A stretch of 64,000 nucleotides of DNA from a virus (IMGVR_UViG_3300043399_000788:15302-79301), one strand, 5' to 3'; positions 1-64,000 are shown, numbered from the stretch's first letter. A program made the numbers and translations. Notes: generated by a model from the letters alone, not told the origin.

Positions 1-1617
1 TACACCGCTTGTATCCATGCCGCTATCAACCATTTCGTCAATAAACAGCAAGTTTATTGGCTGATAAAGCCCTTCCCAAACGTCTCTAAATGCCCAACTT
101 AAACTCAAAATAAGTCGGTTTCTTTCACCTCTAGATAGGTTATCAAAGTCCAATTCCCTGCCCAGTTCCTCGATTAAAACAGTTAAATCTGACTGGAATT
201 TAACGGAATGTGGTAGACCAATCTGCTGCAAATAGTAATGCAAACGTGCATTTAAGTATGCAAGATTTTGATCAATGATAGTCTTACGTATGAAAGAATC
301 CTTGTTTGTAAGCAGTTTAAGCAAGAATTCTTGGTGTTCCTTAAACTTAGTTAGCTCATTAATATGATCCCAACTAATTTCTTCAACAGCAGAGATCCGC
401 ATATCTGCAATTTGCTCGATATACGGATCCTGCTCTGCCAGCCTATGCTCCAGCTGTGAACTTAACTTATCAATACTATTTCTATGCTCCATAGCTTGCT
501 CAATGCTATCGTAAAACACTTTAGGTGCTTTGCCAATATCACCAATTTCAGCAAGCGTTGCTTCAAACTCATCTGTTTGAGATTGTAGCTTAAGCATGTG
601 CTTTTCGCTATCTTCTTTTTGCTTTAACTTACCAGCAAGGATTGTTTCTTGCTTGTTGTCATGCAATTTGCTGCCACAAGCAAAGCACTTGTGATCTTGT
701 AGATCAGCAATTTCCTTGTTTAGCTTATCATAACTCTTTTCTTCTTTAACGTAATCAGCACGAATGCTCTTAAGCCACTTCTCTGCTTCTTGCTTACGTT
801 TTACTTTAGTGTGGTACTCTGAAAGCTTTTTGTGATTTTCAATCTCAGCTTCAACATCAATATCTTTTAGATCTTCGAGTGCTTGTACTAAACGAGAAAT
901 ATCTTCTTCACGTTTTGTTTCCCAAAGCTTTTGACGGCGCTCTAAGCTTTCAATTTGTTCCTGAATTTTTTTGTTAGCATCCTGCATCGCTTTAATGCGA
1001 TACTCTTCCTCAGTAACAGCGTCTTTAGTAGACTTTACTAGTTCTTTTAGACGCTCTGCTTTTGCACTTAACTGTGTAATACCAAGCAACTGCTCAATGA
1101 TTTCACGTTGATCGTTGGCGCGCATTGATAGGAAAGGTTCAGTGTATGTGTTAAGTGCGAGTACATGCTTAAACATGTCATGACTTAGACTTAGTAGAGA
1201 TTCGATTTCTTTTTGTGTTTCTCTACTATCACCTTGAGCATCATCCTCAATGTCTTTTTCTGTTTTGTCTAAACCGTTAACATAAAACTTTAGTACGTTA
1301 GGTTTACGACCACGTTCGATTCGATATTGGTTACCATTAATTTCAAAATCAATTGTAACTAACATGTTCTTCCCGTTAGTTTTATTGATTAAGTTTTCTT
1401 TTTTAATGTTTGTGAGTGCAACACCAAATAGCGCATAACTTAGTGCATTAATCATTGTGGTTTTGCCTGTACCGTTTCGTGCACCAGCATCGTCACCACC
1501 AAGATCCATGTTTTGTCCAAGTACAAGTGTTAGATCATTACGATCAAAGCTTACGCTTTGTGTAACGTTACCAACACTCATAAAGTTTTTAACAGTTAAA
1601 GCTTTTAATTTAAGCAT
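1..1617 (-). CDS. gp46: T4 gp46/SbcC/Rad50-like recombination nuclease ATPase subunit (3' end runs off the window)
   Basis: Manual translation from the ATG at 1617, which overlaps the gp47 stop as TGATG: MLKLKALTVKNFMSVGN...NGTGKTT (Walker A), coiled coil with zinc hook CFAC, signature LSRGE, and Walker B/D-loop LFIDEMVDSGMD. Absent from the ORF track because it is truncated. Confidence 0.93.
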   Translation of the reverse strand, partial: MLKLKALTVKNFMSVGNVTQSVSFDRNDLTLVLGQNMDLGGDDAGARNGTGKTTMINALSYALFGVALTNIKKENLINKTNGKNMLVTIDFEINGNQYRIERGRKPNVLKFYVNGLDKTEKDIEDDAQGDSRETQKEIESLLSLSHDMFKHVLALNTYTEPFLSMRANDQREIIEQLLGITQLSAKAERLKELVKSTKDAVTEEEYRIKAMQDANKKIQEQIESLERRQKLWETKREEDISRLVQALEDLKDIDVEAEIENHKKLSEYHTKVKRKQEAEKWLKSIRADYVKEEKSYDKLNKEIADLQDHKCFACGSKLHDNKQETILAGKLKQKEDSEKHMLKLQSQTDEFEATLAEIGDIGKAPKVFYDSIEQAMEHRNSIDKLSSQLEHRLAEQDPYIEQIADMRISAVEEISWDHINELTKFKEHQEFLLKLLTNKDSFIRKTIIDQNLAYLNARLHYYLQQIGLPHSVKFQSDLTVLIEELGRELDFDNLSRGERNRLILSLSWAFRDVWEGLYQPINLLFIDEMVDSGMDTSGV

Positions 1618-2630
1618 CAAAGATTCTCGTAAATTTGTAGTAATAGTTTTGAGTCGTAGAACTCACTCTCAACATTTGCTAACTGAGTATGCACGATTTG
1701 ATCAACTGATTCAAATTTCACTTCGGTAGTAGTATCAAATCCAGCTTCGTCCTGCTTTTGTGGAATTAATGCAAGTTCACGCGGCTTATACTGTGCATCG
1801 AACGTTTCTCGAATAAAGTTGGCTTCCTCATAGGAGATAGGAATATCAATGTTAACACGCAAATAGCTTTCAGGTGTTAAGTGATAATCTGGATTATCCA
1901 ATAGCTGACTAAGTTTAATAACACGATACTTTGGTGCTTTGTCCCATGCATAATAATCATGGTTACCATCCCAGTTTAGGATCATAACGCCACGTTCATC
2001 ATCCCAAGCATCGCTGTAATCATGTGGGAAAGCATTTCCAATATAATGAATATTTTGTCTGTTTTGTCGTTTATGGAAATGCCCAGTCCACACATACTCT
2101 ACACCGCCTAAATCCTCAGCTTGGATTTCGCCGTGATCTGGCATTTCTACCATACTATTCATTTTAAACTTAGGTAGTTCGAAGTGTCCAAATACGTGCT
2201 TAGCATTAAGCTTACGCATTGTTTTATATTCATCTTGAACTAGCCAAGGCACCATAACCATATCGCCTTCACGATAAAGATCATTATGTATATGAATGTT
2301 AGGAATGTGATTTGCCCATTCCATTGAAGCAATCGTTCTCTTATCACGATAGTATAGATCATGATTGCCTACAATAAAGTCGGCACGATCAAATCGTTCG
2401 TTAATTAATTCCAAAGCTTTTAAGCTTGCAGTAAGTGTATATAAGCTAATGCTGGCACGATTATGATGCCAGTCGCCTGTGAACAATACACGATCACAAC
2501 CTTTTTCAACGCCAAGCTTTGTAGCCCAGTCGACAAAGTCTAAGCAGTCTTGGTTAAACTGTTGACTGTTAGACTTTTTGCCAAAATGAATATCTGTAAA
2601 AACGAGAGCACGATTAAAAGGGTTAGTCAT
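1617..2630 (-). CDS. gp47: T4 gp47/SbcD/Mre11-like metallophosphoesterase nuclease subunit
   Basis: Motifs DIHFG, GDWHH, GNHD, GHFE and GHFH; adjacent to gp46. Confidence 0.93.
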   Translation of the reverse strand: MTNPFNRALVFTDIHFGKKSNSQQFNQDCLDFVDWATKLGVEKGCDRVLFTGDWHHNRASISLYTLTASLKALELINERFDRADFIVGNHDLYYRDKRTIASMEWANHIPNIHIHNDLYREGDMVMVPWLVQDEYKTMRKLNAKHVFGHFELPKFKMNSMVEMPDHGEIQAEDLGGVEYVWTGHFHKRQNRQNIHYIGNAFPHDYSDAWDDERGVMILNWDGNHDYYAWDKAPKYRVIKLSQLLDNPDYHLTPESYLRVNIDIPISYEEANFIRETFDAQYKPRELALIPQKQDEAGFDTTTEVKFESVDQIVHTQLANVESEFYDSKLLLQIYENL

Positions 2631-2637
2631 GCTTTAA

Positions 2638-2666
2638 AATATAAACTTGTAATCAATCGTTTACAA
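2638..2666 (-). promoter_or_regulatory. Putative sigma70-type promoter for gp47-gp46 (TTGTAA-17-TATATT), predicted leaderless
   Basis: Minus-strand TTGTAA at 2666-2661, 17-bp spacer, TATATT at 2643-2638, 7 nt before the ATG at 2630, and no SD. Confidence 0.5.
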
Positions 2667-2671
2667 GTTTA
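2642..2671. repeat. 11-bp perfect inverted repeat (hairpin, terminator or operator) between gp55 and gp47
   Basis: TAAACTTGTAA (2642-2652), 8-nt loop, TTACAAGTTTA (2661-2671). Confidence 0.7.
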
Positions 2672-3460
2672 ATCTTGATGCCAATCGTTTTGTCTAGAAT
2701 ATGATGGATTCATATTGTTCATTTCCAATATGTCATCACGGATATTTTGATTCTTCTTTTCAATGTTTAGGATGCGTGTGAAGCTGTTAGTTATTGTTGC
2801 TGTATAATAAGCAAACGGGTTTGCGGATTTAGATTCATCAAATTGCAAACCAACTTGGCTTAACTGTAGCAGTGCTTGGCTACGCATTTCATCATTGTAA
2901 GTATATCCTCGCCAGTTGCCTCTTGTGCCATAACGTTCGCAAAGTTTCATAAACATCTTAGCAAGTTCATTGGTAATTTTACCTTGTTCCTTGCTAAAGT
3001 ATCCGTTTTGCATACCACCAATCCAGTGACTCTTTCCAACACAATATGGTTGATCATTTTCATCTAAACGATAATGTTGGAAAGGTGGAAAGTTAATCTT
3101 AACATGATGGTCGCTTTTTAGCTTTGGGGTCTTTTTACGACCTGGTGCTAGTGGAATATGATCGAACGTCATAATCCTAAATACTAGCTCTGTTTTTTCA
3201 ATTTTCTTATAGTCTACTCTAAACTGCTCTTGCTTAACTTTTGAGTCTGTTTTTAGTGCAGTTTCCCATGCTTCTTTAGTTAAACGATCTGCACGGTTTT
3301 TCTTTGCTTGTGCAATAGTAATTCGATTTATCTTAGATAAACTTGGTAATATAATATCATACTGTGAATCCTCAGGCGCCAAGTATGAGCAGTAAGTGTT
3401 TTTGCTTTTATGTATTTCTTTTAGCAAATCACGATTGTTTAAATAATTTACACGAACCAA
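2669..3460 (-). CDS. gp55: T4 gp55-like late-transcription sigma factor
   Basis: N-terminal NYLNNRDLLKEI and C-terminal NWRGYTYNDEM...FDESKSANPFAYYT...SFTRILNIEKK are typical of gp55. TTG start with AGGAG SD. The 55-47-46 order matches T4-like phages. Confidence 0.85.
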   Translation of the reverse strand: MVRVNYLNNRDLLKEIHKSKNTYCSYLAPEDSQYDIILPSLSKINRITIAQAKKNRADRLTKEAWETALKTDSKVKQEQFRVDYKKIEKTELVFRIMTFDHIPLAPGRKKTPKLKSDHHVKINFPPFQHYRLDENDQPYCVGKSHWIGGMQNGYFSKEQGKITNELAKMFMKLCERYGTRGNWRGYTYNDEMRSQALLQLSQVGLQFDESKSANPFAYYTATITNSFTRILNIEKKNQNIRDDILEMNNMNPSYSRQNDWHQD

Positions 3461-3494
3461 TTAAAGTTCTCCTAAATAACAGCACATTATATTG

Positions 3495-3525
3495 CCAATA
3501 AATATAGTTGGACAATATTTATTGG
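3495..3525. promoter_or_regulatory. Palindrome carrying late-promoter box AATAAATA on both strands
   Basis: CCAATAAATAT (3495-3505), 9-nt spacer, ATATTTATTGG (3515-3525), in the divergent gp55/baseplate intergenic region. Confidence 0.7.
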
Positions 3526-3532
3526 AACTCAC

Positions 3533-4717
3533 ATGGCAGATACTGGACTAAAACTTGCTGCAAAAGACGAATTAACAGCTAGACAACAAGAAATTGTGTC
3601 AAACGCTGCAAAGCAGCTTAACGTTTCTTATAACAATGTTGGATCAGTAATGCTTAGAAATGGCATACCTGAAACAATAAGTGTGCTTGGGGAAAAAGGA
3701 AATTATAATACAGGTCTTGTTCCTCTTTATGGAACGCTATTAAATGATCGAGAAAAAGCGCAGCTTATACAAGATCGTTTAGCTCAAAATGATCAAAATT
3801 TAGAAAGTTTAAATGGTGTTTCTAACTTACTTGGTAAAAATAAACAACCTACTGTTAGCTCTGCCGGCACAGATCGTGTAAGAGCGGAAACACTAGCTAA
3901 TCCAACTTTTGATCCAAGTAGTAATAGAAGATCAAATGCTGGCCTTCCACCAGGCGCACAAAATATTGGTGGATCTAATTCTCAACCTCTTGTTCGTTTT
4001 TCTAGTTCAGTTGGCGATGATACTAGAGTTAGAATTGTAGTCCCTTCAGGAACATTACAAGGCATTTTGCTTAGTGGTCCAGTATTATCTCCGCTAGCAT
4101 CAACTAATGGGGTATTGTTCCCTTATACACCGAGTATACAATTTACGCATGGCGCTCAATATAATGCTGAAAATCTAACACATAGCAACTATGCTTATCA
4201 ATTTTATCAATCAAGCAATACTGAATCGATAAACATTACAGCAACATTTGCATGTAAAAATTCAACAGATGCAGCATACGTTATAGCTGCACAGCATTTC
4301 TTTAGAACAGTAACTAAGATGTTTTACGGCACTGATCCAGAAGCTGGTCTTCCACCTCCTGTACTAAGATTAGAAGGACATGGCGATTATCAATTTGGAG
4401 CACATAATAGAGAAGTTGGTGGGGTACCTGTTGTAATAAACAGTTTTAGTGTTACACTACCAGAAGATGTTGATTACATTACAGCTAACACAAGTCCAGT
4501 TAGTGCAGGGGCTTTTAGAACAGCAGAAGCTGATCCATTTAGAGCAGGACAATTAGATGCTTCTTCGAGCTCACAAACAAGAGTTCCAATAGTACAGCAG
4601 TTTAGTATCACTTGCACTCCGCTATACAGTCGTAAAAGTATTACAAGCGATTTTGGATTTAAAAAGTTTGCAGCAGGTCAACTATTAGCAACATCTAGTC
4701 GCGGAGGATTCATTTAA
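3533..4717 (+). CDS. Putative baseplate tail-tube initiator-type protein (gp48/gp54-like)
   Basis: C-terminal half FPYTPSI...INITATF...PPPVLRL.G.G...VPVVINSFSVTLP resembles tube-initiator proteins of contractile tails; first gene of the baseplate cluster. Confidence 0.55.
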   Translation: MADTGLKLAAKDELTARQQEIVSNAAKQLNVSYNNVGSVMLRNGIPETISVLGEKGNYNTGLVPLYGTLLNDREKAQLIQDRLAQNDQNLESLNGVSNLLGKNKQPTVSSAGTDRVRAETLANPTFDPSSNRRSNAGLPPGAQNIGGSNSQPLVRFSSSVGDDTRVRIVVPSGTLQGILLSGPVLSPLASTNGVLFPYTPSIQFTHGAQYNAENLTHSNYAYQFYQSSNTESINITATFACKNSTDAAYVIAAQHFFRTVTKMFYGTDPEAGLPPPVLRLEGHGDYQFGAHNREVGGVPVVINSFSVTLPEDVDYITANTSPVSAGAFRTAEADPFRAGQLDASSSSQTRVPIVQQFSITCTPLYSRKSITSDFGFKKFAAGQLLATSSRGGFI

Positions 4718-5016
4718 TGGCACAGTACTTAACCAGCAGTCCTTATTTTAATACAGAAAAATATGGTGAATTTTTAGACACTTTAGTTTATAGACCAATT
4801 CCAAAAGAAGCCGACGACATTGTTTACACAATTAAACCACAACACGCTTTGCGCCCAGACTTGTTAGCATTCGACTTATATGGAGATGCTAACTTATGGT
4901 GGGTGTTTGCTGTTAGAAATCCAAACACCATTGAAGATCCAATATTTGATTTTCAAACCGGTGTAACAATATTTTTACCAAAATCAACCACACTAAAGAG
5001 AGTATTAGGTTTATAA
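4717..5016 (+). CDS. Baseplate wedge protein, gp53/LysM-like
   Basis: RPDLLAFDLYGDANLWWVFAVRNP..IEDP motif of gp53-like LysM wedge proteins. Confidence 0.75.
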   Translation: MAQYLTSSPYFNTEKYGEFLDTLVYRPIPKEADDIVYTIKPQHALRPDLLAFDLYGDANLWWVFAVRNPNTIEDPIFDFQTGVTIFLPKSTTLKRVLGL

Positions 5017-5017
5017 T

Positions 5018-7789
5018 ATGGCAAAGCGTGAAATAACCGCATCAAGTTCTCCAATTGAAATTAAAACAGCGCAAGATCAGATAGCAAAAGCTCAACAAGA
5101 GTTTAAGACGCTGTATCAACAAAAATATGCGGGCAAAGCATTTAACGCTGCGGAGTTACAGCGAGATGCAGCAGCAATTGCATCTAAATACGATTATGTT
5201 GATTACGGTACCCCTCCTAGTGTTGGTAATGAAATTAATATCGGTGGCGACACGTATTTTGTTAAAGGATTGAATAATCAAACTAATTCAGTTTCTCCAC
5301 CTGAAGCAAAAACAACTGTTAATCAAGACGATGCATTTTCTTCTGTTACTCCAAAAACTACAGTTGCTCCTGCTAACCCAACCCCAAAAACAAATAACCC
5401 AAATCAAGCAAAAACTAATCAAAGTACTAACAATAATGTTAACCCAGAACCTGCAACTAACTCCCCGCAAGTTCAACCAGAAACCGCAAGTCAAAGTCCA
5501 GCAAACAAAATTGGAAACAAGGATGCAACAGAAGCAGGTGCAGCGTTAGAAAGAGATTCATTAAAACAAGCAACACAACCACAAAACGGAGTAGTAAATC
5601 AACAACAAAATGATTTACCAACTACAAATAATTTGCCAGGTAGGTTATCTGATGAGTTTTCCAGTGATCCTGCAACTGTTACTTCTAAGAAGATAAATTC
5701 AGACGATGTTGCATCTGGGCGCCCAATGGGAACATCAATGAATGGATACGGAAATGTAAATGAAAACTTTCCTGATCCAGGTGCAACTAAACCAAACGGA
5801 ACAGTTTCAATTGATACAGCTAACTCAGTAAACATTCCAACATCTGCCCCAGGTACAAATAATAAACCAGGAATTACTGAGCGTCCTAATATTTTACATG
5901 AATACGTTAATTGGACTTATAAACTTGCATGGTATATGCTTGATAGAGACACTTATAATAGTATTGCTAAAACAGGCAACGTAACTGATGGCGTTGGAAA
6001 ATTGATTGCAAAAAGCGGCGGGGTAGGCGGAAATAAATCTAACGAGATGGCCGGTGATGTTTATTTTAGAAGTTTACGTTTTACAAGCGTAATAGGTAAT
6101 AGACAAGCTAGTGCAGCTACAAACAATTTTGAATTAGAAATGACAATAGTTGAGCCATATGGTGCAAGTTTAATTGGAGAACTTGCAGCAATGGCAGTTA
6201 ATCTTACAGGACAAGGAAATATAAGTCCAAGCGAAGTGCCTTACTTAATAGAAATTGATTTTGCTGGTTACAAAGACGACGGCACTATGATACCAAGCAT
6301 TCTTCAAAATGGTAAAAAATATATACCAGTTAAAATATTAACGGTAGAAATGTCGTTGACATCATCCGGTACAATTTATGTAATGACAATGGCACCGTAC
6401 TCATTTTTTGCAATGTCATCACGGTATGCAGATATGGAGTTTGGTATTACGTTAAAAGGTAAAACACTTTCTGAAATGCTTGGTGATGGACCAGGCGGAT
6501 TAATGGCACAATTAAATTTATGGGAAGAACTAAAAACAAATTCAAGCAAAGTTGCATCAGTTCCTGACAAATACGCTATTGAGATTTATAGTTTTAATAC
6601 AAAAGGTAGTAGAGATCAAGCAATGGCAAGTAGTCCATTTGCATATCCTGTTGTAGAAGGTGATGCTACTATTATGAAAACACGCCCATTTAGCAGCAAC
6701 AGTGTACAAGAAAGCACGTATACTATTCCACGCGGTAGTATTATTAAAGACGTAATTAAGAATATCGTTTTACATTCTCAATATTATAATTTGAGAGTTG
6801 ATCCTAAAAATCCATATGATCCAAAACGTGTAGCCGAGTTAATTAAAATTATTCCTGTAATTGAATTACTGCCAGAGTACGACAAAGCACGAAATGAATT
6901 TGCTAAAAAGATTACTTACAAAGTATTCAATACATTAAACTTTGGTGAAGTTTTACCAGGTGTTGGTAACGCTCCTGTCGAAGACTGGGGATATAGTAAA
7001 ACATATAATTGGTTGTTTACAGGAAAAAATGCAGACATTATTGATGCTAACTTAGTATTCAATATGATTTATTATACTAAAATGCAAACTAACGTTACTG
7101 AACAAAATACGATTAAACTTGGACAAACTGCTGACGGGTTGCGTGAATGGGCAGATCAATCAATGTTTAAAAAAGGTATTGCAACTAAAGGTGGCGGAGT
7201 AAGTAGTTCAGGTGCAAACGTTCCTGAAAGATATATTAATGCTACTGTTGCTGCCGAATGGTTTGACTCAAAACTTAATAGCAGCAATACAGATAACGTT
7301 GCATTAGATTTAAGAATAATTGGCGATCCAGATTGGATACCACAAGATGGTAGTTTAAGAGGAGGCGCAATCGAAGTTGGAACAGATTTAGTTGATAAAC
7401 ACGGCAGTATTTCCGTTGACGTTGCAGGGGTTTATGTAAAATTGAACCTAAGAACACCACGTGATTATAATGATAAAACTGGTTTGATGGATCTTAAAGC
7501 AGATCAACTTACTATACAAGGTGTTTATCAAGTTATTACCGTAGAAAGTAATTTTGAAGATGGAAGATTTACCCAAACATTAAACATGATAAAAGTTCCA
7601 AATCAAAAAGAAGAAGAATCAGCTAGCTCAGTTAGACAGCGAGAAAATAATATAATGGGACGAGGTGGCGCATTGCCACAAGGGGCAGACCCTGCACTCT
7701 CTCGAGTACCTAGACCTAATGCTAATAATAATCAAGCAGTTAGATTAGGTAACGACTTATTTGGGCCAATTAGCGGGAATTTAAGATAA
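5018..7789 (+). CDS. Baseplate hub protein (gp27/GpD-like) with low-complexity N-terminal region
   Basis: C-terminal LRIIGDP...GVYQVITVESNFEDGRFTQTL hub motif; position between the gp53-like and gp5-like genes. Confidence 0.6.
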   Translation: MAKREITASSSPIEIKTAQDQIAKAQQEFKTLYQQKYAGKAFNAAELQRDAAAIASKYDYVDYGTPPSVGNEINIGGDTYFVKGLNNQTNSVSPPEAKTTVNQDDAFSSVTPKTTVAPANPTPKTNNPNQAKTNQSTNNNVNPEPATNSPQVQPETASQSPANKIGNKDATEAGAALERDSLKQATQPQNGVVNQQQNDLPTTNNLPGRLSDEFSSDPATVTSKKINSDDVASGRPMGTSMNGYGNVNENFPDPGATKPNGTVSIDTANSVNIPTSAPGTNNKPGITERPNILHEYVNWTYKLAWYMLDRDTYNSIAKTGNVTDGVGKLIAKSGGVGGNKSNEMAGDVYFRSLRFTSVIGNRQASAATNNFELEMTIVEPYGASLIGELAAMAVNLTGQGNISPSEVPYLIEIDFAGYKDDGTMIPSILQNGKKYIPVKILTVEMSLTSSGTIYVMTMAPYSFFAMSSRYADMEFGITLKGKTLSEMLGDGPGGLMAQLNLWEELKTNSSKVASVPDKYAIEIYSFNTKGSRDQAMASSPFAYPVVEGDATIMKTRPFSSNSVQESTYTIPRGSIIKDVIKNIVLHSQYYNLRVDPKNPYDPKRVAELIKIIPVIELLPEYDKARNEFAKKITYKVFNTLNFGEVLPGVGNAPVEDWGYSKTYNWLFTGKNADIIDANLVFNMIYYTKMQTNVTEQNTIKLGQTADGLREWADQSMFKKGIATKGGGVSSSGANVPERYINATVAAEWFDSKLNSSNTDNVALDLRIIGDPDWIPQDGSLRGGAIEVGTDLVDKHGSISVDVAGVYVKLNLRTPRDYNDKTGLMDLKADQLTIQGVYQVITVESNFEDGRFTQTLNMIKVPNQKEEESASSVRQRENNIMGRGGALPQGADPALSRVPRPNANNNQAVRLGNDLFGPISGNLR

Positions 7790-7790
7790 A

Positions 7791-10442
7791 ATGGCATATA
7801 CAGTAAACAAAGCACAAACAACAAATAATGATAGAAGAACTGGATCGCACATATATCCAGGAACATTCTTAGCTGAAGTTATGCACAATCAAGATCCACA
7901 AAAAGCTGGAAGATTGTGGGTTTACATTTCAGAATTTGGGTACGATAAAAAAGATCCTGCGTCGTGGGTTGTAGTTTCATACGCTAGTCCTTTTTACGGT
8001 ATAAGCCCACACACAGCGCCTGTTCCACCTAGCACAAGTTCTTCAGGGACAGCAATGGGAGGATTTGCAGGCGGACCAAGTGAAGTTGCACAAAGACAAC
8101 AACAGGAACAAGAACAACCAGTAACTACGTATGGTTTTTGGGCTATTCCTCCTGATGTTGGTGTAAAAGTATTATGTACTTTCGTAGAAGGAAACTCTAC
8201 ATACGGTTATTGGTATGCAATTGTTCCAACAATTAGTCACAGTATGATTCCTGCAATGGGGGCACCAGACGGCAAAAGTCCAGTTATGGATATCAATCCG
8301 TTATCACCAAAAATTCCTACAACAGAAGATTTAGATTCTCTCGAGCGTCAACCATATCAACCGTTAGTACAACAATTTACTACACAAGGAATTGCAGAAG
8401 ATCCACTACGCGGTCCAATTACATCTAGTAGCTTTAGAGAAAGTCCAAGTCGAGTATTTGGTATCAGCAGTCAAGTTACTCCAGAATCTCCTGGTCACAC
8501 ATTTGTTATGGATGATGGTGACGCACAGGGCAAAAACAAATTAATACGTTTAAGAACTTCTGGTGGCAATCAAATATCTATGCACGATGATACTGGTATG
8601 ATTTATTTGATAAATGCACAAGGAACAGGTTGGATAGAAATAAGCCCAAGCGGTCAAATAGATGTGTTTGGTGCTGAAGGCATTAACCTAGCAACTCCAA
8701 AGAGTATTAACTTACATGCAACAGAAAATGTAAACATACATGCAGGAAACTGTGTAAAAATTGTTGGCATGAAAGGCACAAAAGTTATGGGCGGCGAAGA
8801 ATTGCAGCTACATGGCAAAAAAACAATGATTGAAGGGGTTGATAGTTTACATGTTCACTCCTGTGGTGAAATGATGTATACATCGTATGGTGATATACAT
8901 ATGAAGGCATTCAATTACTTCTGTCTAAAAGGTAAGTGTTTTTATTGGAATAGTTGTACAGCTAAAGAAGCAGAACAAGTTCCTCCAGAAAAACCACAAG
9001 ACGTAAGTGGTTATCAAACTACTGTTACACGAGCTCCTAGTAAAGAACCTTACAAAGAACACGATAATGGTCAAAGTCAAGGCGGTGGCAGTGCATCAGC
9101 TGGTGGAACAGGTGCTAGTGGCGGCGGCGGAAGCGCAACTGACGCAGGCGGTATGTTTGGTGGAATAACAGGAGGCGGACCAGCAGCACTAAACAATCCT
9201 GTAACAATGTCTAACTTTGCTAATCCAAAAACTACAACTCAGTTAGCTGGCGGAACACTCGCAGGCGCTGGCGGCTTAACAGGATTAGCAGCAATGAGCG
9301 ATCCTTCAAGTCCATTTAGGGCAACAGCTAGTGCTGGTATTACGCCAACAAATTCCGTTAGTTCATATGGAATGAACTTTAATGGTGGTAAACCAACTTC
9401 TGTTGCAATTGCACCGTCTGCGACTATTGCTTCTCCTAGTGCAGCTAGAAACACCACGATGCAGGGTGCTGTGAGAACTTCCTCAGGAACTTCCGTATCA
9501 TCAACGTATACAGCAGCTACTACAGTATCCGGTGGACCAGGTGCTCCACTTTATACTAAACCATCAACTATTACTATCAATACTTCGACAACTTCACAAG
9601 TTGGGCCTAATCCAAGTACAACAAGTACTACAACGCAAAACATTGATACATCTACGGCGGCAGCTAACCCTTACTTAGGCAGGGGAGGTCAACAACCAGT
9701 TGGAGCAGATTCTGCATTAGCAAACGTTGAAACACCGGGTCAACAACCAACTGGCGTATTTGGTTCACAGAATCCTGCAGATCAAACATTAACAGGAAAC
9801 ACCCCTGCACAAGAAGCAAGCAATGCTCTTGGTCAAATGGGAGGCATGTCGCCAAGTTCAGATCTTCCAGCAGCACCAGGCGGTGGCGGAACAGGATGCT
9901 TCGCACAAGGTGATAATTGTGAAAGACCAGCAGACCAAACCGGTGGAAGTGGCGCACCAGGCGGCAACGCACAGCCAGGTCAAAAGAACTTTACTCCACC
10001 TGATGAGTTAAAAAATGATCCAGAATTCCAAAAGAAACTTGCGGAGATGAAAGCAAAGTATCCTGGACTAACTGATCAACAAATTTACAACGTAATTGGT
10101 GGTGAATCTGGGTTTAACTTTGCTGCGGTCAACAGCCAATCTGGTGCAACAGGGGCATTCCAATTTATACCTAGTACAGCAGCAGGGTTAGGTTATTCAA
10201 CTGCACAAATACAAGCAATGACCCCAGCACAGCAATTAGGTGTTTACGATCAATATCTAGCATCAAACGGATACAAAGGTGGCGCACTTGGAATTATGCA
10301 AGCTGCGCCAAAATATGCTGGTGCATCCGGTAACACAATTGTTTATCAAAGAGGCAGTGCAGCTTGGAATCAAAATCCAGGATGGCGCGGATCTGACGGT
10401 AACATTACAGTAGATAGTATCAATAGATACTATGGTTACTAA
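7791..10442 (+). CDS. gp5-like baseplate central spike with C-terminal lytic transglycosylase/lysozyme-like domain
   Basis: OB-fold DPQKAGRLWV...PPDVGVKVL, beta-helix GHTFVMDD...LRTSGGNQI, a G/S/T-rich linker, then GESGFNFAAVN..SGATGAFQFIPSTA (SLT-type catalytic E and GxxQ motifs). Confidence 0.8.
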   Translation: MAYTVNKAQTTNNDRRTGSHIYPGTFLAEVMHNQDPQKAGRLWVYISEFGYDKKDPASWVVVSYASPFYGISPHTAPVPPSTSSSGTAMGGFAGGPSEVAQRQQQEQEQPVTTYGFWAIPPDVGVKVLCTFVEGNSTYGYWYAIVPTISHSMIPAMGAPDGKSPVMDINPLSPKIPTTEDLDSLERQPYQPLVQQFTTQGIAEDPLRGPITSSSFRESPSRVFGISSQVTPESPGHTFVMDDGDAQGKNKLIRLRTSGGNQISMHDDTGMIYLINAQGTGWIEISPSGQIDVFGAEGINLATPKSINLHATENVNIHAGNCVKIVGMKGTKVMGGEELQLHGKKTMIEGVDSLHVHSCGEMMYTSYGDIHMKAFNYFCLKGKCFYWNSCTAKEAEQVPPEKPQDVSGYQTTVTRAPSKEPYKEHDNGQSQGGGSASAGGTGASGGGGSATDAGGMFGGITGGGPAALNNPVTMSNFANPKTTTQLAGGTLAGAGGLTGLAAMSDPSSPFRATASAGITPTNSVSSYGMNFNGGKPTSVAIAPSATIASPSAARNTTMQGAVRTSSGTSVSSTYTAATTVSGGPGAPLYTKPSTITINTSTTSQVGPNPSTTSTTTQNIDTSTAAANPYLGRGGQQPVGADSALANVETPGQQPTGVFGSQNPADQTLTGNTPAQEASNALGQMGGMSPSSDLPAAPGGGGTGCFAQGDNCERPADQTGGSGAPGGNAQPGQKNFTPPDELKNDPEFQKKLAEMKAKYPGLTDQQIYNVIGGESGFNFAAVNSQSGATGAFQFIPSTAAGLGYSTAQIQAMTPAQQLGVYDQYLASNGYKGGALGIMQAAPKYAGASGNTIVYQRGSAAWNQNPGWRGSDGNITVDSINRYYGY

Positions 10443-10617
10443 GTTTTTCTTGTTCCACATGCATAATAGCTAAACGCATTTGCCAAACAGTATCATTTGG
10501 AATTGCGTTTAGCTTTTCCAACTCATCTACTAAGTCAGCGAGCGACATTTCAATTGGTTGATTGTGGCTATTTTTAAGCAAGTTAAATGTAATTGAATAA
10601 ATTCTATCGTTTTGCAT
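10420..10617 (-). CDS. Small hypothetical protein (65 aa), antisense insertion in the baseplate operon
   Basis: Fills the gap between the gp5-like and gp25-like genes and has its own consensus promoter immediately upstream. Confidence 0.6.
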   Translation of the reverse strand: MQNDRIYSITFNLLKNSHNQPIEMSLADLVDELEKLNAIPNDTVWQMRLAIMHVEQEKLSNHSIY

Positions 10618-10624
10618 AGTGAGT

Positions 10625-10652
10625 ATTTTATTACAAATAGTACATCTGTCAA
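10625..10652 (-). promoter_or_regulatory. Sigma70-type promoter TTGACA-16-TAAAAT, predicted leaderless
   Basis: Minus-strand TTGACA at 10652-10647 and TAAAAT at 10630-10625; ATG 7 nt downstream at 10617. Confidence 0.65.
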
Positions 10653-10654
10653 CT

Positions 10655-10662
10655 AATAAATA
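10655..10662 (+). promoter_or_regulatory. Late promoter box AATAAATA
   Basis: T4-like late -10 element 5 nt upstream of the gp25-like ATG; no SD. Confidence 0.65.
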
Positions 10663-10667
10663 ATTTC

Positions 10668-11036
10668 ATGGCACTATATGTTGGGTACTCTACAATTGAT
10701 CAAAACAAGAGCGTTACGTTAACTGACGCCGATTTAATTAAGCGTGATCTAATCAATCATTTCCATATTCGCCGTGGCGAAAAGCTTATGAATCCAAATT
10801 TTGGTACTATTATTTGGGATAGTATTTTTGAACCGTTTACAGAACAGCTTAAAGTAGCTATCGTTGATGACGTTACACGTATAGCTAGATACGATCCTAG
10901 AGTACAAGTTGATCAAATATTAGTCGATCAGTTTGAGCATGGTATATTAATTGAATTACGTTTGAACTACGTAGCAAGTAACGAAGTTGAAACTTTAAAA
11001 TTAATCTTTGATCGTAACGTTGTTGAACGTTATTAA
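10668..11036 (+). CDS. gp25-like baseplate wedge protein
   Basis: LIKRDLINHFHIRRGEKLMNPNFGT...YDPRV gp25/GPW motif. Confidence 0.85.
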   Translation: MALYVGYSTIDQNKSVTLTDADLIKRDLINHFHIRRGEKLMNPNFGTIIWDSIFEPFTEQLKVAIVDDVTRIARYDPRVQVDQILVDQFEHGILIELRLNYVASNEVETLKLIFDRNVVERY

Positions 11037-11055
11037 AACTCCTGTTTATATTCAA

Positions 11056-11063
11056 AATAAATA
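11056..11063 (+). promoter_or_regulatory. Late promoter box AATAAATA
   Basis: Intergenic, 26 nt upstream of the gp6-like gene. Confidence 0.6.
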
Positions 11064-11088
11064 ACAATATACATTAGAAAGATCAAAG

Positions 11089-14000
11089 ATGGCTGTTACC
11101 ATTCGTCAATCAAACTTATTTGCCGCAGAAGATTGGAAGAGACTTTATACAACATTTCGTACTGCTGACTTTCAAAGCTATGATTACGAAACTCTAAGAA
11201 AGAGCATGGTGGATTACCTCAGGACTTATTATCCCGAGGATTTCAATGATTACATTGAATCAAGCGAATTCGTTGCCTTACTTGATCTTATCGCATTTAT
11301 GGGTCAAAGCCTAGCTTTCCGCGGTGACCTAAATGCCCGTGAAAACTTTTTAGCAACTGCTGAGCGCCGAGATAGCGTTTATCGTTTAGCAAGTATGCTT
11401 GGCTATAGTCCAAAACGACACATTAACTCTAGTGGCATGTTAAAAATTATTTCAGTAAACACAACTGAGGTATTACGTGACAGCTCAGGCCGTAACTTAG
11501 CAAATCAAACAATTTTTTGGGATGATCCTACTAACTTAGATTGGCAGGAACAATTTACAGCAGTTTTAAATGCTGCTTTGCAGCCAGGTCAACGTGTTGG
11601 TCGTCCAAGCGGTAGCTTAATTGTTGGTGATGTTTTAAATGAACTTTATCAACTTAGATTGCGTCCAAACCTAGTCCCTGTTTTTCCATTTACTGCAACA
11701 GTAAACGGTACTGCATATCCATTTGAAGCATATAGTATTGGTTTAAATCCAACTAAGGGAATGTACGAAGTTCCTCCGCAAGCTAGTGATAGTTTTGGAT
11801 TAGTATACAGAAGTGATGGAAGAGGAAACGCAAGTAGTAATACTGGATTCTTTATTGGTTTTAAACAAGGTCAATTAAACAATTTAGATTTTACATTAAC
11901 TGAATCGTTACCAAATAGATTAATTGGTTTAAACTTAGAAAATATCAATAATAATGATGTATGGTTGTATGAGTTAAGCGATGCTGGCGGTATTCTAAGA
12001 GAGTGGCGTCAGATTGAAAATTTAAGAGACAGTAACATCATATACAATGCAGTTGCAGAAGAAGAACGTAATCTGTATTCTATTTCATCTAGAATTAATG
12101 ATCAAATAGATTTAATTTTTGGTGACGGAATTTTCTCAGATATTCCCGTTGGTCGTTTTAGAGCAACGGTGCGTGTTAGCAATGGAATAGCTTATAATAT
12201 TCCTCCTTCTGCAATGCAAGGCGTAAATCTAAGCATTGCATATGTAAGTAAACAAAATAGAATTGAAGCTATTACAGTTAGAGCCGCACTTCAATATACC
12301 GTTAATAATGCTGAAGCAAGAGAAGAAATTAACGAAATCAAAGCTAATGCTCCTCAATATTATTATACTCAAAATCGTATGATTAATGGTCAGGATTACA
12401 ATGTTTTCCCATATACAAAGTATAACGAGATATCTAAAGTTAAATCTGTCAATCGAACAGCAAGTGGCATTAGTCGCTTTTTGGATGTAAAAGACTCAAC
12501 AGGTAAATATTCAAGCACAAATGTTTTCTGCGATGATGGTTATGTTTTTAAAACTAGTGTAACTGAAGGAACAACATTTACTTGGACTAATTTAAATGAT
12601 ATTAGAAAATTTATTAGAAATTATATAAGAGAAATTATTAACAGTAAACCAAGTATTCATTTGTATTATAGTGGTTTTACACCTGCAACACTAACTGAAA
12701 CACTTTGGATTAGAGGAACTGCTGAAAGTGGTATTAGCACTGGTTATTTTAGTAACTTAGATTATGTTCCTTGGAAAGCTGGGGAAGCAGCATCAGGTCA
12801 AAGAAGATTAATTAAACCAGGTGCATTAATTAAATTCAATGCACCTGCTGGAGAATTTTTTGATTTAGAAGGTCAGCTAACAGAAGGCGAACCAGCTCTT
12901 GCTGGTGAAACAACTACAAAGTGGGCGAGTGTTGTAAGCGTAATTGAAGATGGATCAAATGCAGGTAAAGGATTAAATGATTCTGGTATTGGTCCAATTA
13001 TTTTAAGCGAAAATATTCCAAGTAGATCAATAGCGAGTTTAATTTACGCCAGCTATAGTACAGAACTTCCAGCTACTTTTGAACAAGAAGTTGTAAGCAA
13101 CATTACTAATAATTTAGATTTTGCTATACGTTACGATGATAGTTCACAAACATGGGTATTAGTTGATGGTTCATCATTTGATATAGATGAAGAATTTGAC
13201 GAAAGTAATTCAAGAAGAAATTGGCTAATTGCTATGATTAACAATGGTAGCACTTACACTGTTTTATCTCGTGGTATTGAGTATATTTTTGGCAGTGTAC
13301 TAGATACACGTTTCTATTTTGATTCAGCTACACGTATCTATGATTCACGTTCAGGAACAGTAATTAAAGATACAATTAAGTTTTTAAAATTTAATGATGA
13401 TCCAAGCGGGGTTGGCACTTTACCACAAGATTTAGCAATGGAAATTTATGATTCACTTTCATATCCTGATGGCTATAAAGATGATACTGTAATAAAAATT
13501 ACATTTGCAGATAGTGATAATGACGGTGTTCCAGACGACCCAACTATTTTTGATTTAGTCGTTGGTGAAGATGCTGAAATTACTGATGTTGATAAGCTTG
13601 TATTTTTAGAAAAATATTTTGATTTTGATAATATTGAGCGATACAGATGGAGAGATACTGCAACTATATCTACAGCATACGGAACTTTTTCAGAGCTTGA
13701 GCTAGAAGGAAAATACAGTAATCCAGTAGGTACAGTATTCTATGCTTATCAAGATCAAAAGTTTTATGTGCTTACGTTAGTTGAAGATATTAGAACACTG
13801 TATGAATCAAGCGACTTTGTTGTTAGAATTGGAAGATCTGATATAAGATTCCAATATAGACACAATAGTCCAAACGATAGACGCATTGATCCAAGTCCAA
13901 CTAACATAATTGACATGTATGTGTTAACTAGTTCTTATGATGTTGAATATCGCAGATATCTAAAAGACATTACAAATACAGTTATAAAGCCAGAACCAAT

Positions 14001-14517
14001 GACTACTATTGATATGTCATTGTTGTTCCAAGATTTAGAAAACTTTAAAGCAACTAGTGACGCAATTGTATTCAATCCTGTTAGATATAAACCATTGTTT
14101 GGTTCTAAAGCAGATCCAATTTTACAAGCAACATTTAAGGTGGTACGTAGTGATAGTACAAGATTGACTAACACACAAATACGTAACAACCTCATTAATG
14201 CTGTCGATAAATACTTTGCAATTGAAAATTGGGATTTTGGAGATACTTTTTACTTCTCAGAATTGGCGGGTTATTTGCATAAAGAACTAAGCACAGATGT
14301 AGCAGCAATTGTAATTGTTCCTAAATTAGAATCGTTACAATTTAGCGATTTTATGCAAATTAAAGCAAGAGCAGATGAGTTGCTAATATCAGCAGCAACA
14401 GTCGATGATGTTGAAATTATAGATTCAATCACAGCAAGCAGATTAAAAGCAACACCAAGTTCTGCAATATTCTCAGGTGCAGCACTAGCAAATAGAACTA
14501 TTATTGGAGGTTATTAA
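11089..14517 (+). CDS. gp6-like baseplate wedge subunit
   Basis: DYETLRKSMVDYL...FNDYIESS...LLDLIAF...ENFLATAERRDSVYRLASMLGYSPK; FGDGIF; TQNRMINGQDY. Confidence 0.85.
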   Translation: MAVTIRQSNLFAAEDWKRLYTTFRTADFQSYDYETLRKSMVDYLRTYYPEDFNDYIESSEFVALLDLIAFMGQSLAFRGDLNARENFLATAERRDSVYRLASMLGYSPKRHINSSGMLKIISVNTTEVLRDSSGRNLANQTIFWDDPTNLDWQEQFTAVLNAALQPGQRVGRPSGSLIVGDVLNELYQLRLRPNLVPVFPFTATVNGTAYPFEAYSIGLNPTKGMYEVPPQASDSFGLVYRSDGRGNASSNTGFFIGFKQGQLNNLDFTLTESLPNRLIGLNLENINNNDVWLYELSDAGGILREWRQIENLRDSNIIYNAVAEEERNLYSISSRINDQIDLIFGDGIFSDIPVGRFRATVRVSNGIAYNIPPSAMQGVNLSIAYVSKQNRIEAITVRAALQYTVNNAEAREEINEIKANAPQYYYTQNRMINGQDYNVFPYTKYNEISKVKSVNRTASGISRFLDVKDSTGKYSSTNVFCDDGYVFKTSVTEGTTFTWTNLNDIRKFIRNYIREIINSKPSIHLYYSGFTPATLTETLWIRGTAESGISTGYFSNLDYVPWKAGEAASGQRRLIKPGALIKFNAPAGEFFDLEGQLTEGEPALAGETTTKWASVVSVIEDGSNAGKGLNDSGIGPIILSENIPSRSIASLIYASYSTELPATFEQEVVSNITNNLDFAIRYDDSSQTWVLVDGSSFDIDEEFDESNSRRNWLIAMINNGSTYTVLSRGIEYIFGSVLDTRFYFDSATRIYDSRSGTVIKDTIKFLKFNDDPSGVGTLPQDLAMEIYDSLSYPDGYKDDTVIKITFADSDNDGVPDDPTIFDLVVGEDAEITDVDKLVFLEKYFDFDNIERYRWRDTATISTAYGTFSELELEGKYSNPVGTVFYAYQDQKFYVLTLVEDIRTLYESSDFVVRIGRSDIRFQYRHNSPNDRRIDPSPTNIIDMYVLTSSYDVEYRRYLKDITNTVIKPEPMTTIDMSLLFQDLENFKATSDAIVFNPVRYKPLFGSKADPILQATFKVVRSDSTRLTNTQIRNNLINAVDKYFAIENWDFGDTFYFSELAGYLHKELSTDVAAIVIVPKLESLQFSDFMQIKARADELLISAATVDDVEIIDSITASRLKATPSSAIFSGAALANRTIIGGY

Positions 14518-14520
14518 TAG

Positions 14521-17500
14521 ATGGCATACAGAAGGTCTTTAGATTTTCTACCAAACGTTTTTAGAACAGAGGTAAATGAAAAATTTTTACACGCCACTAT
14601 TGATCAGTTAATTAGTGAACCAGAATTAAAGAGAGTTGATGGTTATATTGGTCGCAGATTTAGTCCTGTTTCAGGATCAAATGATTCTTTTATTAATGAG
14701 TTAACAACATCAAGACAAAATTATCAACTTGAACCTCACACAACATATCTCGATGATGATAGCAAAGTTAGATTTACTGCAGGTTATGTTGATTTATTAC
14801 GTAGAATTGAATCTTTAGGTGGTTTTACAAATAACCATTCGAGATTGTTTAGCGATACAACTTACAACTATGACGGTTTTATTGACTACGATAAATTCTT
14901 AAACTACAGTTCTTATTACTGGATACCAAACGGACCAAATGCTGTTCCAGTTTACTCAACTGAAATTCCATTACAGCAAGAATTTAATGTAGTTCCACCA
15001 AATTTATATCAAATTGTTAACGGTGAATATGAAAAAGAAAAGTTTGATTTTTTAGCATTTGATGTTAGTGAAAATACTATTTCTCGAGTAAGAGAAGATG
15101 GTATTAGATTTGATGTAACTGGTGATAGAATTAATCCAACTATTAGATTAGCACGCGGTGGCGTTTATACATTTAATGTAGATCAAGTTGGTCATGGTCT
15201 CTTTATACAAACTCAACCAGGTACCACTGAAGAATTAGGCTGGCAAGGTAATTTAAGTAGTAGAGATGTTTTTGGTGTTGAAAACAATGGAGAAGACGTT
15301 GGTACTATTACTTTTAAAGTACCAGAAATAAATGCTCAAGATTTCTTCTTAAGAATGCCAGTTTTTGCTTCAGCCAATTTGTTAGCGCACAGCAGACGAC
15401 GCAATAGAGATTTGCGTTATAATGAAATTCATTATCAAAAGTATAACGATATAGTTTCAAAATTTGGTGGTATTGATGGGCAATATATGTTGGAAGGAAA
15501 AACTATTGTTTTCCCACGTGATCCAGCAACCGGAAAAAATCCTCAACCTTGGGCACCAAATACAGAATTTTTTGAAGGTGATTTGATACAATACGCTAAT
15601 ACAGTTTATCGAGTATTAGAAACATATACAACTGGCAGGATGTTTACAGATACAAAGCTAGAAGTTTATGATTTACAAGAATCTTGGTTTGATCCAGACC
15701 CATTTGATTCTGTTGATCATTCATTTGATTCACGCGGGTTTGATATTGGAAACGATGTAAGTTTTGAACATCGTAGAGGTATTTTTAATATCACAATTAA
15801 TCAAGATGGGTATGTTGTTTTACAACCAGGTAGTGTAATACCAAGAAATAATCAAGTAAAAATACTTGAAGGTGTTGCATATGGTAACAAGAGTGTTTAT
15901 CGTAATAGTAACGATGACATCGTCCTAATGCCTTTAACAACTGCAAACTTAGATAGATTCTATTATGCAGATAGTTTAGATCCAAACATTGGTGGCGTAA
16001 TTGAAATTGTAGATCAAAATAATAACAGTTACATTGATGTTCTTGGAAGTATTATCGGTAAACCTAATTACGAAAGTCCAAACAACGTTAAACTCACAAA
16101 CGGATTAAAAATAAAGTTTTTAACAGATGTTATCCCAACAGAATACGCAAATAAAACTTATTATGTTGAAGGTGTTGGTAAAGCAATAAAGCTAGTCGAT
16201 GAAGATACTCTGCTAGCTAATGAAACATGGTTAAATACTATTGAAAGTCCTTTTGATTTAAATGATTTTGATGCTGAAGGTTTTTCAGCGTCAACAAATA
16301 GCCCATTAAACCCAGACTATTTTGTAATCAATAGAAGCAGTATTGAACAAAGCGGATGGACACGACACAATCGTTGGTTCCATAAAGATGTAATTGAACT
16401 AACATCTAAATATAATAATTTTAATATTTCTATTGATTCTTCTGCTAGAGCAAAAAGACCAATTTTAGAATTTGATCCAAACTTGCAATTGTTTAATTTT
16501 GGACAAATCGCTAAAAAAGCAGTTGATGTTATAGATACAAAAACTGTAGATGCATTAAGTTTGGTAGAAGGCAAAGCTGTAAAGTCTATTGATTCAAATA
16601 TAGTTTATTTTACAGGATCAGCATCAGCAGTAGCTGAGTTCCGGTTAGAAAAAGAAAGAGAAGGTTACACAGTAGTTCGTGAAACTAGTCAAGGTGGCGT
16701 AGTTACTATACAAATGAAGCTGCAAGGAATATCAGGTTACTATATTGATGATGTTCCGCTATCTCCAGGTATGCGAGTAATATTTACTGCCGACACTGAC
16801 CCTGATGTTCGCAACAAAATTTATCAAGTAGAATGGATTAGACCACAAAACGAAACAGATGACCGAGTATGGGATTTTGTTTCTGATGGTAGCACTAACA
16901 GTTTTGATTTAAATTTCAATGTAGCTGATGCTAGTAGACTACAAGTATTTGTGAACGGAATTGATGCTAGTTCACAAGGATATTATTGGTCTTATTTGCT
17001 AGCAACACAAAACATTGTATTTTCTTTAAACACTCCTCCAGCAGATGCAAATATTACAGTATCTCTTGAATTTGACGAACAGATCCATCTTGTATTAGCA
17101 GAAGACAGTGAAGTACAGGAAGGTGATTGTGTTTATGTTAAGCAAGGTTTAAACTATCAAGGTAAAATGTTCCACTTCCTCAACGATATGTGGAAAGAAG
17201 CTCAACAGAAAACTAAAATTAATCAACCTCCTTTATTTGATTTATATGATGAAAATAGAGTAAGCTTTGGTGATACTACTGCTTATAGCAGCACAGATTT
17301 TAATGGATGTAAACTATTTGGGTATGAAATAGGAACTGGTATTGTTGATCCTATACTAGGAATTAAACTAAAGTATAAAAATATCAATAATATTGGTGAT
17401 ATTGTTTTAGGAGATTTTATTTCTAAAGATACTTTTCTTTATAGAGAAGGTCAGCAAAGTATAACTAAATCAACTATTGGGGCTAAAGTAAAAGAAAATC

Positions 17501-20500
17501 TACCTGACAGAACATTTACTTTTAGAAATCAATGGAGAAAAGTTAGACAAAAAGGCAGACAACCACAGTTGCAAACATATTACGCAACTGATTATAAAAA
17601 GAATCTATTTAAATTAAATGTAATGCCTGATGGTATTACAAATCAAATGCTTACAAACGTTATTGTTTATATAAACAATAAATTACTTTTCAATAATAGA
17701 TATGACCTACAGATTGAAGATAACAATGCTTATCTATTGTTAGATAATGATCTAAAAGTAGGGGATAAGATTGATATTAAAGTTTACTCATCAGAGATTA
17801 ATGAGAATAGTATATTTGGCGTTCCACTAAATTATACAAATAATCCATTCAATAAAGAAGTTACTGATGTTACGCTTGGTCAATTCCGTACTCATATTGA
17901 TAGTTGTATTGAAGATATCCCTAATATAAGTGATGAACCATTATCTCCTAATAATATTAGAGATACATTAGATATTAAATCATTCCGTGGAACTATATTA
18001 CAACATAGCGGTGCAACACATATTGCCAACTTCCTATTAAACGATACACAAGCAAATTTTGTTAGCGCAGTTATAAACGCACAAAGAGAATATGTAAGAT
18101 TTAAAAATAGATTTATTCAATTAACAGAAGAATTAATGTTAATTAATGAATCTCCATCTGAAACTCTTGAAAAAGTAATGAATGAAATTGTTGCTAACAA
18201 GAATAAAAATTTTGCTTATTTTACTAGCGACATGTTGCCATTTGGAAATGATTACAATAAGAGAATTTATAAAGTATATGATACAAGATTAACCACTTAT
18301 GATTTAAGTGAGATATTTAATATATCTAATCCAAGTTCAAAATCAGTTTTAGTTTATCTAAACAACAGACAATTAATACTTGGTAAAGATTATGAAATTT
18401 TAACCGAACGACCAATTATCGAATTAAATTTAACTAATGTTACGTTGAATGAAAACGATATAATTGAAATAAGAGAATATACAACTACAGATGGTAGCTA
18501 TATTCCACCAACTCCTACTAAGCTTGGACTTTATCCTGTATTTGTTCCAACTTTTGTTGTAGATGGATACGGTGAAAATGCACGTAAAATGATTCGTGGC
18601 CACGATGGTAGTTTGAATACTACATTTGATGACAACAGAGATAATGTTATACTCGAATTAGAAACTAGGATTTTTAACAATATTAAATCTGCTTATAACA
18701 TAGATAGATTTGACATTTGGAATTATATTCCAGGCGCATTTAGAAAAACAGATTATAATCTTGACGAATTTAATTCAATATTAAGCAGTCATTTCTCTGC
18801 ATGGAGTGGATCAAATTCCATTGCTGTTAGCGATTATAGACAATACGATGCAAATGATTCTTTTACATACAACTACGGAAGATTTACTAACAGAGTTGAT
18901 GGAAAAATGATGCCAGCATCTAGCTGGAGAGGAATGTATCGTTATTATTACGATACAGATGCCCCGCACTTGCGCCCATGGGAAATGCTAGGCTTTGTTG
19001 AAAAACCATCTTGGTGGGATATAACTTATGGTCCTGCTCCTTACACAAGCGGAAACACAGTGCTTTGGGGAGATATCGAAGCAGGTAAAATTCTATTTGG
19101 AGAAAGAGCCGGCGTAGATTCTAGATTTGCAAGACCAGGTTTAAGCAACATTCTTCCAGTCGACGAAAACGGCGAACTATTGAGCCCAATGAATTGCTTA
19201 ACTAAAGATACTAGCGAATTAGATGTAAGCGGTTTCTTTAAATTTGGTGATGGTGGACCAGTTGAAACTGCATGGAAGCAAAGCAGTGAATATCCATTTG
19301 TATTGCAAATTGCAATAGCATTGATGAAACCAAGCGAATATTTTGGTGTTAACATTGATGCTAACAAACAAATTATTGATTTATTTGATGAACAAGAAAT
19401 TTTTATAGAAACAGGTATTAGAGAAAGTTCTAATAGATATGTTCAAAACGAAGTAGATGAAAACAGTAATGTTTATAGAGTTAATAGCTATAGCACTTGG
19501 GTAAGCGAATATTGTAAGAGCAAAGGACTCGACGTAACTAATGCTCTAGGCAAAAAGCTACGTAAACTAGAATCAAGACTTGGTTATAAAGTCGGCGGTT
19601 ATACAGATAAGAAATACTTGCGTATTATAACTGATCAGTTTACTCCAGCAAGTGACAATCCAGGCGTTATTATTCCTGATGATGATTTTGATATTGTATT
19701 GAACAAGAGCGCACCTCTTTATAATTTAACTTATAGCGGTGTAATTGTAACTAAAACTGTTGATGGTTACAGCGTAACCGGGTATGACGATAATAAACCA
19801 TACTTTAATATTGAATCAAGTTCAGAAAACAACAATAAGAGTTATATTAAAGTTGGTAAACTTGCTGTAACAAAGTACCATGATGGTACTGGTGAAATTT
19901 ATCGCGTTCCTTACGGTACTGAATTCTTTAGTATTGATCAAGTTGCGGATTTCTTAATTAGTTACGGTCGTTATCTAACACGTCAAGGTTTCCAATTTAC
20001 AGATAAACTTGATGCTGATGCAAGTTGGTACCAAGATTGGGATTTAGCTGTACGCGAATTCTTATTCTATGTACAACAAGGGTGGGAAACTGATGTAGCA
20101 ATTAGCTTAAGTCCAGTTGGTAACAAGATCAATTATCGTAGTCCATTTGGTGCAGTCGATTCATTAAACAACAAACCACTGAGTACAAGAATATTAGATG
20201 AAGATTTTAAAATTGTTCGTGCTAATGAGTACACTGTTTATAGAAACGGCAGAGACTTTAATGCTAAAGTAGATGCAAATAGAGGAATTTATCTAGTTGA
20301 CATCGACGTAGTAGAATATGAACATGTTATTATCTTTAATAATAAAACACGCTTCAACGACGTAATTTATGATTCTATCATTGGTGATAGACAGCATCGT
20401 TTAAGGTTGCAAGGATTTAAAACAAGTGACTGGGACGGATCTTATAGTGCTGCTGGTTTCATAATTAATGAAGATAATGTTGAAGAATGGCGTCCAGGCG

Positions 20501-23500
20501 TAAATTACAATAAAGGTGACATTGTAATATTCAAAGAAGAATATTTTACTGCTGCCGATAAAATTTCAGCAAGCATCGACTTTAACTTTGAATTATGGAT
20601 AAAAACAGAATATAATTCAATTAAGAAAGGGTTGCTGCCAAACCTTGCAAACAAAGCTGGTCTATTTAAGAATTTCTATAACAGCAATGACGTTAACCTT
20701 GAGCAAGATGCACAAACACTTGGTAAAAATCTAATTGGATTTGAGTCACGTAGTTATATGGAAGATCTTGGCATAAGTGATACAAGTCAATTTAAATTCT
20801 ATCAAGGTATGCTTAGTCAAAAAGGCACTAACTCAAGTCTTGATAAGTTGTTAAAAGCTAAAGTAGATAACTTTGGTGGCTACGCTAATGTATATGAAGA
20901 ATGGGCAATCAAGGTAGGTTCATACGGTGCAACAGACAGCACTAGAAATCTACAAATTGAACTTGATGAAGCATGGGCAGTTAAGGATCCTCTTGTAATT
21001 GAATTGCTAAATGATAATGATGCTATGCCAACGGGCTATAAAGGGCTACGTAGTAAGGACATTTTTGTTAAGCATATCCCATACGATAAAAACTTCTTAA
21101 ATTATCGTTCAACAAAAACAACTCCAAGTGATTTATATACTGCTGGGTACGCACAGTTAAGTGATGTTGACTACGCAAGTCCAACTAGAGCTGCTTTAAA
21201 TTCTTATGTACAAGGAGCAGACGTAGGTCCAGGTGATTTAATTTGGATTGCGGCAGATAGGAATAATCAGTGGAGTGTTTATAGAATTGATGAAACTGAT
21301 GTTCGTTTAGAAAGTCTAAACATTATTGCTAATGGTAATGCTACTATTCGTTGCGTTAATAATCACGGATTAGAAAAGAACGATCTAATTTATATCACTA
21401 GCGATAATATTAATCCAAATGTTTTTGGATTCTTCACTGTAACTACTATATTAGATGCAAGAACATTTGTAGTTTCTACTGGTTATGGTGCAGCACAAGT
21501 TAACCCATTTGGGGGATTTGTTTACAAATTAAAGAATATGCGATTTGAAAATGTGCAGCAAGTCGCAAGTCAAGAACCACTCAAAGGTTGGCAAAAAGAC
21601 GACACTATATTTGTAGATAAAGCAGATAATCAAGGTTGGAAAATTTATCAAAACGATAAATCATGGAACGTTGGGCCATCATTTAGATCCAAGTTAAGTT
21701 TTCTTGGAGACAGGTTAGGTCACAGCTTAGCAACTGATGTTGAAAATCTATATATGATTGCAGGTCGCCCTGGTTATAATAATGATCAAGGCGGCATCGT
21801 TCTTTATAGTATTAACATAAGTGGAGATTTAGCAGAAATAGCTAATCTAACTACAAATAGCAATGAAACAAGTGGAGTTGGATTATCAGTTTCAGCAAGC
21901 AACGATTCATTCTTTGCTGCTGGTGCACCAACTTCTGCAAACAATTTAGGGTACGTTGTAATATTTGCTTCAAATCCTGAAACAGGTAATTTTAGAACAC
22001 AGCAAGTTATTACAGCAGATACATTAGATTTAGACGGTGAGTTTGGATACAGTGTAAAATTAAGCAATGACGGTAATTGGTTAGTTGTTGGTCAACCTGG
22101 TATTGATGAAGGTTATGTTTACGTCTATCAAAGAAATATTGTGAGAGTTGCTCCATCAGCAACAGCAAACTTCCAAGCTGATGGTAGTTCAGTTGCATAT
22201 GAGCTAACTGGGGATTTAGCAAATCCAAATGATGTTGAAAGCGTATACGTAACAATTAATGGTATAGCATTAAATCCAGGTGTAGATTATGATATTGTTG
22301 AAAGCACTTTGATATTCTCTGAAATTCCAATTATTAGTAGCAACATAGTTGTTACTGTCAATAGAAGTGAACCAAAACAAACATTCCTTGCTGACGGCAT
22401 TACTAACGAGTTTGAATTATCAGGCGATAACGCAACACCGTCTAGCATTTATGCTTTATTTGTTGAAGTTGACGGAGTCATTCAAGTACCATTTAAAGAT
22501 TATACACTTGGTATTGTTGGAGGGAAGTATATAGTTACAATAACTGATACTCCTGTAGGCGGAGTCGAAGTAGTTATTAGTCAAAGAACACACTATTCAC
22601 TAGTAACATCCTTTACTAATGCCGCTGCTACTATTGGTGATAGATTTGGCCAAACAGTTGAACTCACAGATAATGCAAGGCAAATTTTAGTTGGTGCTCC
22701 TGCAAGCATAATTGATGGAATAGATAACACAGGCAAAATTTACATCTATGATAGAACAGCAGAAATATATTACGCAGATGGGGTTTCTAACGATTATGTA
22801 ACCTTGTCAAACATTGAAGGTAAACCTTATGTTTATGTTGACAATCAAAAATTAGTAGAGTTTGAAGATTATTATCAAACAGCCTTAGATACGATACAAT
22901 TTGTTAATAAACCATCTACTGGTAGTTTAATAAAAATTGAAACAAACAACTTAATACTAACTGATGCTTTAACAGCAGAAGATGCAAACGATGACTTAGA
23001 AGAATCTGCAAGGTTTGGTGAAAGCATTGTTGTTTGCCCAACTAATTGTTCAGTCTATGTTGGTTCTCCTGGTAGAAATTCGTCAAGTAAAATTAATGCA
23101 GGCAAAGTTTATCGTTTTATAAATCAAGGAAGAGCATTTGGCAAGATCAGAGGCACAGTTGAAAACCCAACTATAGCTAATGATTCTGCATTAATCATAA
23201 ATGATTTTATTATTGGATTGTATTCTGGTTATGGACTTAACGATATAATTGATGCAATAAACAATGCAGTGATCCCAGGAGTGACAGCAAGTAACTTCAA
23301 TGATTATCTTCAAATTGAAACTAACAGTTTAATTACAGGTGAGAAACTTCTTATCTCTGAGGCTATTGGTAACCCAGCAGAAGATATTGGGGTAGTCATC
23401 TATCCTCACCAACAAACAATTGATAGTCCGCAAGATGATCATTATGTTGAGTTTGGTAGATCATTGGCTATTGGGTCCGAAGCAGATTTATTAGCAATTG

Positions 23501-26500
23501 GTAGTTCTAGAGCAAGTTCACGTTTGGAAACTACAATTGATAATAAGACAACTTACTTTGATGCTAGAGCAACTTCTTTTAATGATATTAGAAAGCAAAG
23601 TGGAGCTGTTTGGTTATATCAAATGCTATCAACATCAAACTCAAGCGCACAAAATCCAGGTCAGTTTATTTCTGGTCAACGTTTGATTAACTCATTTATC
23701 GATAACCTAGATGAGTATGGCGCCAGTATTGCTATTAACAAAACAACAATTTATGTTGGCGCACCTGGTGACGACACACGTATTGCTAACGATAGTTCAT
23801 TATCAAATGCCGGTGCAGTATTCTCTTTTGAAAATAGTAGCAAACAAAAAATTTGGAAAACAATTAGAAGAGAAGAAGGCAAAGTTGATATTAACTTAAT
23901 CAACAGAGTATTCTTGTACAACAAAGAAACAAGTGCAATTGTTGCAGATCTTGAATTTATTGATCCTGTAAAAGGAAAAATAAGTGGTCTAGCCGCACAA
24001 GAAATTACATATCAAACACCGTATGATCCGGCAGTATATAATAATACTTCTGCTGGCAGAGTATGGGGTAAAGAACACATTGGTCAAGTTTGGTGGGATA
24101 TTAGTCAAACAAGATGGTTAGATTATGAGCAAGGAAATGTTGACACAAGAGGTGTTAACTGGAATACCGCTTTCCCTGGATCAACTGTTATTTGCTACGA
24201 GTGGATCGAAAACGATTTACCTCCAACTCAATTTGTAGATGAGAAAGATCCTACAGCATTTGCAAGATCAAATACTTTTAATATTATTGCTAATATTGAT
24301 AGCAATACAGGTGTAGTAACCAACAAATATTATTACTGGGTTGCAGGAAAAAGAACAATTCCTCAAATTAATAATCGCAGATATAGTACTGTTGATTTAG
24401 AAAATCTAATTGCAAACCCACGTTCAACTGGTATACCATTTATTACATTCATTGCAAGAAATGCAGTTGCATTGTACAACTGTTCAAATCTATTGCAAGA
24501 CAAAAATGTAATTTTAAATATTGATTACGATTATAAACTAAACGAGAATTCAATCCACACTGAGTTCCAACTACTTTCAGAAAATGATCCAGCAAGTCAT
24601 CCAAATGAAAAGCTTGTACAAAAGATGATTGACAGTTTGGCTGGTACAGATGTACTAGGAAATCTAGTACCTGATGTTAAGTTAACAATTGGTGAGAAAT
24701 ACGGTATTGAATATCGCCCTCGTCAAACAATGTTTAGAAATCGTAAGGAAGCATTAAAATCTGCTGTAAGTTATATTAACAGAATATTGTCTGAAATACC
24801 AGCAAGAGACAAAAAAGACGTTTCTAACTTATTAGCTTACGAATTAATTCCTAATGTAAATCAAAATGCATACGATGATGTTGTAAATGATCGTGTTGAA
24901 CTTGGTTATATTAACATTAATCTACTACCTGCTAACTATCGAATTCTAGTTAGAAGTGATGCAGAAGTTAGCAACAGATGGGCAATATATCGCAAGCAAA
25001 ATAATATTTGGATTCTTGATAGAGTTCAAACTTTTGATAACAGGCGTTACATTGATACAATTGATTGGATTAAACCAGGCGAAGTAGATCCAATTGTAAC
25101 AAATTATACTATTAATTTTAACTATGAGTTACTAAGCTTAACTCCAATCGAAGGTGATACTGTTAAAGTTAAGGATTCAGGTGATGGAAGATATGCTGTA
25201 TTAAAGTTCACTAATCAAAATGGTTATGAAATTATTAAAAAAGAAGCAGCAACTTACAAGATTCTAGATGCAATATGGAATGAATCTACATACGTTCAAG
25301 GATTTGACAGAGAAACATTTGATGTACAAATATTTGACGATTGGCCAACACTTGAAATACAGAAAATATTAAGAGCTATCTATGATGATATTTTTGTATC
25401 CGAAGATCAAGTGCAAAAGAACAAATGGTTCCTCTTAGTTATAAAGCATTTGTTAGCAGAACAAAAATATGTTGATTGGGTATTTAAAACTAGCTTCATC
25501 AAAGTTGAACACAGAGATCAACAAGCTATTAGTCAAATCCCAAGCTTGCAAAAAGATAGACAGGATAACTTACGCAAATACATTGAAGAAGTTAAACCAT
25601 ATCATACAAAGATCAGAGAATTTATAAACAGCCATGAAGGCACAGATGTTTATGAATCTGCAACTACTGACTTTGACGTTCCTGCTTACTTTAATGAAAC
25701 TAACGGAACATACCGTAGTCCAACTGGATTAGATGAAATAGATGACATTATTTTTGATCGTCCAGAGTACGCAGCATGGCTTAACAATCATACACTAGAA
25801 ATAGAATCTGTGTTAGTGTATAATACAGGATCAGGATATAGCAGTCCTCCAGCACTAACAGTAGTTGGGGGTTCTGGAACTGGTGCAAAACTTGAAGCAG
25901 TTATCGTAAACGGACAAATTACTAGTGTATCAGTAATTAATTCAGGAACAGGTTTCATTACTACACCAACTATTGAAATTGGTAATTCAAGTGGTGACGG
26001 TGCTATTTTAATTCCTGTTATGACTAACCAAAAAGTTCGTAGCATTAAAGATACAGTTAAATTTGATCGCATTCCAAACAATGGAGGATTTTTAGTACAG
26101 TTCTTAGATAGCTTTGGTAATCCAGTTGATATCCGCAATCAACGTAAATCACGTATCATTGGAGAACAAGGCGTAATTGACGAGTTACTAGATGCGCTAA
26201 CAGGGTTTAATTGGATAAAGGAAAATAGTGGATCAGTTAACTGGCCAGTTGAAAATGCTAGTAACTATAGAATTTTCTCAGATGATTCAGGAAGAATTCA
26301 AGTACAATATAAAAAGACACAAGGGGGATGGACAGCATCATTCCTCCAAGCATATCTAAGATCTCTTGGATATGCTGTAGGCATAGATGAATTAGACATC
26401 AGTGGAACAACTGTTGTAGTTGACGGCAACATGAGTTTGTATGCCCCAACTGTTATGGAATGGCAACCAAATACACGTTATGATACAGGGGATATTGTGA

Positions 26501-28872
26501 CATATAATAATCGTGCATACGTATTGCGTGATTCAGTTCCATCAACTATAACTGGGGAATACTTTACAATAGAAGATTTTAGATTATATGATGCAAGCGA
26601 GTTTGAAAGTCATTTAAACAGAACTTGGGCATATTATCAACCTATTGCAGGATTACCAGGAAAAGATCTTGGTCAATTGTTTGCTGGTGTTGAATATCCT
26701 GGTGTTAAAGTGCAAGGACCAGGATTTAGAGCAGAACCAGGTTACGATGTTGGCAACTATGATATGGATAGCTTCGATCAATATATTATTGGTGCAGAAG
26801 GTGTTGCATTGCTCGATGAAAGTGTATTAGATCAAACATTGCGTAGTGATTTCCTAGACACTACACTAGGAACAAAACCAGAAGATTTAATTACATTTGG
26901 GGGAAGTTTTGTTGATACTTATTCAAGTCATGCCCCAGAAGAAGCAGTTCCAGGTCGTGTATACGATACTCTCAATATAACTGTTCATACATTAAGTACT
27001 AACTTTGCTGATGATACTACTGGATTCAGCCCAAGATTTAATGTAAACAAGCATACCACAGATGGAGTTACAAAACGATTTAAATTTAATGATGGTACCC
27101 AAACACATAGCGGAGATTATTTTATAGTCTATTCTGATATTTTTGGTCCATTGTATAGGAAAATTGAAGAAACTAACTTTGCTCCGCCAACAAGTATTGT
27201 TGAGGGTGGATATTATGCTCAAGCTATGCAGAGAACATATTCAGTTGATTGGCAAAATCAAGAAATTGTTTTTGAGACTCCGTTAATTGAAAATGATATC
27301 ATAACAATTATGAATATTGGTCAAATAGGTGAAAATATTCTCGCTGATGACTATTATGAGGGTGATGGAAAAACAGCAGCATTTAGATTCAATGTTAGCT
27401 TTAATCAAATAGGAGGCGTATTAGTTCTTGTTAATGGAATTCCAAGAACAGATTACTCTACTCAAAACATTAACGGTGAACCTCACGTTGTATTCTATGC
27501 TGCTCCAGCTGAAGGTAGTCACGTACACTTAATAGCAACATTGTCAACTAGTGGTGCCATAAGTTATGTTAATACACAGTACACACAAGTTCATAATTTG
27601 AATAGATCTATTATTTTAAATCGATCTATTCAAAATGATAGAGCAAAAGATACTGTAATGATTGTTGAATTGAATAGTAAACGTTTAAGACCAGGAAACA
27701 GTAATTATTATGTTGGTGATGGTGTTACAACTGCATTTAATCTTCCAAATTCTGCTGATGATGATTATTCTGCAATTAACTTAGGTAAAATTGAAGTTTG
27801 GATTAACGGTATTAAAATACCTGATTCAAACTACAATATAACTCCGTATGACGGAAGTACAGCACCTCAGGTAGAATTTAACACTGCCCCACGAGAAGGA
27901 TCAGATATTAGCTTAACTTACTCAGGTGAAGCAGAATATTCTTATGATCCACAAACACGCACTGTTAGAGTTTCAGAAGCAATCGATGTTCCAAACGGTA
28001 GCTTACTATCTGTTACAGCATTTAGCTATCACGATTCTTATAAGTTTAAAACTAAAATCTTTAAAGGCGTAGATTTTGCTACAGCAGTAGTAGAAGTTGA
28101 TGTTGGTTATGGAATGGTTTCTTTTGATTCTATTGAATTCGATAGCACTCAAACAGTTACAAAGGCACTTGGTCAAAGCTATCAAATTGATAGCGATCAA
28201 AATAATGCTGAAAAAGTATTCATCAGTATAAACGGTAAAACATTGATTGCAGGGTATGAATATAACATAGTAAATGGAAAAATTTCCTTACCTGATTCGA
28301 TTATAATCAATGACGATACAATCATCATAGTTACTTGGATGAGTCCTATTGAATACACTAATGCAACAACATTCCGTGTTTTTAAAGATTTAAATGATAA
28401 CTTCTACTATAATAGACTTTCGTTAAATGAAGCAACAACATTAACTAAAAACTTGTTAATAACTGATAAGGAAATTTATGTAAAAGATGCAAGCAAACTT
28501 AGCGAACCAAACTTAGATCAAAATATTCCTGGAGTAATATTCATTGGGGGAGAACGCATAACATATTGGAAGAAAGATGGAAATGTTCTAAGTCAAATTA
28601 GAAGAGGAACAGCTGGAACACCTGCTACACTTGAATATGCTTCAGGTAGTATTGTTGTTGATGCAAGCGGTAAATCTGCAATACCAAACGGAGAATTAGG
28701 AACATGGTACGATTTAGGTGAAGAAGGACCATCTAATGGTAAAGGACTATTGCTTTCTAACACTATACAAGCTAGATTCTTGAAAGAAAGCAAGGGTATT
28801 GTTCCATTCTTAAGTGCTATTCAAATTGAAGGATATATTTTACCTGGCTATGTTGTAGAACAGTATTTCTAA
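14521..28872 (+). CDS. Giant (4783 aa) baseplate/virion structural protein with FG-GAP-like propeller repeats, VxVNG Ig-like repeats and CBM5/12-like modules
   Basis: Single uninterrupted ORF after gp6. Contains FG(Y/Q/E/R)S...VG(A/S)P repeats, three W-x-P-x3-[YF]-x2-GD-[IL] modules, and GTGAKLEAVIVNGQITSVSVINSGTGF. Confidence 0.7.
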   Translation: MAYRRSLDFLPNVFRTEVNEKFLHATIDQLISEPELKRVDGYIGRRFSPVSGSNDSFINELTTSRQNYQLEPHTTYLDDDSKVRFTAGYVDLLRRIESLGGFTNNHSRLFSDTTYNYDGFIDYDKFLNYSSYYWIPNGPNAVPVYSTEIPLQQEFNVVPPNLYQIVNGEYEKEKFDFLAFDVSENTISRVREDGIRFDVTGDRINPTIRLARGGVYTFNVDQVGHGLFIQTQPGTTEELGWQGNLSSRDVFGVENNGEDVGTITFKVPEINAQDFFLRMPVFASANLLAHSRRRNRDLRYNEIHYQKYNDIVSKFGGIDGQYMLEGKTIVFPRDPATGKNPQPWAPNTEFFEGDLIQYANTVYRVLETYTTGRMFTDTKLEVYDLQESWFDPDPFDSVDHSFDSRGFDIGNDVSFEHRRGIFNITINQDGYVVLQPGSVIPRNNQVKILEGVAYGNKSVYRNSNDDIVLMPLTTANLDRFYYADSLDPNIGGVIEIVDQNNNSYIDVLGSIIGKPNYESPNNVKLTNGLKIKFLTDVIPTEYANKTYYVEGVGKAIKLVDEDTLLANETWLNTIESPFDLNDFDAEGFSASTNSPLNPDYFVINRSSIEQSGWTRHNRWFHKDVIELTSKYNNFNISIDSSARAKRPILEFDPNLQLFNFGQIAKKAVDVIDTKTVDALSLVEGKAVKSIDSNIVYFTGSASAVAEFRLEKEREGYTVVRETSQGGVVTIQMKLQGISGYYIDDVPLSPGMRVIFTADTDPDVRNKIYQVEWIRPQNETDDRVWDFVSDGSTNSFDLNFNVADASRLQVFVNGIDASSQGYYWSYLLATQNIVFSLNTPPADANITVSLEFDEQIHLVLAEDSEVQEGDCVYVKQGLNYQGKMFHFLNDMWKEAQQKTKINQPPLFDLYDENRVSFGDTTAYSSTDFNGCKLFGYEIGTGIVDPILGIKLKYKNINNIGDIVLGDFISKDTFLYREGQQSITKSTIGAKVKENLPDRTFTFRNQWRKVRQKGRQPQLQTYYATDYKKNLFKLNVMPDGITNQMLTNVIVYINNKLLFNNRYDLQIEDNNAYLLLDNDLKVGDKIDIKVYSSEINENSIFGVPLNYTNNPFNKEVTDVTLGQFRTHIDSCIEDIPNISDEPLSPNNIRDTLDIKSFRGTILQHSGATHIANFLLNDTQANFVSAVINAQREYVRFKNRFIQLTEELMLINESPSETLEKVMNEIVANKNKNFAYFTSDMLPFGNDYNKRIYKVYDTRLTTYDLSEIFNISNPSSKSVLVYLNNRQLILGKDYEILTERPIIELNLTNVTLNENDIIEIREYTTTDGSYIPPTPTKLGLYPVFVPTFVVDGYGENARKMIRGHDGSLNTTFDDNRDNVILELETRIFNNIKSAYNIDRFDIWNYIPGAFRKTDYNLDEFNSILSSHFSAWSGSNSIAVSDYRQYDANDSFTYNYGRFTNRVDGKMMPASSWRGMYRYYYDTDAPHLRPWEMLGFVEKPSWWDITYGPAPYTSGNTVLWGDIEAGKILFGERAGVDSRFARPGLSNILPVDENGELLSPMNCLTKDTSELDVSGFFKFGDGGPVETAWKQSSEYPFVLQIAIALMKPSEYFGVNIDANKQIIDLFDEQEIFIETGIRESSNRYVQNEVDENSNVYRVNSYSTWVSEYCKSKGLDVTNALGKKLRKLESRLGYKVGGYTDKKYLRIITDQFTPASDNPGVIIPDDDFDIVLNKSAPLYNLTYSGVIVTKTVDGYSVTGYDDNKPYFNIESSSENNNKSYIKVGKLAVTKYHDGTGEIYRVPYGTEFFSIDQVADFLISYGRYLTRQGFQFTDKLDADASWYQDWDLAVREFLFYVQQGWETDVAISLSPVGNKINYRSPFGAVDSLNNKPLSTRILDEDFKIVRANEYTVYRNGRDFNAKVDANRGIYLVDIDVVEYEHVIIFNNKTRFNDVIYDSIIGDRQHRLRLQGFKTSDWDGSYSAAGFIINEDNVEEWRPGVNYNKGDIVIFKEEYFTAADKISASIDFNFELWIKTEYNSIKKGLLPNLANKAGLFKNFYNSNDVNLEQDAQTLGKNLIGFESRSYMEDLGISDTSQFKFYQGMLSQKGTNSSLDKLLKAKVDNFGGYANVYEEWAIKVGSYGATDSTRNLQIELDEAWAVKDPLVIELLNDNDAMPTGYKGLRSKDIFVKHIPYDKNFLNYRSTKTTPSDLYTAGYAQLSDVDYASPTRAALNSYVQGADVGPGDLIWIAADRNNQWSVYRIDETDVRLESLNIIANGNATIRCVNNHGLEKNDLIYITSDNINPNVFGFFTVTTILDARTFVVSTGYGAAQVNPFGGFVYKLKNMRFENVQQVASQEPLKGWQKDDTIFVDKADNQGWKIYQNDKSWNVGPSFRSKLSFLGDRLGHSLATDVENLYMIAGRPGYNNDQGGIVLYSINISGDLAEIANLTTNSNETSGVGLSVSASNDSFFAAGAPTSANNLGYVVIFASNPETGNFRTQQVITADTLDLDGEFGYSVKLSNDGNWLVVGQPGIDEGYVYVYQRNIVRVAPSATANFQADGSSVAYELTGDLANPNDVESVYVTINGIALNPGVDYDIVESTLIFSEIPIISSNIVVTVNRSEPKQTFLADGITNEFELSGDNATPSSIYALFVEVDGVIQVPFKDYTLGIVGGKYIVTITDTPVGGVEVVISQRTHYSLVTSFTNAAATIGDRFGQTVELTDNARQILVGAPASIIDGIDNTGKIYIYDRTAEIYYADGVSNDYVTLSNIEGKPYVYVDNQKLVEFEDYYQTALDTIQFVNKPSTGSLIKIETNNLILTDALTAEDANDDLEESARFGESIVVCPTNCSVYVGSPGRNSSSKINAGKVYRFINQGRAFGKIRGTVENPTIANDSALIINDFIIGLYSGYGLNDIIDAINNAVIPGVTASNFNDYLQIETNSLITGEKLLISEAIGNPAEDIGVVIYPHQQTIDSPQDDHYVEFGRSLAIGSEADLLAIGSSRASSRLETTIDNKTTYFDARATSFNDIRKQSGAVWLYQMLSTSNSSAQNPGQFISGQRLINSFIDNLDEYGASIAINKTTIYVGAPGDDTRIANDSSLSNAGAVFSFENSSKQKIWKTIRREEGKVDINLINRVFLYNKETSAIVADLEFIDPVKGKISGLAAQEITYQTPYDPAVYNNTSAGRVWGKEHIGQVWWDISQTRWLDYEQGNVDTRGVNWNTAFPGSTVICYEWIENDLPPTQFVDEKDPTAFARSNTFNIIANIDSNTGVVTNKYYYWVAGKRTIPQINNRRYSTVDLENLIANPRSTGIPFITFIARNAVALYNCSNLLQDKNVILNIDYDYKLNENSIHTEFQLLSENDPASHPNEKLVQKMIDSLAGTDVLGNLVPDVKLTIGEKYGIEYRPRQTMFRNRKEALKSAVSYINRILSEIPARDKKDVSNLLAYELIPNVNQNAYDDVVNDRVELGYININLLPANYRILVRSDAEVSNRWAIYRKQNNIWILDRVQTFDNRRYIDTIDWIKPGEVDPIVTNYTINFNYELLSLTPIEGDTVKVKDSGDGRYAVLKFTNQNGYEIIKKEAATYKILDAIWNESTYVQGFDRETFDVQIFDDWPTLEIQKILRAIYDDIFVSEDQVQKNKWFLLVIKHLLAEQKYVDWVFKTSFIKVEHRDQQAISQIPSLQKDRQDNLRKYIEEVKPYHTKIREFINSHEGTDVYESATTDFDVPAYFNETNGTYRSPTGLDEIDDIIFDRPEYAAWLNNHTLEIESVLVYNTGSGYSSPPALTVVGGSGTGAKLEAVIVNGQITSVSVINSGTGFITTPTIEIGNSSGDGAILIPVMTNQKVRSIKDTVKFDRIPNNGGFLVQFLDSFGNPVDIRNQRKSRIIGEQGVIDELLDALTGFNWIKENSGSVNWPVENASNYRIFSDDSGRIQVQYKKTQGGWTASFLQAYLRSLGYAVGIDELDISGTTVVVDGNMSLYAPTVMEWQPNTRYDTGDIVTYNNRAYVLRDSVPSTITGEYFTIEDFRLYDASEFESHLNRTWAYYQPIAGLPGKDLGQLFAGVEYPGVKVQGPGFRAEPGYDVGNYDMDSFDQYIIGAEGVALLDESVLDQTLRSDFLDTTLGTKPEDLITFGGSFVDTYSSHAPEEAVPGRVYDTLNITVHTLSTNFADDTTGFSPRFNVNKHTTDGVTKRFKFNDGTQTHSGDYFIVYSDIFGPLYRKIEETNFAPPTSIVEGGYYAQAMQRTYSVDWQNQEIVFETPLIENDIITIMNIGQIGENILADDYYEGDGKTAAFRFNVSFNQIGGVLVLVNGIPRTDYSTQNINGEPHVVFYAAPAEGSHVHLIATLSTSGAISYVNTQYTQVHNLNRSIILNRSIQNDRAKDTVMIVELNSKRLRPGNSNYYVGDGVTTAFNLPNSADDDYSAINLGKIEVWINGIKIPDSNYNITPYDGSTAPQVEFNTAPREGSDISLTYSGEAEYSYDPQTRTVRVSEAIDVPNGSLLSVTAFSYHDSYKFKTKIFKGVDFATAVVEVDVGYGMVSFDSIEFDSTQTVTKALGQSYQIDSDQNNAEKVFISINGKTLIAGYEYNIVNGKISLPDSIIINDDTIIIVTWMSPIEYTNATTFRVFKDLNDNFYYNRLSLNEATTLTKNLLITDKEIYVKDASKLSEPNLDQNIPGVIFIGGERITYWKKDGNVLSQIRRGTAGTPATLEYASGSIVVDASGKSAIPNGELGTWYDLGEEGPSNGKGLLLSNTIQARFLKESKGIVPFLSAIQIEGYILPGYVVEQYF

Positions 28873-28878
28873 TAAATA
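28871..28878 (+). promoter_or_regulatory. Late promoter box AATAAATA
   Basis: Upstream of the fibre gene, followed by SD AAGGA and ATG at 28900. Confidence 0.6.
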
Positions 28879-28899
28879 AATTTGAATAAGGATTTTCAA

Positions 28900-31800
28900 A
28901 TGGCACTAATTTTAAGGCGAGATTCTATTAATCCGTTGTCTTATGAAGAAATGGATGGAAACTTTCAGTTTCTACAAGATGAAATTATTAGTCTTCAATC
29001 TGGTTTAAGTATCTCGCCTGATTATATACGTAGTTTATTTACTGGTGGACCAGGAATTACGTATGATAATGCAACTGGTGAAATTAAATTTTCTGGCGGA
29101 TCTAATGTAGTAACTTCTATCAACGGACAATCTGGTAATGTAACAATAACAGAAGCAGATTTTCAATTTACAACAAGCGACGTAGTTGAAGGTAATAAAC
29201 AATACTTTACTACTGACCGTGCATGGGCCGCGGTCAGAGAAAAAATTAAAGTTGGCAACGGGCTAAGAAAAGCGGAAACTGCTAACGATTTAACTATTTC
29301 TGCAAAAGTTTTTAACATATCGTTGATTGGTGCTGTAAACGGTTCTGCAACAGTAACAGATTTAAATGACATTGTTATTAATACTACGTTCTTAGGCGGC
29401 GCCTCGGCGTCCGGTGAAGGCGGCGGCGACATTATCGTTACAGAAGGTATCGTTGTTCGTAACCCTCCAGCATTAACTGGAACACGTAGATTTATTGGGT
29501 TAGATTTTGATCCAAATGATTTTATTGTAACAGAATCTGGCGACTTTGCTATGATAAAAAACAAAGTCCAAGATGATTACATTATTGAAGTTGTTGGTAA
29601 TGCTATCAGTGGTACTATTTTTGGTGACGTTACTGAAACAGAAAGTGGTATCGCTGTAACATTTGATAGAGAAAACGGCGCAATTCGTCTTTCTCCACGT
29701 ACTTTTAAAATTACTTTAACTGGCGCAATAACAGGTGAAGGTTCTGTTGAAAGATTAAGAGACGTAACAATTAAAACTTTTAACAGTGAAGGTTTTATTA
29801 CCGGGTTTGATGCTTATATTGACGTTAATAAAGTTAACACTGAGAAGTTAACTGAGTTTCAATTTGATTTAAACGCATTTAACATTAATGCTGTAAACAA
29901 AAGACTTTTTATTACAACAAAAAATGCTTTAACACCGCAAGACGTAAGAGACATTATTGGCAATACTGTACAAGGTACCGAACAAGATGTTGATTTATCT
30001 ACTCTTACTGAAACTGGTATCATTGTTACATATGACAGAGCAAACAATACATTAAGTGTTGCCCCAAGAGATTTTACTATTACTCTCGAAGGTGCAGTTA
30101 CTGGTAGCGTAAAAATTTCTCGCCTACGTGATTCAGTATTAACAGCAATCAACAGTAACAACTACATTTCAGGTTTAGATGTCTTTAGTGATGTAAACCA
30201 AGTTAACGCACAAAAGATAACTGAACTACAATTTAATATGAATGCTTTCAACGTCACAACTGCTGGCAGTAGAGCAATATTAGATTTAAAAGGTGCCTTA
30301 ACCCCACAAGACGTAAGAGATATTATTGGTAATACTGTACAGGGTACAGAACAGGACGTTGACCTTTCAACTATAACTGAAACAGGTATTATCGTAACTT
30401 ATGATAGAAACAATAATACATTAAGTGTAGCCCCTAGAGACTTTACTATATCTCTTGCAGGTGCAGTTACTGGTAGTGTTAAGATTACACGTCTAAGAGA
30501 CGCTGTATTAACAACAATTAATAGTAACAATTATATTTCAGGACTTGATGTTTACAGTGATGTAAATCAAGTAAACTCTTCAAAGATCACTGAATTTCAA
30601 TTTGATGTAAATGATTTTGGTGTAAGCACTGTTGATAATCGAGCATATTTAAGAATTAAAAACGCTTTATCCCCACAAGATGTTAGAGACATTATTGGTA
30701 ATACAGTTTCAGGTACCGAGCAAGATGTGGATCTTTCAACTATAACTGAAACTGGTATTATCGTAACTTACGACAGAAGTAATAATACTTTAAGTGTTGC
30801 ACCGCGTAATTTCACTATTACATTAGAAGGCGCAGTCACTGGTAGCGCAACAATTACTCGTTTAAGAGACGTTACATTAACTGCAATTAACAGCAACAAT
30901 TATATTTCAGGTTTAGATGTTTATAGTGATGTAAACAAAGTTAACAATAACAAGATTACTGAATTTAGTTTTAATTTAGACGATTTTAACATAACCGCAT
31001 CAAATAACAGAGCATTGTTATCGTTAAAAAATATTCTATCTGCAAGTGACGTAAGAGATATTATTGGTAATACTGTTACCGGTACTGAAAGAGATGTGGA
31101 TCTTTCAACTATAACTGAAACTGGTATCATTGTAACATATGATAAAGTTAATAATACTTTAAGCATTGCTCCTAGAAACTTTACAATCACATTAACTGGT
31201 GCAGTTGCAGGTACTGCAACTATTTCTCGTTTAAGAGACGTTACACTAAACACACTAAACATTAATGAATATATTTCAGGTTTAGATGTTTATAGTGATG
31301 TTAACTTAGTAAGCACTGCTCCAATTAAGGAGTTATCTTTCAATCAAGATCAATTCGAAATACTCCCAGCACATCACAGAACTACAATATCTTTAAAAGG
31401 AATATTGAGTCAACAAGACGTAAGAGATATTATTGGTAACACTATTTCAGGTACTGAGCAAGATGTTGACCTTTCAACTATAACTGAAACTGGTATCATT
31501 GTAACATATGATCGAAACAATAATACTTTAAGTGTTGCTCCTAGAAACTTTACTATTACACTTGCTGGCGCAGTTACTGGTAGCGCAACAATTACTCGTT
31601 TACAAGATGTTACACTAAACGTTCTAAACAGCAACAATTATATTTCAGGTTTAGATGTTTATAGTGATGTAAACAAAGTTAACGTAGAAAAAATTACACA
31701 AGTTAAGTTTAACTTAAATGATTTCAATGTTAGTGCAAGCGGAAATCAAGCAACATTAGCATTAAAAAATATTTTAACTACACAAGATGTTAAGGATATT

Positions 31801-33642
31801 ATTGGTTCTACAATTACTGGAACTGAATTAAATGCTGATTTAAGTTCGTTAACAGAAACAGGCATCGTAGTAAGTTATGATCCAAGTAATCAAAATTTAA
31901 GTATAGCTCCGCGTAACTTTACAATTACATTAGATGGCGCTGTTACTGGTAGTGCTACAATACGTAAACTTCGTGATGTTACATTAACAACATTTAATAC
32001 CAACAATTATATTTCAGGACTTGATTTATACGAAGGTGTTAATAAAACTAACATTGCTAAAATTACTGATTTAGAATTTGATGAAGCTAACTTTGATGTT
32101 AACTCTACCGATAACAGAACAGTAGTTACATTAAAGAATCAGTTGTCAACAACTGATATACGTAATATTATTGGCAATACTATTACTGGAACTGAATTAA
32201 GTGCAGATCTTTCTTCAATAACTGAAACTGGTATCATTGTAAATTATAATTCTTCAAACGGCACACTAAGCGTTGCTCCTAGAAACTTTACAATTACATT
32301 AACTGGTGCAGTCACTGGTACTGCAACTATTAGTAGATTGCGTGATGCAACAATTAATGTTCTCAATACTAATGAATATATTTCAGGTCTTGATATTTTT
32401 GACGGTGTTGATAAAAAGAACATCACCCCAATTAAATCATTAGTATTTGATCCAGCACAGTTTAATATTACTACAGACGGTATTACAGCAAGTGTACAGT
32501 TTAACAATCCAATTGATACACAAGCAGTTAAGGACATTATTGGTACTACTGTTTTAGGTGAATCTAGAGACCCAGTTACTGGTCGTGTAAGTGAAACAGG
32601 TATCTTAGTCAGCTATGATGCTGAAAATAACTTCTTAAGTGTTGCTCCACAAGATTTCACTATCACGTTAATAGGTGACGTTACTGGATCAACTACTATT
32701 AGTAAGTTACGTAGTGGAACAATCACTACAACTACATCTGCTATTAAAGGACTTGGCATTTCATCCAATAGTGTTCCATTTGATAGCTTAGTTAAAAATC
32801 TAAACTTTAGTTCAAACTTTATTTTAACTAGAAATTCTGAAACTAACACACTTGGCATTGATATTTCTAACCTACTTAATACAAATCAAGTTTTAAGCAT
32901 TGTTGGTGATGCACTAACCGGCACACAAAATGGTATAGCTGTAAGCTATAACGGTATCGAACGTCAATTTAAATATAATTTGGCTAACTTAGCTGTTAAT
33001 TTACAGGGTGCAGTACAAGGCACCGGTACACTGACTTATTCAGGAACTGGAACACAAACACTTAACATCACTACTGAAATTGGTGAAGTTGGTTCTGGAC
33101 TTGCAGTTAAAGACGAAGGTGAAGTTAAAGGAACTAGTGTTAGCGCAATTAATTTCGTAGGTGGCGGCGTAACTTCAAGTGTAAGCATGGACGGCACAGT
33201 TGCTACTGTAAGCATTCCAAACAGCCCTGCTAACGAAAAGTTCCTGCTTGTAGATCAAGGTAGCGCAAACGTTCCAAATGCACGCAGATTGGTAGCAGGT
33301 ACAGGTATCGTACTTTCAGATGGCGGCCCTGGTGATGATTTCGTTATTAGTGCTAGCGGTGGCGAAGTTTTAGGTAAAGTTCAAGTCACATATGAAGGTC
33401 AAATTGTTGACGAAGTTCCAACAGTAAACTTTGTTGATAGTCAACAAGTATTCTTTGAAATAACAAGTGACGGATCAACAAACAAAGTTAATGTAACAGC
33501 TTATAGCTTATTAAACGGTTGGTATAGAAAAACTGAGATAGACAATGGTACATTAACGGATAAATATGGTAATAGCTTAGATATGGGGCCAATTGTTGGC
33601 GGCATTATCGAAAATCAAATTAACCTTGGGGATATAGTATGA
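28900..33642 (+). CDS. Repetitive tail fibre/virion fibre protein (~1580 aa)
   Basis: ATG 28900 with SD is preferred over TTG 28882. N-terminal LSYEEMDGNF virion-anchor-like motif, followed by 123-aa tandem repeats. Confidence 0.7.
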   Translation: MALILRRDSINPLSYEEMDGNFQFLQDEIISLQSGLSISPDYIRSLFTGGPGITYDNATGEIKFSGGSNVVTSINGQSGNVTITEADFQFTTSDVVEGNKQYFTTDRAWAAVREKIKVGNGLRKAETANDLTISAKVFNISLIGAVNGSATVTDLNDIVINTTFLGGASASGEGGGDIIVTEGIVVRNPPALTGTRRFIGLDFDPNDFIVTESGDFAMIKNKVQDDYIIEVVGNAISGTIFGDVTETESGIAVTFDRENGAIRLSPRTFKITLTGAITGEGSVERLRDVTIKTFNSEGFITGFDAYIDVNKVNTEKLTEFQFDLNAFNINAVNKRLFITTKNALTPQDVRDIIGNTVQGTEQDVDLSTLTETGIIVTYDRANNTLSVAPRDFTITLEGAVTGSVKISRLRDSVLTAINSNNYISGLDVFSDVNQVNAQKITELQFNMNAFNVTTAGSRAILDLKGALTPQDVRDIIGNTVQGTEQDVDLSTITETGIIVTYDRNNNTLSVAPRDFTISLAGAVTGSVKITRLRDAVLTTINSNNYISGLDVYSDVNQVNSSKITEFQFDVNDFGVSTVDNRAYLRIKNALSPQDVRDIIGNTVSGTEQDVDLSTITETGIIVTYDRSNNTLSVAPRNFTITLEGAVTGSATITRLRDVTLTAINSNNYISGLDVYSDVNKVNNNKITEFSFNLDDFNITASNNRALLSLKNILSASDVRDIIGNTVTGTERDVDLSTITETGIIVTYDKVNNTLSIAPRNFTITLTGAVAGTATISRLRDVTLNTLNINEYISGLDVYSDVNLVSTAPIKELSFNQDQFEILPAHHRTTISLKGILSQQDVRDIIGNTISGTEQDVDLSTITETGIIVTYDRNNNTLSVAPRNFTITLAGAVTGSATITRLQDVTLNVLNSNNYISGLDVYSDVNKVNVEKITQVKFNLNDFNVSASGNQATLALKNILTTQDVKDIIGSTITGTELNADLSSLTETGIVVSYDPSNQNLSIAPRNFTITLDGAVTGSATIRKLRDVTLTTFNTNNYISGLDLYEGVNKTNIAKITDLEFDEANFDVNSTDNRTVVTLKNQLSTTDIRNIIGNTITGTELSADLSSITETGIIVNYNSSNGTLSVAPRNFTITLTGAVTGTATISRLRDATINVLNTNEYISGLDIFDGVDKKNITPIKSLVFDPAQFNITTDGITASVQFNNPIDTQAVKDIIGTTVLGESRDPVTGRVSETGILVSYDAENNFLSVAPQDFTITLIGDVTGSTTISKLRSGTITTTTSAIKGLGISSNSVPFDSLVKNLNFSSNFILTRNSETNTLGIDISNLLNTNQVLSIVGDALTGTQNGIAVSYNGIERQFKYNLANLAVNLQGAVQGTGTLTYSGTGTQTLNITTEIGEVGSGLAVKDEGEVKGTSVSAINFVGGGVTSSVSMDGTVATVSIPNSPANEKFLLVDQGSANVPNARRLVAGTGIVLSDGGPGDDFVISASGGEVLGKVQVTYEGQIVDEVPTVNFVDSQQVFFEITSDGSTNKVNVTAYSLLNGWYRKTEIDNGTLTDKYGNSLDMGPIVGGIIENQINLGDIV
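29570..32740 (+). repeat. Intragenic tandem repeat, 369-nt (123-aa) period, 8 in-register copies plus one degenerate copy
   Basis: The D/A-V-R/K-D-I-I-G anchor starts at 29941, 30310, 30679, 31048, 31417, 31786, 32155 and 32524. Confidence 0.9.
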
Positions 33643-36600
33643 GCAGCGAATTAAGACTACGTAGAGGTACAGGAACTCAGCACAACAGCTTTACAGGTGC
33701 TGAAGCAGAAGTAACCGTAAACACTACAAACAAGAGCGTCCATGTGCATGATGGAACAACGTCAGGAGGTTTTGAGTTAGCCCGTGTTGACTTGAACAAC
33801 GTTGATAATAGCGTTTTTGCAGCAAAAGCAGCAGCAGCTGGTATAAGCGGCGGTGCAGGTGGATCTGCTGCAATTAGTGCTGCTACTAAAGCAAGTCCAG
33901 TTGTAGTTACAACTAATATAGCACATGGTTTTATTGATGGACAACAAGTTTCTATCACAGACGTTGGTGGCATGACACAACTAAATGGTAAAACTTATTA
34001 TGTTGACGTTTTAACTTCAACAACATTTGCGCTTTATACAGATGTTTCTCTTACTACCCCAGTTAACGGAACTGCTTATACAACATATACAAGTGGTGGT
34101 ACCGCCGTAGGTGCAGACTTTGCTGGTGCCCCAATCAGCGGAAGCTATATTACAGTTAGTGCAGAGGCAGGTTTACCAAATGAGCGCAGATTACAAGCAG
34201 GTACAGGTTTGTCTATTACCGATGGCGGCGCCGGCGGTGCAGTCAGTGTTGCTGCTAACTTAGCTGCAACTGCCCCAAGCAACTTAGGTAGTGCAAACGC
34301 TGGTGTAAGCAACTTAATTGCAAGAGCAGATCACGTTCACGCTATGCCCACTGCAACTGACGTAGGTGCTGTTCCAACTTCACGACAAGTTCTTGCTGGC
34401 ACAGGGTTGAGCGGCGGTGGCGCTCTAACTTCAAACGTAACATTAAGCTTAAATGCAAATCTTCATATGCTTACTGATGTAACTATTAACGGTACACCAT
34501 TAAACGGCGACGTTTTGATGTATAATAGTGCAACTAGCCAGTTTGAAAATTCTAGCACTTTTGCTAAAAATACAATACTTTTAAACAATTCAAATGTTGC
34601 TGTTAACACAATTAACAAGCTTAACTTTATTGGCACAGGTATAACTGCTTCTGTTAACGGGGTTGATAGTAGTAGAATTGATATTGCTATTGCAACTTCA
34701 AACACTACAGAAGTTCAAAATATTGTTGGAAACATGGTTTCAAGCAATACTGAAAACGGTATTGCTGTAACTTATGATGCAGTAGGTGGAAAGATTAACT
34801 TCGACGTTAATGACCCAGTAATCACATTAAGTGGTGACGTTACTGGTACAGCAACAATGACTGATTTAGGAAACGTAACTATTAGCACAACAATTGCTGC
34901 AAATAGTGTTGCATTAGGAAACGATACAACAGGTAACTATGTTGCTACAATTACAGCAGGTAATGGTATTGCTATAACTGGAGCAGGGGTTGAAAGTGCA
35001 TCTGTAAAAGTTGAAGTTAATACAGCAGAACCAAATTTCCTAGAAGAATTACAAGACATTGTTGGTACTATGGTTTCAGGTAACAGCGAAAATGGTATCG
35101 CAGTTGTATATGATGATACACTTGGTAAGCTAAACTTCCAAGTTGGTAATCCTACTATTACATTGAGTGGTGCTGTTACTGGTGCTGCAACAATTACTAA
35201 CTTAGCCAACGCAACAATTAATACATCTATCGCAGTTGACGCAGTGGCTTTGGGAACTAACACAACAGGTAACTACATTGCTACTATTTCAGGTTCAAAC
35301 GGTATTAGTGTAACTGGTAGCGGTGTTGAAAGTGCTGCCGTTACTATTGGATTAAACACTACTAATCCAGACTTTGTTGAATCTATTCAAGATATTATAG
35401 GTAGTATGGTTGAAAGCAATACTGAAAACGGCATTGCTGTTGTATATGATGACAACCTTGGTAAACTAAACTTCGACGTTAATGATCCAGTAATTACTGT
35501 TTCTGGAGCAGTTAACGGCAGTGCTACAATGACTAATCTTGGTAACACCACAATTACTGTAACACAATCTGCAGACAGCGTAACACTTGGCACACATACT
35601 GTAGGTAACTATGTTGCAAACATCGTTGCCGGGGCTGGTATTACAGTAACAAACGGTTCTGGTGAAGGACTAACTGCTAATATTTCTGTTAATACTACCA
35701 ACGTAGACTTTATTGAAGCAATTCAAGACATTGTTGGTAGTATGGTTGAAACTAATACTGAAAACGGTATTGCTGTGACATATGATGATGCAACAGGTAA
35801 GCTAAACTTTGATGTTGCTGATCCAGTAGTAACATTAAGCGGCGACGTTACTGGTAGTGCTACAATGACTAACTTAGGCAATATTACTATCAGCACTACT
35901 ATTGCAGCAAATAGTGTAGCATTGGGAACAGATACAACAGGCAACTATGTTGCTACAATTACTGGTGCAAATGGTATTACTGTAACAGGTTCAGGTGTTG
36001 AAAGTGCTGCAATTTCACTAGGATTAGATAGAACTAACACTGATTTTAGAAATATTATACAAGATATTACTGCAAATATATTCACATCAGCAAACGGTTT
36101 AACAATTGTTTATAACGATACAAATAACACACTAAGCATTGATCCAAATGATCCAGTAATCACTTTAGCCGGCGCAGTCACTGGCAGTGCTACAATGACT
36201 AACTTGGGTAATACAACTATTACAGTTGCCCAAGCAGCAGACAGTGTAACCCTTGGTACACACACTACAGGTAATTACATTGCTACAATTACTGGTACAA
36301 ATGGTATTACTGTAACAGGTAGTGGTGTTGAAAGTGCAGCGGCCAGTATTTCTATCAATACTGCAAATGCAGATTTTATTGAAGCAATTCAAGACATTGT
36401 AGGCGGTATGGTTGATACTAACACAGAAGCAGGTGTTGCTGTTGTATATGATGATGTAACAGGCAAGCTTAACTTCGACGTTAATGACCCAGTAATCACA
36501 TTAAGTGGTGACGTTACTGGTAGTGCTACAATGGCTAATTTGGGTAACGTAACGATTACTACTACAATCGCTGCAAATAGCGTTGCACTTGGAGCAGATA

Positions 36601-38507
36601 CTACTGGTAACTATGTAGCAACTATTACTGGTGCAAATGGTATTACTGTAACTGGTAGTGGTGTTGAAAGTGCTGCTATTGCATTGTCGCTTGATAAAAC
36701 CAATACTGAGTTTAGAAATACCATTCTAGACGTAGCTGCAACTATGTTTGCTTCTGGTAACGGATTAAACATTGTTTACACTGATGCTACTAATACATTA
36801 AGTATCGATCCAAACGATCCAACAATTACATTAAGTGGTGATGTTACTGGTAGTGCTACAATTACTAACCTTGGTAACGTTACAATTGCTGCTACTATTG
36901 CCCCAAATAGTGTTGAATTGGGCATAGACACAGTAGGCAACTACGTTTCTTCTATAACAGGTGCAAACGGTATCGTAGTAACTGGATCAGGTGTTGAAAG
37001 TGCTGCTATTGCATTGTCCCTCGACAAAACTAACGCTGAATTTAGAAATACAATTCAAGACGTTGCTGCACTAATGTTTAGTACAGGCAGTGGTTTAACT
37101 GTTACTTACAATGATACTACAAACGCAATTACAATTGATCCAAATGATCCAGTAATTACATTGTCAGGTGATGTTGTAGGCAGTGCTACAATGACTAACT
37201 TAGGTAACGTAACAATTAATACAACTATTGCTGCAAATAGCGTGGCATTGGGAACAGATACTACAGGTAACTACGTTGCTACAATTACAGGTGCTAATGG
37301 TATCGTAGTAACAGGTTCAGGTGTTGAGAATGCTGCTATTGCATTGACATTAGATAAAGCTAATACTGAATTTAGAAATACGATTCAAGACGTTGCTGCC
37401 TTGATGTTTAGTACTGGTAGCGGTTTAAATGTAACATATAACGATACTACAAACGCAATTACAATTGATCCAAATGATCCACTAATCACTGTTACTGGTT
37501 CTGTAATTGGTAGTGCTACGATGACTAATTTAGGCAACGTAACAATTACTGTTGCTCAAGCAAATGACAGCGTTACACTTGGAACACATACAGTTGGTAA
37601 CTACGTTGCAAACGTAACAGCAGGTAAGGCAATTACTGTAACAGGAGCAAACGTAGAAACTGCTGATATTACAGTTGCAGTTGATACTGGAAACGCAGAC
37701 TTTGTTGAAGATATTCAAGACATTGTTGGTGCAATGGTCGGTGCTGGTAGTATTAAAAACGGTATCTCAGTAGTATACGATGATGCTACGGCTAAATTGA
37801 ACTTTAACGTTGAAGATCCAATCATCACATTAACTGGTGGCGTAACTGGATCTGCACAAATGATCGATTTAGGATCAGTAACAATTACAACTACTGTAGC
37901 TGATAATAGTCACAATCATACAATTGCTAACATAACTGGATTGCAAGCTGAACTTGATTCTAAGCTAGGTGGTGCAGGCGGCACTGTTACTGGAACAATT
38001 AATACTCAATCAATCGTTCCAGTAACAAACGGTGCATATTCTATAGGTACATCTGCATTGAAATATACTACTGTTTGGGCAGCTACATTTAACGGTACTG
38101 CTGTACAAGCGCAATACGCCGACTTGGCAGAACGTTATCATGCTGATGCTAAGTATCCTATAGGAACAGTTGTTAAGCTAGGTGGAAGTAAGGAAATTAC
38201 AGCAACTAACACAGCAAATGACACACAAGTAATTGGTGTAATTTCTGAAAATCCAGCTTACTTAATGAATGATGGTGCCGGTGATCCAAACGAATGGTTG
38301 CCAGTTGCTATGACAGGTCGTGTAAGAGTTAAGATTGTTGGTCCAGTAACTAAAGGTCAACGTATTGTAAGCTCTAGCGAACCAGGTGTAGCAATGGCAG
38401 TTAATGACAGTGAAATTACTTCATTTACTACTGTAATTGGAAGAGCATTGCGTTCAGATACTGATCCAAATATTAAGTTAGTTGAATGCATCATAGGTAA
38501 ACTTTAA
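33639..38507 (+). CDS. Long tail fibre: Mtd-N-like N-terminus, FCCH-like domain, 110/112-aa repeats and C-terminal intramolecular chaperone (peptidase G2-like)
   Basis: LRLRRGT...FTGAEAEVTVNTTNKSVHVHDG.T.GG; ASPVVVTT..AHG..DGQQVSITDVGGMTQLNG; AQYADLAERY...GTVVKLGG..EIT...VIGVISENP...PVAMTGRV.VK. Confidence 0.8.
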   Translation: MSSELRLRRGTGTQHNSFTGAEAEVTVNTTNKSVHVHDGTTSGGFELARVDLNNVDNSVFAAKAAAAGISGGAGGSAAISAATKASPVVVTTNIAHGFIDGQQVSITDVGGMTQLNGKTYYVDVLTSTTFALYTDVSLTTPVNGTAYTTYTSGGTAVGADFAGAPISGSYITVSAEAGLPNERRLQAGTGLSITDGGAGGAVSVAANLAATAPSNLGSANAGVSNLIARADHVHAMPTATDVGAVPTSRQVLAGTGLSGGGALTSNVTLSLNANLHMLTDVTINGTPLNGDVLMYNSATSQFENSSTFAKNTILLNNSNVAVNTINKLNFIGTGITASVNGVDSSRIDIAIATSNTTEVQNIVGNMVSSNTENGIAVTYDAVGGKINFDVNDPVITLSGDVTGTATMTDLGNVTISTTIAANSVALGNDTTGNYVATITAGNGIAITGAGVESASVKVEVNTAEPNFLEELQDIVGTMVSGNSENGIAVVYDDTLGKLNFQVGNPTITLSGAVTGAATITNLANATINTSIAVDAVALGTNTTGNYIATISGSNGISVTGSGVESAAVTIGLNTTNPDFVESIQDIIGSMVESNTENGIAVVYDDNLGKLNFDVNDPVITVSGAVNGSATMTNLGNTTITVTQSADSVTLGTHTVGNYVANIVAGAGITVTNGSGEGLTANISVNTTNVDFIEAIQDIVGSMVETNTENGIAVTYDDATGKLNFDVADPVVTLSGDVTGSATMTNLGNITISTTIAANSVALGTDTTGNYVATITGANGITVTGSGVESAAISLGLDRTNTDFRNIIQDITANIFTSANGLTIVYNDTNNTLSIDPNDPVITLAGAVTGSATMTNLGNTTITVAQAADSVTLGTHTTGNYIATITGTNGITVTGSGVESAAASISINTANADFIEAIQDIVGGMVDTNTEAGVAVVYDDVTGKLNFDVNDPVITLSGDVTGSATMANLGNVTITTTIAANSVALGADTTGNYVATITGANGITVTGSGVESAAIALSLDKTNTEFRNTILDVAATMFASGNGLNIVYTDATNTLSIDPNDPTITLSGDVTGSATITNLGNVTIAATIAPNSVELGIDTVGNYVSSITGANGIVVTGSGVESAAIALSLDKTNAEFRNTIQDVAALMFSTGSGLTVTYNDTTNAITIDPNDPVITLSGDVVGSATMTNLGNVTINTTIAANSVALGTDTTGNYVATITGANGIVVTGSGVENAAIALTLDKANTEFRNTIQDVAALMFSTGSGLNVTYNDTTNAITIDPNDPLITVTGSVIGSATMTNLGNVTITVAQANDSVTLGTHTVGNYVANVTAGKAITVTGANVETADITVAVDTGNADFVEDIQDIVGAMVGAGSIKNGISVVYDDATAKLNFNVEDPIITLTGGVTGSAQMIDLGSVTITTTVADNSHNHTIANITGLQAELDSKLGGAGGTVTGTINTQSIVPVTNGAYSIGTSALKYTTVWAATFNGTAVQAQYADLAERYHADAKYPIGTVVKLGGSKEITATNTANDTQVIGVISENPAYLMNDGAGDPNEWLPVAMTGRVRVKIVGPVTKGQRIVSSSEPGVAMAVNDSEITSFTTVIGRALRSDTDPNIKLVECIIGKL
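34700..37900 (+). repeat. Intragenic tandem repeat, 336/330-nt period (112/110 aa), about 10 copies
   Basis: The GNY anchor starts at 34932, 35268, 35604, 35940, 36270, 36606, 36936, 37266 and 37596. Confidence 0.9.
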
Positions 38508-39151
38508 TGGAAGTAAAAAAGAAAGACAGTAATTTGACAAAGCCAGATGAAAGCGGAAATGTTAGAGTCGAAGGTCACATAAAGATCTTCGACCCTGCTA
38601 CAAAAGAAGTGTTTGTAGATAAGAGAAACGCTATTCACTATGAAAATATGAGCGAAGCTCTTGCTTACAGTATTGCAAATAAAGGTGTTGGATTTATTCA
38701 TGAAATGCACTTTGGGAATGGCGGAACAAGTGTTGATACAACTGGTATCATTACTTACCTTCCACCAAATACTACTGGAGCAAACGCAGACTTGTATAAC
38801 CCAACCTACTATAAAGTGGTAGATGATAACAGTTCTTTAAATGCTGACCCAGCAAGAAATAAAATTGAAATTAAACACACTCCTGGATTGATATATACTG
38901 ATGTTTTTGTTACTTGCTTACTTGACTACGGTGAGCCAGCTGGACAACAAGCATTTGATAACAGTATTAGTTTAGATGATGCGTTCGTATTCGATGAACT
39001 TGGATTACGAGCTTGGGGCGGCGAAGAAGGAACAGGAAAGCTACTAACACACGTAATTTTCCATCCAATTCAAAAAAGTTTGAATAGACTTATTCAAATA
39101 GATTACACAGTTAGAATACAAACTTTAACTAACCTTGGATCTATCGCATAA
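38507..39151 (+). CDS. Conserved virion/baseplate-fibre attachment protein (hypothetical)
   Basis: Located in the fibre cluster; FDELGL...LLTHVIFHPIQKSLNR.IQIDYT motif. Confidence 0.5.
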   Translation: MEVKKKDSNLTKPDESGNVRVEGHIKIFDPATKEVFVDKRNAIHYENMSEALAYSIANKGVGFIHEMHFGNGGTSVDTTGIITYLPPNTTGANADLYNPTYYKVVDDNSSLNADPARNKIEIKHTPGLIYTDVFVTCLLDYGEPAGQQAFDNSISLDDAFVFDELGLRAWGGEEGTGKLLTHVIFHPIQKSLNRLIQIDYTVRIQTLTNLGSIA

Positions 39152-39180
39152 ATATGAGTATATAATTTTCGTAATAAATA
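39147..39180 (+). promoter_or_regulatory. Two late promoter boxes (CATAAATA 39147-39154; AATAAATA 39173-39180)
   Basis: Intergenic, upstream of SD AGGAG and ATG 39213. Confidence 0.6.
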
Positions 39181-39212
39181 AGCTTATTAAGTAATTCAGG
39201 AGATTCAATTAC

Positions 39213-40697
39213 ATGGCCTACACTATTAACAAGACCAACGGTGCAGTTCTAGCAACTGTGGCTGACGGCACAATTGACAATTCAACAGACGTAACACTTA
39301 TTGGTAAAAACTATAGTGGTTATGGTGAAATTCTAAACGAGAATTTCGTAAAGTTGATGGAAAATTTTGCTTCCACTAGTTCCCCAGCAAGTCCACTAGC
39401 TGGTCAGCTTTGGTGGGATCTTTCAAACAACTCCTTAAAAGTTTACACTGGTTCTGGATTTAAAGTTATTTCTGGATCAACTGCAAGTGCTACACAGCCA
39501 AGCAACGCTACATTAGGTGATCTATGGTTTGATACTGTTAATAGTCAGTTGCGTGTATATAACGGCACAAGCTGGACACTTATTGGTCCAAGCTTTACTG
39601 CTGGAACAGGTGTATCTGGTGCAGTTATTACTACTGTGTTAGATAATACTGGTGCAAGCCACGTTGTTGTGCAATTCTTCGTAAACGAAGCTATTGTTGC
39701 AATTATGTCAAAAGATTCAACATTTACTCCTCAAACGTCAATTCCTGGGTTCTCTACTATTAGTCCTGGTATTCAAGTTTCTAGCGCCGTTGTTGGTGCC
39801 GGATTCACTGGAACAGCGTCAAATGCAGACTTGTTAGATAACCTAAACAGCACACAGTTTATGCGCTCAGACGCAAACACTACTACAACTGGTACACTAA
39901 GAGTACAAAACGACGCAGGTTTGTATGTTGGATCTGATAGCGATCTAAACATCAACGTAGCTGGTTCAGACGTAGTTGTTTATAACACACAGTCAAACGG
40001 TGACATTTTCTTCCGCGTTAACAGAAGTACAGGTGGCCAAACAACTGCACTAACAATTGATGGTGCAACAGGTTATGTTTACGCAACTACACCAAATGCC
40101 GGTGATAACTCTACTCGTTTAGCAACTACTGCTTATGTTGATGGTATTTCGACTGAACCTGGTTCAGGATTCTTAAAAGCAGACGGGTCAACTCCTCTTG
40201 CTGGTAATTTAATTCCAGATGTGCATAATACTCGTACTTTAGGTAGCCCAGCATTGCGTTATGCAGAAGTATATGCTACTAACCTTATTGGTAAAGCTGT
40301 CGAAGCACAATACGCCGACTTGGCAGAACGTTTTGAAGCAGACAGTGCTTATGAACCAGGCACAGTTGTTGAATTAGGTGGCGATAAAGAAATTACAGCC
40401 GTTGCTGATGAACTAAGCGATAAAGTATTTGGTGTTATTTCTACAAACCCAGGTTTCTTAATGAATAACAAAGTTGGTGATGATTCAACTCATCCAGCAA
40501 TTGCTATGACAGGACGTGTTCCGGTTAAGGTAACTGGTAAAGTTTCTCGCGGTGACAGATTAGTTTCTGCCGGTAATGGGCTTGCTCGCGCAGCAAAACC
40601 AGGTGAAGCAACTAGCTTTAACGTAATTGGAAGAGCACTAGAAAATAAAACTACTACTGGCATAAGTACTGTTAATGCTGTTGTTAAGATACAATAA
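39213..40697 (+). CDS. Tail fibre/virion protein with C-terminal intramolecular chaperone
   Basis: LIGKNYSGYGE..NENFVKLMENFA...GQLWWD/GDLWFD repeats; C-terminal AQYADLAERF...AMTGRVPVK. Confidence 0.75.
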   Translation: MAYTINKTNGAVLATVADGTIDNSTDVTLIGKNYSGYGEILNENFVKLMENFASTSSPASPLAGQLWWDLSNNSLKVYTGSGFKVISGSTASATQPSNATLGDLWFDTVNSQLRVYNGTSWTLIGPSFTAGTGVSGAVITTVLDNTGASHVVVQFFVNEAIVAIMSKDSTFTPQTSIPGFSTISPGIQVSSAVVGAGFTGTASNADLLDNLNSTQFMRSDANTTTTGTLRVQNDAGLYVGSDSDLNINVAGSDVVVYNTQSNGDIFFRVNRSTGGQTTALTIDGATGYVYATTPNAGDNSTRLATTAYVDGISTEPGSGFLKADGSTPLAGNLIPDVHNTRTLGSPALRYAEVYATNLIGKAVEAQYADLAERFEADSAYEPGTVVELGGDKEITAVADELSDKVFGVISTNPGFLMNNKVGDDSTHPAIAMTGRVPVKVTGKVSRGDRLVSAGNGLARAAKPGEATSFNVIGRALENKTTTGISTVNAVVKIQ

Positions 40698-40709
40698 AGG
40701 ATTTAATAA

Positions 40710-41612
40710 ATGACTTATGCTAGTGGCGGTTTAATTCAAGCAAGTGACTATAATACCTGGGCAAACTCAGTTAATGGTGTATGGGGAGCAGGCTCCGGCG
40801 ATTACGGATACGGACAAACATCTACACTAGCAACTGTTGCAGCGTCAAATACTGTCACTGCTGCTCAATGGGCAACACTAATTGCAAGATATGATTCTAT
40901 ACGCAGACATCAAGTAAACGCTCCATCAGGAATAACACAGCCTCAAACAGGAAATACCATTACGTACTTAAGTGCTATCAACACTGTAAACACTAACATA
41001 TGGAATGGCAGATACACTTGGGCTGCAAATGGAAGTGCGACGTATGCAAGATCAAATGCTAATGCTGCAACTTGGATAACTAGTGCAACAAGAGAAGCTA
41101 CTATTAGTTTTGCTAGTGCAAACGCAATGAGGTATTTCTTCAATGCAGGTGGTTATATACAATTTTCTGGAGTATCTTCGGCTGTTTCTGGCAACACAAA
41201 ATCGGATGATTGGGAAACACTACTAAACAACTGCGGTTATGTTAGAATTTTGCCTTGGACCAGTGATAGGCAAACTGCATCCGGTACTCCAACAATATAT
41301 AACCAAGGACTTGGTTTTTGGAGTTTAAATACCGGTAACCAAATTATTTTGCGTCAATATAGTCCAAACACACTCGGTGGTTATAACTTAAACTATGCAA
41401 CTTTCCAAGCTAGATTAAACGCTACTGCAGGTTCTTCAACTGTAATGACAGTAAGTATGGTTCTTACAGATGCTTCTGGTGACGTACTAAACGATACTGT
41501 TGGTTCAGGTGTTTATTTAGAAGTTTGGGTAGTTCCTCCAGCTACAACATGGATTAGTAACACTTGGGGAACCCCAACGCTTAACGTTAACGCAGTTAAC
41601 ACTCAATCTTAA
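40710..41612 (+). CDS. Putative virion fibre/structural protein
   Basis: G/S/T/W-rich 300-aa ORF with SD AAGGA; last gene of the structural block. Confidence 0.55.
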   Translation: MTYASGGLIQASDYNTWANSVNGVWGAGSGDYGYGQTSTLATVAASNTVTAAQWATLIARYDSIRRHQVNAPSGITQPQTGNTITYLSAINTVNTNIWNGRYTWAANGSATYARSNANAATWITSATREATISFASANAMRYFFNAGGYIQFSGVSSAVSGNTKSDDWETLLNNCGYVRILPWTSDRQTASGTPTIYNQGLGFWSLNTGNQIILRQYSPNTLGGYNLNYATFQARLNATAGSSTVMTVSMVLTDASGDVLNDTVGSGVYLEVWVVPPATTWISNTWGTPTLNVNAVNTQS

Positions 41613-41619
41613 TTTATTA

Positions 41620-41661
41620 TTGATTTATCCATGCTCTGAAATTATAATTAGAGCATGGATA
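41620..41661 (+). promoter_or_regulatory. Consensus sigma70 promoter TTGATT-17-TATAAT inside a 12-bp inverted repeat covering the start codon
   Basis: -35 at 41620-41625, -10 at 41643-41648, ATG at 41655; arms TATCCATGCTCT (41626-41637) and AGAGCATGGATA (41650-41661). Confidence 0.75.
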
Positions 41662-41975
41662 TTCATGAGTTAGCTAAAAAATCATACGATCGAGCATTAG
41701 CTCAAAAAAATCTTGAAGAAAAACAACTTAGTCGAATGACAATAGCACATGCTAACGGCATTTGGATATGTAATGCTGAGTTAATTTGCTTATTACATTC
41801 GTATAAAAATTTAAAGGAAATAATATTGCTCGATAGCAACAAGATTCCACGCAAAGTTGACCCTGAGAAACTTCTTGAATTAGTACAAAAGAGGCACCAA
41901 GAAATTTTAAATGATTGGTTAAATGAGTATACTGCATTAACTAAAATAAGAACTGTCAATCATGTATTTGAATGA
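41655..41975 (+). CDS. Hypothetical protein, first gene of the modification operon
   Basis: 106-aa ORF overlapping the next gene. Confidence 0.7.
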   Translation: MDIHELAKKSYDRALAQKNLEEKQLSRMTIAHANGIWICNAELICLLHSYKNLKEIILLDSNKIPRKVDPEKLLELVQKRHQEILNDWLNEYTALTKIRTVNHVFE

Positions 41976-42798
41976 TAAAATTTGCATAATATCGGCAACT
42001 AATTCTATCACTGATGACAACAAAACTATTGATTATATTCAATTAGCTAGTGTAGCCGCAGATCGTGCTAGATATTATTTAGATGTTCCAACAGTATTAA
42101 TAACATCCGATACTACAATTGATAAGAAAAAAACTAATTTTGCCGAAGTAATTTTTACAGAACCTACAAAAGTAACAAAGCGTAATGTTATTGCAGGGGA
42201 AAGTATAATACAATACCAATGGTTAAATGATTTTAGAATTGATGCATACGAATTAACCAAAGGTATGGCTAAACGATTTATTATGATTGATGCAGACTAT
42301 ATGATTGCATCTGACCAATTACTTTCTTGGTTAAGAAATGATTATCATTTTTTAATATTAGATGATGTTTACGATATTACAGGATCAGGAATGTACAGAG
42401 AAAAAATACTTCCTAGTAACGATATTCCTCAACGATGGGCAACTGTAATTTCTTGGAATCAAAGTGAAGAATCAAAAATAATATTTGATACTTCTCGTAT
42501 GGTACGTGATAATTATGACTTTTATTCCCTTATTTTTGGTTTTCCTAAAACTCCATTTAGAAATGATTTAGCGTTTAGCGTTGCATGTCATTTGCACAAT
42601 ATTCCTAAAACACAAACCAAACTTTTCAATTTAGCCCCAAGCGGGTTTTTATATCAAACTAAAGATAAAAGCGGATGGATTGTTGATTTTAATGATAAGT
42701 TAATACGTTGGAACACAGACGTACACATTTTGAATAAGCAATACGCTATTGATCCTTCAATGCTTGATTTATTGAGATTAGACAATGTCAAAGCGTAA
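41962..42798 (+). CDS. GT-A fold glycosyltransferase-like protein
   Basis: Hydrophobic strand followed by DxD (FIMIDADY); PFRNDLAFSVA; HILNK. Confidence 0.6.
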   Translation: MYLNDKICIISATNSITDDNKTIDYIQLASVAADRARYYLDVPTVLITSDTTIDKKKTNFAEVIFTEPTKVTKRNVIAGESIIQYQWLNDFRIDAYELTKGMAKRFIMIDADYMIASDQLLSWLRNDYHFLILDDVYDITGSGMYREKILPSNDIPQRWATVISWNQSEESKIIFDTSRMVRDNYDFYSLIFGFPKTPFRNDLAFSVACHLHNIPKTQTKLFNLAPSGFLYQTKDKSGWIVDFNDKLIRWNTDVHILNKQYAIDPSMLDLLRLDNVKA

Positions 42799-43642
42799 TT
42801 TTAAAGATGAGCGTGGGTTTTTAACTTTTGCGGTAGGAAAAGAATACGTTAAACTTGCATATGCACAAGCATTAAGTATCAAGCTTACACAAAAAAATAA
42901 TAATGTTGCTATTATTGTAGACACTGATGCTGTACAAGAACTTGATAAGTTTGATAAAATATTTGACGAAGTAATAGTAATAAATCATACTCAAAACGGT
43001 TGGGATATGAGTCAATATTGGCAAGCGTTTAGGTTAACTCCATGGCGAGAAACTTTCTTAGTAGAAGCTGATATTATTTTCCCAACATCTATTGATCATT
43101 GGTGGGATATTGTTAGAGAACGTGAAGTTTGCTTACCTAATGCAGTTAAAGACTTTAGAGAAGATACAATAACAACTCGTCGTTATAGAAAGTTGTTTGA
43201 TGAAAATTTACTGCCAGACGTATATGCAGGGTTCGTTTATTTCCGTTATTCGCAATTTGCTATGGAATTTTTTGCATTAATTAGAATGATAATGGAAAAT
43301 TGGGAATGGGTCTCAAAAGAACACATAATTAAAAATGAAGATACTAGAATTAGAATTGATGAAGTATTTTCATTAGCTACAAGAATAATGGGAAAGCAAT
43401 ATTTAACGTTACCTTTCTCAGTCCCAACGTTCGTACACGGTAAAGGTGGTGCTTGGGGATTACGTGAACAAACACCATGGTACGAGCAATTATATGTTGA
43501 ATGGAATAAGACTGTGCCAATAATTGGTCATTACCATCAACGATTGCCTTTACATTATCATCATAAGGAATGGATATCAGATGACATCATCAAACGATAC
43601 GAACGAATCAGAAATGAACGAAACAACAATGAATCTACTTAA
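42785..43642 (+). CDS. GT-A fold glycosyltransferase-like protein (paralogue of 41962)
   Basis: GFLTFAVG..YVKLAYAQALSIK; LTPWRETFLVEADII; RIDEVFSLA; FVHGK. Confidence 0.6.
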   Translation: MSKRNFKDERGFLTFAVGKEYVKLAYAQALSIKLTQKNNNVAIIVDTDAVQELDKFDKIFDEVIVINHTQNGWDMSQYWQAFRLTPWRETFLVEADIIFPTSIDHWWDIVREREVCLPNAVKDFREDTITTRRYRKLFDENLLPDVYAGFVYFRYSQFAMEFFALIRMIMENWEWVSKEHIIKNEDTRIRIDEVFSLATRIMGKQYLTLPFSVPTFVHGKGGAWGLREQTPWYEQLYVEWNKTVPIIGHYHQRLPLHYHHKEWISDDIIKRYERIRNERNNNEST

Positions 43643-43868
43643 GGCTATTCAAGAATATAAAGAACCTGAAGTAACACCAATTGTAATTAAATTAATATAT
43701 GATCCTGAAACAACATTAGTAACAGGATTCACTTTTGAAGATACTGATAAACCTTGGGTAGAAATTACAAGGGAACAGTATGATTCAGGTCTTCCATTTA
43801 AGAAGCTAAAAGTTGTTAACGGTAAAATTGAAGAAATAACTCGCGAAACCAAAAAAAAAAACTTTTAG
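43581..43868 (+). CDS. Hypothetical protein, probably extended to 43954 by a -1 frameshift or an A12 allele
   Basis: Stops 7 nt after an A11 tract (43851-43861). The -1 frame stays open to TGA 43952-43954, which overlaps the next gene. Confidence 0.55.
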   Translation: MTSSNDTNESEMNETTMNLLKAIQEYKEPEVTPIVIKLIYDPETTLVTGFTFEDTDKPWVEITREQYDSGLPFKKLKVVNGKIEEITRETKKKNF

Positions 43869-43934
43869 TTGATGGCGATAAGTGGCATACATCAGAATCA
43901 AATATGTTAATAATGGGTAACGAACGGGGTTGGG

Positions 43935-44846
43935 ATGAACGAAAGAATAGTTGATATCGCAGATTTAGATTGTATCTATCTAAGTTACGACGAGCCACGA
44001 AAAGAAGAATTTTGGGCAAAAATATCAGCTATGGTGCCATGGGCAAAGCGTGTTGATGGTATCAAAGGTAGCGATGCTGCACATAAAGCAGCAGCCGCAG
44101 CTAGTGATACTGAACGCTTTGTACTAATTGATGGCGACAATCTTCCTAATCCAAAATTCTTTGATCAGCAACTTATTTTAAATTTATCAAATGAAAACTA
44201 CGTATTTCGTTGGAAAGCACTTAACAACATTAACGGGCTTACATATGGTAATGGTGGAATAAGTTGCTGGACAAAGCAATTTGTAAACAATATGAAAACT
44301 CATGAAGCGAGCTTAGGCGAAGATCATACCCAAGTGGAGTTTTGTTGGAATACAGGTTACATTGCCATGCATGATGTTTGGTCAACGACGTACCCAAATC
44401 AATCTCCATATCATGCCTGGCGTGCTGGTTTTCGTGAAGGGGTTAAGATGTGTCTTGATCGCGGAGTAAAACCATCACTAATGGATTTTCAAACACGAGT
44501 AAGTCTTGGTAACATGCGTAACTTAAGCATATGGCATAACATTGGTGCAGATGCAGAGTACGGCGACTGGGCAATACTTGGGGCTCGTATGGGAACTTAT
44601 ATGACTATGCTTGATAATTGGGATTATAGATTAGTACATGATTTTGATGAACTTAGGAAAGTCTATGATGATACCTTAATTCATCATGAATTTGTTGAAG
44701 CTAGAGATATGGATTTCTTTGGCGAACAATTAAAAGTTAAGCTTGGATTAGATATAATATACGAAGATTCTGTACACTATAGCGTATTTTTTAAGAAGTA
44801 TGCTTATGTACGTAAAAACAAAGGTATTATGGAGATTGATAGTTGA
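43935..44846 (+). CDS. Glycosyltransferase-like (GT-A) phage protein
   Basis: IYLSYDEP...RVDGIKGSDAAHKAAA...FVLIDGDN (DxD); AWRAGFREGVKM. Confidence 0.55.
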   Translation: MNERIVDIADLDCIYLSYDEPRKEEFWAKISAMVPWAKRVDGIKGSDAAHKAAAAASDTERFVLIDGDNLPNPKFFDQQLILNLSNENYVFRWKALNNINGLTYGNGGISCWTKQFVNNMKTHEASLGEDHTQVEFCWNTGYIAMHDVWSTTYPNQSPYHAWRAGFREGVKMCLDRGVKPSLMDFQTRVSLGNMRNLSIWHNIGADAEYGDWAILGARMGTYMTMLDNWDYRLVHDFDELRKVYDDTLIHHEFVEARDMDFFGEQLKVKLGLDIIYEDSVHYSVFFKKYAYVRKNKGIMEIDS

Positions 44847-45394
44847 AATTATATGTTGATGGATGCAGCTTTGTTGCAGCATCAGGTATATCGAGCGATT
44901 ACAAAATGGCAAAGTTGCTTAACGCAGATAAAGACATGAGTCTAGAAGGAAAAAGCAACTTACAAATAGTTCACGATGTTTATAAAAACATTGATAATTA
45001 TAGCCACTTCTTCATATCGTTTACGTTTAGTAATAGATTTGTCATTTTTGAAAATGGTAAGCGTTGCTTTCATATACTGCCAAATTTAGATACAAGGCGT
45101 TTTCCAGATAAAAATGATTTTGAGAAATATAAAGCATTCCACGATTTTTATTATCGACATATGAATTTAGATTTTAATAGTGCTCTAACTGATTTTTACG
45201 TTGATAGTATTATTTCAATGCTTAAGTTTTATAATAAAACGTATTTGATATATACAGTTGAACCAAGGAAAACAAAATTTCCAGATGAATTAGTTCAATT
45301 AGATTTTTTAAAATATTCCCAAATATATGATGGTCATTTTGATGAACAGGGAATGCAAGACTGGGCAAAAGATGTTAAACGGAGATTATTTTGA
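44843..45394 (+). CDS. SGNH/GDSL-like hypothetical protein (possible acyl-esterase or acyltransferase)
   Basis: N-terminal DGCSF, G.SN, and C-terminal DGHF; TTG start overlapping the upstream stop. Confidence 0.45.
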   Translation: MKLYVDGCSFVAASGISSDYKMAKLLNADKDMSLEGKSNLQIVHDVYKNIDNYSHFFISFTFSNRFVIFENGKRCFHILPNLDTRRFPDKNDFEKYKAFHDFYYRHMNLDFNSALTDFYVDSIISMLKFYNKTYLIYTVEPRKTKFPDELVQLDFLKYSQIYDGHFDEQGMQDWAKDVKRRLF

Positions 45395-46761
45395 GTGACT
45401 TTTTAAATGCCGCGCAAAACATGAAAGAAGAACTTGGCGAAGCACTGTGTCTTGCTAAGTGGCAACAGGTTAGTCTTCATCTAACTAATGGTTTAACTAA
45501 TAGTTGTTATCATCCTCCGTTGCATGAAATTGACGAAAGCTTATTGAAGGATAATCCTTCAGCATTACATAATACACCTTACAAAAAGGAACGTAGAAAA
45601 GAAATGCTTGAAGGCAAGAAGTGCAATGAATGCAGTTATTGTTGGAATATTGAAGCAACGGGTAATTTAAGTGATAGACATTATCGCAGTGGAGAACCTT
45701 GGGCAGCTATACATTTAAATAGAATACGCCAACAAAGCTGGGATAAAGATGAGGTACCAAGTTATGTTGAAGTCAATTTTAGCAATGTGTGTAATCTTGC
45801 TTGTAGTTACTGTTCTCCTCAGTTTAGCTCTACCTGGGGAGCGCAAGCGGAGAGGTTTGGAGCTTATCCCACTTCCACGCCACACAATGATCCAGAACAT
45901 TTTAAAGGAAGAAGAAAAGTTATTCCTAACAGGGAATACAATCCTTACCTAGAAGCATTTTGGAAATGGTGGCCTGCGCTATATCCACAGTTAAAGCATT
46001 TCCGTATGACTGGCGGTGAACCAATACTTGATAAGAACACTTATAAAGTATTTGATTATGTTTTAAAGAATTCAAAACCAGACCTACATTTAAATGTAAC
46101 AAGTAATTTTAGTACTGATCAAGGTTTGTTTGATTACTATCTAAGCAAAGTTAAATTACTATGTGAAGGTGAAAAAATTGAACACTTTATGCAGTTTGTA
46201 AGCGTTGATACTTTTGGTAAGCAAGCAGAATACATTAGACCAGGATTAATTTTCAAACGTTTACAAGATAACGTTGAACGTTTCTTAACAGAAATACCAG
46301 GTCGAAATAGCGTAACGTTTATTATCACTATGAACAACTTAGTTGTACCAGGCATACAAGATTTGCTTAACTGGATTTTAGAACTACGTTCTAAACATAG
46401 TCACACATATCAGCGTGTATGGTTTGATACACCACTGCTTAGGAATCCAAGTTGGCAAAGTTTACAAGTATTACCGGAAGCTTATGCTTGGAAACTCAAA
46501 CAAGTAAGAAATTGGATGCAGGAAAAGATTCTTGTAGAGGAACAGAATCGTTATGATGGATTTAAGGACTACGAGATTCAACGAATGAATCGCATTATTG
46601 CCATGATGAAACAACATAGCGATAATAAAAATTTAAAAGCAGATTTTTATCGTTTCTTTAATGAACACGATCGTCGACATAACCTAAAATTTACAGAAGT
46701 ATTTCCAGACATGCTAACTTTTTGGGATGAATGTAAGTATTGGGCAGACAATGCATTGTAA
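45391..46761 (+). CDS. Radical SAM protein with N-terminal Twitch/SPASM-like Fe-S domain
   Basis: CLAKW...SCYHPP...CSYC, then CNLACSYC (CX3CX2C) and TGGEP. Confidence 0.9.
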   Translation: MSDFLNAAQNMKEELGEALCLAKWQQVSLHLTNGLTNSCYHPPLHEIDESLLKDNPSALHNTPYKKERRKEMLEGKKCNECSYCWNIEATGNLSDRHYRSGEPWAAIHLNRIRQQSWDKDEVPSYVEVNFSNVCNLACSYCSPQFSSTWGAQAERFGAYPTSTPHNDPEHFKGRRKVIPNREYNPYLEAFWKWWPALYPQLKHFRMTGGEPILDKNTYKVFDYVLKNSKPDLHLNVTSNFSTDQGLFDYYLSKVKLLCEGEKIEHFMQFVSVDTFGKQAEYIRPGLIFKRLQDNVERFLTEIPGRNSVTFIITMNNLVVPGIQDLLNWILELRSKHSHTYQRVWFDTPLLRNPSWQSLQVLPEAYAWKLKQVRNWMQEKILVEEQNRYDGFKDYEIQRMNRIIAMMKQHSDNKNLKADFYRFFNEHDRRHNLKFTEVFPDMLTFWDECKYWADNAL

Positions 46762-47875
46762 ATTTTTAACAAATGGGGTAAGAATAAATGAAGATGGATC
46801 TGTTGTTCCTTGTTGCGAATTTACTGGCAACATAGGTATTAATATTTCTAAAGATTTTAATTTTGAAGGATATTTTTCTTCTCCACAAGTTACTGATTTA
46901 AAAGAAAAGTTATCTAATAATATATGGCCAAGCCAGTGTTCTCAGTGTGAGAACAAAGAAAAGTTAAAGCATTTTAGTGCTCGTCAACGTGCTAATATTG
47001 AATTACCTAAAGGGTTAACAGTTGACATTGTAATAGGAAGAGAATGCAATAGTGACTGCGTAATGTGTTACGCTGGGCAGAGCAGTAAAATATTTTCTAG
47101 AATTAAAAAGACAAAACCAACATTTGATGTGCCAAGTGAAGATCAATATTGGATCACTGAAAACAGTGACATCGACTACAATTGGGTTGAAAACGAAAAA
47201 TTTTGGAATCAACTTAAAGAAAATTTTGAAAACATTAGCAAAGTAAAATTCATTGGCGGAGAACCGTTATTAAGCAAAAAACTTTGGCGTTGGTTACAAG
47301 ATGAAAATATTATTTCTAAAAAGCATAATAAACGTTTAGAAATTGTGACTAATGGCAGCATTTTTAATGCAGACAAAAATCAATTATTAACAGGGTGGGA
47401 AAAAACTAGTTTAACAGTTAGTATTGATTCTACAGAAAAAGAATATGAGTGGATTCGACAAGGATTACATTGGGAAGAAGTTAGTAATAATACAATCAAG
47501 TATAGTAACCTCGATAACGTTGTTGTTTCTGTTCACGCTACTATCAACTTATATAATGTTGCTACATTAGGAAATCTTGTTAGTTGGGCAAACGATAATA
47601 ATTTACTTTTTACATTTACCCCTGTAACATCTCCATCTTTATTATCAATTAAATATGCACCTATTAATATATTAAATCAAACATTAATAGAAATTGATAA
47701 GATTAAATCATTCAAAATACAAAATAGCATTCAATTAAAAGGTTTAAAAAATCTACTAAAAAATGCAATTGAGAATAATATTGAAAATGTTGAACTAAGA
47801 AAAAGTATAACTAATTATTTTAATAATCATAGACAACACTGCATGGATTGGGAAACACTAAAATGTATGACATAG
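46751..47875 (+). CDS. Radical SAM protein with N-terminal Twitch/SPASM-like domain
   Basis: MHC...GSVVPCC...CSQC; CNSDCVMC; GGEP. Start placed at ATG 46751, which overlaps the upstream gene. Confidence 0.88.
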   Translation: MHCKFLTNGVRINEDGSVVPCCEFTGNIGINISKDFNFEGYFSSPQVTDLKEKLSNNIWPSQCSQCENKEKLKHFSARQRANIELPKGLTVDIVIGRECNSDCVMCYAGQSSKIFSRIKKTKPTFDVPSEDQYWITENSDIDYNWVENEKFWNQLKENFENISKVKFIGGEPLLSKKLWRWLQDENIISKKHNKRLEIVTNGSIFNADKNQLLTGWEKTSLTVSIDSTEKEYEWIRQGLHWEEVSNNTIKYSNLDNVVVSVHATINLYNVATLGNLVSWANDNNLLFTFTPVTSPSLLSIKYAPINILNQTLIEIDKIKSFKIQNSIQLKGLKNLLKNAIENNIENVELRKSITNYFNNHRQHCMDWETLKCMT

Positions 47876-49323
47876 TTTTAATTCATGTTCCTTATATGTT
47901 TAACACTAATCCGCCTCTTGCTGCACCATTGCTTAAAGCTTGTTTAGCAGAACATGACATTAATGCATATACTATTGACTTTAACATTGAGTTTATCAAA
48001 TCAAACGTTAGCACAAAGTCCATCATAGCTTGGCTGCAAAAACCAGATTTGTTCCCAAATAAAGACGAATATCTAACATACAAAAATTGGGTAGAAGAGT
48101 CAGTTAAGCGTGCTTTAGCTCTTAATCCAAAATGGATTGGAATATCTGTTTTTACAAAAGATAGTCAGTTAGCAGCAGAAGATTTTGCTTGTGCAATTAG
48201 AAAATTGTCACCAACAACTAAGATATTAGTTGGAGGGTTAGGTGCTAATGTTAATTTAGGGCAGTGGAATTTATCATGGTATCAACTTGCATTTGATTCA
48301 AACTTAGTTGATACTGTCATAATAGGTGAAGGTGAAAAAGCTATTGTTGATGTAATTAAAAACGATAAGCATGGCATAATTAAAGCACCGCAGTTAAACG
48401 TAGCAGAACTTGATTCTGTTCCTATGCCAGATTTTAGTGATTACACACTAAGCAATTATTACTCAGATTTAGATAAAGACACAATTGCTATTCCAATTAC
48501 TGCCAGCAAAGGATGCATTCGTGATTGTACATTTTGCGATGTAGGTAAGCATTGGCCTAATTTTAATTCACGTAGCGGTAACAAAGTAGCATCTGAGATA
48601 ATCAGTTTTTACAAGGATTACGGTTTCAAATATTTCCGTTTTACTGACAGTTTGATTAATGGTAATGTTAAAGAGTTTAGAATAATGAATGCTAAACTAT
48701 CTGAGGAATTGCCAAACACAGTAAAGTATAGAGGTCAATTTATTTGTAGACCAAAAAATCAAATGCCATTAGAAGATTTTGCGTTGATGGCAAAAGCAGG
48801 CGCATACAGAGTTCAAATTGGCATTGAAAGTGGTAGCGAGGCAGTACGGCACCATATGCGTAAAAAGTTTTCAAACAATGATATAGAATATTCTACATAT
48901 GAGCTTTATAATAACGGTATCAAACAGAGCTGGTTTATATTCGTTGGATATCCAACTGAAACATTGGATGATTTTAAGGAAACTTTGAAGTTAGTTGAAA
49001 AATACAAAGACCTTGCTAAATATCAAATGGTTCAGATTATCCCAACTGGTGTATTTCAAATGTTAGATGGAACTCCAATTGCTGAGCAAGATATGTTAAC
49101 TGCTCTAGAAATAGAACAGCACATAGTTGGGGGCTATCAAACATATGCATGGACAAGCAAGCTGTATCCAGAAAATACATTTGCTGAGCGTGCTCGTAGA
49201 TTTAAAGAACTAGTTGATCTTTGTAAGTCCTATAATTTAATCTCAGAGTTTGAAGATATGGTTGAAGGACATATAAAGATGATAAATTATCAGGAGTTAA
49301 AAATCATTGGCGGAAACTATTAA
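47863..49323 (+). CDS. Cobalamin-binding radical SAM enzyme (class B methyltransferase-like)
   Basis: PPLAAPLLKA...IGISVF...ILVGG...GEGE (B12-binding domain); SKGCIRDCTFC; IGIESGS..VR..MRK; IFVGYPTET. Confidence 0.9.
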   Translation: MYDIVLIHVPYMFNTNPPLAAPLLKACLAEHDINAYTIDFNIEFIKSNVSTKSIIAWLQKPDLFPNKDEYLTYKNWVEESVKRALALNPKWIGISVFTKDSQLAAEDFACAIRKLSPTTKILVGGLGANVNLGQWNLSWYQLAFDSNLVDTVIIGEGEKAIVDVIKNDKHGIIKAPQLNVAELDSVPMPDFSDYTLSNYYSDLDKDTIAIPITASKGCIRDCTFCDVGKHWPNFNSRSGNKVASEIISFYKDYGFKYFRFTDSLINGNVKEFRIMNAKLSEELPNTVKYRGQFICRPKNQMPLEDFALMAKAGAYRVQIGIESGSEAVRHHMRKKFSNNDIEYSTYELYNNGIKQSWFIFVGYPTETLDDFKETLKLVEKYKDLAKYQMVQIIPTGVFQMLDGTPIAEQDMLTALEIEQHIVGGYQTYAWTSKLYPENTFAERARRFKELVDLCKSYNLISEFEDMVEGHIKMINYQELKIIGGNY

Positions 49324-49717
49324 GTTTACACTAAAAACATTACGTTTGCCAAACAAGAATCCTGAGATTTTGTTTTGCGGTCAGCACATGATATTGGAAC
49401 AAGATGAAATAGAAGTTCCGTACATTGTTAATTTAGGCAGCAATGACATTACTATTCAACTACTAAACAAATCTAATCGAGATACTAAAGTTGTGGATGG
49501 AAACATAGTTGCAGACCTTGCGGTGATTGTTGATAAGATTGAATACAGAGGACATAATTTGCATTCTTATATTGAAACTATTGGCAAGTATGTTGACGAC
49601 AATAATCAGCTAATACAAGGGACGCACGGGTTTATGGCTTTCAATGGTATACTAACAATACGCATTGATGGACCTGTATTTGTTTATATGAGAGATTTGG
49701 CTATACAAAATGGATAA
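49307..49717 (+). CDS. Hypothetical protein
   Basis: 136-aa ORF overlapping both neighbours. Confidence 0.6.
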   Translation: MAETIKFTLKTLRLPNKNPEILFCGQHMILEQDEIEVPYIVNLGSNDITIQLLNKSNRDTKVVDGNIVADLAVIVDKIEYRGHNLHSYIETIGKYVDDNNQLIQGTHGFMAFNGILTIRIDGPVFVYMRDLAIQNG

Positions 49718-51035
49718 CGAAAAAACGCAGGCAGTATTAAACGAACTAAGTCCAAGCTTTTGCGGAGCTAAATGGTATAATGCTACTATTTGGTTAGGTA
49801 GCGGTATGACTACAAGTTGCCATCATCCGCCAGCACACAAGATTAGTTTAGATGCAATCAAGGATAATCCAGCAGCATTGCATAATACGCCTGAGAAGAA
49901 AGAACAGCGCCAACAAATGCAAACTGGTAAGCGGCCAGCTGGCTGCGAATATTGTTGGAAGCTAGAGGACGCTGGGGGCAATAGTGACCGCGTTTATAAG
50001 AGCAAGATCTACACAGAGGAAGCATTGCGTTTTGCAAAAGACCTTCCTTGGTGCCAGGACGTTAATCTCAAAACACTTGAGATTAGCTTTGATCGTACAT
50101 GCAATTTTGCATGTAGCTATTGTAACCCAGCGTTCTCAACCACTTGGGCAAAGGACATTAAGAACAATGGTCCTTATGAAAACTTAACAACAGATGGGCG
50201 CAATCACTTCACACACCCACATGATGGAAGTCAACTTTATAAAGTTGGGGAAACAAACCCATATGTTGAAGCATTCTTTAAATGGTGGGAAACAGACTTA
50301 CATCAAACATTAGATGAATTGCGTATCACAGGTGGCGAACCGCTTATGTCAGCAGAGACATGGCGCTTAACTGAATGGTATAAGAACAATAAAGGAAAGA
50401 GTAAAACACGTTTAGCTATCAATACAAATTTATGTGCAAAGCCAGAGTTAGTTGATAAACTTATACAGTTATCGCATGATGTAGAAGCTCTAGACATTTA
50501 TACAAGTGCAGAAGCAATTAGTCACAGAGCTGAATATATTCGTGATGGTATGGATTGGGAACTATGGACTAGTAACATGCATAGACTTACTACAGAAGGT
50601 AAGCTACGTGGGTTGCATGTTATGGGAACACCAAGTGTATTAAGCATTACAGATATTACTATGTTCTTAGATTGGTGCTTATACTTTAAACAATTGTATG
50701 GTCGTGATAGCTTAACGTTTACGCTTAATATTTTACGTTTCCCAAGTTTCCAAAGCGTAACAGTATTACCAGAAGGTATGCGATGGCAAGCTGCAAGACG
50801 ACTTGAGAATTGGTTAGATGAAAATGGTCATTATGAACTGCTACACAATATGGAAAAAGATCACGTAGCGAGACTAGCTAATTACTTGCGTACAGTACAG
50901 CAAGCACATGATGGTGCAAGTCCAACCGACAGACTAAAAGTTGATTTAAAGAACTTCCTAGTTCAATACAACAGAAGAAGAAACAAAAATATAAAAATTG
51001 CTTGTCCTGAAATAGCTGAGTGGTTAAGCATATGA
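49710..51035 (+). CDS. Radical SAM protein with N-terminal Twitch/SPASM-like domain (paralogue of 45391)
   Basis: CGAKW...SCHHPP...CEYC; CNFACSYC; TGGEP. Confidence 0.9.
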   Translation: MDNEKTQAVLNELSPSFCGAKWYNATIWLGSGMTTSCHHPPAHKISLDAIKDNPAALHNTPEKKEQRQQMQTGKRPAGCEYCWKLEDAGGNSDRVYKSKIYTEEALRFAKDLPWCQDVNLKTLEISFDRTCNFACSYCNPAFSTTWAKDIKNNGPYENLTTDGRNHFTHPHDGSQLYKVGETNPYVEAFFKWWETDLHQTLDELRITGGEPLMSAETWRLTEWYKNNKGKSKTRLAINTNLCAKPELVDKLIQLSHDVEALDIYTSAEAISHRAEYIRDGMDWELWTSNMHRLTTEGKLRGLHVMGTPSVLSITDITMFLDWCLYFKQLYGRDSLTFTLNILRFPSFQSVTVLPEGMRWQAARRLENWLDENGHYELLHNMEKDHVARLANYLRTVQQAHDGASPTDRLKVDLKNFLVQYNRRRNKNIKIACPEIAEWLSI

Positions 51036-52333
51036 GCGATGAGATCAAAAAGTACTACGAAACATACGACTATAGTTCGAGAACTCCCGTTAAGATCAAA
51101 CTTGATGAATTAACGGAAGTTGAAAAAGAACGCCTCATAAAGAGCAAACACTTTTGTATGCTTCCTTGGATACACTTGCATGGGTGGCCAACTGGGGAAG
51201 CTTATCCTTGTTGCGTGGGTTTAGAAAACTTACCGCTTGGTAACTTAAGAGAAAACAGCATGGAAGAAATATGGCATGGCGATAAGATGAAAGCCATGCG
51301 TAAAAACATGCTTGAAGACAAGCCATGCGGTGAATGCAAAAGGTGTTACGATGACGAAAGTCACGGGTTGTTTAGTATGCGTAACAGCAGTAACAAACAC
51401 TTTGGGCACTACATTAAAGATGTAAAAAATGAAAACCCCGATTTTAAGATACGTTACTGGGACGTTCGTTTTAGTAATATTTGTAATTTTAAGTGTCGTT
51501 ATTGCGGACCTAACTTTAGTTCAAACTGGTGGGAAGACAAAGCTGCACTCTACGGAGCAGACAAAATAGGCCACGATAAGTTCTTACATGCTGGTAAGAA
51601 CAAAGATGATATTTGGGAACAAATGATTCCACATCTTCCATACATTGAGCAAATTTACTTTGCTGGCGGTGAACCTCTTATTATGGAGGAACACTATCGC
51701 TTACTTAAGTGGTTAGTAGAAAACAAGCGCACTGATGTTAGATTAATTTACAATACAAACTTTAGCGAACTAAAGTTTAAAAAGCAAAACGTACTTGATT
51801 GGTGGAAGAAGTTTGATAGCGTTAGTATTGGTGCAAGCTTGGATGCAATGGGCCCACGTGCAGAATATATGCGTAAAGGAACTGTTTGGGGCGATATAGA
51901 AGATAATCGAAAGCAGATGATAGAGATCTGTCCTAATGTTGACTTCTATGTTAGTGCAACAGTAAATGTTTTTAATGCAATACACATTACAGATTTTCAT
52001 AGAGATTGGACAGACAGAGGATTTATCAAAGCACAAGACTTTAATATTAATATCTTAAACAGTCCAGCTTATTACAGAGCAGATATGTTGCCACGCGAAC
52101 TTAAAGATATTGCAATTAGCAAGATTGAAAATACAATCATGTGGCTTGTCGACAAAGATCATTTAACCCGTGCCACAAGTGGTTATAAAGGATTAGTTAG
52201 TTTCTTAAATGGAACAGATAATAGCAAGTACTTGCCATACTTTTTTCAAATTACAGATCAATTAGATACTTTACGTAAAGAGAAATTTGAAGATGTGTTC
52301 TCTGAGTATGGAGACTTACGTGAATACACCTAA
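51032..52333 (+). CDS. Radical SAM protein with N-terminal Twitch/SPASM-like domain
   Basis: CMLPW...GEAYPCC...GNL...CKRC; CNFKCRYC; AGGEP. Confidence 0.9.
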   Translation: MSDEIKKYYETYDYSSRTPVKIKLDELTEVEKERLIKSKHFCMLPWIHLHGWPTGEAYPCCVGLENLPLGNLRENSMEEIWHGDKMKAMRKNMLEDKPCGECKRCYDDESHGLFSMRNSSNKHFGHYIKDVKNENPDFKIRYWDVRFSNICNFKCRYCGPNFSSNWWEDKAALYGADKIGHDKFLHAGKNKDDIWEQMIPHLPYIEQIYFAGGEPLIMEEHYRLLKWLVENKRTDVRLIYNTNFSELKFKKQNVLDWWKKFDSVSIGASLDAMGPRAEYMRKGTVWGDIEDNRKQMIEICPNVDFYVSATVNVFNAIHITDFHRDWTDRGFIKAQDFNINILNSPAYYRADMLPRELKDIAISKIENTIMWLVDKDHLTRATSGYKGLVSFLNGTDNSKYLPYFFQITDQLDTLRKEKFEDVFSEYGDLREYT

Positions 52334-53465
52334 AAGCATTTGTATGTTGCCGTGGGTAAGTATGGAAGTTACTCCAATGGGAACGTATCGTCCTTGCTGT
52401 TTATATAGCGAAAGCATACCTAATATTAGTGTTCATGACGGTCATTCTATACATGATGCACAGCATAGCGAATACATGAAGGATTTACGACAGCAATTCT
52501 TAGCAGGAGAAAAACCTGCAGGATGTAATATGTGTTGGCAAGAAGAATCTGTGCTTGGGCGAATGAGCAAGCGTAAAGCAACATTTGTTAAGCTTAAAGA
52601 TGTTAAAGTTGATTACAACGAGACAGATGTAGCACCAATCTTTTTAGACTTAAAGCTTGGTAACATTTGTAATTTGAAATGTCGTATATGCGGTAGCTGG
52701 AGTAGCAGTAAGTGGGCACAAGAAGAAATTGATATCGCTAATGGAGATAATCCATTAGCTAGCGCACAATTGCGTAAAGGTCAGTGGCCTCGCAGAATCC
52801 CCTCATGGTGGGAAGCATTAGAAGATGCACTCGAGCATATTGAGTATTTGGAATTTACTGGTGGTGAACCATTCTTAATTAATGAACACTTTGATCTATT
52901 AGAGAAGTTAGTAGAAAAAGGATATGCACATAAGATTGATATTCACTATAATACTAACGGAACAATTTGGCCTGTTCGTAGTGAACTTTGGAAACATTTT
53001 AAACGTGTAGAGATTGCATTTAGCATTGATGATATTGGCAATCGTTTTGAGTATCAACGATACGGTACACGATGGAATGAAACACAGGAAGTAATTCGTA
53101 AAGCAGTAGAGAGTTCATATAAGTTGCAAGTATGCACTACGTTTAATATTCAAAATGCTTATTACTGGCCTGAGACAGAGGCATGGATTTTAAATCAAGG
53201 TATTAGTGACATACACTATAACATATTACATGAACCACCAATGTTTAACTTACGCAACATGTCAGATGATATAAAATATGTATATAGACAGCGAATGATG
53301 CAAAGTCGTGATAAGAATAAAATTGAGTCAGTAATAAAATTTATGGAATTACCTGGTGAAAATATGTTACTCTCATTAAAGGATAGACTTGCATCTAGCG
53401 ATGCTTATCGTAAGCAGTCATTTGCAGTAACTCACCCCGAAGTATGGAATCTCATTAATGCATAA
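52320..53465 (+). CDS. Radical SAM protein with N-terminal Twitch/SPASM-like domain
   Basis: CMLPW...GTYRPCC...CNMC; CNLKCRIC; TGGEP. Probable GTG start after GGAG; the exact start is uncertain. Confidence 0.88.
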   Translation: MNTPKSICMLPWVSMEVTPMGTYRPCCLYSESIPNISVHDGHSIHDAQHSEYMKDLRQQFLAGEKPAGCNMCWQEESVLGRMSKRKATFVKLKDVKVDYNETDVAPIFLDLKLGNICNLKCRICGSWSSSKWAQEEIDIANGDNPLASAQLRKGQWPRRIPSWWEALEDALEHIEYLEFTGGEPFLINEHFDLLEKLVEKGYAHKIDIHYNTNGTIWPVRSELWKHFKRVEIAFSIDDIGNRFEYQRYGTRWNETQEVIRKAVESSYKLQVCTTFNIQNAYYWPETEAWILNQGISDIHYNILHEPPMFNLRNMSDDIKYVYRQRMMQSRDKNKIESVIKFMELPGENMLLSLKDRLASSDAYRKQSFAVTHPEVWNLINA

Positions 53466-54483
53466 CGTGGACCTATCTCAATACTCATTGAAAGTTGATT
53501 GGGAAAACAAAGTTAGAAAATTTTGGAAAATAGATCATAACTCAAACTTTAATAAATTTTTTTCAATTAGCATTGATATTCTTCATAATGAAAATGAAGT
53601 TGATGTTAAAAATGATGTATTAGTCTTAAGACCTCATTTACCATTTGACAATATTACCTATAATTTACTTGATAAAGGTATTAGATTTATTTTTGATTGT
53701 TTATGGGAAAAAGAATCAACTAACTTAGCTAATCTTACACCATACAATGAAAATGGCATAGCATTCGTTTCTGGCAGTTGTCAAAATGTTGATGGGTGGA
53801 GTAATAATTTATTTTTCGTACCAATGTCATTTTGGTATATTGAATACTTTGATAGGATAAAAACAGAAGATATTCGTTTAAATTTTAGACGAGATCAAAT
53901 TACACATAACTTTTTAATGCCAATTGGTCGTTTTAGACCTTATCGAAGCTTGTTTTTACATTTACTCGGAACAGAAATTCAAAAAAGCTTACATAGCATA
54001 TTGTGGCAAAACGTAAGTAACTTTGACGTCGTAGAGGATGAAACGAAAAGGCATACCTTTGAATATTCTAGAAAATACGAACCAAAATGGTATAGCTCTA
54101 CATATTTTACTATGGTGATTGAAACATCACAAACAGATTCAGTTTTTATCACAGAAAAAACATTCAAACCAATTATGTACGGGCATCCGTTTATGATATA
54201 TGGTTCAAAAAATACATTATCAACTTTACAAAAGTATGGATTTAATACTTTTCCAGAACTGTTTAACGAACTGTATGATGAAATAGATGACCCGCGTGAA
54301 AGAGCTAAATTCATAGTGGAGCAAATTAAGGAATTTAATCCTTTTTTACTAAAAACCAACAAAAGCAATATTGATCAAAAAATATTTGATAACTTTACTA
54401 GATTTTTTGATCATAATAATGTAATAAACAATATTACAAACGATTTGCTTTTGCCTATCGAGAAATTTTTAAATGACAGATAA
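53458..54483 (+). CDS. GT-B/GT10-like glycosyltransferase-type protein
   Basis: C-terminal VIET...FITEKTFKPI..GHPF.IYG...L...GF.TF resembles the alpha-1,3-fucosyltransferase (GT10) ITEK motif. Confidence 0.5.
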   Translation: MHNVDLSQYSLKVDWENKVRKFWKIDHNSNFNKFFSISIDILHNENEVDVKNDVLVLRPHLPFDNITYNLLDKGIRFIFDCLWEKESTNLANLTPYNENGIAFVSGSCQNVDGWSNNLFFVPMSFWYIEYFDRIKTEDIRLNFRRDQITHNFLMPIGRFRPYRSLFLHLLGTEIQKSLHSILWQNVSNFDVVEDETKRHTFEYSRKYEPKWYSSTYFTMVIETSQTDSVFITEKTFKPIMYGHPFMIYGSKNTLSTLQKYGFNTFPELFNELYDEIDDPRERAKFIVEQIKEFNPFLLKTNKSNIDQKIFDNFTRFFDHNNVINNITNDLLLPIEKFLNDR

Positions 54484-55789
54484 ACATTGCTTAGCTCCTT
54501 GGACACACACTTATCTTTCGCCACAAAGCGAGAGACGGTTGTGTTGTGCAAGTCGTGAACCAGCACAAAACTTTAAGCAATACATTGATACAGAAGAAGG
54601 TAGTAACGAATACAAGCCCGCTACGCTAGAAGAACATTGGAACAGCGATCACATGAAAAGTGTTCGTAGACGAATGATGGCAGGTGAAGAACTACCTGAG
54701 TGTGAGGTTTGTAATAAGAAGCTGTTAAACACTAGCGTATACCGCGACTACTTTAACGGAATGTTTGGTAGTAAGCGGGAAGAATTATTAGCAAATACTT
54801 TACCAGATGGTACACATAATGGACTGCCAATTAGTTTTGATTATCGTGTATCTAACCTCTGCACATTCAAATGTCGTATGTGCGGCCCACCACTAAGCAG
54901 TGCATGGGAAAGCGAAGAACGTCAATACAATCCAAACTTTACAGAAAGTAATCCATGGGGCGTGCCAAACGTTAGACGAGAAATAACAAAGTTCCAACGT
55001 ACAGTTGCTATTGAAGAACTATGGCGTGCTATTAAAGAAGAACGCATAGAGGAAATATATTGGGTTGGCGGAGAACCGTTGGATTGGCCAGAGCATTGGG
55101 AAATGATGAAGTATATGGTCGCTAACGACATTGCTAAAAATGTTTATGTGCGATACAATACTAACCTCAACAACATTTATCATACGTTATACGAAACTAA
55201 AACAGTAAAAGATACGCTGTGTTTGTTTGATTTGCTAAGTGAGTTTAAAGACTGGCAGATTTGTGCGAGTTTAGATGCAGTGTGGCGTGATGGTGAATAC
55301 ATACGCACGGGATTAGACTGGGATAAGTTTGTTTTTAATCTCAGCACGGGTTCTAAATATGTTACTCATAGTAGACAGTTACGACTTGACCTAACACTTA
55401 CGCTTCCTGGCATGATGCAGTTAGATCATTACGTTGGATTTGCAGATCAGTATGGGGTAGACATACTTACAAAGGTTGTGTTTGCGTTTACCCCAGATAT
55501 TATTATGAGTCCTCTTGCACTGCCTCGTCCACTACTAACTGATTTAGTTGAGTATTGGATTAATGACCTTGAACTACGACATAAAAGACATAGCTCGTTG
55601 ATTGATACATTGCAAAACTTGCTTAAACGTCCAACATTCCAAGAGCAATGGCCTAACGAATACATTATGGGATTATGGCAAGGTAAAGCAAGAATATTAG
55701 AACTTGAACAAAGACGCGGCGACACTTATACTATGGGAGATATATTATCTCATATACCAAAAATAAAGGAATGGTGGGATGCCATCTAA
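54473..55789 (+). CDS. Radical SAM protein with N-terminal Twitch/SPASM-like domain
   Basis: CLAPW...RRLCC...CEVC; CTFKCRMC; VGGEP. Confidence 0.9.
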   Translation: MTDKHCLAPWTHTYLSPQSERRLCCASREPAQNFKQYIDTEEGSNEYKPATLEEHWNSDHMKSVRRRMMAGEELPECEVCNKKLLNTSVYRDYFNGMFGSKREELLANTLPDGTHNGLPISFDYRVSNLCTFKCRMCGPPLSSAWESEERQYNPNFTESNPWGVPNVRREITKFQRTVAIEELWRAIKEERIEEIYWVGGEPLDWPEHWEMMKYMVANDIAKNVYVRYNTNLNNIYHTLYETKTVKDTLCLFDLLSEFKDWQICASLDAVWRDGEYIRTGLDWDKFVFNLSTGSKYVTHSRQLRLDLTLTLPGMMQLDHYVGFADQYGVDILTKVVFAFTPDIIMSPLALPRPLLTDLVEYWINDLELRHKRHSSLIDTLQNLLKRPTFQEQWPNEYIMGLWQGKARILELEQRRGDTYTMGDILSHIPKIKEWWDAI

Positions 55790-56942
55790 GGTAAAAGTAG
55801 TATTACGCGACTACAGAACAAATCATAAGATTGATTACACAATACTTCCACACGAACATGAACTTGCAGATAAATGGATTGTTGCATTAAAAGAGTTATT
55901 AGCGAATGGCAACATTCTTGAAAAGAATTACTGTTGGCATGGTTGGCCTAACAGTCCTCGCACATTGCAATATCTATGTGACGAACTTAATCGTCATATT
56001 CACACAATTAACAATCCAGTTGTGCAAGGTTATTGGATTGATAAAGGACTTGAACCATATGTTATTGAAGAACACTTCACACCTGATGCAGTACGTTTCC
56101 CTAACACTTATGGCATGGGGCTGACAGAAGAATTAAAACAAAAAGGTTTACGTGAAGAACTTGCGCTGTCACTAAGCTTAAAACACGGTATTATGAACAA
56201 GCTTCACAATCACTTTGAGTTACTACAAGGCACTGTTGAAAACTTAAGTCCATATTACAAGTATGCAGACAATGATGCAAAGTGGGCAATACGCCAGCTA
56301 AACTTGCTTTGTCACGAGATTGAAAGTCTGTGCTTAAGTCAACGCAAAAAAGCATTTGACCCAGACTGGATACGCCCGAGTCAAATCACTACATGGCTAA
56401 GCGCACCTCGCTATGACTTAGCAACCTCTGACAGAGAGCTGTTTAATGTAAACGAATACGACCGTGTATTTGGTGGCGTGTATATGCATTGGTGTCAAAT
56501 TGGTAAGACACTGTTTGAAGTATGGCGTGATGAAAATGCGCCTAATATTGATAAAACTACATGTGATGCAATAACAGAATTACAATACTTCTCAGGCGAG
56601 TTTGATATTGAATGGGGGCGTGATGTTACACGCAATGATCCTTGGCATAAAGAAGAAATTAATAAATTTCAAGCATGGTTATGTAAGCAAGGATATGATC
56701 CATTTGATAATGCTGGACTAAGTTTAGGTTATTTGCCAATTGGGCAAGTTGACTTGCAAGGCAGTTTTGGTACAGATAATTTCCATAGTATTATTGATCG
56801 CATGGGCGATTACTTAGACATTTACAAAATAGAAGTAGATGGTGTTAGCGCAACATACGATTATCATTGGAGTGATTGGGATTGGCGTGAAAAACAAATA
56901 AAGTTCTTAACACCAGGATACAGGCACAGCTCTAATGTTTGA
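55779..56942 (+). CDS. Hypothetical protein (His/Trp-rich; LNxHIH and LHNHFE motifs)
   Basis: 387-aa ORF translationally coupled on both sides. Confidence 0.7.
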   Translation: MPSKVKVVLRDYRTNHKIDYTILPHEHELADKWIVALKELLANGNILEKNYCWHGWPNSPRTLQYLCDELNRHIHTINNPVVQGYWIDKGLEPYVIEEHFTPDAVRFPNTYGMGLTEELKQKGLREELALSLSLKHGIMNKLHNHFELLQGTVENLSPYYKYADNDAKWAIRQLNLLCHEIESLCLSQRKKAFDPDWIRPSQITTWLSAPRYDLATSDRELFNVNEYDRVFGGVYMHWCQIGKTLFEVWRDENAPNIDKTTCDAITELQYFSGEFDIEWGRDVTRNDPWHKEEINKFQAWLCKQGYDPFDNAGLSLGYLPIGQVDLQGSFGTDNFHSIIDRMGDYLDIYKIEVDGVSATYDYHWSDWDWREKQIKFLTPGYRHSSNV

Positions 56943-58257
56943 TGTCTTTATAATGGACATGGGCGGTCATGATGAAAACGTAACAAAGATTACGATGCAA
57001 TTGCCACATGCTCGACCTATGCGTTATATGACTAGTCATTTAGAAATGGTTAAAAGAGCAGCAGCAAAGTCACGTACAGAATATTTTTGGTTAATTGCTA
57101 GTTGTTGCGATTATAGCAACTTTGATTTTAGTTATGTTCCCGCTCCTTGGGAACGTGAACACATACATTGTTGGGCAAGTGGTAATCAAAAGTTTGGTGA
57201 TACTTTTTTAGTAAATGTTGATGGTTGGAAAAATCAAGAAAATATTGAAAAATTAGAATGGTATAATCATGTAAATTATCATTCTCTAGGTGTTACAAGA
57301 TTACCTTGGCCAGTTATTAAAGCATCTGCCAATTTAGCACAAACTGTTTTAAAACAACAGTTCAAAAGTTTGTATGTAGAACTGCAAACAGCCAATGCAT
57401 TAGGTTCTGCACATTATGATCCTTCTCTTTGGGAAAACCGCGAAATAATAGCCTTTAATCGTACTGGACATATAACATTGTGCCCAAGAGACGCAAAACA
57501 ACAAATTAAGACGCAGATTTTTGACTACCACTATATAAAGTATGTCAACGACCAAAATTTAGCTTATAAACCACAAGATATTGTGTTTATTTCTTATGAT
57601 GAAAAAAATGCTGAAAGCAACTGGAAAAAGTTACACACAGAGCACCCTAGAGCAAAGCGTGTACACGGTGTAAAAGGTCTTGTTCCTGCAATTAAAGCAG
57701 CAGCAATGGAAAGTACTACAGATTGGTTTTATGCTGTTTTTGGTAAAACTGAAATAGTGGATAGTTTCAAATTTGATCATTATCTAGACTATTTGCGACA
57801 TCCTGCAAACTATGTTTTTCAAGCATATAATCCAATTTTAGATTACAGTTATGGTCATGATGGTGTTGTAATGTATGATAAAAATTGGGTACTATCTATT
57901 GAAGAATGGGATTTAGATCTAACAATGAGTCATGAAGTTGTTAGTGTTCCTATTGTAAGCTGTATTAATAGATTAGATATTAGTGCTTGGTCAGCGTGGC
58001 GAACAGCATTTAGAGAAGCTTATAAATTAAGCTATTACTTAGACAAACGCCCGAGCATTGACGACGAATATCACTTGCATCTCTGGTTAACAAAAGACAA
58101 CACTGTGATGGGAAAGTATAGTAAATTGGGCGCTCAGCAAGGCAGAGAATATTATCTTGCTAATCGTTCAAAAGATTACAGTGTCAATGATTGGAGTTGG
58201 TTGCAGGATTTATTTAATCGAACAATGCAGGAACACCAGCTTGTTGATCCTGTTTAG
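56935..58257 (+). CDS. Two-domain glycosyltransferase-like protein; C-terminal half paralogous to 43935
   Basis: DIVFISYDE...AKRVHGVKG...IKAAA..S.TDWF...AWRTAFREAYKL. Confidence 0.55.
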   Translation: MFDVFIMDMGGHDENVTKITMQLPHARPMRYMTSHLEMVKRAAAKSRTEYFWLIASCCDYSNFDFSYVPAPWEREHIHCWASGNQKFGDTFLVNVDGWKNQENIEKLEWYNHVNYHSLGVTRLPWPVIKASANLAQTVLKQQFKSLYVELQTANALGSAHYDPSLWENREIIAFNRTGHITLCPRDAKQQIKTQIFDYHYIKYVNDQNLAYKPQDIVFISYDEKNAESNWKKLHTEHPRAKRVHGVKGLVPAIKAAAMESTTDWFYAVFGKTEIVDSFKFDHYLDYLRHPANYVFQAYNPILDYSYGHDGVVMYDKNWVLSIEEWDLDLTMSHEVVSVPIVSCINRLDISAWSAWRTAFREAYKLSYYLDKRPSIDDEYHLHLWLTKDNTVMGKYSKLGAQQGREYYLANRSKDYSVNDWSWLQDLFNRTMQEHQLVDPV

Positions 58258-59452
58258 TTGCCCATACAGCTAAGCTAACAGCATGATCAAAAGCATCAAG
58301 CATTTCAGTATCTGAAGGTAAGTACTCAAACGGTTTTCCAGCAAGATGCTTTTTAATTACATCTTCTATACCATCTTTGACATTGCCTATAATAAACTTA
58401 TTACTACCTGGTCTATCTAAAAAAGCTGTTTCGTGATAAACGTAAATGTTTCCTAATATATCAACTTGTATACTTGCTTGCGGTAGACCATACCCATCTA
58501 ATTGATTATACTTTGCCATACGTAACGGACCAATGCGCTGTCCGCGTTGCAATGGATCTAATGCGTAACCATAATCAATATTACAGTGCGGTATATGTTT
58601 TTCAATGAGATTGTTAGCTTCGTGTATTATGTCTATTAGTTTTTGTCTTTCACTATCATCAATATAAATCAGGTCTTGGCTAAAATCTTCTCTTACAGTA
58701 ATAAAGTTTAATGGGCGCTTCATACTGTCTTGTAATTTAATTAAAGCATAAATGAGCTTCAAGTAATCATCAGAATGCCCTGGTAACACGATATAGTTTA
58801 CACCTAGATTAGTATTGTGTAGTTCTAATTGTTTGAGATTTTCACTCACAGTAGTCCAAGCATTTTGCTTTTTGGTAATTTGAAAATAACTATCATCGTT
58901 GTGTCCATATACACTAATTCGTAACATCTTTAAGTCGTTGAGTTTTTCAGAGTATTTAGGGGAAAGCATATAGCCATTTGTATACATGCTAACGTTATAC
59001 CCAAGTTGCTTTGCATGTGTAGCAAGTTCTCCAACACGCGGATTAGTAAGAGGTTCTTGACCACCGCTAATACGAAAACGATCTTGCCAATCTGCACCAC
59101 TACGAGGACTATCTGTTATGAGTTGTTTATATAACTCCATTCCTCTATCAAGGGTATTACGTTCATACGCTGCGCTTTTATTACGACCACAAAACCCACA
59201 GTAGAACATACAACTTAATCCAGCAAATAACCCTACCCTATGGGGGTAAATATATTCGTTATTGATAATAGCAGACAAGTGCTTTGAATTAACAAGCGGT
59301 AGTAATGTGTTTTTCCAATACTTAGATTTATAACGCAATTGATTATGAATATATTCTTTATGCATAGTGATCCATTTATGATCTTCAAAAGAAGATAGAG
59401 GTTTGAATGGATCCTGTATTAACTGGTTTATTGCATTGTTAATGTCAATCAT
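58214..59452 (-). CDS. desII: DesII/EryCV-like radical SAM NDP-4-amino-4,6-dideoxyhexose deaminase
   Basis: VGLFAGLSCMFYCGFC, SGGQEPLTNP, YTNG, ITVREDFS, IDYGYAL, QVDILGNIY and DAFDH are collinear with motifs recalled for Streptomyces DesII. Confidence 0.8.
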   Translation of the reverse strand: MIDINNAINQLIQDPFKPLSSFEDHKWITMHKEYIHNQLRYKSKYWKNTLLPLVNSKHLSAIINNEYIYPHRVGLFAGLSCMFYCGFCGRNKSAAYERNTLDRGMELYKQLITDSPRSGADWQDRFRISGGQEPLTNPRVGELATHAKQLGYNVSMYTNGYMLSPKYSEKLNDLKMLRISVYGHNDDSYFQITKKQNAWTTVSENLKQLELHNTNLGVNYIVLPGHSDDYLKLIYALIKLQDSMKRPLNFITVREDFSQDLIYIDDSERQKLIDIIHEANNLIEKHIPHCNIDYGYALDPLQRGQRIGPLRMAKYNQLDGYGLPQASIQVDILGNIYVYHETAFLDRPGSNKFIIGNVKDGIEDVIKKHLAGKPFEYLPSDTEMLDAFDHAVSLAVWATKQDQQAGVPALFD

Positions 59453-59458
59453 ACTATA

Positions 59459-59487
59459 ATTATACGCAAAACTTTAGTAAAGGTAAA
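59459..59487 (-). promoter_or_regulatory. Putative sigma70 promoter TTTACC-17-TATAAT, predicted leaderless
   Basis: Minus-strand TATAAT at 59464-59459, 6 nt before ATG 59452; TTTACC at 59487-59482. Confidence 0.55.
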
Positions 59488-59491
59488 TTTA

Positions 59492-60070
59492 ATGTTACCA
59501 AGCAATATTGAATTCATACATATACCAAGAACAGGCGGCACAACAGTTCTTACGCATTTAAGTGAACTTGATTCGGTTAAGTTTAACATAGATCGTCCTC
59601 ACGTTACTGCCAATCAAATGTTGGCAATGGATTCAAATTTCCGTAAGAAATATTCATTCTCTTACATACGCAATCCATTTCAACGTCTAGTAAGTATATG
59701 GCAATATGAATTAAAACGTGCATTAGGATCAAAAGATCCAGACTTTGCTAAATTAAATGATTTTAATGAATGGTTGAAGTATTACGCCAGCAACTTAGAT
59801 TGGGGTCGAAGCTTTATGGTATTGCCCCAATGGTTTTGGATTAGCGATTGGACAAACTCAATTGAAATAACTGAAATTTATCGTTACGAAGATTATGATT
59901 ATTGGTTAGAGCATCTCGAGAAGAAAATTAATTACACTTTTAATAAAACAGTAATTGCTAACAGAAGTATGAAACAGTACAATTACAAAGACATAACTAC
60001 ACAAGAGTCAAGAAAAATAATGGTTGATTTATGTTATGCCGACTGCGATAGATTTGGTTATAGGTGGTAA
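59492..60070 (+). CDS. Sulfotransferase family 2-like protein
   Basis: 5'-PSB motif FIHIPRTGGTT and 3'-PB motif IRNPFQRLVS; C-terminal Y..D..RFGY. Confidence 0.8.
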   Translation: MLPSNIEFIHIPRTGGTTVLTHLSELDSVKFNIDRPHVTANQMLAMDSNFRKKYSFSYIRNPFQRLVSIWQYELKRALGSKDPDFAKLNDFNEWLKYYASNLDWGRSFMVLPQWFWISDWTNSIEITEIYRYEDYDYWLEHLEKKINYTFNKTVIANRSMKQYNYKDITTQESRKIMVDLCYADCDRFGYRW

Positions 60071-61201
60071 ATGCAAGTTCCTTTATATAGACACAATTTA
60101 ATAAACGAAGATACAGAAGCATTAGGTAAAAAGTTTGGTGAAATGCTTTCAGGTATGATGATCAGTACTGGTCCAGTTAACAAAGAAGTAAGTGAAAAGT
60201 TTGCAGCATACATGGAACGCAAGCATTGTTTGCTAACATCAAGTTGGAGTGGCGGAATGCAAGCAACTCTTTTAGCATTAGGAATTAAACCAAATGATGA
60301 AGTTATTATTCCTGCGATGACATTTGCGGCTACTGCAAATATTATAGAAGTATTAGGTGCAAAACCTGTGCTTGTTGATATTAAAGAAGATACAAAATTG
60401 ATTGATTTTACTAAAATAGTACCAGCAATTACTGAAAGAACAAAAGCAGTAATACCTGTGCATTTGTATGGTCAAATGGTAGATATGAAAAAGTTAAGAG
60501 AGTTAATACCATCGCATATTCATATTATTGAAGATGCTGCACATGCAATTGAATCTATGTATAATGGTTATCGCCCAGGAACATATTCAAATGCAGCAGT
60601 TTTTAGCTTTTATCAAAGCAAAAATATGACTACAGGTGAAGGTGGTGCAATAGTTACAGATGATGAAAAACTATACAACAAAATCAAATTAACATACAGA
60701 CACGGTGTAGATTTATGTGGTTATCAAAGGCACATTAGAGAAGAGTTTATCGCACCAGATGTTGTAACAGCAGGCATTAAAGCTAACATGCCAGATATTC
60801 TTGCAATAATGCTTCCTCCTCAAATTGAAAGAGCAGAGCAGAACTTACATCGTAGACAGGAGATTGCTAAGCGTTATATGAGAGAACTAAATGGCTTAGT
60901 TTCTTTTCCAGTAATTGATCCGCTAGCTAAAACTGCATGGCATATTTTTGCTATTGGGGTTGATCCAAACAAGCGTGAAAAGGCGTTGGTTTATCTTTAT
61001 AACAACGGAGTGCGTACAACTATTCACTTTAAGTCGATGCACATGACTAGCTATTATAACAGTAAGTACGGATATTATCCAACAGATTTTCCCAATGCAT
61101 ATTATTGGGGAGAAAGTGTTTTTAGCTTACCTATATTCCCTGGGTTGACAGAAGAAGAACAAACTCACGTTATTGAACAAGTTAAATTGTCGCTCGCTTA
61201 A
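60071..61201 (+). CDS. DegT/DnrJ/EryC1/StrS PLP-dependent sugar aminotransferase
   Basis: PAMTFAATAN, IPVHLYG, IIEDAAHA, FSFYQSKNMTTGEGG (PLP lysine), SLPIFP. Confidence 0.93.
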   Translation: MQVPLYRHNLINEDTEALGKKFGEMLSGMMISTGPVNKEVSEKFAAYMERKHCLLTSSWSGGMQATLLALGIKPNDEVIIPAMTFAATANIIEVLGAKPVLVDIKEDTKLIDFTKIVPAITERTKAVIPVHLYGQMVDMKKLRELIPSHIHIIEDAAHAIESMYNGYRPGTYSNAAVFSFYQSKNMTTGEGGAIVTDDEKLYNKIKLTYRHGVDLCGYQRHIREEFIAPDVVTAGIKANMPDILAIMLPPQIERAEQNLHRRQEIAKRYMRELNGLVSFPVIDPLAKTAWHIFAIGVDPNKREKALVYLYNNGVRTTIHFKSMHMTSYYNSKYGYYPTDFPNAYYWGESVFSLPIFPGLTEEEQTHVIEQVKLSLA

Positions 61202-62594
61202 TTAAGCGTTGTGACCAATCAACACCAAAGACGCGGTCACTTTTGATCTGATCAAGTAATAGAGTAGCCGCGTTATCAAAACTATCGATGTATTCTAAAT
61301 CTTTTTGTGTATAGCTGTATAATTTGTCACTTTCAACATGATTTTGTACAACAGTGGCTAAATCGTTTTCACCAACACGACCAATAATATACTTATCAGC
61401 TCCTTCTTTTCCTAAGTAAGCTGTGCCATGATACACATAAGCATCACCTAAACTGTCCACTTGTAAACTTAATTGCGGGAAACCTTTGCCATCCATAATA
61501 GTATATGGTGTACGCATAATATTACCAAAATCTGTGTAGCCAGTTAGCAATGGCGTCAGTGCATATCCATAATCAATTTTAGTATTAAGGTTGCCTGCTT
61601 TCTGTTCTTCCTTAATCCAATCAAATATTTGAATAAGCTTGAGTCTATCCTCAGACGTAAGTCCTGTTTGCTCTGGGCTATAATCTTCTCTTAATGTTAG
61701 AAAGTCAATTGACCGCCCAGCTTCTCTTCCGGTGTCACGGATCACTTCAATAAGTGTCTTAACGCAGTCAGCAAGCCCCGGTAAGATAATCCAGTTAATT
61801 CCAATCTTCATGGAACTATCACGTTCTTTTGCAGCTCTGAGGAAATCTACAATGTTTTGACGCACAATGCTAAAGCTGTTTAGCTTTTGTGTAGTTGCAA
61901 GGTAACTTGCATCATCAATACCATACATACTAACACGTAGCGCATGTAAGTCCCAAATACCTGGATTTTTAGCAACCCATGTCTTTGTGAGATTATGTCC
62001 GTTAGTATAAATTTGCATTCTAAAACCACGCTCTTTTGCATAGCTAATAAGCGCAGGTACATGTGGATTAGTAAGTGGTTCATGCCCACCACTAATACGA
62101 AAACGATCTGGCCAATCTAATGTGTCCTTTGGATCTTCATCAATTAGTCGCTTAAACACATTAAACCCATGATCAGCTTGTTCGCGTGTATAGTTTGCAT
62201 AATAGTTACGTGGGCAGAAGTGGCAGTAGAACATGCAACTAAGACCAGGATGCAAACCAATACGGTTAGGGTAAGCGTACACATTGTTTAATGCAGACTT
62301 AAAATGATGGCTGCTGCAAAGTGGAATGATTGTGTTTAACCAATAAGCACTGCTCGGTGCATACTCTGTAATAAGAGTTTGTACAGCTTCGTTTTCACGT
62401 AGCTGCATATTGATCTTTAGTAGTTCATCTTTTGTTAGGTTATACTTCTTTGCAAGTGTTTCTTGCTTTGTAAATGGATCAAGACAAAAGTCAATTACAA
62501 TATCCTTTGCAACACCATCTAATCCAATTAACCCAACTGTATCTTCAAAGCGATCAAGTAATCTAACTCTATCAAAACTATATCCAACTCGCAT
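61182..62594 (-). CDS. desII: Second DesII/EryCV-like radical SAM deaminase (470 aa)
   Basis: IGLHPGLSCMFYCHFC, SGGHEPLTNP, PGIWDLHALRVSMYG, TLREDYS, IDYGYAL, QVDSLGDAY. Start placed at ATG 62594 with AAGG SD. Confidence 0.85.
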   Translation of the reverse strand: MRVGYSFDRVRLLDRFEDTVGLIGLDGVAKDIVIDFCLDPFTKQETLAKKYNLTKDELLKINMQLRENEAVQTLITEYAPSSAYWLNTIIPLCSSHHFKSALNNVYAYPNRIGLHPGLSCMFYCHFCPRNYYANYTREQADHGFNVFKRLIDEDPKDTLDWPDRFRISGGHEPLTNPHVPALISYAKERGFRMQIYTNGHNLTKTWVAKNPGIWDLHALRVSMYGIDDASYLATTQKLNSFSIVRQNIVDFLRAAKERDSSMKIGINWIILPGLADCVKTLIEVIRDTGREAGRSIDFLTLREDYSPEQTGLTSEDRLKLIQIFDWIKEEQKAGNLNTKIDYGYALTPLLTGYTDFGNIMRTPYTIMDGKGFPQLSLQVDSLGDAYVYHGTAYLGKEGADKYIIGRVGENDLATVVQNHVESDKLYSYTQKDLEYIDSFDNAATLLLDQIKSDRVFGVDWSQRLIKRATI

Positions 62595-62630
62595 GTGCTT
62601 ACCTTTTATTATATGTGTATATATACTTGT

Positions 62631-63461
62631 ATGAAACCAGTGGCAATTACATTTGTTGATGCAAAGTTTGAACAACTAGCCAAAGAACAAAAAACAAACT
62701 TCAATAACTTTAACATAAAGCACGTAACCATTCCAATAAAAAATCAAAAATATAATATATTCCTTTGGATAGATTTATTAGATGAAACAATTGCAGCAAT
62801 TAAAACTTACGGAAAAGTATTTCGAGTTGATAGTGAAATACGTATACATCAACTATTACCGCAAGAATGGGAAGAGAATGAAAATGTTTTGTTCTTCATT
62901 GAACCAATTGTTCGCAGTCCTTGGTATATTGCTATTAACACCGGACACATGATTTTAAGTGAAAGTGCAATACCATTTCTACAATGTTTAAAGGAAATGA
63001 CGTTAGCATTAGTTCCCCCAAACTATAAAAATGAAAAGCTAGGATTTGATGACGAAGATTTAACAGCACCTGCCCTTGCTGTTACTAAAATACCATATCA
63101 TAAAGAAGTTATTAATTATGAACGTTGTGATGAGTCCATTTCACGTTGTACAAGAGGATATTGGTATACTAAGCATACAGTTATTACTCATCCATTTATC
63201 CATAATTGGAATACACCTAATCACGGATTAGACGATCGTATGATATTTAGGAATCATTTTATTCCAAATCAATCTGTAAAAATCGTAGATGCAGTGTTAC
63301 TTGGATTGCGTAATAAAACTAATAATGAAAATTATTGGAACAAACTTGGATTTCAAAAGTATGGAGTATATTGGAAGAAGGATGAATGGTTAGTTCATCC
63401 TTCTACAGGCTCATATTCACATACTGCGTATGATAGCTTTAAACAGCCATTTCAGCCTTAA
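62631..63461 (+). CDS. Hypothetical protein, possibly GT-A nucleotide-diphospho-sugar transferase-like
   Basis: VFRVDSE, INTGH and DDED motifs loosely resemble GT-A; probable start MKPVAITF at 62631. Confidence 0.4.
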   Translation: MKPVAITFVDAKFEQLAKEQKTNFNNFNIKHVTIPIKNQKYNIFLWIDLLDETIAAIKTYGKVFRVDSEIRIHQLLPQEWEENENVLFFIEPIVRSPWYIAINTGHMILSESAIPFLQCLKEMTLALVPPNYKNEKLGFDDEDLTAPALAVTKIPYHKEVINYERCDESISRCTRGYWYTKHTVITHPFIHNWNTPNHGLDDRMIFRNHFIPNQSVKIVDAVLLGLRNKTNNENYWNKLGFQKYGVYWKKDEWLVHPSTGSYSHTAYDSFKQPFQP

Positions 63462-64000
63462 TAGCGTCGTGAGGATCATACCCAATTAGTTTGAAGTCAT
63501 CAACTTCATATTCACCTAATTTACGATCCTCACGAATACTCAGCACTGGCAGCGCTCGTGTGGTACGGCTCAGTTGTTGCTTTACAGCATCTACGTGATT
63601 AGCGTAGATATGACAATCACCTCCACTCCAGATAAATTCACCGACTCCCAAGTTGCATTCCCGTGCGAGTATATGCGTCAACAAGCTGTAACTTGCAATG
63701 TTAAAAGGAACGCCAAGAAACATGTCACAGCTACGCTGGTGCATCAAACAGCTTAATTTATTTTTAGCAACATAGAACTGTGCAAACATATGACAAGGTG
63801 GCAATGCCATCTGATCTAGTTCACCAGGATTCCATGCTGTTAGAATATGTCTACGACTATTAGGGTCATTCTTCAACCCATCAATTAGTTTTTCTACTTG
63901 GTCAACAGTTTCCCAACTGTTTTTTGGTTTACGCCAAAAACGCCATTGTACACCATATACACGACCAAGGTCACCTTCATAACGTGCCTTAGGTTTCCAG
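63439..64000 (-). CDS. thyA: Thymidylate synthase (5' end outside the window)
   Basis: GDLGRVYGVQWR, DPNSRR, MALPPCH, QRSCDMFLGVPFNIASY, GDCHIYANH, C-terminal MAV. Confidence 0.95.
   Translation of the reverse strand, partial: WKPKARYEGDLGRVYGVQWRFWRKPKNSWETVDQVEKLIDGLKNDPNSRRHILTAWNPGELDQMALPPCHMFAQFYVAKNKLSCLMHQRSCDMFLGVPFNIASYSLLTHILARECNLGVGEFIWSGGDCHIYANHVDAVKQQLSRTTRALPVLSIREDRKLGEYEVDDFKLIGYDPHDAIKAEMAV

Follow-up and report, generated by a model that had tools for sequence, protein, structure and literature searches.

The sequence is part of the genome of a giant freshwater phage that has not been cultured, and the window, the whole stretch of DNA analysed, covers 64 kb of a 79-kb record. 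Directly 3' of the tail-fibre genes lies an island encoding 22 products (41655-63461; Table 1), none of which contains a membrane-spanning or hydrophobic segment. Nine ORFs encode radical SAM enzymes, in the mix (six N-twitch, one B12-type, two DesII-like) and at the place that a sequence-only reading had claimed, and the sugar aminotransferase and sulfotransferase named there were recovered by Pfam models. That reading had also described 41655-58257 as an overlapping operon behind one promoter, in agreement with ORF overlaps of 4-47 nt, a sole gap (43868-43935) and one sigma70-type promoter motif.

Table 1 Features of the island and its left flank.
Feature	Coordinates	Strand	Evidence or remark
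Fibre block F214, F494, F300	38507..41612	+	PHROG tail-fibre families and Peptidase_G2; left neighbour, outside the operon
Promoter-like TTGATT-17-TATAAT with overlapping 14-bp hairpin	41620..41661	+	Motif scan and folding
a106, small first core gene	41655..41975	+	Homologues are 69 ORFs of related loci
GTa278, GT8-like GT-A protein	41962..42798	+	Distant paralogue of 42785; invariant D110-x-D112
GT8-like (glycogenin-like), retaining-type GT-A protein	42785..43642	+	Profile and fold matches
Small variable ORF between GT8-like and GT2-like genes	43524..43868	+	Homologues in only 4-5 loci
GTc303, N-terminal GT-A (GT2-like) domain and C-terminal helical domain	43935..44846	+	Invariant D66-G-D68
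183-aa ORF, window-specific	44843..45394	+	BLASTP E 0.026 to GDSL/DUF6071 protein of related locus L085
R1, core	45391..46761	+	NF033640 312 bits; conserved position
R2, extra copy outside conserved core order	46727..47875	+	NF033640 199 bits
Class-B (B12-binding) radical SAM, methyltransferase-like, accessory	47848..49323	+	Radical_SAM 61.9 bits
136-aa ORF	49307..49717	+	Homologue only where the B12 gene occurs (L001/L003)
R3, core, R1 subtype	49710..51035	+	NF033640 310 bits; conserved order
R4, core, nearest to bacterial family members	51020..52333	+	NF033640 404 bits
R5, core	52287..53465	+	NF033640 333 bits; conserved order
u341	53458..54483	+	38 ORFs in related loci; copy number and position vary
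R6, core	54473..55789	+	NF033640 282 bits
u387, conserved core protein	55779..56942	+	Invariant Cys/His/Glu columns (alignment)
u440, last core gene	56935..58257	+	C-terminal half is a GTc303 paralogue
DesII-like radical SAM a, accessory	58214..59452	-	TIGR04426 269 bits
Short Sulfotransfer_2 sulfotransferase, accessory	59492..60070	+	PF03567 32.3 bits, cut-off 22
DegT/DnrJ/EryC1 sugar aminotransferase, accessory here	60071..61201	+	PF01041 329 bits
DesII-like radical SAM b, accessory	61182..62675	-	TIGR04426 343 bits
288-aa ORF, island's end	62595..63461	+	No Pfam, NCBIfam, PHROG or PDB match

The 22 kb did not hold together as the single system first proposed. The island is two-layered, with a conserved core (41655-58257 minus inserts) and a variable cargo whose accessory end (58214-63461) was common to no relative examined. 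The core consists of a106, two GT8-like proteins, one GT2-like protein, R1-R3-R4-R5-R6, u387 and u440, and the cargo of the DesII/aminotransferase/sulfotransferase end, R2, the B12 enzyme and the 183-aa ORF. An island unlinked to fibre genes in relatives had been named as a refuting outcome, and this was not observed: of 81 related viral loci, about 70 had the core order after F214-F494-F300, at protein identities of 25-60%, with the fibre block upstream in 56-74 of the 81. The cultured Ralstonia phage RsoM2USA contained a reduced core in the same order, and the gene run upstream of it encodes, among others, three proteins that MS identified in virions. Atu_ph07 and Phosso had non-homologous radical SAM clusters at the equivalent spot after homologous fibre genes. 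Relatives encoded carbamoyltransferases, NDP-sugar 4,6-dehydratase/epimerase SDRs, DegT aminotransferases, a PIG-L sugar deacetylase, GDSL/DUF6071 proteins and an FNR-like reductase in the same slot, and the sugar-type genes among these indicate carbohydrate chemistry. The GT-A folds, aminotransferase, sulfotransferase and DesII-like enzymes of the window agree with the carbohydrate reading of the enzyme mix made from the sequence alone.

About six GT-like genes had been suggested. GT-A support was obtained for four (41962, 42785, 43935 and the C-terminal half of 56935), and those tested for a GT fold had one; 53458, 55779 and 62595 had no fold or family match. The GT-A folds of three core proteins keep an intact DxD. 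The family profile of the 42785 protein matched glycogenin chains at 1e-8, and its AF2 model (pLDDT 95) gave glycogenin, LARGE1, Skp1 galactosyltransferase and UGGT as top Foldseek matches, so that its nearest solved folds are enzymes acting on proteins or protein-bound glycans. Relatives of this protein occurred in at least 578 viral loci. GTa278 aligned with the 42785 family in hhalign (probability 99.2%, E 2e-19, 232 columns) and had homologues in 68 of the 81 related loci. GTc303 was the most conserved core protein (mean column identity 69% across 24 relatives); its AF2 model (pLDDT 75) matched GT2 enzymes and PBCV-1 A64R in Foldseek at ~1e-3, residues 5-160 (VIA) gave Z of 8-9 to GT-A proteins and nucleotidyltransferases, BFVD matches were mostly viral glycosyltransferases, and the nearest Atlas clusters were viral and GT2-like. 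The GTc303-like half of u440 (BLASTP 28% identity over 260 residues, E 3e-18) has F-G-K-T-E in place of the DxD at the GTc303 DGD position in the alignment, and a PDB search with u440 returned no match.

The six N-twitch paralogues matched the full NF033640 (N_Twi_rSAM) model at 195-404 bits, above its curated cut-off of 170. All kept four N-terminal Cys and CX3CX2C. The likeness to NF033640 includes a Cys-rich auxiliary-cluster domain N-terminal to the CX3CX2C core, but what is a catalogue entry there is expanded here to six divergent paralogues (19-33% identity) in fixed order beside GT-A genes. R1 is the sole N-twitch member retained in minimal modules, with a homologue in RsoM2USA (ORF349, 35% identity), and R3 is 32% identical to it. 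R2 was the best-matching query for no stretch of the 81 related loci. R6 was conserved at 42-83% identity among relatives. R4 has an N-terminal SPASM match (residues 46-110) and relatives in 412 bacterial or MAG loci. Bacterial N-twitch members are TPR fusions or adjoin SDR/ketosynthase (fatty-acid-type) genes and so do not point to sugars. Literature and PDB searches found no NF033640 member whose reaction is known or whose structure has been solved. In the PDB, SkfB was the best match by sequence (1.5e-4). Lower-ranking NCBIfam matches to the six paralogues included RiPP maturases, MoaA, viperin and NirJ-type families, all far below cut-off.

In related loci, a106 homologues always follow the last fibre gene and precede the GT8-like pair, and the protein had no match above threshold in Pfam, NCBIfam or PHROG. 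A similar-sized ORF fills the place of 43524..43868 in relatives. The 183-aa ORF had been called SGNH-like; it had no HMM support, no Pfam, NCBIfam or PHROG match and no homologue in the 81 related loci, leaving the BLASTP match in Table 1 as its single lead. The 136-aa ORF likewise had no Pfam, NCBIfam or PHROG match, and the 288-aa ORF none in these or the PDB. The u341 family had no Pfam or PDB match. Relatives of u387 in metagenomes numbered at least 6434 cluster representatives, of which the 120 listed had no Pfam domain; u387 itself had no PDB match, and its Atlas leads were weak.

Among the cargo, the 47848-49323 product looks like a class-B (B12) radical SAM enzyme by its domain matches: its B12-binding domain scored 24.4 bits, below Pfam's 32.1, and in NCBIfam it came closest to the RiPP C-methyltransferase and PhpK families, without reaching any cut-off. 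Homologues were found in 3 of 81 loci. Both DesII-like enzymes (41% identical) fell below the 450-bit TIGR04426 (DesII) equivalog cut-off, and for the second a tblastn search of 50,697 phage records gave no match and IMG/VR no close relative. The arrangement recalls the desosamine DesI/DesII step (TIGR04427/TIGR04426) in that two DesII-best radical SAMs flank a DegT aminotransferase. However, the aminotransferase scored 154 bits to DesI against a cut-off of 650 and is nearer ArnB (277) and PseC (244), all equivalog matches being below cut-off, and the DesII/DegT module was absent from all relatives examined. DegT genes follow u440 in L001 and L084-L086, and an aminotransferase is often found at that spot in relatives. 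The sulfotransferase had no homologue in the 81 related loci. A route to a deoxy sugar had been proposed, but the 79-kb record contained no 4,6-dehydratase. No sugar nucleotidyltransferase (PF00483) was found in five related genomes, and both absences count against the pathway proposed below.

TTGA[CT]N-16..18-TATAAT has one match in the 64-kb window, at 41620, and the hairpin overlapping it (-23.3 kcal/mol, z -6.2) contains the start codon of a106 in its right arm. Among 55 distinct relatives, 29 have TTGACN-16..18-TANNNT ahead of their a106 homologue, compared with 1% of control windows, and in 20 a hairpin and T-run terminator precedes the island. Five structural genes are preceded by the motif AATAAATA at a distance of 11-40 nt; the island lacks it. 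By these signals the island forms a transcription unit of its own, of sigma70 type, divided from the fibre operon by the hairpin. Because the island has its own promoter and no AATAAATA, with a terminator in many relatives, its conserved adjacency to the fibres may only mark a boundary between late and early modules.

The most probable role of the island is to make and modify an uncommon sugar decoration. Our preferred reading, still tentative at a probability of roughly 45%, is that the island gives a RaK2/Atu_ph07-like jumbo phage a fully cytoplasmic carbohydrate pathway, transcribed early or independently, whose tailored glycan would be placed on a virion protein of the adjacent fibre set. 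In the pathway we infer, the core, with its GT8-like and GT2-like transferases, u387 and the GT-like u440, would use nucleotide sugars of the host to assemble a short glycan. The core N-twitch enzymes (R1, R3-R6) would edit it by H-atom abstraction with the auxiliary cluster accepting the electron, which could lead to oxidation, epimerisation, deoxygenation or C-C/C-O coupling. The cargo of the present phage may add sulfation and an amino/deamino (DesI/DesII-like) branch, and the B12 enzyme might contribute C-methylation. Among possible acceptors, a virion protein from the distal fibre set next to the island is the most likely, with F214, F494 and F300 as candidates; S+T+N make up 28-33% of F494 and F300. 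In favour of this reading are the GT-A folds with intact DxD, the sugar-type genes of the slot in relatives, the conserved core order after the fibre genes, the radical SAM clusters at the equivalent spot in Atu_ph07 and Phosso, the absence of membrane spans, the lone ThyA-type gene of complete relatives and the cluster motifs kept by all six N-twitch paralogues.

Known systems offer partial parallels to such fibre decoration. Giant viruses (PBCV-1 with A64R, mimivirus on its fibrils) glycosylate their own structural proteins with self-encoded GT-A enzymes, a working analogy that includes A64R as a fold match of GTc303. BtrN is a second working analogy, as an auxiliary-cluster radical SAM that oxidises a sugar C-H, but in BtrN the twitch domain sits at the other end of the polypeptide, and no sequence match was obtained. 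We know of no radical SAM enzymes in the glycosylation systems of mycobacteriophages. There, glycosyltransferases beside structural genes decorate virion proteins, with capsid and tail-tube C-termini identified as targets by mass spectrometry, according to the account of Freeman et al. 2023 in PMC12619734. A Che8 glycosyltransferase was among the weak structural matches of GTc303.

The N-twitch enzymes could instead act on protein, making RiPP-like changes (cross-links, epimerisation, C-methylation) directly to fibre or other virion proteins while the glycosyltransferases add sugars in parallel. Peptide maturation is the usual role of SPASM/twitch radical SAMs whose reactions are known, RiPP maturases appeared among the sub-cut-off matches, elusimicrobial N-twitch relatives carry fused long arrays of TPR, a module that binds proteins, and the island directly follows the fibre genes. 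We nevertheless consider this unlikely: neither a precursor peptide nor an above-cut-off RiPP maturase model was seen, thioether links are unlikely with 0-1 Cys in the fibres, and the identified accessory families in the slot are all sugar-directed except the FNR-like reductase.

Somewhat less probable again is a free tailored amino-sugar metabolite, similar to an aminoglycoside or nucleoside antibiotic, directed, for example, against competing phages or at host manipulation, with no virion decoration. Aminoglycoside pathways use enzymes such as BtrN, GenK, TobZ, BtrD and StrB1, and the mix of twitch and B12 radical SAMs, DegT, carbamoyltransferase, PIG-L and GTs resembles them; the record has two more radical SAM genes upstream, and the island has its own sigma70-type promoter. 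Yet cyclitol synthase, export and self-resistance genes were not seen in the island, the post-fibre position of the core is kept across deep divergence, and the GT8-like enzymes are nearest in fold to enzymes with protein or glycan substrates.

Remodelling of a host envelope glycan (LPS, capsule) against superinfection appears similarly improbable. The host recognition cluster of pelagimyophages, T4-like aquatic myophages, contains GT8, LPS-type sugar genes and radical SAM cassettes among tail-fibre genes, and host O-chain modification is proposed for such GT8-rich, radical-SAM-containing, fibre-adjacent islands where these genes are mentioned in passing (PMC7029224). GT8 also includes LPS-core transferases (PMC7029224), and the promoter is of early type. 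The pelagimyophage region, likened here by its description, is hypervariable (PMC7029224), in contrast to our fixed core order. Against dedicated host-surface machinery, which is disfavoured as is DNA glycosylation, are the lack of a membrane protein, flippase, polymerase or Gtr-type component (22/22 products without a hydrophobic span) and the presumably small benefit of lasting serotype conversion to lytic jumbo phages. Hypermodification of phage DNA with a tailored sugar is very unlikely, even though phage GTs are classically DNA-modifying and the island has an early-type promoter and a thymidylate synthase neighbour, since that flanking gene is a canonical ThyA (PCH and PFNIAS motifs), TS-family genes number one (canonical ThyA-type) in each of two complete relatives and zero in a 91%-complete one, with no second hydroxymethylase-type paralogue in the complete relatives and so no visible 5-hydroxymethylpyrimidine route, and no link was found between the N-twitch family and DNA glycan tailoring.

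Against the preferred reading, N-twitch radical SAMs also occurred elsewhere in the genomes of relatives, with up to 16 per genome. In its favour, secondary clusters in a complete relative (G003) lie by a cytidylyltransferase/mannose-6-P-isomerase fusion and a methyltransferase, and u341 recurs in them, beside N-twitch enzymes away from the fibres.

The island is a real, widespread, uncharacterised phage carbohydrate/radical-SAM module, and decoration of the neighbouring fibres is our best single hypothesis for its function, with a probability of roughly 45%. The baseplate wedge protein places the phage among the giant T4-like jumbo myophages: it matched phrog_10646 (4e-300) and shares 33-35% identity with its counterparts in Salicola SCTP-2, Agrobacterium Atu_ph07, Cronobacter GAP32, and Klebsiella RaK2. 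CheckV estimated the 79.3-kb source record to be 17% complete, and the window DNA was found in one sequencing sample only, a freshwater metagenome that is its probable source; no RNA run was listed as containing it. The island is preceded by genes for a 4783-aa protein, for a pair of fibre-like proteins (~1600 aa each), and for the smaller F214, F494, and F300. Ser, Thr, and Asn together accounted for 28-33% of F494 and F300 vs ~15% of the island enzymes. The 4783-aa protein is a single ORF, flanked by the baseplate wedge gene on one side and the fibre genes on the other; in Phosso (13.7 kb) and Atu_ph07, annotation describes its counterparts as virion structural proteins. Two more radical SAM genes are found in the source record 5' of the window.

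Coordinates of features in the window and in the related sequences discussed
Feature	Sequence	Position	Group
AATAAATA octamer	window	3497, 10655, 11056, 28871, 39173 (+)	
Baseplate wedge protein	window	11089-14517	
4783-aa protein	window	14521-28872	
Island	window	41655-63461	
Run of overlapping ORFs	window	41655-58257	
GTa278	window	41962	core
GT8-like protein	window	42785	core
GTc303	window	43935	core
183-aa ORF	window	44843-45394	accessory
u341	window	53458-54483	
u387	window	55779-56942	core
u440	window	56935	core
Last accessory ORF	window	62595	accessory
Two further radical SAM genes	source record	11214-13412 (-)	
Six TPR-N-twitch genes	L140 (Elusimicrobia MAG)	25-15158	
Seventh TPR-radical SAM gene	L140	15331-16818	
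Secondary N-twitch cluster	L167 (genome G003)	7966-14203	
N-twitch-like radical SAM genes	Vibrio phage K566 (L002)	161548-168284	

A profile of the GT8-like protein identified at least 578 viral loci, and we compared 80 of these plus L001 using tblastn and ORF assignment. The linkage to fibre genes proposed in the sequence-only reading was borne out, as one gene order recurred after the same fibre genes: F214, F494 (1-4 copies), F300, a106, GTa, GT8, a small ORF, GTc, R1, R3, R4, R5, R6, and u387, with u440 following u387 where the flank reached. Protein identities across this core were 25-60%, and nine MAG-binned contigs had the same block or pieces of it. The 183-aa ORF, both DesII-like genes, the sulfotransferase, and the last accessory ORF were absent or nearly absent in relatives, as was R2 as a distinct orthologue within the core order, and the B12 enzyme, paired with a 136-aa ORF, occurred at 3 of the loci compared. 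The slots between u387 and u440 and 3' of u440 constitute a cargo bay, which in relatives contained carbamoyltransferases, DUF6071/GDSL proteins, an FNR-like reductase, NDP-sugar dehydratase/epimerase SDRs, DegT aminotransferases, and a PIG-L deacetylase. A canonical thymidylate synthase was located 3' of the cargo in both the related locus L085 and the window. No isolated phage matched the island by Megablast, and Ralstonia phage RsoM2USA was the only isolate carrying the core. Its version, ORF354-348, is minimal, with one radical SAM, and consists of a106, GTa, GT8, x, GTc, R1, and GTc'. It lies 3' of a gene run, ORF355-361, whose products include three virion proteins identified by MS.

All nine radical SAM genes counted from the sequence alone were present: six members of NF033640 (N_Twi_rSAM), one putative B12-type enzyme, and two with DesII as the best family. 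The six N-twitch ORFs (R1-R6) scored 195-404 bits across the whole NF033640 model, which has a curated cut-off of 170 bits. The CX3CX2C motif (C134/C138/C141) and four N-terminal Cys were invariant in 6/6, and four had Pfam SPASM matches at residues 6-110, N-terminal to the Radical_SAM match. Pairwise identities were 19-33%, with two subtypes; the six are old paralogues. Two complete relatives, with 7 and 16 N-twitch copies, contained secondary clusters of them away from the island, together with u341-like and sugar-nucleotide genes and also amid recombination genes. The 16 NF033640 matches occurred in one phage genome, G003 (complete, 357 kb), where two copies had in-frame stops and secondary clusters included u341-like genes, a cytidylyltransferase/mannose-6-P-isomerase fusion, and a methyltransferase.

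The closest PDB sequence match for NF033640 was SkfB (1.5e-4), with no close solved relative, and literature searches uncovered no N-terminal twitch protein that has been characterised. Bacterial relatives at 412 loci belonged to Bdellovibrionota, Elusimicrobiota, Bacteroidota, and Paenibacillus, and arrays occurred there too. A Paenibacillus member adjoins SDR and ketosynthase genes. Six genes in a row in an Elusimicrobia MAG (L140) fuse long TPR arrays to N-twitch domains (543-1078 aa). The gene after them is also a TPR-radical SAM fusion, the seventh, but has its SPASM domain C-terminal. The TPR partner there may hint at protein binding. Proteins are a serious alternative to sugars as the substrate of the N-twitch enzymes. 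RiPP maturase models all scored far below cut-off against the island radical SAMs, and no RiPP precursor peptide was recognised nearby in an unsystematic survey of short ORFs.

The earlier count of about six GT-like genes was reduced to four, namely the GT8-like protein, GTa278, GTc303, and the C-terminal half of u440; u341, u387, and the last accessory ORF were not supported. For Glyco_transf_8/CAZy GT8 membership, neither GTa278 nor the GT8-like protein matched any Pfam family at E <= 0.01. The family profile of the GT8-like protein matched PDB glycogenin (1e-8) in an alignment that includes the DxD, Foldseek gave 2e-9, and the AF2 model had a pLDDT of 95. Within the family D96 was invariant and D104 nearly so. 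Judged by its modelled glycogenin-type fold and conserved DxD, this protein has a GT8-like GT-A fold. GTa278 was its distant paralogue (hhalign 99.2%). GTc303 contained a putative N-terminal GT-A domain with invariant D66-G-D68; Foldseek found GT2 enzymes at ~1e-3 only, and VIA Z scores of 8-9 did not separate IspD/RmlA-type nucleotidyltransferases from GT-A enzymes. No glycine-rich nucleotidyltransferase loop was seen on reading its N-terminal sequence. The C-terminal half of u440 was a paralogue of GTc303 that had lost the DxD.

PDB sequence searches found no match for u341, u387, the u440 N-domain, the last accessory ORF, or GTa278. Pfam searches on 20 u341 relatives were also without a match, and none of 65 u341-family matches had a precomputed Pfam domain. 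Our impression is that the u341 motif resembles that of GT10 fucosyltransferases. With >6,400 distinct metagenomic clusters at 90% identity, and no Pfam domain in any of the 120 listed, u387 represents a protein family that is very abundant and has no name. In NCBIfam it weakly matched DnrN (di-iron Fe-S repair; E 0.015), which serves as a lead only, and an Atlas lead to PcfJ (score 0.92, 167 shared features) was too weak to use. The 183-aa ORF, described earlier as SGNH-like, had a BLASTP hit of E 0.026 to a DUF6071/GDSL protein and no match in HMM searches.

What sets this window apart is its accessory end, in which an aminotransferase and a sulfotransferase lie between two DesII-like radical SAMs. 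Against TIGR04426 (dTDP-4-amino-4,6-dideoxy-D-glucose ammonia-lyase; equivalog cut-off 450 bits) the two radical SAMs scored 269 and 343 bits; they are DesII-like, not DesII, and neither had a tblastn match in 50,697 phage records. The DegT aminotransferase and the sulfotransferase were both clear members of their Pfam families, as the sequence-only reading had them. The former scored 154 vs 650 for PLP_DesI, and the latter 32.3 bits against PF03567 (Sulfotransfer_2; gathering 22), though it is short at 192 aa vs a 252-position profile. For the proposed deoxy branch, no 4,6-dehydratase (PF01370) match occurred in the 79-kb record, itself only ~17% of the genome. The B12-type enzyme scored 61.9 bits for Radical_SAM and 24.4 for B12-binding vs a cut-off of 32.1, and its best NCBIfam models were below cut-off.

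Carbohydrate chemistry is the common denominator of the GT-A folds and all identified accessory enzyme families, the FNR-like reductase excepted. Host nucleotide sugars are the likely input, as no RmlA-type nucleotidyltransferase was found in five related genomes. The overlapping operon read from the sequence was confirmed, its ORFs overlapping by 4-47 nt with one gap, and the island is predicted to be its own transcription unit. At its start is TTGATT-17-TATAAT, and the start codon falls within an overlapping 14-bp hairpin (-23.3 kcal/mol, z -6.2). At the same place in relatives, 29/55 distinct sequences had TTGACA-type promoters vs 1% of controls, and 20/55 had a hairpin and T-run. The AATAAATA octamer, which is close to T4's TATAAATA, may be the late-promoter motif of this phage: it occurs in five plus-strand copies only, none of them in the island, and in every case a structural gene starts 11-40 nt downstream. 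With its own promoter lacking AATAAATA, and with the promoter and terminator signals in relatives, the island's adjacency to the fibres could mark a late/early module boundary. The secondary N-twitch clusters elsewhere in relatives likewise count against a functional link. Deep conservation of the adjacency would instead argue for a functional link. For this link we also counted the cultured jumbo phages Atu_ph07 (gp165-gp172) and Phosso (283-291), which lack the GT8/N-twitch core and yet have three annotated radical SAM genes each, amid hypothetical genes, directly after F214 and F494 homologues. Two of the three Phosso genes had only marginal tblastn matches (E 0.001-0.03) to island radical SAMs, and a search with R4 found no match in the Atu_ph07 record.

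Remodelling of the host surface had been another suggestion; none of the 22 island products has a membrane span, and thus the island does not encode a flippase, a polymerase, or machinery of the Gtr type. For DNA hypermodification, the 5-hydroxymethylpyrimidine route to glycosylated DNA is disfavoured because two complete relatives (329, 357 kb) have one canonical ThyA-type gene only and a 91%-complete relative has none. It is improbable that the island, instead of decorating virions, is a phage-borne biosynthetic gene cluster with a host-type promoter making a free aminoglycoside-like or tailored amino-sugar metabolite during infection, its N-twitch family performing undescribed sugar C-H chemistry.

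Some precedents are known. The pelagimyophage 'host recognition cluster' combines fibres with GT8 glycosyltransferases and radical SAM cassettes, for which O-chain modification was proposed (PMC7029224), and a new lineage of large aquatic phages, the 'moraphages', which may be this same clade, has four core GT orthogroups, in a study that also cites mycobacteriophage virion glycosylation (PMC12619734). No study of this island turned up in literature searches that paired radical SAM enzymes with either virion glycosylation or the fibres and glycosyltransferases of jumbo phages. If its product decorates fibres, an abundant aquatic jumbo-phage clade (>6,000 distinct u387 clusters, at least 578 IMG/VR loci) would chemically edit its host-recognition surface. 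A radical enzyme family behind such editing would be an additional factor in phage host range and in how recognition by hosts or grazers is evaded, and NF033640 would gain its first function. With 5 to 16 divergent N-twitch paralogues per genome and a fixed core order, the clade could supply novel radical chemistry on carbohydrates. The question is directly testable because cultured RsoM2USA carries the minimal module. In another isolate, the KVP40-like Vibrio phage K566, several N-twitch-like radical SAM genes alternate with hypothetical genes with no recognisable fibre gene adjoining, and a PagP-like gene and a nicotinamide phosphoribosyltransferase are near.
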